From Chiloscyllium plagiosum (taxonomy: Eukaryota): a stretch of DNA of 64,000 bases. Below the pieces are notes generated by a model. It was not told where the DNA came from. It made no database searches and saw only the letters and a program-made list of their open reading frames with translations. Positions 1 through 64,000 of this stretch are shown here, one piece after another. The stretch lies in the NCBI RefSeq assembly GCF_004010195.1, contig NC_057718.1:79427721-79491720 (forward strand), written 5' to 3'. The translations under genes were made by a program, and so were the position numbers. Each line of letters starts with the position of its first letter. Position 1 is the first letter of the stretch.

Positions 1-475
1 CACCTCCGCTCCCTCACCACCAGACGCCTGGAGGAAGAACGCCTCATCTTCCGCCTCGGAACACTTCAACCCCAGGGCATCAATGTGGACTTCAACAGTT
101 TCCTCATTTCCCCTTCCCCCACCTCACCCTAGTTCTAAACTTCCAGCTCAGCACTGTCCCCATGACTTGAATGGACTTGTCCGACCTGCCAATCTCCTTT
201 ACCCCCTACTCCACCCTCTCCTCCCTGACCTACCTATCACCTTCATCCCCTCCCCCACTCACCCATTGTACTCTATGCTACTTTCTCCCCACCCCTACCC
301 TCCTCTAGCTTATCTCTCCATGCTCCAGGCTCACTGCCTTTATTCCTGATGAAGGGCTTTTGCCCGAAATGTCGATTTCGAAGCTCCTTGGATGCTGCCT
401 GAACTGCTGTGCTCTTCCAGCACCACTAATCCAGAATCTGGTTTCCAGCATCTGCAGTCATTGTTTTTACCTCAT
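1..475 (+). mobile_element. Penelope-like element 3' end (GIY-YIG endonuclease C-terminus plus pLTR), truncated by window edge
   Basis: Translates RRLEEERLIFRLGTLQPQGINVDF; followed by pyrimidine-rich UTR, a hammerhead core and the ...ccagcatctgcagtc terminus shared with other copies in the window. Confidence 0.85.
342..378 (+). ncRNA. Minimal type I hammerhead ribozyme motif in Penelope pLTR
   Basis: CTGATGA(346-352)-A-GGGC-TTTT-GCCC-GAAA-TGTC; catalytic boxes and stem II intact, ACGT palindrome mutated to ATGT. Confidence 0.75.
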
Positions 476-2449
476 GCAAAACCTTACATACTCAGGGCAA
501 CCAAAAGTATTTTACAAGCAACATAAACAATGAATTACTGATAATCACTTCTTTTATTAAACACAGCAAGGTCCCAAAAAGAGCAAATCACAGAATGACC
601 TGATAATCAGTTTCCTGTGGTTAGCATGAGAGAGGAAAGTGCAACAAAATTGAGTCAGTAAAAGGATACATTGGAGACGCCAGAGAAGAAACAAGTAGAT
701 TTAAAAAATTGCAACTTTTTTGTGTCTACTCTTGCTAATCTTTTATCATGGCACCTCATGTTTTTTGGCTTGAAAATGCTTCTCTGAGGGAGGACATTTG
801 AGCTTTTGATTGCAGCCTGACTGTGTTTACTTTATGGGAGTGCCTTTAACTGCACTTTTAAAGCATTAAAAGCAATTTAGGTTTGTCTTCTGCTATATGT
901 GGCTATTGGTCACAATGGAGAGTGCGGACTGACTGTAGGTAGCTACAGTTGAGTTGCTGTCTGGCTCTTGATCATTCCTGTTTTGACACCTATTAAATTG
1001 CAGATTGTTACAGGAAGTGATATATGAATGCACTGCTTATCATTTGCTTTTGCTGTTGCTGAAGTTTGTTACAAATAATTCTGTATTTTCAAGTTCACCA
1101 ATTGTCTGTCCTAGGTTTCAATGTATCTTATTTCTTTCCCTTTTTGAACTGAAGCGTAATTTCAGTGTGATAACTCCTATTCACTACTGATTAAAAAATC
1201 CTTATACTTTGCCTAACTCTCCAACAGTTACTTACATGAAGGTTACAAAAGTCATTCAAAAAACTTAAAATATCACTGGACAAAACAAGAATATCATTGC
1301 AAGTGAAGAGTTTTTAAAAAAATACCAAAGTGTCATAAACTAAGAGGTAAAGGCTGTAACTTTTTAAAAATGTCTACTAATGGCTTTCATACAACTACAT
1401 GTAGGTATTATGCAAGTGACTCATTTGTTATATCTTTCTTTCTCTAACCTCCCTAAAGCATGATTGCGATTAGCATCTGGCAGTTTTCGGAAATTAGCTC
1501 AGTAGTCATAAAGATGAGTCACTACAAGTCTAAATGTAATTTTGTTATGTCAATTTATGGACTGAAAAGGAACTCAATAATAATAACTTTGTGGGCAGAG
1601 GCCTGTTTGCCTGTTGAACTAGTCAGTGTTTATCTACAGATACACACTAAGCCTATGTCAAAATTGAAATGAAGTTTCTGAGCTCAGCCTGCAACTGGAC
1701 ATTTAAATTTGTTTGTCTTAGTTTTTCTGCTTTACCTAAACCACCTTAGAAAATGTAGGTAATACATTTAATATATTGTGGAATTATGAGGAGCAAATGT
1801 GCTCCCCCTGGTGATAGCTATCATTAACCATTCAGCCAAATCTTAAACAGCTTTTGGCCTTGATGCTGGGTGAAATTAGTATGGCCTCAATAGGCGAGCT
1901 CATTGGTGTTCTGCTTGGTGTCACTGTCTGATTTGTACAAAAGGACAGATAGCATGACTGAGGGCTGTTTACCATTTGCTTGGTGTTGGCTTTGTCATCA
2001 AATATTCTTTATGCCTGAATGTCAATTTTGTTGAGTTTTTCTGGAAGGTTTTTGTTTGCCACGAGGTCTTGCAAGATTTCTTGCTGTAATTGCCAGACTC
2101 ATTTCATTATCTACTTACCCCACCTCTGTCATCCAATCCAGCCCAATCTTACACTTGCTGTCCCCAAAGGAACTCATTGGATATCCATCAAAGAACTGCC
2201 ACCCCTGATGCCCACACCATCTTTTGGATGGCCACTACATACCTAGATAAGCATTGGCAGTTCAGCAATGCCCCTCACCAGCAACATAATGGGTTAGCAG
2301 CCTCACAGCGGATAGTTGGCATGGCTGATACTCTGTCAAAGGTACAACCCCATTTTCTCACCCCAGTCTCTGTTTAACCATCAGGTTACATAGTTTGCCT
2401 CTCCTAAACACCCTTTATAGGTCATTGTGACCATTCATTTACTTTACAA

Positions 2450-2680
2450 TCCATGTTGATCTGCTGGAATTGGGTGCCAGTCAGGTTCATTCTGTAGCGA
2501 CTGCTGCAGCTGAGTAGTGTCAATACACAAGAAGAGCTCTGACCTTCTCAGCACCCTCATCTTCCTCATTGGAAGATGGCTCCCATTTCCACAGTTCCTC
2601 AGCATCTCGAGCCGAACACAGCACACCAGGATGATGCAGCACACTGTCTAGGCTATAATTGAGTTCTATAGAGTCCATCG
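2450..2680 (-). pseudogene. PIF/Harbinger transposase C-terminal relic
   Basis: Frameshifted LNYSLDS/CCIILVCCV resembles the Harbinger LQYSPxRVxxIxxxCCxLHN motif and is followed by an acidic tail (SSNEEDEGAE). Confidence 0.5.
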
Positions 2681-2863
2681 TAATACATACATGACAGATG
2701 ATAAAGCGATCGTCTCTGCCTTGTGCAACATCATTGCAAGTTTCACAAATTGTGTGTCACTTTTAGTCAGCATTCCCTCTTTGTAAGTCATTGCAGCTAA
2801 CCTCTCTATCATTAAGATGTCAATGTTTAATTTGCAGACACCAAAGTTATGGAGTTAAAAGGC

Positions 2864-5800
2864 TTTTTTTATTGAAAAAGATTTTTTGATTATTTACAAA
2901 ATTATAAAATTATAACAAAATTAGTATAACCATCTTACAGTATAGCAACAATAACAATAAGCTATTACTCTACTTTACAAAACAAATAAAAAAAAACAAA
3001 AAAAACTACTCATACTACAATTCAATAAATAAACAAAATAAGTTAATTATTTTAGGATGAATTAAATTAAATTATACCACTCAGTGCAACTCCACCAAAG
3101 TTCCCCATCATCAGGAGTATTAGGCATCAGTTGGCATACCTGTATTTATTCAGGATTCTTCTTCTCGGGGTCCCCAGCCCGCCAGACCCAGTCTTCATGG
3201 CTAATACAAAGGCCCTAATCAATATGGCCGACAAGTCTGCATCTATATAGTTCAAAAAGGGCCACCACGTCTTATGAAAAAGTTCAGTTTTCTAGTATAC
3301 CATACTTGTAAGGAGGTCTAAGGGGACATGTTCCATAACTAACCTGCGTCATTCCACTAGACCTGGGGGATTTTCCAAGATCCAGCTCATCAGAGTGTTC
3401 TTCCTTGCACAATATGTAAGGATATTAAACAGTTTGTTTCCATGCTCATCTAAAGATGGCAGATTCAGCAGGCCCAAGAGGAGGGATACCGGATCTACCT
3501 TGATTTCGGTTCCCAAGATCCCCTCCAAAACATTTGCTGTAGCGCCCCAATACCTGCGAAGCTTGTGGCATGACCACAAGCAATGGGTGAGAGTACCAAT
3601 GTCTATTTTGCATTTGGGGCACATTGGGGGCATTCATTTTTTAAATTTCGCAAGCCGCTTTGAGGACAAATAGACCCTGTGGAGAATCTTCAGTTGCAGA
3701 GCCTACATTCTATTACAGGTCAAACTTTTCTCACATTCTCCCAAATGTCCTCCCATACCTCTGACAAGATCTCCACTCCCAATTCTTGAGTACAGATCCC
3801 ACAGAGCCGTCCAACATCCTTCAAGACACCCCCCTCCCAGTAAATGGTAGAGGGTGCTAATCAAGAATATACTTGTAGACCAAAGTACTCTCCTTTCCAC
3901 ATCAGACTTACAGTAATTAACCAATAGTGTAGTCTTTTTCTGTATAAAGTCCCTAATCTGAAAATAATGACAGAGGTCCCTATTGGACAATTCATCTTTA
4001 TGGCTCAGCTGATCGAAAGACATCATGACCTCCCCCTCAAATAAGTCTCACAAACAGGAGACTCCTCCAGACTCCCATAAACTAAAACCAGAATCCATCG
4101 ATTCTAACCGAAATCCTGGCATTCCTACAATGGGAGTAAGAAGGGAAGTTTTATATAAATTACCTTTGCTTTGTCACATCATTCTCCACGCTTTAACCGT
4201 GTTAATGTCAATCAGGTTTCTACAATGCTCCATGATCTTGTCCTCATCTTGTCCATAAACAGTAAATTAATAAGGGCTTATTTACCTGGGAGGCCTCAAC
4301 GTCCAACCATATTGACCACTGATCCTGACAAGCCCAATTAATCATTCACGTATGATAATAGGGAACTTACTTGATATCTCTTGAAATCTGGGAAGCGTTC
4401 CATCTCCNNNNNNNNNNNNNNNNNNNNNNNNNNNNNNNNNNNNNNNNNNNNNNNNNNGCCACCACCTTCCCCCACCCCCTCACTCCATCCACTGTGGAAG
4501 CTGCAGTTTAGCAAGCTTAATAAGAGGTCACCTGTGGCACCAGATGAAAGAACCAAGTCAACTGTTAAGTCTCCACAACCCTTGCCTAGGTAACATCAGA
4601 GGGAGCATTCGCATGGGATACAATAAACGAGGAAGAACATTCATTTTAACCAGAGCTATTCTACCCAACCAAGATATCGGTAGAACCTCCCAACACTGAA
4701 GGTTCTGTCTTATCTTCTCAAGCAAATGCACAAAATTAGCTTTATATTGATCAAAGGCAGGAGTAATAAAAATACCTAAATATAGAAAACCTCCCTGTGA
4801 CCACCTGAAAGGCAAACGGATTCCACCTTTAAGGTTCAGTACTCCCTCAAGACCCCCACTGGCATGGCTTCTGATTTTGTACTTTGAGAAAGAGACAAAT
4901 AAATTAATATTTCGTATTAAACGGGGCATAGATATTGTCAGGTTAGATAGAAAAAGAAGAACATCATCTGCGTAAAGGGTGATTTTATGCCCCTCATCCC
5001 CCGATTCCACCTCCGGGACAACTCTATTGGGGTCCCTCTAGATAGCCTCCACCAACTGCTCAATCACTAATGTGAACAGCAACGGTGAAAGGGGGCACCC
5101 TTGTCGGCTGCCTCTACCAATGCTAAAATTGTCAGACCTTATGTTATTAGTAAGGACCGTTTCCATAGGATCACTATATAACACTGCCACCCATCTGGTA
5201 AAGACCCTCCCCCAAGACCAAACTGTTCCAGGACATTAAAAAAGTACAGCCATTCCACCTACTTTCTCCGCATCCAGGGAGCCCACCAAGCCCGGAATCG
5301 ATCTCGGTTGGCACAGCTGGACCATGTTCAGCATTCTACTAATGTTGTTAAAGGATCCACGACCCCCAATAAAACCTGTCTGGTCCTCCTTTATGATAGA
5401 GGGCAATACCATCTCCAATCTCAGAGCTTGCGTTTTGGACAGAATATTAAAATCCACATTTAGCAGCATGATGGGCCTGTAAGAAGCACAGCCCTCTGAG
5501 GTTTTCCCTCTCTTGATAATAAGGGAGATTTTAGCTTCTCTCAGAGAGAACGGGAGGCAGTCCTGACTGTATGAATAACTATACATGTCCAATATTGGCC
5601 CGGCCAATATATTTATAAACTCCTTATAAAGCTCACTCGGAAATCCATCTGGGCCGGGTGCTTTACTATTCTGGAGCTGCCTTGCCATCTCCTGTATCTC
5701 TTGGATTGTCAGAGGGGCGTTCGACAGGGACGCCTGCTCCGAAGTTACACCTGGAAGGTCCAGGTTCTTAAAAAAGGAGTCCATCTTCACCCTGTCCTCA

Positions 5801-8714
5801 CAGACCTCTCATCGATACAACTCAGCATAAAATTTCCTAAACGCCGCCTTAATCTTTTTGAATCACAAGTGAGATTCATACCCTCTCTAATGGATGTGAT
5901 AGATTGGGTGGCACACTCTTCTTCCTGGCCAGGCATCTACCCAGCTTATCACCGTACTCGAAAAGCCTTTGGTTTTGTGAAGGAAATTTCTCTCTTTGTT
6001 GTCTGGGTGAGCGTGGAGTTCAGAGCAGCCCGGTGAGCTGTACTCTGCTGTAGCTTGCAAAGTATGCTGTCTCGGCTGCAGGCATACACCTCTGCTCTCC
6101 CCTCTGCCGCTTCCAGGTCGCTGAGTAAGAAATAATTATACCTCTTGCATAGGTCTTGGCAGTCTCCCAGAGCATCAATGAGTTACTGGCCGTACGCGAA
6201 TTAATCCCCCAGAAAATTTTTAACTCCCATGAAAAGTACTCAATAAACTTGCTGTTCTTCAGGCAAAGAGGATCCATGCACCAATGCCACAAGCCTGTCC
6301 CAATACCTCTGCCCTTAACCTCCAAATAACTGCCGCATGGTCAGAAATGGCTGTGTTCTCAATTCTATAGGACAGTACTGAATCCAAAAAGGCCAGTGGA
6401 TTAAAAACATATCAATCCTTGCGTGGCACTTGTGTGGGTTAGGGAAAAAGGTGAAGTCCGTACCCTCAGGGTGAAGGCATCTCCACACATCCACCAGCCC
6501 CAACTCCCCACACAAGTCCACCAGTTGTTTGAATTGCGGAGATGTGCCTGGGAGACCCCTGGGTATCCTGTCCACCTTGAGGTCCACAAGACGATTGAAG
6601 TCTCCCCTATAATTGTGTGGTGCATTCCAAGGGCCATCAACCTGGAAAGTGCATCCATTAAAAACTTAAGGGGTTGTGCTGGGAGGCAATAAACATTCAA
6701 AATCCCTTATTCCTCCCCATGTATTAGAGCTTCGGTTTAATAGCTGAAATGGGAGATTCTTCTGAATTAGTATAGTTATTCCCCTGCTTTTAGAATTAAA
6801 AGGCGAGAAGCACACCCGGCCGAACCCTCCCTTTTGTGACTTTAAATGCTCCTTAACGTCTTGATCTGTTTCTTGCAACAGAGCGACATCAATCTTCTCT
6901 TTTCTAAGATTTGAAAGTATTTTCTTTCTCTTAATCAGTGGGTGACTCCCCTTAATATTCCAGGTACACCATTTAAACGAGCAACTAGCCATAGCCACCT
7001 GAAACAGCCCCACGCACCCCGAGAGGAAGAACCCTACTCATGACATGACAAGTGTAAACAATAAAAGATTCATAAAATCTAGAAAATACAATGACAAAAA
7101 CTACCAAAGCAGAACTTCTAAAAACTACTCTGACAGTAAACCAATACAAAAAAACAGATAATAGGAGACTTTCCCCCTTGCCCACAGGGGGCAGTCACAC
7201 AATCCACGAATACCTCCATGGCTCTTTCTAGCTGAAGCCATGCCCCAAATCCAGGCAAAACAAAAGTAAAGAATACATGTATCTTATAAACAAGGAAATT
7301 AAAGGTGGGCATTGAACCCATCCCATCCATATATCGACCCCAGTTATTACTGACTTAAAAAAAGCCTCACCCCAAACCAAAGAAAAAGGAATAAGGTAAT
7401 AATAAAAAATGGAAGGGAAAAAAGAAAAAAAACCCATTTATTAAAGCAGCAAAACCAGGTAAACAAAGTAAACAACAGAGAAAACAAAGGAAACACTGTT
7501 GTCCATATTATTGAATCAGCCAGTCTATTTTAAAGTCTCCAGGTAGTCCTTTGCCTATTGTGATGAGTCAAAAATATGCACGGACATTCCATGGCTGAAA
7601 CACAACACTATTGGGTATCTGAGTTGAAAAATGTGGTGCTGGAAAAACACAGCAGGCTAAGCAGCATCCGAGGAGCAGGAGAATTGACATCCTCGGATGC
7701 TGCCTGGCCTGCTGTGTTTTTCCAGCACCACATTTTTCAACTCTGGTCTCCAGCATCTGCAGTCCTCACTTTCTCCCATTATTGGATACCTTAGAGAGTA
7801 CTGAATATTCAAGTCTCTCAGCCTTTTCTTTACTTCAAAGGTCTTCCTCTTGTGGATCACACCCTCAGAAAAGTCCTGAAAGAACATAATTTTCGATCCC
7901 TTGCAGATCAGGGCTTGTGATTCCTTCCCTATTGTTCTGGAAGCTTCCAATACCATTTGCTTGTCTCTGTAATACTGAAATCCAACTAGAACCGGGTGGG
8001 GGCGCTGGTCCGATCTGGGCCTGCGCAACGCGACCCGGTGAGCCTGCTCAATTCGCACCCGGCCCACCTCTGCTTCCAGTCCCAAGAACTGCCGAAGACA
8101 TTGCTCAAAGAAGGTGACTGGTTGATCCCCTTCCTCTCATTCCAGCCGCCCAATAACACAGATATTTTTCCTCTGACCTTGATTTTTGAGATCGTTGACC
8201 TGTTGTACTAAGGCCTGCACCTATTTTTCCAGGGCTTAGATCTGACCCACCGAGGATTCTCCGATGCCACGGTCCACTGCTCGACCTCCTCCATGAGCTG
8301 CCCGAGATGCTGGATCACCTGCTCATGCTTTTACAGCACAGTCGAGATCAGTTCCAGCCTAGTCTGGGTCTCCTCCATCACTGATTCGATCTTCTCTTGG
8401 AGTTTAACAAACTCCGAAACCAGGCTCTGCTGTGCAGGTAAGTTCAAAGGAGCTTCAGCAGAGGTCAGCACTGCAGCCGTGGGCGTATCCGTTATTGCAG
8501 GAGGATGCCCTGCTTGTTGCAATCCACGCTGCTCCTTTCCTTTGGTCATCTTCCCTGATTGCTAAAAATAATGTACAAAGATTCAGGGGACTTAAAACTG
8601 CCAATTTTTACAAAAATGGCTAGTAAAGGGAGGGTAAAAACACCACTTTGCCTGGGTTGTGGTGCAGAGCTCAGCAAGGCAGACCCATCAGAACGCCACC
8701 ATCTTGAATCCCCC
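2864..8714 (-). mobile_element. Full-length decayed L1-clade LINE
   Basis: 5' end GGGGGATTCAAGATGG (typical L1 start). ORF1 from 8549 with DLKNQGQRKNICVIG, IEQAHR and FFQDFS motifs. T-rich inter-ORF. ORF2 from about 6993 with endonuclease (WNIKG, LLQET), RT (KAPGPDG, YRPI, SLDAEK, YADD) and C-terminal CxxC..HxxxxC (CPKC..THCLWSC). AATAAA plus poly(A) at about 2864-2874. Multiple frameshifts and stops; N-gap at 4408-4457. Confidence 0.95.
7621..7776. mobile_element. Short palindromic Penelope pLTR-derived insertion inside L1 ORF1
   Basis: Inverted repeat (gagttgaaaaatgtggtgctggaaaaacacagc...gctgtgtttttccagcaccacatttttcaactc) flanked by cactattgggtatct (7606-7620) and cattattggatacct (7777-7791). 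Confidence 0.85.
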
Positions 8715-9861
8715 AACTTAAAGGTCTTTGATCAGCAGTTGAACTCTAAGCAGATTCACTTTGCATGCATTGAACAATTTAAATAGTTGTAAATTAGATA
8801 TAGGTGTCATTTGCAAGCAGATGCTTCATGTATTGTCTTTTCAATGACCTAGCATCCAACATACCTGGATTCTGCATTTTCATAACATCAAACTAACACA
8901 TACTCTGCCCATATGGGTGTTGTCCATGTAATTTTCCAAATGCAGATAGCATCTAGTGAACGGCAAGTGATAGCAGTAAATGCAGCTTGCACTGGAGGCT
9001 CTTAGCACTGCACCTGCTTACCAGTGATTCCATGTCCCCTTTGTCTCCACATTGAACATTGTGTCTGGTATCTCTGGCCTTCAGTCCCAATATTACACCT
9101 TAATGATGCCCAGTGTGGACCTCTACACCTCTTCATGAAGGCCATGGTGCCGAGCGCTGCCAATAACCACTCTCTACTCACTCCCTTGGTCTGCCATGCC
9201 CTCTGATGCAGTTCTGCATACTCCCTTTATACCTCAAGGACCCTGCTCCATCACAATCCTCTTCTCCAATGCAACACATACCTCTGAGTTCCATCAACCA
9301 TCCTCAACCATCAATGCACAGAGCCCCAAGACTGTGTTTGTGTTAGACCTCTGACTCACTTCAGTGAGCAGCACAGAGACATAACTGGTCAGATTCAAGA
9401 CTGTTGTTCTGCAGCTCCCTGCCTGGTGGTACATGATTCCTCTTGTGAAGGTCCTACGGGACTGACCATTGCCCACTCCCCGAATATTAGTTGGATGTAT
9501 CCCCTGACCATGACCAGCCTAAGCATGGCCAAACCCTGGAATGTGTGCGGATTGTGCCCATGACTGACAGCACTACCATCCCTGACTGATAGTGGCCCCT
9601 CCTTGACTAGACTGAAGAATATCCTGCACCCACTTTGTGACATTTCAGTCTGGTTGAATAATTACTAACTGTACATACGATTCCACAGAGATAGTAGATA
9701 GTACAATTGCATGAGTGTATAAGATGCTAAATGGGATTGACAAAGTAAGCTTAGAGAGGATATTATACACTTGTTGGGCAATCTAGAGTGACAGGTCAAA
9801 GTTTTAAGATGAAGGGTAGCAGAAGTCAAAGTCTTAGGGTTTAAAGCACAAATGAGGAGAA

Positions 9862-10255
9862 AGTCATAGAGTCATAGAGATGTACAGCATGGAAACAGAC
9901 CCTTTGGTCCAACCCATCAATGCCGACCAGATATCCCAATCCAATCTAGTCTCACCTGCCAGCACCCAGCCCATATCCCTCCAAACTCTTCCTATTCATA
10001 TACCCATCCAAATGCCTCTTAAATGTTGCAATTGTACTAGCGTCCACCACATCCTCTGGCAGCTCATTCCATACACGTACCACTCTCTGCGTGAAAACAT
10101 TGCCCCTTAGGTCTCTTTTTTATATTTTTCCCCTCTCACCCTAAACCTATGCCCTCTAGTTCTGGACTCCCCAATGGCCTAACCAATGTCCTGTACAGCC
10201 GCAACATGACCCCCTAACTCCTGTACTCAATACTCTGAACAATAAAGGAAAGCCT
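9862..10255 (-). mobile_element. CR1 (HER1-like) LINE 3' fragment
   Basis: (agtcatag)n tail complement, the 3' UTR shared with other CR1 copies in the window, and internally deleted ORF2 end. Confidence 0.85.
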
Positions 10256-10309
10256 GAGTTGAATTACCTAGTCCTGCTTTTAGTTCTTATGGTCATATGA
10301 GTTATAACC

Positions 10310-11045
10310 TTGCAAAATTTGCTTTATTCTGGAAAGGTCCCTGTGGATTGGAAAATCACAAATGTATTGCTAATATTCAACAAGGAGGAAGATAGAAAAT
10401 AGGAAATGATAGGCCCGTTAACCTAACCTCTGTCATAAGGTACATGCTAGAATCCATTATTAAGGCAGTAAAAGCAGGACATTCAGATAATTGTACTACA
10501 ATTACACAGAGCTGAAAATGCGTTGCTGGAAAAGCGCAGCAGGTCAGGCAGCATCCAAGGAACAGGAGGATCGCTGGAGATCAGAGCTGAAAATATGTTG
10601 CTGGAAAAGCGCAGCAGGTCAGGCAGCATCCAAGGAACAGGAGAATCGCTGGAGATCAGAGCTGAAAATGTGTTGCTGGAAAAGCGCAGCAGGTCAGGCA
10701 GCACTGGAGATCAGAGCTGAAAATATGTTGCTGGAAAAGCGCAGTAGCTGGAGATCAGAGCTGATTCTCCTGTTCCTTGGATGCTGCCTGACCTGATTTG
10801 CTTTTCCAGCAACACATTTTCAGCTCTGATCTCCAGTATCTGCAGTCCTCACTTTCTCCTCCTACAATTACACAGAGTCAACATGGTTTTGTGAAATGAA
10901 AATTTATGTTTGACTAATTTATTTAAATTCTTTGAGGAAGTAACACGCAAGATTGATAAAGGGGAACTTGTAGATATGTCTTAGCATTTGTAGAAGGCAT
11001 TTGATTAAGGTGGTACACAACATAAGAGCTCATGTGATAATATGT
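10310..11045 (+). mobile_element. Old CR1 RT fragment, interrupted by a Penelope-derived insertion
   Basis: Degenerate DW..N..GNDRPVNLTS and QHGFVK..CLTNL..FFEEV..AFD motifs on either side of 10509-10861. Confidence 0.7.
10509..10861. mobile_element. Penelope pLTR-derived insertion with head-to-tail tandem copies plus one inverted copy
   Basis: Four units starting agagctgaaaat.tgttgctggaaaagcgcag (the last two truncated), followed by the reverse-complement unit. TSD ctacaattacacagag at 10496-10511 and 10862-10877. Confidence 0.88.
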
Positions 11046-11057
11046 TAGTGTGGTATC

Positions 11058-11965
11058 ATGACAGGACAGAATACCAAATTATTCATGGCCATTTTGAATT
11101 TTTGGGCAAGAAGCGTTTAAAGTTGCAAGTCAAGCCTGACTGGTGACATAACTCCTACAAATGGAATTTACTGGCTACAGAAAGATTCCCTATCTGAAAC
11201 TCTGGAATTCTGTATGCTTTAGGTTGTCAAGGAAGCTTCAAGCAGATACTTTAACAAGGCAGCATTGCAAGGCAATCTAATCACCTTCTCTCAACAGGAA
11301 AACATCTCCTGTGAATTATATTTAACATTGTGGACAGCAGTCAAAAGAAATGTTTGTGTTTTACTCCTCCAGGAATATAGAAAAAAAAGATTAAAACCAA
11401 CTGCAAATCTGGCGTGTTATTGGGCTCGTGTGCTGTGAAGGTCACAGCTTGAGGACAATCATTACATATCCCTGTGCTTCAGGCAAAAAGGATACTATCT
11501 CACTCTGTGTGCTGGAGGCTAGTTAGCAAGGGAAGAAAATAGGACAAAATAATTTCAGCGAATCTGCAAAGCCAAGTATCTAAAAATGGATTGCTCAAGT
11601 ACAGATGTCAATGATATCAGTGTCATCCAACATAACAGCTGCAACATTCCATTAGCTGTCATAATGAACAACTTAAAGGATATATGGATCAGGCTCTAAT
11701 TGTTTTTGGACTTTATTCTCATTTTCAGTTTGCATGTATGTGCGCTGTGTTATGACTTCTTTTCATGTTTAGTAACTAATAAACTTACTCTTTCTTTGAG
11801 ACAAGAAAGCCTGGTTAAATTGGCTTCATTTTGAAACATAAATTCATTTGGTCTGAGAGACAGATTCACAAGGGAAAGGGGAAAGGATGCTTTAGTTAAC
11901 ATTGTTGTGATCAACTAAGGGTGTATGTGAATAAAGAAGGGGAATCAGTTGGACTTACCTTGATT
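11058..11965 (+). mobile_element. Probable solo LTR
   Basis: About 900 bp non-coding block with LTR-like organisation (AATAAA followed by T-rich U5-like region). Termini and TSD not resolved. Confidence 0.35.
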
Positions 11966-11999
11966 TAGGTATCTGGAAATAAGCCTCTTTCCTCATATA

Positions 12000-12137
12000 G
12001 GAGAAAGTGAGGACTGCAGATGCTGGAGATCAGAGCTAGAATTCCTGAAGAAAGGCTTATGCCCGAAACGTCGATTCTCCTTCTCCTTTGATGCTGTCTG
12101 ACCTGCTGCGCTTTTCCAGCAATACATTTTTAAGCTC
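12000..12137. mobile_element. Short Penelope pLTR-derived insertion carrying a hammerhead
   Basis: Inverted terminal piece plus forward pLTR piece. TSD ctctttcctcatata (11985-11999) / ctcttttctcatata (12135-12149). Confidence 0.85.
12039..12077 (+). ncRNA. Minimal type I hammerhead ribozyme motif
   Basis: GAATTC-CTGAAGA-A-AGGC-TTAT-GCCC-GAAA-CGTC-GATTC. Stem I gaat(t)c/gattc, palindromic ACGT in place of stem III, GUC cleavage triplet. Confidence 0.8.
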
Positions 12138-12949
12138 TTTTCTCATATACTCAAATTATACTTCTCCCCTTAGTGATGGTGGCCTTTTACTGTTTTCATT
12201 ATTTTTAAAAAACTGCTTGTTTACCCCATTACTAGCTGTAAAACGCTTTTTCTGAGACCAACAGCATTTTGATGGTTTCTCTAGAGGATGTATTTTTCAA
12301 AGATGTTTCCCCTCACAGCGGCTGTTCAGTTCTATTTTAACTCTTCTTGCTACTGGCTGATCTTAAAGCTAATCATTTTCTGAAATAAGTTTCTTTTATT
12401 GAAATTTTATCTTTTTCAGACAACCTCAAGTTTGTTTCTTGGTCTCTCATGCTGCTATGATTTTCTGGGCAGTGAATTCCACCACTACCCCCATCATTTA
12501 TCATGTGGTTTGATGCCACAGCATTTTATGCTCTTTAGACTGGTTGAGGAAAAGGTAACACTAAGGACTATAGTCAGGCTTAAACTTCAAAGTAACACTA
12601 TTTATGATACATACTAAATGCTGTGATGCATCTAACCATAAATACACCAGCCTCAGCTTACAATTACATTGGGTAATGATTAATTTATCTTTGTGCATTC
12701 ACGTCCATGTGTTATGTCTTCCAGGAGGTTTCGCTGTAGTGTACCTTCCAAAGTGTTCCTTCTAGCCTCTTCTAACTCCCCCACATTGTGGTATTTAAGA
12801 ACATATGTCATAATCATGATATAATCGTAAGGTTGCTCCAGGGTCCTGAAGCCTTTAAACAATAAGAACCAAAGTTTCACTTCAGGCTTCATTACAGTTA
12901 TATACAAATGTCTGCATAGCAATGTTATTGAAGATTGTACATTCAACTC

Positions 12950-14065
12950 TATCATTTCAGCTTAAAGCTGATTGCTGGATGAGGATTTGTGCTCACAAGG
13001 ACTGAGTAACAATCCCATTCTAGTTGTTATCAAAGTAACAGCTGCCCTTAGTTTTTATGTTAAAGACAAAAAAACCTGCAAATGCTGGATTCCAAGGTAG
13101 ACAAGCAGGAGGCTGGAAGAACAGAGCAAGCCAGACAGCTTCAGGAGGTGGAAGGGTTACATCTGAAATGTTGACTTCTCCTGATGCTGTCTAGCTTGCT
13201 GTGTTCTTCCAGCCTCCTGCTTGTCTACCTTAGCTTTTATGTTAGCAGCTCATTTTCAGGGAGCAAGTGGGGACTTCTGTGACATCTCCCCACTAATATG
13301 TGGATCTGGGATGTTAATGATGACAATTACACCTGAACCGTCTTTTCGTTATCTTCAATCTTCATGAAGGGAGTCAAACAGCTAGGGTATTAGGATTTTC
13401 CACTATTGCGGACTTGTCTTAGGTGCAGGATGCTAATGGTTACACCAATCTTGCTTTGAGATTGCCCATCACCAACTTTGTGAACATGAAAGGATCCCAC
13501 TTCATTAATGTTCAACTAATTTGTTGATTACATTTTGGATGTCTGCACCAGATATCCTGGGAACTAGCACGACTCCAGTCTGCACTGGAGCACTCATAGG
13601 TGCTTGCCTCTTTTGTAATTCCTTTCCCCATACAGGCATGGCTTCTGGGAGACAAGAGGTCCCTTCTCCAAACCTGACTTATTGTGCTGCAAGAAATCCA
13701 CAGACCAGTGCTGTATATAGGTATATCATTTATCACACTTCTAGCAGAGCTATAATGGAACAGACCAGAAGCCTCCTAAACATAAGGTTTCAATGCTTGG
13801 ATCACTCTGGTGAGTCTTTACAGTATAGCCCAGACAGGTTGTCCCACAAAGTTGTGGTAAGCTGTGACCTTCACAACTTGAGCCAACAAAGTTGCAGAAG
13901 ATATGCTAGATGAAATGAGAGAATGTCAGCAATTCTCTGAGGATGAAGATGAGGCTGAGGATCAAGAGATTGACCAGGAGAACATTCCTTGGGAGGAGGC
14001 CAGATCAATTTTTCTGAGAGCTTCAGAGGCCAGAGACAAGCTCATAACCACTGCTTTCAGGGTGA
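12950..14065 (+). pseudogene. PIF/Harbinger DDE transposase (HARBI1-like) decayed copy
   Basis: Successive motifs KVTAALSFY, FVNMKGSHFINVQLIC, RYPG..HDS, WLLGDK, RAIMEQTRSLLNIRFQCLDHSGESLQYSPDR..CDLHNL and acidic tail. Frameshifts and stops. Confidence 0.9.
13063..13231. mobile_element. Palindromic Penelope pLTR-derived insertion inside the Harbinger transposase
   Basis: aaggtagacaagcaggaggctggaagaac... / ...gttcttccagcctcctgcttgtctacctt. TSD cttagtttttatgtta (13047-13062) / cttagcttttatgtta (13229-13244). Confidence 0.85.
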
Positions 14066-14987
14066 CTAATCTTGGTTCAGACTTTGATTGCACATCTAAA
14101 TTGCTCATCTGGCAAGCAGCCACTGGTTAGTACAAAGGGCATACCTAATTTATTGATTTCCTGTTTATCACTTTTTACAATGCAGATTAAGTGTTCCAGT
14201 ACCCATGTTAAAAAGTCATGGTATCTTCAGTTGAATGAATGTTAAAGTAGCTATGCATAGTCTGTCCTGTAACAGTGTTAGGGAAAAAGCAGCATGTGAC
14301 AGTACATATTACATGGCACTGATGTTATAAAGTGATGGAAGCATCCACGAAGATATGGCTTTTGAGTTATGTGTGATCCAGGCTCTCAAATGCTATCAGG
14401 TAAAGTAATTAGGATGATAAACTCATCAGCACAGGTAGAGAAATGACCAGCTTTAATGCATTTAATGGAAAATTGGATCAGTACATGGGGAAGTGAGGAA
14501 CCAATGGACATGCTGATGAGTGTGATAAAGAGAAGTGGGAAGAAGCATAAAACATTGAGCTGAATAGCTAGTTTCTGTGTAGTCATTCCATATAATTCTA
14601 TGTAATAGTACACAATATTTGTTCTCAAAGACTTAATTTTAAGTATCTTTCTTGCATGCCTGATTGACTTACATTTCGGTGCAATCAAAGCAGGAAATAT
14701 TCTCAATCAGTTGACAGACAGATCTAGTTGATAAAGTCACAGTTAACCTCCACCGGATTTGCAATTATCTTGGCCCTGTACTAAGATACAGTGAATTCAA
14801 AGTCTCTTCAGTCAGATACACTGACTATGCATGCCACCCACTGTCTGTTTAAAGCAGGTGCAAATTTATAATTTATAACTTCTGCAGTTTCAACTCCTTC
14901 GCTGTTTTCCGATCTTTGGTTTGTCACCTCCACAGTTGAGTTTGTCACTTATTGTTATTGGCTCTGATATACCTACTTAACATCACA

Positions 14988-15022
14988 CACCTGATGAAGG
15001 AGCAGTGGTCCGAAAGCTAGTG
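14988..15022 (+). ncRNA. Minimal hammerhead ribozyme motif, second Penelope-like family (element about 14980-15070)
   Basis: CAC-CTGATGA-A-GGAGC-AGT-GGTCC-GAAA-GCTA-GTG. Stem I cac/gtg, AGCT palindrome, CUA triplet. Confidence 0.78.
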
Positions 15023-15274
15023 CTTCCAAATAAACTTGTTGGACTATAACCTGGTGTTGTGTGATTTTTAATGTTCTATTTATCATTATTCTGGGAGCAC
15101 CAACACTGCAAGGTGGCAGTGATTCAAAAAAGAAGTCCATTTCCACTTTCTCAGGAGAACCTGGGCCCAGCAATAAATGGTAGCTTTGCCACTTGCTCAC
15201 ATCCCAAATGTAAATTTTTAAACAATGGGTGAAATTTTGAACAGCTCAAGGTAATGGCAACATCTAATTAAATT

Positions 15275-16040
15275 GAAAACTACAAATGCTGGAGGTCATA
15301 GCGGGTCAGACAGCATCCACAATGAGAGAACAAGCTAAGATTTCGAGTCTAGATGACTCTTCATCAGAGGTAGAGTGTGGGGGGTGGTTGTGTTGTGGGT
15401 GTGTGAGGTGTCGAGTGAAGGGGAGAAAACATGTCATAGTTCAGATGAAGTGATCAGAATGTGAGAATGGCAGAACAAAGGTGTGTCTAGCTGCCAGCCT
15501 GAAAGGAAAGATAGTCCACTGGGGTGTGGGGAGGGGAGAGATGAGATGGTGACAGAGAATGTAACAAGTAAAGCGTAAAAAAAATGAAATGGGAGTTGGT
15601 TCCCAATTTGAAGGTGTTGAACTCAGTATTGAATCCAGAAAGCTGTAGAGTGCCTAGTCTAAAGATGAGATGTTTTTCCTCCGGTTTGCACTGTGATTCA
15701 CTGGAGCATGCCAAAGACAGATGAGTGGGTATACGAGCAGGACACTGTGTTAAAATGTTCAGCTACAGGAAAGTCAGGGCAATGCTCACCCATTTCTCCT
15801 ACTCTTAGCTCTTATTATTACTTATTCAGCTTTTCTTCCTTCCTGGCCTGCTATCCATAGTCTTCTTGGTTACCTACACCTTTCATAGCTCTCTTTCTCT
15901 GGGCCCCATCTCCACCTCTCCACTTCACCAATACCCCTGCCAACTTCAGCTTCAGCATAAATACCACTTTTTGCCAGCTACTAACAGTTCTGATGAAGAA
16001 TCACCTGTCACAAAACATTAACTGTGCTTTCTTCCCGAAA
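15275..16040 (-). mobile_element. Penelope-like element fragment (GIY-YIG C-terminus plus pLTR) with an oppositely oriented pLTR piece at about 15790-16040
   Basis: EEKHLIFRLGTLQLSGFNTEF on minus strand. Hammerhead core at 15333-15367(-) with stem II gagtc/gactc; degenerate core at 15985-16025(+). Confidence 0.8.
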
Positions 16041-17689
16041 TGGTTCTGCAGTGCGGGATCAAATGGTTTCAATGTTGCCCAGCATTCTACAGAATACTCT
16101 ACCTGAGGCACAATTTAGAGCTGAGTGAAAGATGACAAAGGAAGGAATCAGATACTTCAATCCTTGCAAAGGATGTTGGCACTGTTTGATTTTATATTTA
16201 CATTTTTCCTGGTAAGATCTTCAGGAAATCAATCATTCTTTTGGCACCTTTCGAGGGCAAGCATGTCTAGCAATACTTCCTGTGTCCTACTTTCTGAATG
16301 TACCCTCGGCTGGATTTTATGTTCTCCACTGGCATGTTTGCAGCTGGGCAATGAGAACAGAAAGAACAATGGGTGCCATGGCATGTTTCTGTTCCCTCAC
16401 CTCTGCCATCACTGCAATTACACATAGCTGTCTTGAACCAACTGTGGGTCTTAATAGGCCAGTTAGGACCCCATCCCATCAAAATCCACACGATGTGGGA
16501 CATTCAACAACTTTACTAACTCAGGCTGGTGTCAGAAGGCACAGTTGGCACCTCCTTTGCAGAAACACTGGGGTCATTGGTGCTACTTCCCTGAGGTCAT
16601 CTCTCCCTTTACCCTATATCCCCCATCCTCTCAAACCTGGATTAGATCCAGAGTTACCTCTGTCCAGGCTTCTCATTGTTTGGGTCTGGCTGCCGGTCCA
16701 GCAGTGACCATCTCTTCTGGTGGCAGGACTGGAACTACAGATATACCAGCTATCTGATTGGTCAACAGAGCTCTGAGTTAGGTTCTCCAATCCAGAGAGC
16801 AAAGGAAGTTCTGCCTTTCAAACATAGAGGGCTGTGCAGCAGCTGTCAGGAGTGAGGTGGGGACACACCAACGGGACACACCACCTCTTTCAGTTTTGCC
16901 ATATTGGCTAGGACCACAGTGTCCCATTAAACTTAACTCTCTATTTGCAACCTCTGAATACGTCTTCCTATCCCATTGTATGATTGTGGTGGACTCTTGG
17001 TGAATCCTACAGGGTGATGTGGTCCAAGCCCTCCTAGCTAAAAAGGTGAATGTGAACCCAGCATTATTTTGCCAGTTACTTTGCAGCAATTTAACATTGG
17101 GAGCAGCATTAACTCCTTTAAGGGGAGGCCTCAGCCCCTTCCTTGTGAAAATCCTACCTTTTAAAGCTCCTGGCCAATTTGATCACCCATAGCTCCATTG
17201 GCCCAGAGTGCCAGGAAGGAGTGGTACCCACTGCTGGGGCCAGAGGCAGTCCTATCACATTGAGGAGCCCAGGTAAGGGTTCAGGGATCTTAATGAGTTG
17301 GAATGACAGTTAGGTTCATAGGCCTGTGGAGAATTAAAGGGGGGTAACCTTGGAAGAGGGACATCCATTGAGTTTAGGGGACCGGATAACAGTTCCATCC
17401 TCTTGTCCAACACCAGGCTACATAGCCAAAGCTGTTGGGCTTCCAATGTGGTGGCGGGTAGCTCCTCCCTGCCATTGTTAGAGCATTGATTTATGATGCC
17501 ACTTAAAGGTTTCAGTAGGCCTCATGGGGGTGGACTGCCCAACTCCTCCCCCATTGATTTCAGACAGGTTTGGGGTGGATATGAATGGAAAGGTCAGCTG
17601 TTGGATTTTTTGTGCTTCTCCTGTTGCCATCGCATCAGAATGGGAGCATAAAACCTGCCCCATTGAAAGGTACAGGACAGAATGAAACT

Positions 17690-18960
17690 ATTCAGCTTAT
17701 TTGTACTTATTTTCAGCTTATTTTCTCCAGCTCTTTGGCAGAGCTCTTTCCCATTGTGCTGTGATTATTTTTTTTCTTTTAAAGAACATATTGATTTCCT
17801 TTTTTGAATTTTACAACTCGATCTGCTTCCACCACTCTTTTTCTAGTGCGTTCCAGATCACAACTCTGTATAAAAATGTGTCTCCTTTCATTCTATGCCC
17901 TATGGTTACTGAGCGGAATGGTTTCTCATTATTTAATCTTGTTTAACCTTCATGAATTTGAACAGCTCTAATCAAATTTCCTAATGTTTTCAGCTCCAGG
18001 AGAATGCCTTGGATATATTTCCTAAAATGTGCTTCCCAGAAAGTCCAAGCATTATTTTGGAAATGTTTAGCATAAAAGCCTAGCTTTAATACTCACTGTC
18101 TCAATTATTGAAACCAAGTGTCCTATCTGTTTTGTTTTAAACACCTTCTCAACTTGTCTTAGCACCTAAACATTGTGCTTTTCTGTTCCTTGAAATTATA
18201 CTGTATAAACTTATTTTGCTTCTTTCTTCCTGCCAAATGTATCAATTTAGTTTGATAGTTTCACTTGCTACATGTTCTGCTCATTTTATCAGCTTAGGTC
18301 TTCCTGAAATCTACTATATATTATCCTTTTCACTTTTCTTGTGTTTCTGATTTTGTGTCAGCTGCAAGCTTTGAAATTGTGCAGTCTGCACCCAGATCCA
18401 GGTCATTAACTTCTATTAAAAAGAGCAGTGGTCCTGATGCTAAACCCTGAGGGACATCGCCATATATTTTCTTCAACTCTGAAAAACATGTTTACAATTC
18501 AAATCTCTCCTTCCTGTCTCTTAACCGATTTTGAAGTCATGGATCTGACCTGCTTTTCTTAACAAAGACTTTGCCTCTCTGTTCTGGCAACCTCTTTAAA
18601 ATAGTATAATTTGGTATGTTGCCATAGTTCCTTTACTCCCATGCACCTCCAATTATGCTAAAATTCTATTATGTGTTATTTTGACTCATAGCTTTTGAAA
18701 ATCCACAATATCAGCTGTACTACCCTCTTGAAAGATAACTCTATTACTTCATCAAAGACCTCAATCAAGTTATTCAAATCCAATTTTCCTTTAATGAATC
18801 CAGTGTGACACTTGTTTTTTAGTCAATACTTTTTCAAATGCCTTTAAATTTTATCCCAGATCTAAGGACAATTAGTAGATTGTGGTCAGACCCTCTGCAA
18901 ATTCCACCTTTTTTTTCATAACCTAGGAAGCATCCCATCTGAAGCACATGAATTTCATAC
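17690..18960 (-). mobile_element. Highly decayed CR1-type LINE
   Basis: Complement of residual RT motifs (VPQGLASGPLLF.I..NDLD at about 18395-18460; DFQK near 18695) and CR1-like 3' region. Confidence 0.6.
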
Positions 18961-19074
18961 TTTGTTGATTGCCATTCCTTTCCCTATTCAATATAACATA
19001 AGCAGGTCTCCTCCTTTACCATTTGATAGAATCATTGGAAAGATGTCATTCAGCACTTCAAGTCTTGGCCATAC

Positions 19075-19473
19075 TAAAGTGTCCACAGAGTCCAGAGATG
19101 TGCATGTTAGGTGGATTAACCATGGTAAATGCAGGGTTACAGAGATAAACTGGGGGGTGTGGGGGGTTCTATTCAGAGGGACAGTCTGGACTTGATGGGC
19201 CAAATGGTTGCTTTCAAACTGTAGGCATTTTTTGACACTCCAAACAGCGTCTCACCCAGACCCAGCACCCGACCTAATCCCCATAACCCTGCATTTACGT
19301 TGGTTAATTTGCCTAATCTGCACATCTTTGAATAGTGAGACGATAATGGAATACCTAGAGGAAACCCACACAGACATGGGGAGAGTGTGCAAACTCTACA
19401 CAGTCACCCAAAGCTGGATTTGAACCCATGGACCCTGGTGTTGTGAGGTGGCAGTGCTAGCTGCTATGCCACA
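19075..19473. mobile_element. Two HE1-like SINE pieces in tail-to-tail orientation
   Basis: Plus-strand 3' half (19075-19230) and minus-strand 5' part (about 19250-19473), both matching the SINE at 34913. Confidence 0.7.
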
Positions 19474-20039
19474 TCCTCTTCCAAATTAAAGGAAGTGTAG
19501 AGTACTCATTCCAAACTTCAACTATGTCCTCTACACCACAAAAATACTCTCATTTTTAGTTGTGTTTGCCTATTCTTCTTTTGATCACTCTTTGTAAAAG
19601 ACTATCGATTCCGTTTTATCTTAGCTGTTTTTTTTTCATACTTAGACATTGAGTAATTGTCTTTACTGCCTAACCTATTAACTGCATCAATATCACCACC
19701 TGTCTCCATGTTGTAGATGTGGCTTTTTTGAACTCGTGTACATTCACTTTGCTTTTGCTTATTTTGCATTGCTTTGCATCATTTCCAAATCCACTTCTAA
19801 AAATAACAGTCCAAAATAATCACAACCATCCAGAGAAATTAGATATTTTGTACTCTGTACATTCAGGAGCAGATTATGGTTCAAAGGAGAATGGGAAAGG
19901 CCAGAAGGAGAGGCTAGTGATAGTGCTAAGTTTAATCTTCATGATGGTGTACTATATCTATCTACCTTCAGAATGAAAATGTGAATACTAAGGGCATATA
20001 AGACAATGTTTGGAGAGCAGCTGAGCAATAATATTTCAG

Positions 20040-20590
20040 GGATCTGAGAGGTGTGCCAATTGATTTAGTTCAAATGACCAATAATTCCCCAGAATAACAT
20101 GGTCTGGACATAGAATTGGTGCCCATCATAATTTTGAGAAAGGATATCAAAGCTTTGGTGCAAAGGAGATTTACCAGAATCCTGTTGGGAATAAGGGACC
20201 AAGGTTATATGGAGAAACCAGAGAAATCCAGATTGTTTTCCTTACTGAAAGGGATGATCTAACAGAGATGTTCTGGCAGTGTAGGTATGAAGAAAATATT
20301 TCCATTGGTTGGAGGATAGTAACCAGAAGTCACAGATTTAAAATAACTGGCAAAAAATCCTAGAGTACAATTAGAAAAATGTCTTTATGCAACAAAATAT
20401 CGTGATCTGGAGTGCACTGCCTGTGTTGGAAGGCGATGCATCAATAATTTCCAAAAGGGAATTGGAGGAAAATTTTCAGTGGTTTGGGGAAAGAGCAGTG
20501 GGATGGGACAAATTGCATTGATTTTTCAAAAAAGCCAACACAGCAAAATTGGCTGGATGGTCTTCTTCTGTACTTTATCATTCTATAAGA
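20040..20590 (+). mobile_element. Old CR1 3' fragment
   Basis: Degenerate W.P..RKDI.AL.VQRRFTR and CR1-like 3' end. Confidence 0.6.
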
Positions 20591-21027
20591 GTTCATGATG
20601 AAATAATTCAAAGGTATAATCTAATTTCAGGGGTCAGATGATCTTGAAAAACCATTCAATGCTCATGCAGCTGTGTAACATCAGTTGATTTCTCCAATTG
20701 TATTTATAGTTTTGTAATCCACTCTGTGCCATTTGTTATTTTACTGTATATATGTCAGAACTGAAATAAGTGTGTAAGATTCTTTAGAAATAGGAAAAAT
20801 CTACTTGTCCCTTTTTGACAGATGAACCTGCATATTCTCACCACACGTATCAATTCCTGCTTGAGAACAGCACAGAAGCCTATTTCATAAATATAGCCAT
20901 CACACTTAAAGGCACAAAACAGACGCGGAGTTATTCTTTTTCACCGAGAAAACTTAATGAATAGTTTGCAAATACAGCACCAGAAAGCATCTAAAGGTAT
21001 TGCTTTCCCAGGAATTCACTCCCTTAC

Positions 21028-21114
21028 CTGCTGGGTCACAGTGCATTCTGTCATACAAAGGCCACTGCACTCCTCCTCATGATACTCTTCCTTGCACTCA
21101 CGGCAAAATATAAA
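21028..21114 (-). CDS. PRKN: Parkin (E3 ubiquitin ligase) internal coding exon, equivalent to human exon 10 (end of IBR domain plus linker)
   Basis: Minus strand reads polypyrimidine tract/acceptor (tttttgtctttcag), an 87-nt phase-0 exon FIFCRECKEEYHEEECSGLCMTECTVTQQ, then donor gtaagg. It matches human parkin FAFCRECKEAYHEGECS... with IBR zinc ligands C-x2-C-x4-H-x3-C conserved. Too short for the ORF track. Confidence 0.93.
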
Positions 21115-21999
21115 CTGAAAGACAAAAATGTGGAGAAAGAATACATGAAAGCAGTTAAAAAGTTGGCAAGAATGACTAATGAGTTATCTGTATAAGCTAA
21201 GTGTTTCATTGGGTGGACTCTTGTGGCTTTAGGCTCTTGCTTTCTTGCTGAAGAGTAGGTGAGAGACTCAGACTGCCTTTTTTCTGGGAAGGTTCATCAA
21301 GTCAGTCAGGTAAGCATGCCAGAACGGCCCCTTCTCCTGGAATCACAACCCCAGGGATGGAAGGCTGATTTACCCAGGGCTATTAGCTCATCAGAATTCC
21401 ATCAGCTGTAAAGTCAGATCACCAGGCCACAGGTAAGTCATGTTGGGAATTAGAAGCAAGGTGGTACATACAACAAGAGAGGGCAGAGAAGCCAGTAGGA
21501 AGGTTAGAGATGGCTCTCAGGTGGAACATCCCATCCTTTTCAATTTCTAATCCCTCAATCAGGCACTGAGTGCTTTCAAAGGACTACCAATCCCCAGTCC
21601 GTTAGTGGGGACTGGTTAGCTGCATGCACATTGCACGGGGTGACAACCCTGCCTACAGCTGGGTTAATACCTATGGTGGTGGGATGAGATTATTAAGCAA
21701 TCAATAATTGATGCCAAAGCTTGATGGCAGCAACAGTGGGTAATCTTGTGTTTCATTTTATTAATATTGTTCCGTGAATGGATTCTGAATGGAGGACAGG
21801 AATAAAATGTGGCTGTAAAGCTGCTGCTTTATTTTCAGTGTTGATTTCCTCGAATTCTAGGAACAGTAATTACTGTTTTATTAGCTATTGCAGTGATTTG
21901 GAACTTTGAGGGAAACTTATCAAAACAATGGCACTTTTAAAAAAGGAGAAAGACAGACAAAGGCAGTGATCATATGAGAAGTGATTTTAATGGATAAAG

Positions 22000-24900
22000 A
22001 AATCTACACTGCTGTCTGACTCAGCAGTGAATCTGCACAGCTGCTACCTTGCTGTTTGGTTTCAAGTATCTCTGGACTTTGGAGTTCTTTCTAAGAAAAA
22101 CAAACAAACAGTGAAATTCACAGCTAACCTTGAGAAACCTAACAAACAGTGAAATTCACAGCTAACCTTGAGAAACCTGAGTGTTGGAGCTCACAGCAGG
22201 AGAGCAGATAAGTGTCTGATTTTAAAGTGTAACCTTACTGTTTTTCTTTTGTAAATCTATAACAGTGAGTAGAGTGGGTTCCCTTTTGATTAGATGTTTT
22301 TATTGAGATCTGTCTCTTGATTAAACTTTAAACTTATGAAACAAGTACCAACCCAGCTTGGAGAAGTGTTTTTAGAACACTAAGACTGTGCTATTTTCTG
22401 GTCTGTAGATTGTTGAGATGCAAAGACAGCCTTTAGTAGAGTGATGTGCTCTTTCCTGTTGGATGTGGAGATTAGGGAGAGTTTCCACTGATGATTGTGT
22501 CTGCAGGAAGTACGTTTGGTTGCAAATCCTATCTGATTGCATGGATCAGTTTGAGCGGCAGTTAGAGGCAATTGGGAATTTACAAGAACTAGGGGATGTT
22601 ATGGATGGCAGTTGCCGGGAGAGAGGTAAACCACAGATACAGTCAGGTAAATGGGGGACTTCCAGGAAAGGAAGGAGAGGGAGGCAGGTGATGCAAGAGT
22701 CTCCTGTGATTATCCTCATCTCAAACAGGGATGCTGTTTTGGAAAATGTTTGAGGTGATGGACTCTGAGGGGAAGGTAGCATGAAAAGCTTTGTTTCTGA
22801 TACCAACACTGGCTCTAATATAATGAAGGGTCTGCCAGTTCCAAGCGATCGATTGTGATAAGAACACTCTAGTCAGAGGCACTGACAGATAATCACGCGG
22901 CTGATAGTGAAACATCAGAATGGTGAGTTGCCTCCCTGGTGTCAGGATCAAGGCTATCTCTGACAGGAGGCACAATGTTCTCAAAGGGGAGAGGGACCAG
23001 CAGGAGGTCCTTGTACAGATTGGAACTAATGACATAGGAAGAGAAAAAGATGAGGTTCTGAGGAAAGAATATAAGAAGTTATGCAGGAATTTAAAAAGTA
23101 GGTCCTCGAGGGTAGTAATATCTGGATTACTCCTGGTGCCATGAGTTAGTGAGGGTTGAGGATTTTTAACCTAGTGAGCTTAGGAATAGGAGGATAGAAC
23201 AGATGAATGCATGGCTGAGGAGCTGGTGCAGGGGAGAAGGATTCACATTTTTGGATAATTAGAATCTCTTCTGGGGTAGAAGAGACCTGTACAAGAAGGA
23301 CAGATTGCACCTGAATTGGAAAGGGACTAAAATACTGGCAGGGAGATTTACACAGCTGCTCAGGAGGATTCAAACTGGTAAGGTTGGCTGGGGCTGAGGG
23401 GTAGTGGTGGGACCCAGGGAGATACTGACGAATGACATCAGTCTGACACTGGTAGATTTGAGAAGGAGTATGTCAAACAGACATGTCAGGCAGGAACAAA
23501 GCAGTGAATGAAGTAGGACTGATGAATTAAACTGCATTTATTTGAATACAAGAGGCCTAACAGGTAAGGCAGGTGAACATGGGGCTGGGATATCACAGCA
23601 ATTCCAGAGACATGGCTCAGGAATGGACAGGACTGGCAGCTTAATGTTCCAGAGTATAGGTTCAATAGGAAGAATCAATAGGAGGGCAAAAGAGGAAGGG
23701 ATTTTTTGATTAGGGATAACATTGCAGCTGTACTTAGGGAGAATATTTCTGTGAATGCATCCAGGGAAGTTATTTGGGTGGAACTGAGAAATAAGAAAGG
23801 GATGATCACCTTGTATGGAGTCCCCACATTTCCCACCATCACACCCCCCCACCCCCAACACACACACACAAACACACACACACAAATAGTCAGCAGGAAA
23901 TTGAAAGACAAATTTGAAAGAAGATTTCAGTTATCTGTAAGAATAATAGGGTGGTTATGGTAGAGAATTTTAACTTTCCAAACATAGACTGGAACTGCCA
24001 TAGTGTTAAGGGCTTGGATGGAGAGCAATTTGTTCAGTGTGTACAAGAAAACTTTCTGATTTAGTATGTGGATGTATCTACTAGAGAAGATGCAAAACTT
24101 GATCCACCCTTGAGAAATAAGGCAGGGGAACTGACTGAGATGTCAGTGGGGAAGCACTTTGGGGGCAGTTACTATAATTCTATTAGTTTTAAAACAGTGA
24201 TGCGAAAGGATAGACCAGATCTAAAAGTTGAAGTTCTAAATTGGAGGGAGGCTAACTTTGACAGTATGAGGCAAGAACTTTCAAAAGTTGATTGGGAGCA
24301 GATATTTGCAGTAAACGGATGGCTAGAAAATGGGAAGCCTTCAAAAATAAGATTACAAGAGTCCAGAGACAGTATATTCCTGTTAGGGTAAAGGGCAAGG
24401 CTGGTAGGTGTGGGGAATGCTGGATGACTAGAGAAATTGAGGTTTTGGTCAAGAACAAGGAGGAAGCATTTGGCAGGGATAAACGGCAGAGATCGAGTGA
24501 ATCGTTAGAAGAGAATAAAGGCAGTAGGCGTATACTTAAGAGGGAAAACAGGAGGGCAAAAAGGGGACATCAGATAGCTTTGGCAAATAGGGTTAAGGAG
24601 AATCCATAGGGATTCTACAAATACATTAAGGACAAAAGGGTAACTAGGGAGCGAATAGGGCCCCTTAAAGAAGGGCTTATGCCTGAAACGCGATTCTCCT
24701 GTTCCTTGGATGCTGCCTGACCTGCTGCGCTTTTCCAGCAACACATTTTCACCCCTTAAAGATCAGCAAGGTCACCTGTGTGTGGAACCGCAGGAGAGGG
24801 GGGCCATACTATACAAGTAATTTGCATCAATGTTTATTGTGGAGAAGGATATAAAAGACAGAATGTGGGGTAACACATAGTGACATCTTGAAAAATTTCC

Positions 24901-26480
24901 ATATTATAGAGTAGGTGGTGCTGGATGTCTTAAAATGCAAAAGATGGATGTCTTAAAATAAATCCCTAGGAGCTGATCAGATGTACCCTAGAACTCTGTG
25001 GGAAGCTAGGGAAGTGCTTGCTGGGCCTCTTGCTGAGATATTTGTATCATCACAGGTGAGGTGCCGGAAGGTTGGCTAACGTGGTGCCACTACTTAAGAA
25101 AGGTGGTAAGGAAAGACCAGGGAACGACAGACCGGTGAGCCTGAAATCGGTGGAGTGAATCCTGAGGGATAGGATTTACATGTATTTGGAAAGGCAAGGA
25201 CTGATTAGGGATAGTCAACATGGCTTTGTGTGTGGGAAATCATGTCTCACAAACTTGATTGAGTTTTTTGAAGAAGTAACAAAGAGGATTGATGAGGGCA
25301 GAGCAGTGGATGTGATGCATATGGACTTCAGTAAGGTGTTCGACAAGGTTCCTCATGGTAGACTGGTTAGCAAGGTTAGATCTCCTGGAATACAGGAAGA
25401 ACTAACTATTTGCATATTGAACTGGCTCAAAGATAAAAGACAGAGGGTGGTGGTGTGGGGTTGTTTTTCAGACTGGAGGCCTGTGACCAGCGGTGTGCCA
25501 TAAGGATCGGTGCTGGGTCCACTGCTTTTTGTCATTTATATAAATGACTTGGATGTGAACATAGGAGATATAGTTAGTAAGTTTTCAGAAGTCACCAAAA
25601 TTGGAGGTGTAGTGGACAGCGAAGAAGGTTGCCTCAGAGTATAACAGAACCTTGATCAGATTGTCCGATGGGCTGAGGAGTGGCAGATGGAGTTTAATTT
25701 AGCTAAATGTGAGGTGCTGTATTTTGGAACGGCAAATCAGGGCAGACTTATACACTCAATAGTAAGGTCCTGGGGAGTGTTGATGGACAATCCTTGGATT
25801 GCAGGTTCATAGTTCATTGAGAGTTGCAGGTAGATAGGATAGTGAAGAAGGTGTTTGGTATGCTTGCCTTTATTGGTCAGTGCACTGAATATAGGAGTTG
25901 GGAGGTCATGTTGCAGGACATTGGTTAGGCTATGACTGGAATACTGTGTGTAATTCTGGTCTCCCTGCTACAGGAAGGATGTTGTGAAACTTGAAAGGAT
26001 TCAGAAAAGATTTACAAAAATGTTGCCAGGGTTGGAGGGTTTGATCTAAAGGGAGAGGGTGAATAGACTGGGGCTATTTTCCCTGGAGTGTCAGAGACTG
26101 AGGGATGACATTATGGAGGTTTATAAAATCATGAGGGGCAAGGATAGGGTAAATAGACAAGGTCTTTTCCCTGGGGTGGGGGAGTGCAAAACTAGATGGG
26201 ATAGGTTTATAGTGAGAGGGGAAAGATATAAAAGGGATCTGGGGGAAACATTTTCATGCAGAAGTTGGTGCGTGTATGGAATGAGCTGCCAGAGGAAATG
26301 GTGGAGGCTGCTACAATTACAACATTTAAAAGGTGCCTGGATGGGTATATGAATAGGAAGGGTTTAGAAGGATATGGGCCAAATGCTGGCAAATGGAACT
26401 AGATTTATTTACGATATCTGGTTGGCATGAAAGAGTTGGACCAAAGGGTCTGTTTCTATACTGTATATCTCTGTGACTCA
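22000..26480 (+). mobile_element. Near full-length decayed CR1 (HER1-like) LINE
   Basis: ORF1 with Cys-finger (VMC..C..CRK) and SGNH-esterase motifs (CLPG, IGTND, VVISGLL, D.LHLN..G). ORF2 endonuclease from about 23530 and RT (QHGF..GKSCLTNL, DFSKVFDKVPH, SGVP*GSVLGP). CR1 3' tail. 38-bp tandem duplication in the 5' region (22103-22178). Confidence 0.93.
24672..24751 (+). mobile_element. 80-bp Penelope pLTR-derived insertion inside CR1 ORF2
   Basis: Starts within the hammerhead (agggcttatgcctgaaacg). Perfect TSD ccccttaaaga at 24661-24671 and 24752-24762. Confidence 0.88.
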
Positions 26481-26809
26481 GCTATAGTAATTTCTCAAAT
26501 GGAATCCATATTCACTGGACAGCTCTAAAAGTATGCAATTTTATCTTATGAACCTTAAGCTCCTGTACACCTCTGATACCTGAATTCTAATTCGCAATAA
26601 GTCATGTCCACTCAATACCCTACTGACCTATGCTGTTAGTCTGGTCTGACTGTGCAAAAATTTAAAAATTCTCAACCTTTTTTCAAATATCTCATTTAGT
26701 TAAACTTCATAATCATTGTAACGTCTTCTGCTTCACAGTCATTCAAGTTATCTGCGTTACTTCAATTCTGAGAATGTGCTTAGTGCTGTAAACTGATAAC
26801 TGGTTTAGG

Positions 26810-27200
26810 TGAGGAGGGTTGAGATTGAAAATTGGCTTGGAATGTTGATTTGAAAGTTAAATTGGAAGATTGATTTTGGGAGATGGATTGGGAATGGTAC
26901 CAGGAGTGGGTTTCAGAATGCAATCAAGTTTATAATCAGGAATGGGTTCAAGAGTTGAATTGTGAATGGGCTTGGGAATGTGAGTCAGTTTGGGAGTTCG
27001 ATCAGGAATGGAATTGGCAGTGGGTTTTGGAATTGGATCAGGTGTGGGTTTGGGAGTGGGATCAAGAGTTAGTTTGTTGAGTAGGATCAGGAGTGGGTAT
27101 GGGAGTGAGATTACAAGTAGGTTAGGAAGTATTGATATTTGAAATAGATTTATTGGGAGTGTAAGTTAGAGAATTGAGATTGGAAATGGGTTTGTGGGGA
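26810..27200. repeat. Degenerate G/T-rich tandem repeat (about 6/12-bp period, tgggag/tgggat)
   Basis: Repeating gggattgggaatgg-type units; explains the W/E-rich ORF at 26883-27080. Confidence 0.75.
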
Positions 27201-27277
27201 TTAATACTGGAGTGAGTTTTGGTGTGGAGATATTGAATCAGTATTAAGGCGCGACTTAGATCTCATCAGGTTATTGG

Positions 27278-30200
27278 TGAAATGGGAGTTAGCACGGGGC
27301 AGGGTGACACTAGGCACACAGATACAGAAGATGGCCACTGAGCCATAAGTTGGCCACTTGATACACAAGATGGCTGCTAGACCACAATATGGAGAGTCAG
27401 CAGAGCAAACTTGACTCATATTGGCCCCCTGGCTTGGGCTGTTAGGGTTAGCGAGCCCACAGTAATGGCAGGGAATGTCATCCTCCACACTAAACACACC
27501 CTAGTTAAGATGCTAAACACGTGGAAACTAAGGGCCATCTCCAATATGAGAAGGGCAAAGTGGGAGGCAGTCCTTTTACACCCAAGTCAGTCCGTGGTAA
27601 TAGTTAAGGATACAGAAGAAAACCCAGCTGAGGGAATTCTAGACGCAAGGGAACCAGACAACCGTGGGGATATTGATGGGGATGAGGATAGGGGGAGGGG
27701 AAAGGATATCCCCCTAGACACAGCTGAAGAGACCCTCTTCATGGATGGGTCACGAAAATGCATAGCAGGGTCACCCCGAACCGGATGGGCTGTGGTAAAT
27801 GATAAGTTAGAAACAGTTATATCCAGAAGGATTGATAGAAGTCAGTCCGCACAGATAGTAGAACTGGTAGCATTCAAAGCACTAGAAATAGCAAAAGGAA
27901 AAATCGTGAATATATATACAGATAGTCAATAAACCTTCGGTGTAGTCCATGACTATATGGTGGCATGGGTTCACCAGTGTGGGGGGGGGATCCCTTATCA
28001 GACACCAATTAAGAATTCAGACACTATTGCGTGCCAGTGAACAGCCAAAAGAGGCTGCAGTAATAAAAATAAAAGCCCATCAAAAGGAGCCAGCAAAAGA
28101 GAGTCCAAATTGGCTAAAATTCAAAGGAAACCAGGCAGCAGACCGAGCAGCTCAGAAAGCCCTAGAACAAAAAGCCATTGACGAGGCTGCAATAGCAACT
28201 ATTGAATTAGCAAAAGACGTTAACCAAATTCAGCAGCCACAAGAGGACACTCGGCAGGAAGAGAGAGAGCAATGGAAACAAGGTGGTAACATCAGCATGT
28301 ACACAGAACACATTGCTTCAACTACACCATGGGCTTTCCCATATAAGTAGAGAGGCCATGATAGCAAGTTTAGGGAAAGAGTGGTGTTGGAAGGGAAAGG
28401 GAAGAGATGTTGCCAAGAACTACCACAGATACATGGTTTGTGTACAACATAACCCAGGGAAACCCATAAAGGTTAAGATGGGACACCAGCCCAGACCTAG
28501 GGGACCCTGGGAACACCTTCAGATAGATTTTACAGGGCCACTACCACCTTCCCGTGGGAAACTGCCTGGTCATCGTAGACCAATTCACCCGGTGGATAGA
28601 AGCATTCCCGACCAAAAGCTGCAGTGTGACCACTGTAGCCAGAATATTAGCAGAGGAGGTAATCCCGAGGTGGGGATATCCCTCCTGATTGACTCTGACC
28701 AAGGGACACATTTTACAGGCAAGGCCATGAAGACTGTCTGCTAATTACTTGGCATTAGACAAAAAAATTCACACTCCCTATCACCTCCAGGGATGGTAGA
28801 GAGAATGAATAGAACACTCAAAACTACTTTAGTTAAGGCAGAACATGGGCTGAAGTGCTGTCAGTCATACTAATGAAATTAAAAGCCACCACGAATCAGG
28901 TAACTGGGCTAACACAATATGAATTAATGACCGGGCAAGCAATGCAATTGCCAGTGGCAATAATCACAGGTGGCACCGATGTGGGTAAAATTCAGCGGTT
29001 TGTGATAGAATTACACACCCAATTGAAAGGGATGCGGAAATCTGTAATTAAAAACAAGACAAAAGGACAGGGCAGGGGAACTCAAAATCTTCACTGGGGT
29101 CCCAGCAGCAGGAAGCTGTGTCTGAACTGTCTGTTACCCACTGGTAACCCACTCCATGATACCCCTTGGGAGGAGGAGCACCTAGAGATGACCGACCTTT
29201 ACATTAGCACAGCCAGGGGAGTTTGTACAATTATTGGTGACAATTGTATTACCCATGTTATTGATGCCTCTTATAACATTACAGAAGCCATCAAGAATAT
29301 CCAAGACCAGCTAGATAATTTTCAACAGGGAGCCACTATTACAGACAGCTAGCTAAACTGGTTGATAGGTAAATCTTGGGGACCCTATTTGGCACATGGG
29401 ATAGTTCTCCTCATTGCACTCATGCCGATATGCTGTGTGGGCCTCAGGTGTTTAAAGCTCTGCTGTAAGGTGCTACTAATGAGAACTGTACCAGCAGCAA
29501 GTGTCACCACATGAGATACCCAATGAAATTGGCACTCCATGATACCCCTTGGGAGGAGGAGCTCCTAGAGATGACCGACCTTTACATGTAAATTGGTCTG
29601 CGGGAGATCACTGAAGTCGCCTCCTTGATCACAAAGGGGGAAGTGAAGTGGGAGATGGATTGGGGCAGTGTGACACAAGATAGCTGCTGAGCCATAAGTT
29701 GGTCACTTGACACACAAGATGGTCGCCGGACCACAATATGGAGAGAGATAGCAGAGCAAACACATACTACCTGCCAGCACAATGCACTCACAACACAGTT
29801 GATTAGTTTAAGGTGGGTGGGGGAGAGAATACACGAATAACGTACACTGCCCGCCGAAGTCTGGGTGCAGCCAACACCTTTGATAGAAATGCTAACAGTT
29901 TGACACGACCTCAATACAAAGTGCTAATAGCCAGGGCTGGAGTAATTGCCCTTCTCAGGAAGAGCGATTAGCGCCCATTACTACAGCAACAGACTTCTGC
30001 GCAGACATTGAAACTGACAATGACTGCGTGGAAATTAACAAAGGCTGCACTGGAACTGACAATGACTGCACCAAAACTATCAACAGTTCTGCAATGTTTA
30101 CAAAAAACAAAATATGTTACAGAGACAATAACCTCATCACTGACCTATTATGACACAAAATGTATAAAAGTATCATGACATGTGTTCCAGTTTGAGAGAA

Positions 30201-30304
30201 GGATCGCAGCTGACCACTGTGCTGTTGGTGTCTTTCTCTCCCTGGAGCTCAGGAATTTCCTTGTATAATAAACTCTGACTCCGAGGCTGGTGATTTTCCC
30301 AACA
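27278..30304 (+). mobile_element. Internally deleted endogenous retrovirus (partial 5' LTR, RNase H, integrase, env TM remnant, PPT, complete 3' LTR)
   Basis: TG at 27278, CA at 30304, flanked by ttgg/ttgg. 27278-27410 aligns with 29644-29761. RNase H (FMDGS, SAQIVEL, NIYTDS, KIKAH, GNQAAD). Integrase (HHGLSH..C, LQIDFTGPLP, DSDQGTHF, GMVERMNRTLK). Env TM (GVCTIIGDNCITHV, then hydrophobic anchor). PPT aaagggggaag at 29633-29643. Confidence 0.93.
29644..30304 (+). promoter_or_regulatory. Retroviral 3' LTR (661 bp)
   Basis: Immediately follows the PPT; TG...CA ends; TATAAAA near 30163; AATAAA near 30267. Confidence 0.88.
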
Positions 30305-30449
30305 TTGGTTTGTATTTTCTGCTATGTTTTACGATAGGAAAGAATATCTTTTGAATGTTTCTTCAGTCAAGTTGATCAAGATAAATTCAGTGATTTAAAA
30401 AAAAATGCAAACAACACTTTTTCAGGTAACAACTATGTTAGACAATGGG

Positions 30450-30780
30450 GATGTTGTGGTGAGGTGGCATTATCACTGGACTAGCAACCCAGAGTCCCAA
30501 GTTAATATTTTGGAGAAATCGGTTTAATCCCTGTGTATGGCAAATAATAAAATTTGAATCCAATAAAATGGGAAAGCTAGCCTAATAACAACCACGTAAC
30601 TATTGTCAACTTATTGTAAAAACTCATCTGGTTCACTGATGTCCTTTTGAGAGGGAAATCTACAATCCTTGAACCAGCCTAAGTGTGATTCCTGACCTCC
30701 ATCAATGTGGTTGATCTTCTGAAATGGCCTAGACAGCTAATTAGTTGAAGAAACATTGCCATGTCCCATGCAAGAAAGAA
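30450..30780 (+). mobile_element. Old tRNA-derived SINE, second family (other copies about 49505-49855 and 55125-55335)
   Basis: Shared core catctggttcactaatgtccttt.gggaaggaaa across three loci, with a tRNA-like head. Confidence 0.7.
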
Positions 30781-30855
30781 ACATGTAACTGAATAATTTT
30801 TTTGCCCTCACTGCCAATGAATTCATACTTCATAAACCAATGGATATCAACTTGA

Positions 30856-31405
30856 TAGAGTCATCGAGTCATAGAGATGTACAGCATGGAAATAGACCCT
30901 TCAGTCTAACCCGTCCACGCTGACCAGATATCCCAACCCAATCAAGTCCCACCCACTAGCACCTGGCCCACATCCCACCAAACCCTTCCTATTCATATAC
31001 CCATCCAAATGCCCTTAAATGTTGCAATTATACCAGCCTCCACCACTTCCTCTGGCAGCTCATTCCATACACGTACCACCCTCTGTGTGAAAAAGTTGCC
31101 CCTTAGGTCCTTTTTATATCTTTCCCCTCTCACCCTAAACCTATGCCCTCTAGTTCTGGATTCCTCCACCACAGGGAAAAACTTTGTCTATTTATCCTAT
31201 CCATGTCCCTCATAATTTTGTAAACCTCTATAAGGTCACCCCTCAGCCTCAGACGCTCCTGGGAAAACAGCCCTAGCCTGTTCAGCCTCTCCCTATAGTT
31301 CAAACCCTCCAACCCTGGCAACATCCTTGTAAATCTTTTCTGAACCCTTTCAAGTTTCACAACATTTTTCTTATAGGAAGGAGACCAGAATTGCACGCAA
31401 TGTTC
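30856..31405 (-). mobile_element. CR1 3' fragment
   Basis: QFWSP..LERVQKRFTRMLPGL..RLRGDLIEVYKIM and (agtcatag) tail. Confidence 0.9.
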
Positions 31406-33029
31406 AGGTCAGCATTAAAGTATATAGGAAGAATCATACATAGGAAGAATCATACAATCATACAAAGAATCATACAAAGAATATAACAACCTTCTTTGGA
31501 TAAATATATTCAGCTTCAGGTCAAAGAAATGACTGAAATGTTCTACAAGTCAATATGTTTGCAGAGAGCGGCCATTTCATTCTTTTTTTTTGGCACAAGC
31601 TTCTCCAGTATGAGGCAAGTTAGTTCCAAAATTAACCTTAAATTCTTTGATCAAACGCAGACACAGATACATTTTCCAAAAAGGTTTGGTCTCCAAGGAA
31701 GGAGATAGAGATTGATTGGTGAGACTGATGCCACGGACTTGCTCCATGAGATGAAGCATGGCCTTTGGGGAAGCACTTAAGTTGCTGAACTGACAAATTA
31801 ATATTCATGGGCAAGTGGATGGACATGCAGCAGTGTAGATGTGCCCCCGAGCATGAAGAGAATTTAAAAATCTGTGCACAGCATTTAAACTGTTCCTCTC
31901 TCGCTCGCAGCACACACACAGGAATCTAGTAGCTGTCATTTTCAGACATTAGATGGCAGTAAGAGCACCAGGTATCTTGAATGTCCAGAAAATGTACTTA
32001 GAATTGCTTAAGGTTTTTCTGCATCATTTCATTCCTATTTGAAGATATATACTCATTTAGTACTAAAAGTACTTCACATTTCATGAAAGACATATTTATG
32101 ATATGATCACAATCCCATTTCAAAATTGTAAGTCTGCCCTATAACAGTTGCTTTAAAAAAATTGGTTTATTTTCAAGGGATTTAAGCCACCTATTTTTGA
32201 ATACATCTGGCCCTCCAGCTCCTGATGGTACCAAATTGTACCCTTCTAGGTGATGGAATTTGTTATTTCACTGAGTAAAGCAGCTTTCAAACACAATCGA
32301 TCCCATCGATGTCAAAGAAGGGCGAACTTATAGCCTGAGGGGTTCTGTCACAGTTTTGATCTTTTATCCTCATTGTCCATGTCGGCACAGATTATACCCC
32401 TTACAATTAACAACCTGTATGATGAAGAGTTGTCACTAATGTGACAATAAGTTTACACAATCTAACTTGAGGGCTTTCCTGCTAATCTTAGTAGTTCCTT
32501 GCATTCAAGAGGGCCTTTGCCATGCTAAAAGTATGCCATGTGGCAATGTTACATGGGCATACTTTTAGTTGACAAAGCATGTATAATGGAGATAGGAAGT
32601 TTCTGATTTTCAAGTGAATACCAAAATGTCCTTGAGCCTCGAATTGCATTTCACTCAAAGACTGAACTAAGTCTAATTGCTTTGGGATGCCCGAGGTCCT
32701 GGAAGGTACTATAAAAATGCAAGTTCTTCCTTTTTGGGTCTTTCCATGGAAAATGTCACGGGGGATTGATTAATAACATTTGTCTTTGCAACAACTGATT
32801 GAAGAAAAGGTTACTGGATGTACTTCCTTTCCAAAATATCCTATGAAAAGATCAGGAACCCATGCGGCCTCTTTCTCAGGACCCAAAATTTCAAAAACTG
32901 ATTCTTCGAATTCTTTCATTTTACAGTGTGAAATATACTCACATTATATCTGTTTATGCAACTGATCATTACTCAATTAAAAATTTATTAACTTACTAGA
33001 AGAGAAGTGCATGCGGAGAACTATTGTTT

Positions 33030-33360
33030 TAATAATGTAAAGAAAGAAATGTATTTTTATGAGACCTTCCAATAACTTCAGGTGACTGCAAAGTGCTTTA
33101 CGGCAATTAAGTATTTCTGAAATATGGTCATTGTTGTGAAGTAAGAAATGAGGTAGTCATTTTGCTTACAGTGAATTCCCACAAACAGCAATGTGATAGT
33201 GAGGTGTTTATTTTTAATATGTAACATTAATTGAGGAATTAGTATTGGTCAGGATATTGGGATAAATCCACTGATTCTTTTAAAAAACTATGCTACTGAA
33301 TCTTTCCTTCCTATACAGGATAGTGGACACTACTTCAGCTGACACTACTTCAGTTGAACA
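33030..33360 (-). mobile_element. Ancient SINE, Deu-domain (SacSINE1/AmnSINE-like); related copies about 37370-37720 and 45420-45660 continuing at 47340-47515
   Basis: Shared aaagtgctttac.gc.aat.aagta...cccacaaacagcaatgtgata core recalled as Deu-SINE-like. The third copy is split by the CR1 at 45665-47330. Confidence 0.5.
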
Positions 33361-33530
33361 AACATATATTTAAAGTTGGGAATTAATAGGCTGAAGGGGA
33401 TATAATCTCACGCAAATTAGCAAGGTGAGCATGACAGGTTTTATAATGGATATCCGAACTACAGAGGAAAACATGGGGTGAATGGGTCTGTGCCAGCGTG
33501 AAATGGTTCACAGGAAATCAGAAGCTTAGT

Positions 33531-34647
33531 TTCACACATCATCCAGTTTTCTGTTCCAGTTTTCTTCGCCATCTAAAAAACAATGCCCTGAGTTGATCAC
33601 TCGCTTGACATAGTCAAGTCCTGATGTATTCTGGGACCTGTAATAAGGGTCTTGAAACAACTCGCTGTGGCATAGCAATATGTCAGTAAGTACAGTTTCA
33701 AATTTCAGGCAGTAATCTGTGATGCTTTCTGTAAAGCTTGCCAAGAACTTGATGTGCTTTCTCATGCAGTGTTCCATTTTCTAAGTGATCAATAGCACCA
33801 CAAAACATTTCTCTCTTAATCTCCTAAGTGCCACTTTTATCAAAAAGTTTGCAACAATTGTATCTGAACCAGAAGTAAAACTGTTTTGTTACCATTTTTT
33901 AAAATTATGTGTTCATATAATATTTTTGCATACTGTTTTGTCCAAAGCTAAGCATTTATGTTATGGTGCTTTTTTAAGCAAGCTTTTCAACACTTGAGTG
34001 TTACATTAATGTGTGCAGCAGTGCTTCAGCAATAGAATGATTTGGCACTGCCTTCTTTTAGGTCACTACTCCACCGTTAATATTCATGCCTCCAGCTGCC
34101 TGGGCTCTAATCCTTAACATTTCCTCCACAGCTCTACCACTATCCTCCTGGATAATACTGCTTAAAATTTACCACAATGAATAAGCTTCTGATCACTTCC
34201 TAATATCTCCTTATGTGGCTCAATGTTAAATTTTCTCCAATGATGCTACTGTGAGTCACCTTAAACCATTGCTGTCTAAATGCAAGTTGTTGTTATAAAA
34301 CACCACTGCCCAGACTTTTGACACAATGGAGAAGCCCTCTGTCACAGTGAAAATGGCAGAAGCACCCAAAAATTGAAAGGCCCATCCTCAAATGCATCAT
34401 TTCTGATTTTCTTCACACATCATCCAGTTTTCTGTTCCAGTTTTCTTAGCCACCTAAAAAGCAGTGCCCTGAGTTGATCACTCTCTTGACATAGTTAAGT
34501 CCTGATGCTTTCTGAGACCTGCAAAAAGGGTCTTGAATCAAACTGCTGTGGCACAACAATGTCAGTAAGTACGGTCTCAACTTTCAGGCAGTAATCTGTG
34601 ATGCTGTTGTAAAGCTTGTCAAGAACTTGATGTGCTTTCTCATGCAG
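33531..34647. repeat. Dispersed direct duplication of about 235 bp (33531-33769 and 34412-34647)
   Basis: The two segments align end to end with scattered substitutions and small indels. Confidence 0.92.
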
Positions 34648-34912
34648 ATTTGGTGACAGACCAGACTTTGTGGTTTGTGGAGATAGTTGGCCATTTAAAT
34701 GGTCAACTATTTTCCAGTTAAATTCCATTTTGTTTTTTTTTCAGCCTGGAGCCTGGAGTGCTCAGACCAAAGCAGATCTGTTTCAGTCAAATTATTTTGC
34801 ATAGTGAGGTTACCCCTTCAAAGAGGTGAGATACCCCTGTGGATATGGTCTCAGGATACCTTAGAATGGTTCACGTGTTAGCTGGCGACAGGTCAGGGGT
34901 CCTTGTGGTGAG

Positions 34913-35238
34913 GGAGGCAGAGGTGGCTCAGTGGTTAGCACTGCTGCCTCACAGCGCCAGGGACCTGGGTTCGATTCCCGTCTTGGGTGACTGTCTGTGT
35001 GGAGTTTGCACATTCTCCCTGTGTCTGCGTGAGTTTCCTCTGGGTGCTCCAGTTTCCTCCCACAATCCAAGGATGTGCAGGTCAGGTGAACTGGTCATGC
35101 TAGATTGCACAGTGTTAGGTACATTAGTCAGGGATAAATATAGGGGAATGGGTGTGGGTGGGTTACTCTGCAGAGGGTTGGTTTGGACTTGTTGGGACAA
35201 AGGGCCTGTTTCCATACTGTAGGGAATCTAATCTAATC
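34913..35238 (+). mobile_element. HE1-like tRNA-derived SINE, full length
   Basis: A box tggctcagtgg, B box gggttcgattcc, central tgtgtggagtttgcacattctcc domain, CR1-like 3' end and (aatct)n tail. Confidence 0.92.
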
Positions 35239-36984
35239 AGGTCAGGTATTCTTTAACATTGTAAAAAGTAGACAGGAATGACTTAAATATTGCAAAATCC
35301 CAATGGAACTACCAAAGAAGTGTTGAAAAGCTTCAAAGTTGAAAACTGTCAAAATTGTAGAAGCTGTCATTAGAGCTGTTAAAATTGTCAAACAACTTAG
35401 AGTACAAATATTTGTTTTCACAAGAGATTAATTGACCAAATTTAACTGTATTCATTTAAAAAAAAAATCAATGATCTTTTCTTTAGATAGAGACAATAAT
35501 CAATAGATATATATTATGTTCGCATGATTCCTCAGGTTTGCCTATGGTGGGTACTAGGTGAGTTGGAGGAAGGTGCAAGCGGGCATCAGAGCCGCCCCGC
35601 ATTTGCCACGGGACTATGCCTACATCGGTAAAACTATAGGAATTCATTTTGTGTTTTAAACGGCAGCCGCAGCTTAAACCCACAGAACTCAGCAGCTGCC
35701 GGTCTGCCCACGTGACCGGGAGATGGGAGCCAGAGGACAGATCAAATCCACACGAGGCCAGACACTAACCATGACTCATAGACCGAAACTCCGGAGCTAA
35801 TTAATATGGAAACCCATTTCCTAATCAAATCAAGAGACTGACTGAAACACACCCATATTCATCAATACAGAACCAGTCTGACACAAAGGACAGGCATCCA
35901 CCAGACAGGAACGAACAGACCAGCACCCCAAGGGAACAAAGGGGGGTGCTAGCCTCCAGCCCTCACAGAGAGAGACAAGCAGATAGTACCCAGACACATT
36001 TNNNNNNNNNNNNNNNNNNNNNNNNNNNNNNNNNNNNNNNNNNNNNNNNNNNNNNNNNNNNNNNNNNNNNNNNNNNNNNNNNNNNNNNNNNNNNNNNNNN
36101 NNNNNNNNNNNNNNNNNNNNNNNNNNNNNNNNNNNNNNNNNNNNNNNNNNNNNNNNNNNNNNNNNNNNNNNNNNNNNNNNNNNNNNNNNNNNNNNNNNNN
36201 NNNNNNNNNNNNNNNNNNNNNNNNNNNNNNNNNNNNNNNNNNNNNNNNNNNNNNNNNNNNNNNNNNNNNNNNNNNNNNNNNNNNNNNNNNNNNNNNNNNN
36301 NNNNNNNNNNNNNNNNNNNNNNNNNNNNNNNNNNNNNNNNNNNNNNNNNNNNNNNNNNNNNNNNNNNNNNNNNNNNNNNNNNNNNNNNNNNNNNNNNNNN
36401 NNNNNNNNNNNNNNNNNNNNNNNNNNNNNNNNNNNNNNNNNNNNNNNNNNNNNNNNNNNNNNNNNNNNNNNNNNNNNNNNNNNNNNNNNNNNNNNNNNNN
36501 NTAAATACATGGTTGAATGCAGAGTCTTAATATTGGAGAAACCTTCTTTACATCAATTATTGGTCTTTCACTGTTAGGTAACTTTTTTAAGATTGACTAG
36601 AAATCACCTGAATTTATTCTGGGAGATTCTTTTTTGTGATTAGACCAGTTTATGAAAATAAAGCACAGAATGAGGAAAGACCATTCAGTTAAATAAGTCA
36701 TTGTTCCCATAAACTACACCTGCATTTACTCCACTCCATCTCTCAACAGTTCTCCAAAACATTCTTCAAAAGTCTTACTTACTCATACTGGAATATAAGC
36801 AACCTCTACAATATCCAAATAGTCTTAAATGTTACACTCTGGACTCGTTATGGTTATGATGTAATAAAATTGAACTTTTTGATCTTTTGCAACATAGCCC
36901 TGGGACAACTTCTCTTTTCATCATAGTCAATAACTAGGTTAATAAATTATCTGGTTTACAAGTCTGGCATGGTTATATTCATTG

Positions 36985-37360
36985 GGGCTTAGAGGAATGA
37001 GAGGTGACCTTATTGAAACATACAAGATTCCTAGGGAACTTGACAGGGTAGATGCAGAAAGGCTGTTTCCTCTTATGGGAGAGTCAAGGACCAGAGGGAA
37101 TAATTGCAGAATAAGAAGTCACACATTGAAGACAATGATGTGGAAAGACTTCTTCTCTCATAGCTTATGAATCTGTGGAATTCTTGACCGCAGATGGCTG
37201 TCGAGGCTGGGTCATTGATTATATATTCAAGGCACAGGTAAACAGATTTTTAATCAGTAGGAGTTGAAGATTATTAGAGCAAACATGATCTCATTAACCA
37301 GAACAGCAGACTCAGTGGGCTGAATAGCCTACTTCTATTCCTACATCTTTTGGTCTTGAT
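36985..37360 (+). mobile_element. Old CR1 3' fragment
   Basis: RGMRGDLIETYKI..LDRVDAERLFP..SRTRG. Confidence 0.8.
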
Positions 37361-39715
37361 AAAAATGAATATTGTACTTATTCGCAACTTTCACAAGATG
37401 CCACAAAATTCTTTATAGCCAACAAAATAATTTGGAAGTGTTGTAACACAAGGAGGTACGGCAATTGGAAAACAGCAACATTCTATAAATAACAATGGCA
37501 GTGGCGAGGTAATCTGTTTAAGTAATGCTATTATAATAACATAATAAATATTGATCAAAACACTGTGAAGAATATCCCTACTGTTCTTTGAATAGTACCA
37601 CAAGATTGTTTGTATCTATCTTAGATGGCAGACAGATCTTAGTTTAACAGTTTATTCAAAAACCAGTACTTGCAATGTGCTCAAGTTACTAGTATAAGGT
37701 TTGACCAATTATTTCCAGATTCAGGGAAGAAATCTATACTGATGATAATTGTGAATTCTTTAGATTAAAATCTGGTAAAATGTTTTGCATGGCACCTTAA
37801 CAAATACAAATCCCTTCTAACTTTCGATATGTGAGACAATGCATGAGAAAAGCATAACTGAATGAAATAGAAATTTCCCAGCCAATTGCAGAAATCATCA
37901 CATCTATCAAGATATAAAAACAGTCATTTTATTAGTAGTCTGTTAGAAAGTTCATGGTTTTTACACTGTACTGTGTTATTTTTCTCGTTTCATTGGATTT
38001 TCGAGGCACGTGTCCCCTTCCCACCAATGCTGAATGATGTTGTAAAGGTACAATTAAATGTACCTACAGCTTGGCAATAAAGGGGAATTATTTCTGGGCA
38101 ACAGTTTTGAAAAAATGCTCGTCCTGAAATGCACCTCCATGATATTTTCTAAGTATTGATACAAGGGAATACAATCAAAAATGCAATTCAAGCAAAAAAA
38201 AACATATACTGGTGATTCTTTGAAAGGACAGCGCTACCAATTTTTAAAGGTAAAGGTTGTTGACCTTTAACCACAAAGTCCAGCTGTTGAGGTAAGGTTG
38301 AGTTCCCCTTTAAAATGAATCTATAAACCATTTATAGATGTCACTGAGGCAATAGATATGCGCGAACTGCTAATGCACTGCCAGCCCAGTCATTCATCAA
38401 AGGCACTTTCAGCTTCTCAGGGCTAGATGCAGTGCTTAGACTTTGACAAATCACCTCACTGAATGAGAACCTAACAAATCCATACAATGGTGCCACTGCT
38501 AACTGTCCAGACAGCAGGCGGCATTCAGCACATGCATTAGATTCAGTGTTAAAAAATAAATAACTACCTAATAAAACTATATGCAAGAGTTCATTGAAAT
38601 TAGATTGCTCCCCTTAGTAAGCAATCTGCAAAGGAAAGTTAATGTCTTGTAGTAGTTAAATGTACAGTGGCCTGGAGGTTTCTATTTGCTGATAAATTAT
38701 ATCCAGTGCCTGCTATAAAGGTTGACGGACTCCATTTAAATTACTGTGGCTGAACCCACTCCTGTGTCAGTATGGATTTCTTAATATAGACAGCTTGTTG
38801 TGTAATGTCCTCCTGTGGAAAGGGGAGGCCTGTCTGGCATTATGATGATACTAAATACCAAAAATAACAACTGCGTTTGAGAGGAGGGAGAGTAATGGGA
38901 ATTAGTCTAACATTTATAGCTATATAAACAAAGGGAAAATCCAATCCCCACATCAGACTAAGCTATGGTGATATATAGCCCTATCAAGAATGTCAATTCA
39001 AAAGATTATTATGACACTCAAACTAAGTGTAATAGTATTTGTTAGGAATAGGAATCTATTGAGACCTTGAGTCCCAAAGTTAACCTAGGCTGTCTGGCAG
39101 GAATAGTATGTGCTTTTTGGGAGATCCTGGATGTAGCATGAGGGAAGCCCCAGTTTTTGACCTTGTCCAACAGGTATAAGAGACTTACTCCTTGTATGGA
39201 TGAGATAAAGTGTCTGCAGGAAAGATGGCCAAACTGTAGTTTAGGAAGTCATTCAAGTGAAGGAAGCAGAAAGAAAAAGGTAGTGGTAGGAGGAGAGCTA
39301 GCATCCTTTGAGAGCAGACTTGAGCATTGCCAAGGTGAAGGACATCTTGAGTTGGCTTGAAAGGATACTGAAGAGGGAGGGGGAGGATCCAGTTGTTATG
39401 CTCCATGGTGACTTAAACAACATGAGCAATAGTAGGCAAGAGGAGGCAAGGGTTCCTGTTTAGGGAATATCAGGAATTAGAAATAAAATTCTGAAAAGTT
39501 GTAATCTCTATATTTTCATCTGAGCCACATGCAAATTGGCAAAGATATAAGAAGATTTGTGGCTAAAGGAATGAAGTGGAAAAGAGGGGTTCCATTTCAT
39601 AGGGGACTGGCATCAGTATTGGGGAAGGAACTGTACTGCCATGACGGGCTCCACCTGAATTGATCTGGGTGCAGGATCCTAGCCAAGAAACTAAATTGAG
39701 TGGTCACAAGGACTT

Positions 39716-40425
39716 TTGAACCTGTTTGTAATTTTTATTAATGACTTAGATGAGGGAGTCGAAGGGTGGGTCAGTAAATTTGCAGATGATACGAAGATAG
39801 GTGGAGTTGTGGACAGTGAGGAGGGCTGTTGTCGGCTGCAGAGGGACTTAGATATGATGCAGAGCTGGGCTGAGGAGTGGCAGATGGAGTTCAACCCTGC
39901 CAAGTGTGAGATTGTCCATTTTGGAAGAACAAATAAGAATGCGGAATACAGGGTTAATGGTAGGGTTCTTAGTCAGGTGGAGGAACAGAGGGATCTTGGG
40001 GTCTATGTACATAGATCTTTGAAGGTTGCCACTCAGGTGGATAGAGTTTGTAAGAAGGCCTATGGAGTATCATCGTTCATTAGCAGAGGGATTGAATTCA
40101 AGAGTCGTGAAGTGATGTTGCAGCTGTACAGGACCTTGGTTAGGCCACATTTGGAGTACTGTGTGCAGGTCTGGTCGCCTCACTTTAGGAAAGATGTGGA
40201 AGCCTTGGAGAGGGTGCAGAGAAGATACGTTTTCACACAGAGGGTGGTTAATGTTTGGAATGCGCTGCCTGTGGGAGTGGTAGAGTCGGAATCATTGGCG
40301 ACCTTTAAGCGGCATTTGGATAGGTACATGGATGGGTACTTAATCTAGGTTAGAAGTTCGGCACAACATCGTGGGCCGAAGGGCCTGTTCTGTGCTGTAT
40401 TGTTCTATGTTCTATGTTCTATGTT
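39716..40425 (+). mobile_element. Young 5'-truncated CR1 with (ctatgtt)n tail, nested in older CR1
   Basis: Uninterrupted 210-aa RT C-terminus (FADDTK...YCVQVWSP) with an in-frame internal deletion (ERVQRR/YVFTQR). Confidence 0.93.
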
Positions 40426-41403
40426 AAAGTGGGGGAGCAATCTGGAAAAGATTCTAGAGGGGGCCCTCTTGTGGCACAATGCTGGGGTCCCTACCCCTGG
40501 GTAGGGAGGCCTGGGTTCAAGTCCCATCTGCTTCAGAGGTGTGTCATAACATCTTGATAACAGGTAACATCTCTGAATATGTTAATTAGAAAAATATGTC
40601 AAAATGTTTTTAGAACGTGTAATAGGACAGAGGGTATAGAAAGGGTCAGGAATCTAACTTCAGGCACAGTAGGTAGGAGGACAACTATGAGAAGGAGGGC
40701 AGTCAATGCAGGACTGTGGGTGTTGAGTTAAATGCACACAGTATATGAAACAAAGTAAATGAACATATAATGCAGATTTAAATTGGCAGGTACAATGTTC
40801 TGGGTATCGCAGAGACATAGTTGCAAAGAAATCAGGGCTGGGAACCAAATATCTAATGTTTTGTACCCTATCGAAAGGACAGGCAGATGGGCAGAGGGGA
40901 TGGGTTTACTTTGTAAGTAAGAAATTAAATTAAATCAACAACAAGAAACAATATAGGGTCAGAAGGTCTAGAACCTGTGTGAGTAGAGAAGAGGGCGTGC
41001 AAAGAAAGAAAAGACCCTGATGGGAGTTAGGTACAGGCTTCCTAGCAGTAGCCAGGATGTGGATCAGAAAATAAATTAGGAGATAGAAAAGCCGTGTAAG
41101 AAAAGCATTATTAGATTTCAATTTGCAAGTGGACTGGGAAATTGAAGTTGGTAGTTGATCCCAAAAAAGGAATTAGTGGAATGTAGACAGGATGTTTTTT
41201 CTTTGGAGCAGCATATTGGAGAGCCCACTAGGGAACAGTCAATTCTGGATTCGGTGATGGGTAATGAAGCATAATTGATTAGGCAGCTTAAAGTGAAAGA
41301 ATCCCTGAGGGGATGGTGACCATAATATGATAGAATTCACTCTGCAATTTGAGAGGGAGAAACTGGAATCAGATGTAACAATATTACAACTGAATAAAGC
41401 TAA

Positions 41404-42185
41404 TGTAATAACCCCTACAAGGCCCCATGGGGAGTCACGAACTAATCTCCTCGTGGAGTTCACTGTGTATGGCAATGCTATAGGCAATGACCTGCTCAGC
41501 TGGAACTCATCACCTGAGCCAGTGTCCCTCCTCCTGAGCCAGAAAGCCTGGGTTCAAGTCCCACCTGCTCCAAAGGAGTCTTGCTGAACATCTCTGATTA
41601 GAAAAATCATTTTTAAAAAAAAGCAGACCCAACTCCTCCATCACTTTGATGGCTTGTTTTGCCCATTGGTTTGGTAGTTAACAATTAAAAACAAAAAGTA
41701 AGGGTAAGTTGTTCACTGTAAGAGCACTTCTGGATATAAACTAAACAAAACAAAGCAGACTCAAGGGTTCATGTAGTGCAGTAGTAGTGTCCAAATCTCT
41801 CAACCAGGTGGCCTGGGTTCAATATCCACGTGGTCCAGAGGTGTGTAATAATAACACCTTTGAACCTGCTGATGGTTTGCATTGTTTGTAATGTGCTGTG
41901 CATATAAGTATTCAATTGGCTACACGGGTGAGTTACTGGAAGTGATTAGAGTTGAAAACGAAAATAGTCACAGTAATTTGATAATGGAAAAAAACTTTTG
42001 TTATGTGTGATAGCATTTCTGCGTATCAAAAAAAGGGAAACAAAAAAGTGCAGACCCACTGATAGCTTGTAGAACTGTGTATTCCAGGCTGGGACAAGCC
42101 CATGTAAGCCACAAAGATCAATTCTATTTTGCTATTCAACAATAAGTGGTGTTCTTTTCCTATCAGGCTTTCCTGAGATATTATA
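41404..42185 (+). mobile_element. Solo LTR inserted in old CR1
   Basis: Termini tgtaata...tattata (one mismatch from a perfect inverted repeat); flanks gctaa/ggtaa; CR1 sequence resumes across it. Confidence 0.7.
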
Positions 42186-42262
42186 GGTAACTACAAAGAC
42201 ATGAGAGAGGAGCTGGCCAGAGTTGATTAGAAGGGAACCGAAAGAACTATGGATACTGTAAA

Positions 42263-42365
42263 TCAGAAACAAAAACAGAAGTTGTGGGAAAAACTCAGCA
42301 GGTCTGGCAGCATCTGTGAAGAGAAATCAGAGTTAATGTTTTTGGTCCAGTGACCCTTCCTCAAC
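42263..42365 (-). mobile_element. Old Penelope pLTR fragment with degenerate hammerhead (similar copy at about 52545-52650, +)
   Basis: Minus strand reads tgaggaagggtcactggaccaaaaacattaac...cagatgctgccagacctgctgag. Confidence 0.65.
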
Positions 42366-45300
42366 TCATTGGAAGGGAAACAGACCAGGGAAGACAGCAG
42401 AGCAGCAATGGCAGGAGCTTCTGGGTGTAATTCAGGAAGCACAGCAGACATTCATCCCAAGGAAGAAGAAAGAAGAAGATGATGCAACCGTGGCTGACAA
42501 GGATCATGTAATACAGTGTTAGTCTCCTTACCTCTGACCCAGGAGGCACAAGTTCAAGTCCACCCTGCAATAGAGGTGCATCGTAACATCTCTGAACAAG
42601 TTGATTAAAAATACTTCCAAATGCAAACAAAAAAAAATGCAGTGGTGAAAATTAGTGGGAAGCCAGAGAATTTGAAAACCTTTAAAAACAAGCAGAGGAT
42701 AACTAAATAAAACAATAAGAGGGAAAAAAGATGAAATATGAGGTAAGCTAGCTAGTAATATGGAAGAAAATTGCAAGAGTTTTATTTAGATATCTAAAAG
42801 GTAAGAGAGAGGAAAGAGTGGACATTGGACAATAGACACATGAGGTTGGAGGAACTGAATAGCTACTTTGCATCAGTCTTCCACGTGGAAGACACCAATA
42901 GCATATCAGAACTTCAAGAGAGTCAGAGGACATCGGTGAGTGTAGTGGTCATTATTAAGGAGAAGGTGTTGGGGAAGCTGAAAGGTCTGAAGGTGGATAA
43001 ATAACCTGGACCAGATGGAATACAACTCAGAGTTCTGAAGGAGATAGCTGAGGAGATTGTGGAGGTATTCGAGATGATCTTTCAGGAATCACTGTTGTCA
43101 GGGAGGATCCTGAAAAATGGTTATTGTAATTCCCTTGTTTAAGAAGGGAGAGAAGACAGAAGTCAGAAAATTATAGACCAGTTAGCCTGACCTTTGGTTA
43201 TTGGTAAGATTTTCGAGTCGATTATTAAAGATGAGGTTACAGAGTCCTTGAAAGTACACAGTAAAATCGGGCTGAGTCAGTCTAGCTTTGTCAAGGGGAG
43301 ATCATGCCTGAGACATCTGTTTGAATTCTATGAGGAGGCAATAAGCAAGTAGACAAAGGAGAGCCAGTGAATGTGATCTATTTGGATTTCCAGAAGGCCT
43401 TTGACAAAGTGACACACAGGCGGCTGCTAAATAAGATAGGAGTCCACAGTTGTTGGGCGAAAGGTATTAGCACTGATAAAAAGATTGGGTGCATAAGAAG
43501 GATAAATGGGTCTTTTTCAGGATGGCAGCTGGTGACTAGTGGAGTTCTGCAAGGGTCCATGTGGCACCACAACATTCATGATATACATTAACAATCTCAA
43601 CGAAGGACCTGAGGGCTTTGTCGCTAGGTTTGCAGATGCCACAAAGGCAGATGGAGGGACAGGTAATGTTGAGGAGGTGCAGAGGCCGCAAAAGGAGCAA
43701 GGAGAGTGGTCAGAATTGGCAGATGGAATATAATGTGGGAAAGTGTGACACCATGCACTTTGGCAGGAAGAATAGAGGCATAGATTATTTTTTAAATGGA
43801 GAAAGGCTTTGAAAATCTGAAAGGGACTTAGGAATCATATTTCAGGATTTTTTTAAGATTAACATGCAGGTTTAGTTGGTAGTCAGGAATTACAACATTC
43901 CAATTACAACATTGGAATTCATTTTGAGAGACGAGAAAAAAAGAGCAAAGATATACTGGTGAGGTTGTATAAGGCTTAGGTTTGACTGAATTTGGAATAT
44001 TGAGAGTAGTTTTGGGGCCTGTATCCAATGAAGAATGTGCTGGCCTTGCAGGGGAACCAGAGGAAATTCACAAGAATGATCCCGGGAATGAAGGGTTTGT
44101 CATAGAGGAGCAGTTGAGGTCTCTAGATCTGTACTCAGTGGGGTTTTAAAGGATTGGGGGTGGGAGGGTGGGGTCTAACTGAAGCTTATGAGTACTAAAA
44201 GGCCTGGATAGTGTGCACATGGAGAAAATGTTTCCACTGAGGAGAGAAACTAAGTTCAAGGAGACAGCGTCAGTGAAGGGACGACCCTTTATAACTAAGA
44301 CGAGGAGGAATTTCTTAGTCAGAGTGTAGTGAATCTCTGGAACTCATTGCTGCAGAAGGTTGTCGAGGCCAAGGTGTCTTTAAGACAGATACATAGATTA
44401 GTTCGTGATCAAGGGTTACAGAGAGAAATTAGGAGAATGGGGTAAAGAAACATATCAGCTGTGATCAAATGGTGGAGCAGTTTTAATGGGCTGAATGGCC
44501 TAATTCTCCTTTATCTTATGTTTATACGGATAGGGAGGAGAGTGAGGGGATTAAAATCAGATGTGAAAGTCAGGTCTCCATTCTCACACGGAGCGCCATT
44601 TGCTTTGGAGGTACAGTGTATTTTTGCTCCAGAGCAGATATTTGATACAGGCAATTAAGGGCCTAATTACAATGTCAAAGACTTGCTCCAGCGTCATCAT
44701 CTGAGTGCACAGACTGTTTAGACTGAAGACTGGTGAAAGCTCGCTCGTCCTGAGCCTGCCAGTAAAACTTAACAGCAGGCAAATTCCAGGTCTGCAGATA
44801 CCTGAAGCCAACTCCAGTTCGTTGGTTATTTATAGAAGATGAGTGCAACTCGTAGTCTTGCAAGAATAGCTTGAGTCTAGGCTTGCCTCTCTCCCACAGC
44901 TGATATACTTGGCTGCCGGGCAGTATCTGTTAAACAGATTACCTTCTGCATCAGCTCATCCACACCACACTCCCAGATTAAAAGTTGGAGTAGTTTGTTC
45001 CTGATGTCTAAAGAATGATTGGTTATAAATTGGACCAATTTGGAAGTCAGATACATACAGATATCGTCCTTCCTTGCAAATAGGGGACACACTATCCTTA
45101 CAGGCACATTATGTTACTTCCAGCCAATTATTCCCATCCTGGAATTTGTTCAAATTATTCAAGATGCTTTTCTTTTGAATACTTAAAACTCTGGTTGCTT
45201 CAACTTTCTATTCCTTTGCAGTACAATTCCCCCAAGTCATTTTGACCCCTTTTATTTCTGTATAGATGTAACTTATTGGGAACTTAGCAACTGGAGTAGG

Positions 45301-45664
45301 CCATGCAGCCCTTCAAATCTATCCCACCATTAAATTAGATTATGTTTGGTCTGTATCATACCTCCATATAAAGCATCCAACATTTTCTGAAAAAAAAGTC
45401 CAGCCAAAGAAATTATAATGTTAAATATATCCATTAAAGACCCAACTGACATGACTCCCAAACTCAGGATATTTCAAAGCATTTTACAGCTAACTTTGCA
45501 CTTTTCCAAGGCATGGTCACTATAATGGAAAAAACCTGGCACCAATTTGTACGTGGCAAGGTTCCCATATATCAACAATATGATAGTGACTGGATAATGA
45601 GTTTTACTGATATTGGTTGAAGAATAAATATTGGGTATTTTCTTAAATATTGGGACTCTTTCTT

Positions 45665-47330
45665 AGAGTCATAGTCATAGAGTCATAGAGATGTACAGCA
45701 TGTGAACAGACCCTTTGGTCCAACTTTTTTATGCCAACCAGATATCCCAACCTAATCTAGTCCCACCTGCCAGCACCTGGCCCATATCCCTCCAAACGCT
45801 TCCTACTCATATACCCATCCAGATGCCTTTTAAATGTTGCAGTTGTACCAGCCTCCACCACTTCCTCTTCAGCTCATTCCATACACGTTCCACCCTCTGT
45901 GTGAAAAAATTGTCCCGTAGGCCTTTTTTATAACTTTCCCCTCTCACCCTAAATCTATGCCCTCTAGTTCTGGAACCCCGTCCACCCCCAACCACCCCAT
46001 CCTTGTAAATCTTTTCTGAACCCTTTCAAGTTTCACAACATCTTTCCGATAGGAAGGAGACCAGAATTGCAGGCAATATTCCAACAGTGGCCTAACCAAT
46101 GTCTTGTACAGCCGCAACATGACCTCCCAACTCCTGTACTCAATACTCTGTCCAATAAAAGAAAGCATACCAAACACCACCTTCACTATCCTACCTACCT
46201 GTGACTCCACTTTCAAGGATCTACGAACCTGCACTTCAAGGTCTCCTTGTTCAGCAACACTCCCCAGGACCTTACCGTTAAGTGTATAAGTCCTGCTAAG
46301 ATTTGCTTTCCCAAAATGTAGCACCTTGCATTTATCTGAATTAAACTCCATCTGCCACTTCTTAGCCCATTGGCCCATCTGGTCAACATCCTGTTGTAAT
46401 CTGAGGTAACCTTCTTTGCTGTCCAATACACCTCCAATTTTGATGTCATCTACAAACTTACTAACTATATCTCTTATGTTCGCGTCCAAATCATTTATGT
46501 AAATGACAAAAAGTAGAGGATCCAGCACCAATCCTTGTGGCAGTCCACTGGTCACAGGCTTCCAGTCTGAAAAACAACCCTCCACCACCACCCTCTGTCT
46601 TCTACCTTTTGAGCCAGTTCTGTATCCAAATGGCTCGTTCTCCCGTATTCCGTGAGATATAACCTTGCTAACCAGTCTCCCATGGGGAATCTTGTTGAAT
46701 GCCTTACTGAAGTCCATATAGATCATATCTACTGCTCTGCCCTCATCAATCCTCTTTGTTACTTCTTCAAAAAACTCAATCCAGTTTGTGAGACATGGTT
46801 TCCTACACACAAAGCCATATTCACTATCCGTAATCAATCTTTGCCTTTCCAAATACATGTACATCCTGTCCCTCAGGATTCCCTCCAACAACTTGCCCAC
46901 CACCGACGTCAGGCTCACTGGTCTATAGTTCCCTGGCTTGTCCATACCATCCTTCTTAAAGAGTGGCATCATGTTAGCCAACCTCCAGTCTTCTGGCACC
47001 TCACCTGTGACTATGCATGATACCAATATCTCAGCAAGGGGCCCAGCAATCACTTTCCTAGCTTCCCACAGAGTTCTAGGGTACACCTGATCAGGTCCTG
47101 TGGATTTATCCACTTTTATGCATTTCAAGATGTCCAACAATTCCTGCTCTGTAATATGGACATTTTTCAAACTATCACCATCTATTTCCCTACACTCTAT
47201 ATCTTCCATGTCCTTTTCCAGAGTAAACATTGATGCAAAATACTCGTTTAGTATCTCCCTCATCTCCTGCGATTCCACATAAAGGCTGCCTTGCTGATCT
47301 TTGAGGGGCTCTATTCTTTCACTAGTTTAC
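45665..47330 (-). mobile_element. 5'-truncated CR1 with open RT domain
   Basis: 444-aa ORF 45944-47278 (GNYRPVSLTS, DFSKAF, FVDDIK) and (agtcatag)n tail. Confidence 0.95.
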
Positions 47331-48442
47331 TTAAAATTTTAAACATTCCCAGAGGGAAGGATAGGGCCTCAGTTAAACTTCTTATGCACCCTTGAAGGTG
47401 AGGCCTCCTCCTTCAGTACTTTATTGGATTTTCTGCTCAAATCTCTGCAGTGGGATTTTAACTCACAATTAAATAGCCCAGAGGCAAGAGTACTAATAAT
47501 AAAGCCATGGCTGAAATCAGGAATGAAGGCATCACTTGGTTGTCCAAGGCCTTCCTGTGGTTCACTCCAACTAAAAACAAATTGAGCAACTGTGAATTCA
47601 AAGAATAAATTTTTTCCATGGAGCTAACTGAAGTAAAACATCAGTTGAGCAATCATTGCCATCCAAATTAAACCATCTGCATGATATGCAGCGATTACAG
47701 TGGTTAAATTGCTGCACTCAAAGAGAGGTCCTTCAGAAAAACTGCATTTAAGTGCTGCTTGTTTCTTCACAAAAGGCTTCAGAAAGCAAGAGAAAGCTAA
47801 GTTGATTTTAAATGACTCAATTGTAAATTCACAAACCTGTTAATTCATTCACCGAACAAGATTTAAAGAAAGACTGCTGAAGAGAGGTCTTACATTGTGT
47901 CTAAATCATGGGAATCTAACAACTGGAACAGCATAATGTAGACCTAATTATCTTTCTTTTTCAGATCCCACCATGTTACTCAATCAGTGTGCTGTACATT
48001 GTCTGCCAATTCCAGAAATTGCTGCTGTGCATGGACCTCAAACATCCATGGTCCAAGATAAAGAAAACACAGAGAATATCACAGAGACCTTATTGAAGTC
48101 TGTAAGAATCTTTGGGCCTTAATAAGTAGATACAGAGAGATTGTATTCCCTTATGGAAGAGTCTAGGTGCAGAATAAGGGGTCATCTATTTAAGACAGAC
48201 ATGAAGAGGATTTTTTTTTCTCTCAAAACAGAGGGAATCTATGTAATTCTTTATAACAGACAGCAGGTGAGCTGGAATGTTAAGTTTATTCATAGTTGAG
48301 ATAGACAGATTTTTAATTGGTAAGGGAATAAGTGATTTAGGGCATAAGTCAGGAAGGTGGAGTTGAGGTTTATCAGATCAGCCTAGATATTTACAGCACA
48401 GGAAATGGCCCTTTGGTCCATCATATCCATGCTGGCCAAAAC

Positions 48443-49430
48443 CATGGTGGCTCAGTGGTTAGCACTGCTGCATCACAGCGCCAGGGAGCTAGGTTTGATT
48501 CTACCCACAGGTGAATATGTAGAGTTTGCACATTCTCTCTGTGTCTGCATGGGTTTCTTCCCACAGTCCAAAAATGTGCAGGTTGGATGTATTGGCTATG
48601 CTAAATTGCACATAATGTCCAGGGATGTGCAGGCTTGGTGGATTGGCCGTGGGAAATGCAGAGTCGAAAAGTGTGGCTCTGAAAAGTACACTAGGTCAGG
48701 CATCATACAAGCAGCAGGAGAGTCGACATTTTGGGCACAGATAGGTGAGAAGAAAGATGGACAGGTGGACAATTCAAGAGAGTGGTATCGAGTTGGAGGG
48801 TTGGATCAGGGATGAGGTTGGGGGAGCGGAGAGTAGGAAACTAGTGAAGTTGATGTTGATGCCGTGTGGTTGAAGGGTCTTAAGGCGTAAGATGAGGTGT
48901 TCTTTCTCCAGTCATTGGGTGGCTTGGATTTGGCAGTTGAGGAGGTCCAAGATTTGTATGTCCTTGGTGGAGTGGGAGGGCGAGTTGAAATGGTGGGCCA
49001 CAAGGTAGTGGGTTCGTTTAGTGTGTGTGTCCTTGGATTGTTCCCTGAAGCATTATGTGACTTGGCGTCATGTCACCCCAACGTAGAGGAGACAACATCA
49101 AGAGCAGTGGACACATGAGGTGAGTGGATGTGCAGGAAAATTTCTGTCAGATGTGAAAAGATCCTTTGGGCCCTTGGACGGAGTTGCGGGGGGAGGTATG
49201 GGCACAGGTTTTACACTTTTTGCGGCGGCAAGAGAAGGTACCGGGTGTGGAAGGTGATTGGTGAGAGTTGTGGACCTAATGAGGGAGTCACTGAGGGAAT
49301 GGTCTTTGGAAATGCAGGGTTACAAGGATTGGGTAGAGAAACAGGTCTGGGTGGGATGATCTTCAGTGGATTGATATGGACTCGATGGACTGAATGGCCT
49401 GCTTCCACATTGTAGAGATTGTATGATTCT
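48443..49430 (+). mobile_element. HE1-like SINE split by a Penelope insertion
   Basis: Head at 48443-48661, tail at 49308-49430. Confidence 0.82.
48662..49307 (-). mobile_element. Penelope-like element fragment (GIY-YIG region plus pLTR)
   Basis: Degenerate C..C.LLYVG and LEKEHLILRLKTLQPHGINI motifs. TSD ggaaatgcag at 48652-48661 and 49308-49317. Confidence 0.85.
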
Positions 49431-49974
49431 ATTAACCTATTTTCCAGCACACAGTTCATTGCCTCGTATGCCTTGCCTTTGCAAGTATACACCTAAATAT
49501 GAGGAGATGATGAACCTAATGGTATTATGACTGGATTGTTAATCCAGAGAACCAGGAAATGTTGGGGACTTGAGTTTGAATCCCTCCACAGCAGATGCTG
49601 GAATTTGAATTTAATTTAAAAAATCTGGAATTAAGAGTCTCATGACACCATGAATCCATTGTACATTGTCGAAAAACCTAACTGGTTCACTAATGTCCTT
49701 TTGGGAAGGAAACTGCCATTCTTATTTGGTCGGTCTACATACGATTCCAGACTTGCTAAAATTTGGTGAACTCTTGATTGCCTTTTGGACAATTAGGGAT
49801 GGGCAATAAATGCTGGCCTAGCCAGTGATGCCCTCATTTTGTGAATGAATTAAACAAACCTTAGTAAACTCAATGAACAAAATGACCTACTTCTGCTCTT
49901 ACATCTTATGGTCTTATGGTGAAACACCAAATATGAGAAGCCAATGAAGCTTCTATGATGGAACAGTTCTTACA

Positions 49975-52370
49975 TCACAGAGATATATAGCACAGAAACA
50001 GACACTTTTAGTCCAACTCATCCATGTTGACCAAATATCCTAAATAAATCTAATTCGATTTGTCAGTACTTGGCCCATATCCCTATTAACCCTTCTTATT
50101 CATATACCCATCCAGATGCCTTTTAAATGTTGTAATTGTACCAGCCTCCACCAGTTCCCCTGGCAGGTCATTCCATTCACGCACCAACTTCAGCGTGAAA
50201 AAGTTGCCCCTGAGGTCCCTTTTCTATCTTTCTCGTCTACTTTAAATCGATGCCCTTTAGTTTGGGACTCACCCATCCTGGGAAAAAGACTTTGTCTATT
50301 TACCCTATCCATGCCCCTCACAATTTTATAAACGTCTATAAGGTCATACCTCAGCCTCTAATGCTCCAGAGAAAACAGCCTCAGTCAATTTAGGTTTTCC
50401 CTATAGCTCAAATCCTCCAACCTGGCAACATCCTTGTAAATCTTTTCCGAACCTTTCCAAGTTTCACAACATCATGTCTATAGCAGGGAGACCAGAATTG
50501 AATTCAGTATTCCAAAAGTGACCTCACCAATGAACTGTACAGCCTCAACATGACCTCCCAACTCTGATACTCAATGCACAGACCAATAAAGACAAGCATT
50601 CCTAACACCTTCTTCACTATCCTATCTATCTGTGACTCTACTTTCAAAGAATTATGAACCTGCACTCCAAGATCTCTTTGTTCAGCAATACTTCCCAGGA
50701 CCTTACCATCAAGTGCTCTGATTTGCCTTTCCAAAATGCAGTGCTTCGCATTTATCTAAATGAAACTCCATCTGCCACTCCTCAGCCCATTGGCCCATCT
50801 GATCAAGATCCTGTTGTACTCTGAGGTAATCTTCTTCGCTGTCCACTACATCTCCAATTTTGTTGTCATCTGAAAACTTACTAACCATATCTTCTATGTT
50901 CATATCCATTCATATACATGACAAAAAGCAGTGGACCCAGCATTGTTCTTGTGGCACACCACTGGCCAAAGGCCTCCAGTCTGAAAATGCAAACCCTCTA
51001 CCATCACCCTCTGTCTTCTACCTTTGGGCTAGTTCTGTATCCAAATAGCTAGTGTCCCTCTATTCCGTGTGATCTAACCTTGTTAACCAGTCTACCATGA
51101 GAAACTTTGTTGAATGCCTTACTGAAGTCCATATAGATCATGTCCACTGCTCTGCCCCATCAATCCTCTTTGTTACTTCTTCAAAAAAACTCAATCAAAT
51201 TAGTGAGACACAATTCTCCATGCACAAAGCTAGGTTGAATATTCCTAATCAGTCCTTTCCTATCCAAACACATGTAAATCCTCGCCCTCAGGATCCCTCC
51301 AACAAATTGCCTACCACAGGTATCAGGCTTACCTGTCTGTAGTTCCCTGGCCGAGTTAGTTCCTAACCACCTTCCTTAAATAATGGTACCACGTTAGCCA
51401 ACCTTCAGTCTTCCAGCACCTTACCTTTGGCTATCGATGATACAGACATGTCAGCAAGGGGCCCAGCAATCACTTCTCTAGCTTCCCACAGAGTTCTAGG
51501 GGACACCTGATCAGGTCCCGGGGATTTATTTAAACAATAAAATCTTTATGCATTTTAAGACATCCAGCACCTCCTCCTCTGCAATATGGACATTTTTCAA
51601 GATCTCGCTATTTATTTCCCCACATTCTATATTTTCCATGTCCTTCTCCACAGTAAACATTGATATATAACACTCGTTTAGTATCTCCCCATCTTTTGCA
51701 GTTCCACACATAGGCAGTCTTACTGATCATTAAGGAGCCCTATTCTCTCCCTAGTTATCTTTTTGTCCTTAGTGTATTTGTAGAATCCCTTATAAATTTC
51801 TCAATTTCATGCTGACTATTTGGGGTGGGTGGGGGGGGGGGGGAGGGGGGTGTGGGGAGGGTGGGGTGTTGAAGAGATGGGGGTCTATAGTACAGTCCTA
51901 ATAAGGTGATTATCCCTTTCTTGTTTCCCAGTTCCACCCAAATAACTTCCCTGGACGTAATCCCGAGAATATCCTCCCTAAATACAGCCATAATGTTATC
52001 CTGATCAAAAACACCGTTCCCCTCTTCTCTTGCCTCCCTTTCTATTCTTCCCGCAGCATCTATATCCTGGAAAATTGAGCTGCCAGTCCTGTCCATCCCT
52101 GAGCTACATTTCTGTAATTGCTATGATATCTAGTCCCATGTCCCCAACTATGCCCTGAGTTCATCTGCCTTACCTGTTAGGTCTCCTGCATTGAAATAAA
52201 TGTAGTTTAATTTATCAGTCCTACCTTGTTCTCTGCTTTGTTCTTGCCTGTTCTATTTGATTTACTCCTTTTCCCAGCTGTATCAGTCTCAGACTAATCT
52301 CTATCCTCACTGTCTCCTTGGGCCGCACCTCCTCCCTTTCTAGTTTAAATCTTGCTGAGCAACTCTAGCT
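49975..52370 (-). mobile_element. CR1 LINE, ORF2 with internal deletions
   Basis: Endonuclease (IWVELGNKKG..GLYYRPP) and RT (FSDDNK, WQMEF) fragments with CR1 3' UTR. Confidence 0.9.
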
Positions 52371-53155
52371 CTTGAGGGAATTTCAAGGCTAGATCATTAA
52401 TTGTGAAGAATTGGAATTCTTCGTGGCTTTTTAATGAGATTTGATGATCTTGCATGTCACTAATGCGTGGGGGAGATTGCTGAGAAATCCTTGTGATCTA
52501 TCTTAATTGGATTGGCTATTTAATGTAGTATATTATGAAGGTCACTGTTCTTCAAACTAAAGAGGATCACTAGTCCCGAAACATTAACTTTGTTTTCTCC
52601 CCACCGATGCTGCAAAGTTTCTCCAGCAATTTCTGTTTTTGTTTTAGTTTTCCTGCATTCACAGTTCGTTTGTTTGTTTTTTCCAATTGGTATGTTGTGT
52701 TGCCAACTTGAAATGCCATGTGTTAGCATGAATAACGCATGGGGAGTGTGCAGGAGTATTTAAAGGGCATGAGGAATGAGTGCTGGAGGGCTGTACTTTG
52801 TTTTACTCTTTTCTTTGAAGTCTTCAAAGAATCATGAAGGCCAGCATTTTACCCACTTTTCCAGCCACCAGCCTGTGAACTCTTCATGAGTTTGTCCATC
52901 ACTCCTCTCATTTTCACCTGCACATCCCCATCTTCCCAACCCCTCAGAACAAACATCTAAACCTCTAGGGCATTTTTTTCCCCAGTTTGGGTTTGCAGGA
53001 AAAGAAATCATCCTAATTCTAATGCCTGACACAGGAGTGAAAATTTAGAACCACTTGTGCTGATAATACCCAACAAGTAAAGCATCAACAAAATTGGAAA
53101 GGAAATTCAATAACTTTCAAATTAAAGCAAAGCAAATGTAACTTCAATATACATT

Positions 53156-53413
53156 GTTAAAAATCACACAACACAAGATTATAGTCCAACAAGTTTAATT
53201 GGAAGCACTAGCTTTCAGAGCGTCGCTCCTTCATCAGGTGGTTGTGGAGAACACAATTGTAAGACACAGATTTTATAGCAAAAGTTTACAGTGTGATGTA
53301 AGTGAAATTATACATTGAAAAATACCTTGATTGTTTGTTGAGTCTCTCAACTGTTAGAATGACCATGATAGTTTCACTATCATGATAGTTCAACACCGGC
53401 ATCTCCAAATCAT
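53156..53413 (-). mobile_element. Penelope-like terminal fragment, same family as 14980-15070
   Basis: aaaatcacacaacac.ag.ttatagtccaac...ggaagcactagctttc shared with the 14980-15070 copy. Confidence 0.75.
53206..53240 (-). ncRNA. Minimal type I hammerhead ribozyme motif, apparently intact
   Basis: Minus strand CAC-CTGATGA-A-GGAGC-GAC-GCTCT-GAAA-GCTA-GTG. All catalytic nucleotides present, 5-bp stem II with one G-U pair. Confidence 0.82.
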
Positions 53414-53734
53414 GACTGGATGTGCTATACATTCCAAAATAAAACTAAACACTAATTGACAAATTGAATTTTCCAATGTGGGAACAAAAACAATTCTCAA
53501 CCTTTGAAGAGAATACTGATGCACTTTTGTTTTCGAAGCAAGATTTAGCTATTATGTAATATGATAATATTGGTGTCATTCATTTTTATTTCCTGGAGAG
53601 AGGCCATTAAAAGTACAACTTTAATTCCTGTCTAGAACCATTTACAGATTATATGATGATTCCATTGACAACACAGAATTTCTGAAGGAGCAAAATGGAA
53701 TAAGAACTCAGTCTAAAAGAAATTAGATAGGAAT

Positions 53735-54525
53735 AGATAGCCCGAGCCAGCAATAACGTGAGCAGGCAGCCTAGGGTGGGCGGCTGGTAAGTGGGAGCAG
53801 GCAGCCTAGGACAGCAACAGGAGCAGGAATAGGCTGCAAGGCGAGGAGAGCAGGCAGCCTAGGGCAGGAACAGGAGCAGGAACAGGCTGCAAAGCAAGAA
53901 GAGCAGGCAGGCCGGGGCAGGAACAGGCTACAAGACAGGGAGAACAGGTAGGCCGAGGCAGGAACAGGCTACAAGGCAGGAAGAGCAGGCAGGCCAGGGC
54001 AGGAACAGGCTGCAAAATGGGCAGAGCAGGCAGTCTGGGGCAGAAACAGGCTCCAAGACAGGGAAAGCAGGCTGGCCGGGAAGGTGGCAGAGACGAGGTT
54101 GAGCCTGCAGTGGGAGACGTTGAATTCTTGTTAGGAGTACGAGTATAGCATGGTTAGGTGCTTGTGGACAGTGGTGTTGAACTGTTAACTGTTTCTTTTA
54201 TTTTCCACTTTTTAATAAGAAGGACTGTAATGTATAACTTTGTTTTCCTTGTTTTTATGCTTTGTACCTAAGATTCTGTGCCTTTGTACCTAAGATGGAG
54301 CCGTAAGTGGTGACTTGTAAACTTTTCACCCTCTTTCCTGATGAAGGGCTTTTGCCTGAAACGTTGATTTTCCTGCTCCTTGGATGCTGCTTGACCTGCT
54401 GTGCTTTTCCAGCACCACTCTAATCTTGACTCGAATCTCCAGCATCTGCAGAACCCACTTCTGCCAAACCTTTCACTGTATTCAGGCAAGTACATATGAC
54501 AATCAACCGAATTTAATTCAACTCA
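53735..54525 (+). repeat. GC-rich about 40-bp minisatellite (gagcaggcagcc.agggcaggaacaggct.caag) at 53760-54080 within a probable non-autonomous retroposon
   Basis: About eight degenerate units, followed by a T-rich segment ending gtacatatgacaat...(ttcaa)-like tail; a similar tail occurs inverted at about 57530-57570. Confidence 0.6.
54330..54465 (+). mobile_element. Short Penelope pLTR-only insertion with hammerhead core (54338-54370)
   Basis: CTGATGA-A-GGGC-TTTT-GCCT-GAAA-CGTT. TSD aaacttttcac (54319-54329) / aaacctttcac (54466-54476). Confidence 0.85.
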
Positions 54526-54719
54526 AGTACTCCTCCCTGCTCGTCCAGATATTGGCAGCTTTTAGCCTCCAGAATCAAAGAACTTTGAAGCTACTATAAC
54601 TAACATGCTGACCTTTATCCACCTTTAAATCAACAGCTATTGCAGAAAAGAAACCTTTGATGACAACTTAGAACTCTAATGGTATTCAAAAGTAAAGGTC
54701 TACAAAAATAGTTCGTCAT

Positions 54720-55011
54720 CACGGCTCAGTGGTTAGCACTGCTGCCTCACAACATCAGGATCCCAAGTTCGATTCCAGCCTTGGCGACTGTCTGTGTGGT
54801 GTTTGCACATTCTCTCAGTGGCTGCGTGGGTTCTCTCCAGGTGCTCTGGTTTCCTCTCACAGTCCAAAGATGTGCAGGTGAATTGGCCGTGCTAAATTAC
54901 CCATAGTGTTAGGTACATTAGACAGAGAGAGATGGGGCTGGGTGGGTTACTCTTCGGAGGACTGGTTGGGCCAAAGGGTCTGTTTCCACACTGTAAGGAA
55001 TCTAATCTAAT
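54720..55011 (+). mobile_element. HE1-like SINE
   Basis: A/B boxes, central domain and (aatct)n tail. Confidence 0.9.
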
Positions 55012-56019
55012 CACACAGATGTAGATTCAAGAGAGAGAGAGGATAGCATGTAATAGGATGGTAAACAAGAGCATATAAGTGGCAGCAGCAGGTTGACACA
55101 ATATCTACATGTATGATTATTGGAATGTGGGCTCAAATCCCATCTGGTGAAATTTAAATTCAATCTGGAATTAAAAGCTTTTCTTAGTAATTATAGAATT
55201 ATACTAATTGCTATCAAGACTACATAGTTCATTAATGTTCACTAGGGAAAGAATTCTGGTCTACATGTGAATCCAGACCCATAGCAATGGAGTTGACCCT
55301 TAACAACCTTCCAAAATGGCCTATCAAGCTGCTAAATATTCATAAGATCCACTTGGAGTCAGAAAATATCGTGCGATTGAGAATAGCTCTTTCTGTATTT
55401 TTTCCTCCTAGGTTTCCTGTGGTTGAGTGGGCGGCAGCTCTAAAATTGTTTGAATATTAGAAGGGACAGGGTAGTGTCCAGGAAGAGGGAAGCAGGAGCT
55501 CCAAGGTCCATTAGCAACTTGTTTCTCATGACAGGTAGCAGGTAGCAGGCTGACTGTGAGCTCAATTTGAGAAGGGTGAAAATGCAGTAATGTGCCAATG
55601 TTCTCAGCAATGTTGGAAGCTTCAGGCCCCATCACAATCACACTACGGCACAGAAAAGCACCTCCTCTATCAGGTTCAGGAAATACAGGATTCCTTGCTT
55701 CCATATCTATTCTACTCTGCCCACTTCTGTAATGTGTTACCTTGTGAGAAGGCAGAATGTTAGGGGTTGTGTAACACTGTTAGTGCCATGTACTCACTCA
55801 GGTTGAGTAGATAGAGCTTTGTAGAGTGAGATCGGAGTGTGAGACTGCCCATACCAGTAGGTGATGTGGAATAACGTGAATTATAAGTTTGAGTTCTGAT
55901 TGCAAGGGAATATTATTGGATATGTGATGAGGCTGTGATGCAATAAGTTCAAGGACTGGAGGGAGATGTCAGTGAAAGTGCATGCATTGACATTGAACGT
56001 GACTTCTTGTGGCATTGCT

Positions 56020-56340
56020 GCGACAAGATGGCTTTCTTTACCTCCTCATATTCCCCAGATACTTCCTCTATTAATGATGCAAATATCTCACTCGCTCTAC
56101 CTACAAGTTTTGTTTTGATCAACAAAACCCACATGGTCACTGGGCACCAGATTTATTTAGCCACTTTTTCAAATGAGACGAAAAAGGCAATGCGTGAAAA
56201 TATTTAAACAGTTTCTCACCAGACCTTTGGCAACCATGGGTTTGCTCATCCTCACTAAGTTTACCTTCAGCCTTCATCTCCATCCTTTTAAGCTGACTTT
56301 CTTGCCTAATGACTAATTTCTGAAGTTCAAAAGTGGCAGT
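56020..56340 (-). pseudogene. Gypsy (Gmr1-like) LTR retrotransposon gag fragment
   Basis: FEKVAK..W.P..W.LLIKTKLVGRASEIFASL.EE.SGEYEEVKKAIL, the typical Gmr1-like capsid segment. Confidence 0.75.
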
Positions 56341-57749
56341 AGCAGATTAGCAGGACTGGACCGAAAATTATTTGCATGAGTATAATCTCTCAGTCCAAAT
56401 GATCCCTCTTTTTGGTCGAAGGGAAAATACATGATATAGGCTAATGAAAGAAATAGCCTTTTGTTAATGAGTGCCTCTAGCAAGTTCCACCCAGTAACTC
56501 AAAGCCAGAGGATCCCACCAGGTTCATTACTCACTGGGTAAGTACATTTTTCCTGAATTTCTTGGATTTATTAGTGACTAACTCACATTTATGGCTCTTA
56601 GTTTTGGGTTCCTTCACATGTGGGAACATCTTCACCTTAAAACACAACGACATAATATTAATGACTTTTGTCAGGCCTGGAATAAAGAGAACTAAGGAAA
56701 CACAAAATATCTTTGATGAAAAGTTGTGATTTTAAAAATTTAATAATTAGCATTTATTGTAGTGTGGGAATGGTGCCTTTGAACTTTTTTGGGTTGCGTG
56801 AGTGTGACATTGTCAACCAAGGAGTTGTGAATGAAAGGCAGTGGGATGATAGAGCCTCGAGCTTCCTGAAAATTCGGATGAAATGCTGGTCTCCATTAGA
56901 AAGCTTTCACTGCACTCTCTTGGGAACCACATCAGCAGATGGATATACAACACTCATTACCTGAGGGTATTCTCCACAAATGACTGGCACAATCACTTTA
57001 CATTGAGGTCAAGGTGGTAGTCACCAGTCATCAGGCATTGCAATCCCATTTATAGCTCCTTGACAAGGCAAATCTGACTCTCTTAATGCAGTAACAAAAC
57101 CATCAAAATAACAACTTGTCAGTCTTTGAAAAAGCATAACATTTAGGAGGCACAGCAAGAAAAATTCCTCACTGCTTCTCCAGCCCTGCTATGCCTTAGT
57201 TTTAGTGGGTATTCAATGGAAATCTAATGAGGTTTCTACTAAAGATGCAGAAATTAAGCAGGGAAAGTTACCCAAGGGAAAGATTGTTGTCAAACATCAT
57301 GGTGCACATTTCATAAAAATGAAATGTTGCAATCCACTAGTGGTTTCATTTCTTTCTTCAGAATCCAAACGCTTGAACAGTGTAATATGCGTAAGTGTGC
57401 TAGTAGTCACATGTATGTGCATGTACATCTGATAACTACTTTGTAGAGAGTGAAAGATTCCAAAATGAAACTTGTTGGGGTTGGAGGCTAGATTGTCCTC
57501 CCTTTTTTAAGCAGCTCCAGGGTGGTTAAGGAATTGAATTGAATTTATTGTCATGTGTACTGAGGCACAGGAAGGTCATCGATGGCAACCTCTCACTAAC
57601 GAGTATTATTGTCCACCTAGGAAATTCCTAAAGGTGGACAATGGTGTCCTATTATCTAATTCTCATTGTTAAAAAATGTTGACATAATATTATTCCACCC
57701 TGATAGGATCTGACTGTACTTGCTGAACTACAAGCAAATAAAAGTGCGT

Positions 57750-58196
57750 GCGTCAAAGGTTGACAAGGATGTTGCCAGGATTGGAGGGTTTGAGCTATAG
57801 GGAGGAGCTGAATAGGCTGAGGCTGTTTTTCCTGGAACATCGAAGGGTGAGGGGTGACTTTACAGAGGTTTTTAAAATTATGAGGGGAATAGACTGGGTG
57901 AATAGCCAAGGGTTTTTTCTCAGGGAAGAGAAGTCCAAAACTAAAAGACATCGGTTTAAGGTGAAAGGGTCGACCTTTTTGTTCAGAAGTTGATGCATGT
58001 ATAGAATGAGCTGCCACAGGAGGTAGTAGAGGCTGGTATAATTACAATATTTAAAAGGGATCTGGATGGGAACATGAATTGGAAGGGTTTAAAGGGATAA
58101 GGGGCAAATACCGCAAATGGGACTAGATCAGTTTAGGATATCTGACTGGCATGGACTGAGGGGTCAGTTTCAGTGCTGTGTAACTCTATGACTCTA
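57750..58196 (+). mobile_element. CR1 3' fragment
   Basis: TRMLPGLEGLSYRE..RVRGDFTEVFKIM and ctatgact tail. Confidence 0.9.
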
Positions 58197-58627
58197 GTGC
58201 TACATGTCTTCCCACTCTATTACCTGTGGCCAACCTTCCAGTATAAATAGGGCCTTCTGGATCAGCATCAATGGGTGTACAAGCAGCTAAAGACCCAAGG
58301 ACTTGATTTTCCTAAGAACAGAAACTCCCTAACTTTAATTGATCATAGAAATGAAAATTAGGAGACTTCTCTGGGCACCTGATCCACAACACCAAGTTTA
58401 CACCTGGATAACAAACTGAAAAACAATCCCAGCATCTTTCATTAACAAAGGCCACCCGGGTAACATCATAGCCATTCTTACTAACATTGTCGATTCCCAC
58501 CAGAGTATTACAATGCCTCACCTCTCTTTTTAATGTTTATCTCTTTCAACTGCCACATGTTGTTTTAACAACAAGAACTTTGTAAAGTAATGAGCTGCTA
58601 TTAGCTCCCAGAGTGTTGGCCTTCTTA

Positions 58628-58847
58628 TAGAGTCATAGAGTCATACACATGTACAGCATGGAAACAGACCTTTTGGTCCAACTCGTCCATGCCAACCAGA
58701 TATCCCAACCCAATCTAGTCCCACCTGCCAGCACTTGGCCCATATCCCTCCAAACCCTTCCTATTCATATATCCATCCAGATGCCTTTTAAATGTTGCAA
58801 TTGCACTAGCCTCCACCACTTCCTCTGGCAGCTCATTCCATACACAT
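58628..58847 (-). mobile_element. CR1 3' end
   Basis: (agagtcat)n tail complement and conserved 3' UTR. Confidence 0.9.
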
Positions 58848-59824
58848 TCATGATTGACGGGAATGGTTTTCAGGATGGCTTATTCCTTTTGTTGCCCATT
58901 TTACAATTCTCTGAAGTCCCATCCTTGGTCAATTTGGTGAAACGATTATCATTGTCCTGGAAAACTGCAAAGCTTTTATGACAGGGTCTGTTGCTTTGAA
59001 GGCCAAGAAATGGTCTCTCACTTAAACAGTTTATGGATAATAGCTTTCTTATAAATCACACTCTGCTATAGTTGATGGCTCATCCTCTGACTCATTTTCG
59101 ATTAACTCAGGTTCTCTGTCCTCTCCACTATTACTGGTGACATTCTTCTGTCATCATCTGTTCAGTGTTTTGTTGATGATTCCATTCTACATCTGTCAGA
59201 CTTCTTCTGTGCACACAATCTCTGATTATTTTGCTGTACACCTACTGAGTAACTGCTTCTTGAACTTTACCATGTGTCTTTTAGTGGGGGAAATGAATCC
59301 TGTTTCATGTACTAAAAGAATGATATTAGATAATCCCAAAAATAGGTACATGGATCACAATGTATGAGAGAGACACCGCAATGAACTTATTTACAAACAA
59401 CACACCACTTTTAATGTTATCTGCTTATTATAATGAATTGTATCAGTCAGTGTTAATCATGACTTCATGCATCATCCGAATGTCAAAAATAGTAGCTTCG
59501 TCTCATTATGTAAAGCTAGCCTGCACCACATGAATTTGGTCTGCATCACTAAAAGAGGAGCACCATTGGGGCTGCAGCAGTTCTGAGAAGCATGCAAAAA
59601 ATTAATCTGTTCTTGGGACTGGTGAGGAATAGCAGAATATAGGAGAGAAAGGGTTTCAAGCTTTTTGGATACTGCACTAGAGGCATTACAATTGTAAAGG
59701 GACTGCAGGAGCTGAGGGACCTGGCTGAATGTGATCACAGATCATTGAAGGTGGCAGGATAGCCACCTACAAAGTAACATTGAGGGGAGGTAGAACAAAA
59801 TGCTTGATGCATTGGCAAGTGTGT

Positions 59825-60810
59825 TTACAAGTACACAAACAAAAGAAATAGGAACAGAAGTGGACCATTCGGCCTATTGAGCCTGCTCCATCATTCAATA
59901 AGATTATGACTGATCTGTTTGGGCTTTGCATTCTACACTCCCACCTATCCTTGATTTCCGTTTATCTTAAAATTAACAATGACCCCATCCCTACTACCTT
60001 CTGAGGCAGAGAGTTCCAAAGTCACACAATGCTTTGAGAGAAATAATGCTCACCACCTCTGTCTTGAAAGGGTGATCCCTAATCTTTAAACAGTCATCAC
60101 AATTTCTGGATGAACCCACAAGATGAAGCATTTTTTCCACATCTAACCTGTTAAGACCATTCAGGATCTTATACACTTCAATCCAGTCACCCCTCACTGT
60201 TCTAAACAGCAGTGGAAACAGGTCCAGACTGTCCAATCTATTCTGATTAGATAGTCTATTCATTTCAGGTACCAATCTAGTAAGCATTTTCTCAACTGCC
60301 TCCAAAACCTTCTCACACTTCCTTAAATAAAGAGACACAAATTGCACATCTATTCGACATGAGGCTTCACCAATGCACTCTACAACTGAAGCATACCATC
60401 CCTACTTTCATGTTCAGTTCCTTTTCTCATTAAGGACAGAATTCCATTCGCCTTCTTGATTACTTGCTGTGCCTGCATGCTGTGTCTGCTTGCCAACTTT
60501 TTTGACCCATGCACTTAAATCCCTCTGCATCTTAGAATTTGTTTTTCAATTTAAATAATACTACACTTTTTTTATTCTTTTTGCCAAAGTGAACAATTTC
60601 ACACTTTCCCACATTATACTGCATCCACCAGATTTTCTTTCTGTTCACTCAACATATCTATATCCATCTGCAACCTCCTTATGTCTTTTTCACAACAAAC
60701 ATCCCGACTATCTTGGTGTTGTCTGTGGATTTAGCTACCATGCCTTGGCTCCCTTATCTAAATCAGTGACATAAACTGTAAGTTGAGATCCAGCACAGAT
60801 CCCTGAGGTT
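59825..60810 (-). mobile_element. Old CR1 3' fragment
   Basis: VRGDWIEVYKILNGL..D motif plus upstream RT remnants. Confidence 0.8.
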
Positions 60811-61809
60811 CTGTGAAAGCCTACGGTCAACATCAGGAAGCACCAATGAGTTCAGCACCAAATTGGTCAAGGTCTTTTTTGCACCAAGTTTGGAAGCCAT
60901 CTTTTCCAGCATGAATGTGGTGGACAACTTCATTCGCACACTTGTGAACCCAACCAAGTTCTAACAGTTGATGGCCAATGTCGAAACCTCAATTTCAGCA
61001 CAAGCAGCAGGCTCCCAATATCTCAGTAATGTGATAAAATCTCAGATTGCTGTCATAGGAGGTCAATTTACCACTACTAAAGTCAGATTTATGCTATCAT
61101 GACTGTGCACTACATTGTGCAATGCAGCTTGCAAATGTCACAGTAGATCAGCAATTTGTTTACAGATTACTCGGATTGCTGAGGTACCACATTAGGGAGT
61201 GGCCTTGGATATATGGATTATGAATCTGTTGTTCTTTCTCAGGATGTCAGTATTGAAGTTCAGGATGTCACTCCATCAGTGCCCTCACTGTTTTTTGTCA
61301 GGCAGCAAATCCCAGACTGCAGCTGTTTCTGCCAAGGTAGTGCTGTCCGTAGGCAGCCTCCTATGCCAAGAGCTGCTTCAGGTCATCTCTAAAATCAGCT
61401 GTAGTTTAATCATTTGAAATCTATATAAGAGAACTAGGAAAAGGGAAGACCCATAGGAGAGATACTCTAAGGGAATACGCAGGGGTGATTAGTTAACTTT
61501 TTTTTCAACAATATGCCAAGAGTGATTAATAAATTGGTCTGGAATGTTTATTTTGCAATAGCCAAATTCATGGCATATCAGAGTGCCACAGAATGAAGGT
61601 ATCATTGCTTGCTGCCAAGCTATAGGCCATTAGCCTGTAAGATATGCTGCCTATGGTTGTACATCAGTGCAATGTACCATAAAAGGAATTCCATTTGGTT
61701 CTGGTATGTGCTGGAGTTAATGTGTAATGCTTGCAAAGTGATCTGTGTCACTGGCATTCTACATTAAGGGGAAGACTCTAGAGTTGCCTGCTCATCCTCC
61801 CATGAAATA

Positions 61810-62085
61810 CAGAATCATAGAATCATAGAATCCCTACATTGTGGAAGCAGTCCTTGTAACCCTACATATTCCATGGCTAATCCACCTAGTCTGCACATCC
61901 CTGGACACTATGGGCACCTAACCTGCACATTTTTGGATTGTGGGAAGAAACTGGAGCACCTGGAGGAAACACATGCATGAATGGGGACAATATGCAAACT
62001 CTACACAGACAGTTGCCTAAGGCTGGAATTCAACCCGGGTCCCTGGCACTGTGAGGCAGCAGTGCTAACTACTGAGCCACCATGC
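61810..62085 (-). mobile_element. HE1-like SINE
   Basis: Reverse complement of A/B boxes at 62020-62085; (tatgattc)n tail. Confidence 0.88.
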
Positions 62086-62121
62086 AAACTTCAGTGACCC
62101 TCTTACACAACAATGGATTGT

Positions 62122-62449
62122 GGGCGGCACGGTGGCACAGTGGTTAGCACTGCTGCCTCACAGCGCCAGAGACCAGGGTTCAATTCCTGCCTCAGGCGAC
62201 TCTCTGTGTGGAGTTTGCACATTCTCCCCGTGTCTGCATGGGTTTCCTCCAGGTGCTCCGGTTTCCTCCCACATTCCAAAAATGTGCAGGTTAGGTGAAT
62301 TGGCCATGCTAAATTGCCCGTAGTGTTAGGTATATTAGTCAGAGGGGAAATGGGTCTGGGTGGGTTGCGCTTCGGTGAGTTGGTGTGGACTTGTTGGGCC
62401 GAAAGGCCTGTTTCCACGCTGTCTCTACAGTGAATCTAATCTAATCTAA
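62122..62449 (+). mobile_element. HE1-like SINE, full length
   Basis: ggcggcacggtggcacagtggttagc head, B box gggttcaattcc, (aatct)n tail. Confidence 0.92.
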
Positions 62450-62518
62450 TTGCAAACTCCTGCACATTGGAAATGTGCAGCTCTGCAACTTGAACTTTTA
62501 GAATCAAACACATAAAAT

Positions 62519-63555
62519 TAACATAGAACATAGAACATTACAGCGCAGTACAGGCCCTTCGGCCCTCGATGTTGCGCCGACCTGTCATACCAATCTGAAG
62601 CCCATCTAACCTACACTATTCCAAATACGTCCATATGCTTGTACAATGACGACTTAAATGTACTTAAAGTTGGTGAATCTACTACCGTTGCAGGCAAAGC
62701 AATCCATACCCTTATTACTCTCTGAGTAAAGAAACTACCTCTGACATCTGTCCTATATCTATCACCCCTCAATTTAAAGCTATGCCCCCTCATACTCGTC
62801 GTCACCATACTTGGAAAAAGGCTCTCACTGTCCACCCTATCTAACCCTCTGATTATCTTATATGTCTCAATTAAGTCACCTCTCAACCTTCTTCTCTCTA
62901 ACGAAAACAGTCTCAAGTCCCTCAGCCTTTCCTCGTAAGACCTTCCTTCCAAACCAGGCAACATCCTAGTAAATCTCCTCTGCACCCTTTCCAAAGCTTC
63001 CACATCCTTCTTATAATGCAGTGATCAGAACTGTACACAATACTCCAAGTGCAGCCGCACCAGAGTTTTGTACAGCTGTAGCATAACCTCATGGCTGTGG
63101 AACTCGATCCCTCTATTAATAAAAGCTAAAACACTGTATGCCTTCTTCACAACTCTGTCAACCTGGGTGGCAACTTTCAAGGATCTGTGTACCTGGACAC
63201 CGAGATCTCTCTGCTCATCTACACTACCAAGAATCTTACCATTAGCCCAGTACTTTCCATTCCGGTTACTCCGACCAAAGTGAATCACCTCACACTTGTC
63301 CACATTAAACTCCATTTGCCACCTCTCAGCCCAGCTCTGCAGCTTATCTATGTCTCTCTGTAACCTACAACATCCTTCGTCACTATCCACAACTCCTCCG
63401 ACCTTAGTGTCGTCTGCAAATCTACTAACCCACCCTTCTATGCCCTCATCCAGGTCATTTATAAAAATGACGAACAGCAGTGGACCCAACACCGACCCTT
63501 GCGGTGCACCAGTATGAACATTTCCCATCAACCACCACCCTCTGTCTTCTTTCAG
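62519..63555 (-). mobile_element. Young 5'-truncated CR1 with (ctatgtt)n tail
   Basis: APQGSVLGPLLF..FADDTK..LERVQRRFTRMLPGL with one stop; same tail family as 39716-40425. Confidence 0.95.
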
Positions 63556-64000
63556 CAGAATAATTCAACCAGCAACTTATGCACACTTGAAGAACCCTCT
63601 ACAGAGCAAGAGAAGTGTCCCTTCTGTGACATAATTCAGCTATGCAGTTGAAATGGGGTGGAATAATCAAATGTTACTGCTGGTGTGAAATGAACATTGA
63701 ACATTGATTGACATCATGATCTTGAAGTTGATATGAACATTAATGCTCTCAGCAAAATAGCACCTGGTGCAATCCATGGCAGAACTTGATATGCAAACAG
63801 CAGATGCTAGCATGTTTAATTTCATACCCGAAAGTACCTTCTTATTTTTCTCAATAGTGAATCACTAGATATTTGCTTGAGTCCCCCTTCATCTGAGAGC
63901 CTCTTATAATACCTATGTTGTATAATTGACAGAGCAGAAGAAAAGGATTGTAAATTAGTAATATGATTTTTTTTGAAGGAACAACAAATACATTAAGGAC

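Follow-up and report, generated by a model that had tools for sequence, protein, structure and literature searches.

What are the hammerhead-like motifs scattered along this stretch of shark DNA (64 kb, hereafter the window), and does any of them bear traces of RNA cleavage, either of a mobile element or of the gene in which they lie? An earlier note, made from the letters alone, assigned them to several Penelope-like element (PLE) families within one intron. Our analysis makes it very probable that they represent dead insertions, most of them truncated at the 5' end, from several endonuclease-bearing (probably Neptune-type) PLE families, each with a minimal type I hammerhead in its pLTR. The host gene was identified from one feature, recovered by a crude splice-site scan:

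21114-21028, minus strand: parkin (PRKN) coding exon, 87 nt, with AG/GT ends

This exon matches solved parkin (E 4e-5), its residues are identical to those of Chiloscyllium punctatum parkin in 28 of 29 cases, and no second parkin exon was found in the window; the shark origin given in the note is upheld. Among 278 frames, made up of frame 1-129 and 277 out of 385 stop-to-stop frames of at least 55 aa, Pfam picked out no host exon, though the parkin-exon frame was included; the omitted frames were mostly LINE/SINE repeats. The exon divides the copies between two introns, so the single intron of the earlier note has to be given up.

The six full cores, at 346+, 12045+, 14991+, 15367-, 53237- and 54338+, had been placed correctly: a regular-expression scan and a register-anchored table both find CUGANGA...GAAA-NN-UH at each. 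The four degenerate copies named alongside them also exist, with G12 changed to A at 15990+ and the first box lost or damaged at 24672+, 42360- and 52556+. To these we add remnants that had been overlooked at 7690-, 13152+ and 48737-, plus a core-less insertion at 10496-10877. Both catalytic boxes (CUGANGA and GAAA) are retained in 6 of 13 tabulated copies, and all six full cores carry some damage. The family A and A-like features are as follows:

1..129, plus strand: C-terminal end of a family A PLE GIY-YIG endonuclease ORF leaving the window edge, identified by translation (70% identity to zebra-shark protein P0001 across 40 aa; tblastn E 6e-10)
130..345, plus: pyrimidine-rich 3' non-coding region (pLTR) from ORF stop to hammerhead, from sequence and multi-copy depth
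346..373, plus: minimal hammerhead, palindrome decayed to ATGT, predicted cut after 373
374..472, plus: 3' tail with GATGCTG/CAGCATC hairpin, from alignment and folding
7606..7788, both strands: two family A tails paired as a core-less fold-back, target duplication of 12 bp, degenerate; of the two arms, the inverted one barely enters the palindrome
10496..10877, both strands: complex core-less family A insertion of five inverted segments and one forward segment, with a perfect 16-bp target duplication
11985..12149, plus: short copy of family A whose 3' end is inverted, with a target duplication of 15 bp; the core, 12045-12072, is mismatched (A.C) at 10.1-11.1
24661..24762, plus: family A copy beginning within stem II, first box absent, perfect 11-bp target duplication
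48658..49370, minus: old family A-like copy, first box deleted, remnant from 48737; broken ORF end 49370-48783 (40% over 200 aa, E 1e-29)
54319..54476, plus: short family A copy with onset 8 nt before C3 and a target duplication of 11 bp that carries one mismatch; the core, 54338-54365, has G.U at 10.1-11.1 and a GUU triplet

The remaining families are represented by these features:

14981..15070, plus: copy of family B with its core at 14991-15019; palindrome AGCT, CUA triplet, 3-bp stem I, one G.G mismatch in stem II
53158..53299, minus: family B copy, sense to parkin; core 53237-53209, AGCT palindrome, G.U at 10.1-11.1
15276..15811, minus: family C copy with broken GIY-YIG C-terminus 15811-15598 (E 2e-9), pLTR, core and tail; core 15367-15337, 5-bp stem II, palindrome ATCT
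15985..16036, plus: remnant of family D with a stem I of 5-6 bp, a broken stem II and loss of G12
42245..42366, minus: degenerate family D copy
52552..52659, plus: degenerate family D copy
13046..13244, both strands: family E fold-back insertion with 17-bp target duplication; the forward arm begins within the first box (remnant 13152-13172)

Short motifs of this kind could arise by chance in repeat-rich DNA, and the two boxes alone would allow it: nine occurrences were observed against a mean of 5.7 in 300 dinucleotide shuffles (2-kb blocks), and at least nine were reached in 40 of the 300, which is not significant. Once a stem II of at least four pairs is included, four are observed against a mean of 0.25; with NUH also included, four against 0.04; none of the 300 shuffles reaches either count. 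With the palindrome added, two are observed, where every shuffle has zero. The descriptor was derived from the finding itself, hence the test is not blind. The motif also occupies a fixed position in homologous elements, and the shuffles together with the register-anchored table refute a chance origin, to which we assign a negligible probability. None of the 11 Rfam matches up to E 10 is a hammerhead, a silence that would be expected for motifs without helix III. Elsewhere, 295 loci matching the short motif pattern in metagenome, viral and prokaryote collections were rejected as chance; none matches the window elements (blastn) or P0001 (tblastn).

The motifs agree with the published consensus CUGANGAH G...C GAAAN-palindrome-NUH, and lack helix III. 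Palindrome followed by NUH is intact in four of the six full cores: ACGT stands at 12045 and 54338 and AGCT at 14991 and 53237, as previously described, but 346 reads ATGT and 15367 ATCT. At position 370, C is the family A majority, with about 72% of the summed depth of contigs in set X1 and about 70% in X11, making ACGT the majority palindrome. Covariation was assessed on four families and seven copies with a first box, with pairs counted in register by script; both MAFFT alignments set family B one column off register and, four families being too few as well, were not used for formal pair counting, and rows 42360, 52556 and 13160 of the pair table, also off register, were excluded. In stem I, pairs 1-2 are Watson-Crick throughout (14 of 14 cells; swaps C-G/U-A and U-A/A-U/C-G), and in stem II, pairs 1-4 form in 23 of 28 (swaps G-C/A-U and C-G/G-C/U-A). 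All seven copies have the extra A following position 9, and their 10.1-11.1 pair is G-C in four, G.U in two and A.C in one. Stem I comprises two pairs in families A and C, three in B and five to six in D, with swaps between families. The stem I pairings cac/gtg and cagtt/aactg proposed earlier hold, but gaatc/gattc does not, since family A forms two contiguous pairs followed by a U.U mismatch in its three copies with a first box. Nor is GGAGC/GCTCT at 53237 fully paired: a G.U occupies G10.1-C11.1, for which CpG decay is the simplest cause (14991 has G-C). Variation that had been described as structure-preserving is so between families, where covariation is seen in both stems, I and II, as well as in the palindrome, but within families changes are mostly CpG transitions that erode the motif. 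The between-family covariation would be explained by selection acting on master elements. Minimum-energy folding, applied to monomers and homodimers alike, failed to give the full active dimer.

Evidence for a PLE origin comes from the sequences around the cores. GIY-YIG ORF remnants lie immediately upstream of 346+, 15367- and 48737-; their shark relatives carry RVT_1 followed by GIY-YIG at the C-terminus in one ORF, whereas the window has broken ORF ends only. In relatives P0002 and P0004 a C-X4-C-XX-C motif precedes the endonuclease, matching the Neptune-type CX2-5CXXC linker that separates RT from endonuclease (a cysteine regex count of 117/120 was set aside because it also matches a cysteine motif within the endonuclease), and on this sequence evidence the source elements of families A and C are probably Neptune-type PLEs. 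P0001 reads into the tail LMKGLRPKR, and the window motif translates similarly, as LMKGFCPKR in the 12045/346 frame. Five short copies are flanked by target duplications of 16, 15, 17, 11 and 11 bp; candidates at 14991, 15990, 42360, 52556 and 53237 are weak and were not counted. Truncation at the 5' end with an adjoining inverted copy is seen at 7606-7788, 10496-10877, 11985-12149 and 13046-13244, and strand-switch joints occur in genome contigs too. Taken together with the covariation and the match to the published consensus, these observations bear out the reading as PLE minimal type I hammerheads. For family B, comparison with 120 PLE-type proteins gave no matching ORF in the window. Families D and E connect to PLEs solely via the shared tail, whose GATGCTG part is common to families A, C, D and E.

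Published work suggests how such copies would arise. Two cores of an active tandem element would pair via the 4-base palindrome (ACGU or AGCU), forming the missing helix III, and would cut after GUC, CUA or GUU, slowly and probably aided by the element's protein. This protein would nick DNA and reverse-transcribe from within the tail, usually copying the last 100-150 nt only, which would account for the scatter of solo motifs; after insertion, copies would decay, chiefly at CpGs in and around GAAA. The 23 tandem-repeat rows of the window include no core-bearing units, the sole tandem of element sequence (75-nt unit, 10507-10703) is without a core, and the closest full cores of one family on one strand are 11.7 kb apart. 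Dimer cleavage is thus unlikely here, because the window has no tandem pair.

The genome contig sets allow copy boundaries to be placed. To 640 nt, 73,382 and 78,557 contigs aligned, so the very large number of motifs predicted for this genome is borne out by the copy number of family A; depth drops to single-copy level past about 484. The 5' boundary of copies lies close to the core on its upstream side rather than at the cut site. Among heterogeneous 5' loose ends, the strongest is found 3-4 nt before C3, at 342, with 714 contigs from X1, 684 from X11 and 188 reads from RNA run X21 (agreement 0.32-0.52). The strand-switch joint with most support, 342/383, has 13 and 11 contigs, and copies 12045 and 54338 begin 4-8 nt before C3. 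Such coincident starts could mean that the short copies form a family apart, non-autonomous and either SINE-like or retrozyme-like, with an RNA that starts just before the hammerhead and with borrowed PLE protein; a recent preprint classes such units as non-autonomous PLE derivatives (bioRxiv 10.64898/2026.07.22.740005). The short copies nevertheless match the ends of ORF-linked copies in sequence, the 342 boundary stems partly from subfamilies with different upstream pLTRs, and the lack of core-bearing tandems also counts against a separate family, which we therefore consider rather unlikely.

The accumulation of copy ends upstream of the core rather than at the cut, together with the 2-bp stem I of families A and C, would also suit a vestigial structure for folding, protein binding or a reverse-transcription stop that does not cleave in these families. 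Eight of nine Xenopus dimers are reported as uncleaved in vitro, and the Anolis study describes a site without RNA-seq ends (PMC11167929). Against this, boxes, NUH and palindrome are retained across unrelated families, published members with a 2-bp helix I are known (PMC4209133), and the Anolis motif cleaves with protein (PMC11167929); we judge loss of cleavage improbable, slightly more so than a separate family. Insertion 10496-10877 bears on the same question: of its six segments, three stop at the predicted cut site, give or take 1-2 bases of shared sequence, and none runs past it, albeit in a single event. It may, tentatively, be a genomic record of in vivo hammerhead cleavage, with reverse transcriptase re-primed repeatedly at one tail site on RNA starting at the cut, although we hold this to be one of the less likely readings. 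PLE hammerheads have low activity in vitro and are dispensable for insertion in the one reconstituted system. A genome with so many copies offers numbers large enough to compare the cut site with positions upstream of the core as starting points of inserted cDNAs; if the reading of this insertion is true and a distinct cut-site-started class exists genome-wide beside the main class, whose copies begin just before the core, the very large shark copy numbers would make the in vivo role testable by counting.

Could some copies instead be functional ribozymes that cut or tune parkin pre-mRNA? Two of the six full cores, 15367- and 53237-, are sense to parkin, and family A RNA reads in X21 occur in both orientations. 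These two cores differ in family and intron, however, the palindrome of 15367 is broken and 53237 has G.U at 10.1-11.1. Of the 12 copies that bear the motif, eight lie antisense to parkin (two-sided binomial test, p about 0.39, no bias either way), and an organism B contig spans flank 472-637 without the element end, which suggests that the 346 site is empty there. X21 shows no pile of RNA ends, but, as a single-cell poly(A) library of which 2% was read, it is unsuited to such mapping; it has no reads on the unique flank, and run X22 has no matching reads. Most likely, then, copies in the window do not cleave parkin pre-mRNA, and a regulatory role is very improbable.

How do these dead PLE insertions compare with known systems? 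The Anolis carolinensis Poseidon element PAc, whose hammerhead is not required for insertion in vitro (Frangieh et al. 2024, PMC11167929), has a hammerhead near the pLTR end, internal RT starts that define the tail and extension of both DNA strands, which fits the fold-back and re-primed insertions described here. PAc is of a different clade (families A and C possess the cysteine linker reported for Neptune/Nematis), and its ORF starts within the hammerhead, whereas here the first-box ATG reaches a stop within about 20 codons. Non-LTR retrozymes, hammerhead-bearing tandem PLE derivatives present in the sole chondrichthyan genome sampled (Li, Clavereau and Pollet, bioRxiv 10.64898/2026.07.22.740005), likewise have type I hammerheads that descend from PLE pLTRs, but consist of tandem repeats with a complete hammerhead per unit, an arrangement absent from the window. 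Our literature search, which covered sources other than subscription papers, Repbase and Dfam, found no paper on shark PLE hammerheads as such.

The closest relatives are the min-HHRs of metazoan PLEs, described in 2014 (Cervera and de la Pena, PMC4209133), whose supplement file 2 has no chondrichthyan (0 matches to five shark and ray terms). According to that work, they are likewise type I without helix III, with a palindromic 15.2-16.2, an extra base before G10.1-C11.1 and a short helix I, and likewise comprise many families per genome, mostly as solo truncated copies with some opposite-strand pairs. Family B resembles the painted-turtle motif reported there in its GC palindrome and the following CCAAAUAAA. 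Reported min-HHR counts are about 4,000 for coelacanth and 9,000 for Xenopus; six full cores per 64 kb, extrapolated from one window, would lie far above both. With the present finding, a class known since 2014 gains a shark example, in which the decay of the copies can be followed.

Each of the ten places where the earlier note had put hammerhead cores or remnants holds the sequence described or a remnant of it, and profile searches with slices of the window added further remnants and a complex insertion. Each copy was anchored on its boxes (CUGANGA and GAAA); families A to E are groups of Penelope-like element (PLE) 3' ends, family B probably so.

346 (+): family A, both boxes, palindrome lost
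12045 (+): family A, both boxes, A.C at stem II pair 10.1-11.1
54338 (+): family A, both boxes, G.U at 10.1-11.1
14991 (+): family B, both boxes, G.G in stem II
53237 (-): family B, both boxes, G.U at 10.1-11.1
15367 (-): family C, both boxes, palindrome lost
15990 (+): family D, G12 changed to A
24672 (+), 42360 (-), 52556 (+): first box not intact
7690 (-), 13152 (+, family E), 48737 (-): remnants from the profile searches
10496-10877: complex insertion without a core, from the profile searches

By themselves the two boxes do not exceed chance (9 seen versus a mean of 5.7 in shuffles, with 40 of 300 shuffles reaching that number). When a stem II of at least four pairs and the NUH triplet before the predicted cut are added, a descriptor composed from the finding itself, 4 are seen versus a mean of 0.04, and none of 300 shuffles reaches this. 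No hammerhead was among the 11 Rfam matches up to E 10. The family C (minus) and D (plus) copies lie back to back at 15276-16036, their 5' ends adjoining near 15790-15810, with no upstream similarity found between them, and a GC-rich 41/53-bp minisatellite (53795-54080) lies directly upstream of the 54338 copy.

Structure-preserving variation, as proposed earlier, holds between families, where stems I and II and the palindrome swap, but not within families, where changes are mostly damage. Where a first box is present (seven copies), both stem I pairs adjoining the core are Watson-Crick in 14/14 cells; the first is C-G in families A and B and U-A in C and D, and the second varies between families among U-A, A-U and C-G. 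Stem II pairs 1-4 are paired in 23/28 cells of the same copies, families differing by double changes; the palindrome reads ACGT in family A and AGCT in family B. The covariation between families is real, on four lineages only. The longer stem I suggested earlier (gaatc/gattc) has to be shortened: in family A just two contiguous pairs form before a U.U.

All six full cores carry damage. Three CpGs surround GAAA in family A; transitions at CpG sites would explain ATGT at 346, GUU at 54338, ACAT in family D and G.U pairing at 24672, 53237 and 54338. At position 370, where the palindrome of the family A core (346-373, predicted cut after 373) should have C, this is the majority base in contigs of two species' genome-read runs (about 72% in X1, 70% in X11). 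The 40 best-supported variable places listed for 1-640 include many to both sides of 343-369 and none within it, no more than a hint that the core is conserved.

Translation of 1-129 gives the end of a GIY-YIG endonuclease, whose best match, the zebra-shark protein P0001, has a reverse transcriptase (RT) motif, a cysteine linker and GIY-YIG. The first 40 codons of the window match this protein, and the window is, judged by its sequence, shark DNA. Among 7,999 scored candidates 597 were relatives, and the 120 listed carry RVT_1, GIY-YIG and related domains; in tblastn these 120 identified three PLE-type places, 1-203 (+), 15811-15598 (-) and 49376-48783 (-), each immediately followed, on its own strand, by a motif or remnant. 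Five more matches, all by one protein (P0111), lie in LINE remnants and were rejected as PLE-type places. P0001 continues for about 100 residues beyond the endonuclease into LMKGLRPKR, which resembles the translated window motif and suggests that a second shark shares this layout. Three ray protein models with host-gene names (P0005, P0053, P0126) include PLE or LINE sequence and are probably annotation chimeras.

The clade is likely Neptune, since two relatives (P0002 and P0004) carry the C-X4-C-XX-C linker reported from elements of the Neptune and Nematis clades (Craig et al., PMC8557442), and a 2026 preprint is reported to find only Neptune and Poseidon among vertebrate PLEs (bioRxiv 10.64898/2026.07.22.740005). 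A tail starting GATGCTG is common to families A, C, D and E. That of family B differs, and no ORF match to it was found in the window among the 120 relatives; a PLE origin for family B is inferred from likeness to a painted-turtle motif in the 2014 supplement (PMC4209133). Short copies bear target duplications of 16, 15, 17, 11 and 11 bp, with inverted arms in four, the PLE insertion pattern as published (PMC8557442).

At 80% likeness, 73,382 (X1) and 78,557 (X11) contigs aligned to the 640 nt, and summed depth, which is not copy number, reached millions over the motif versus about 5-70 on unique flank; it is safe to read this as family A numbering at least tens of thousands of copies. A contig of another organism spans flank 472-637 preceded by 396 unlike letters, which suggests that this organism lacks the insertion at 346. 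Of the heterogeneous 5' loose ends the strongest falls at 342, 3-4 nt ahead of core position C3, in both species as well as in the RNA run X21; the best strand-switch joint also lies at 342. Most short copies therefore contain the whole motif and come from RNA uncut at that site. The 342 boundary itself reflects partly subfamilies with different upstream sequence and partly truncated copies, 12045 and 54338 among them. A pyrimidine tract at 315-331 (+) with terminal CAG|G, 16 nt ahead of the core of family A, resembles a 3' splice site and is a candidate for one; helix I is where an intron of Drosophila Penelope ends (PMC4209133).

Could some copies derive from a hammerhead-cleaved template? 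The insertion at 10496-10877 comprises five inverted segments, four re-starting at one tail position, and one forward segment; none reaches 5' of the predicted cut, and three of them, two inverted and the forward one, stop at it (junction ambiguity 1 and 2 bases). The segments differ from each other at 3-5/66 positions and so may reflect one template, later duplication or fold-back copying, which makes these endings, spotted post hoc, effectively a single event. Two of the 12 joints listed for X11 also resume no more than one base from the cut site, but the window's remaining family A copies begin at about -36, -32, -21, -4 or far upstream, and we consider such a class doubtful. It would be poorly visible among the listed loose ends, as the window copy differs from its family at 379-383 and alignments clip there. 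No RNA start or stop pile-ups were found in 2,131 reads, a weak test (single-cell poly(A) library, 2% read).

The host gene is parkin (PRKN), of which the window holds one coding exon:

21114-21028 (-): 87 nt, with AG and GT ends

Solved parkin structures match it at E 4e-5, and 28/29 residues agree with the parkin of Chiloscyllium punctatum. Five parkin proteins as queries found no further exon in the 64 kb, which sits inside a very large gene. The exon separates the copies into two introns, where the earlier note had seen one. Since parkin runs on the minus strand, only 15367, 42360, 48737 and 53237 among 12 motif-bearing copies, plus a palindrome stub at 7690, are sense to it. That these hammerheads cleave parkin pre-mRNA is highly improbable: there are two sense full cores, but they are damaged and belong to different families and introns, no tandem pair exists in the window, and the closest pair of full cores that share family and strand is 11.7 kb apart and antisense. 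Minimal hammerheads are described as dimerising via the palindrome to build helix III and cutting slowly (Cervera and de la Pena 2014, PMC4209133); for an Anolis element, cleavage is reported to need protein, insertion not to require cleavage, and reverse transcription to begin within the tail (PMC11167929). The window copies are very probably inert relics.

Other repeats accompany them:

27381-29352 (+): endogenous-retrovirus-like element, broken pol- and env-like frames, Pfam RNase H and integrase zinc-binding matches
about 3300-8500 (-): degraded L1/Tx1-type LINE (endonuclease and RT matches), interrupted at 7606-7788 by the PLE fold-back copy
13509-13910 (+): DDE_Tnp_4 match, weak and below cut-off (E 0.0015), probably a Harbinger-like transposon remnant
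24752-26479, 39722-40345, 45673-47326, 49966-51547, 62614-63564: CR1-like LINE fragments
45947-47326 (-): CR1-like RT frame of 460 aa kept (E 4e-26)
34919, 48443, 54717, 62128, with an inverted pair at 61915-62297: dispersed SINE-like family (D13, D14), which we take to resemble the shark HE1 SINE

CR1-like fragments appear to be the insertion sites of the PLE copies at 10496 and 24661.

In the open literature searched we found no paper devoted to shark PLE hammerheads, and the 2014 supplement file searched (PMC4209133) holds no shark entry; hammerhead-bearing PLE derivatives are reported from a chondrichthyan (bioRxiv 10.64898/2026.07.22.740005). The window motif differs from non-LTR retrozymes in that it is not in tandem, whereas each testable feature of the PLE minimal hammerhead is present in it.
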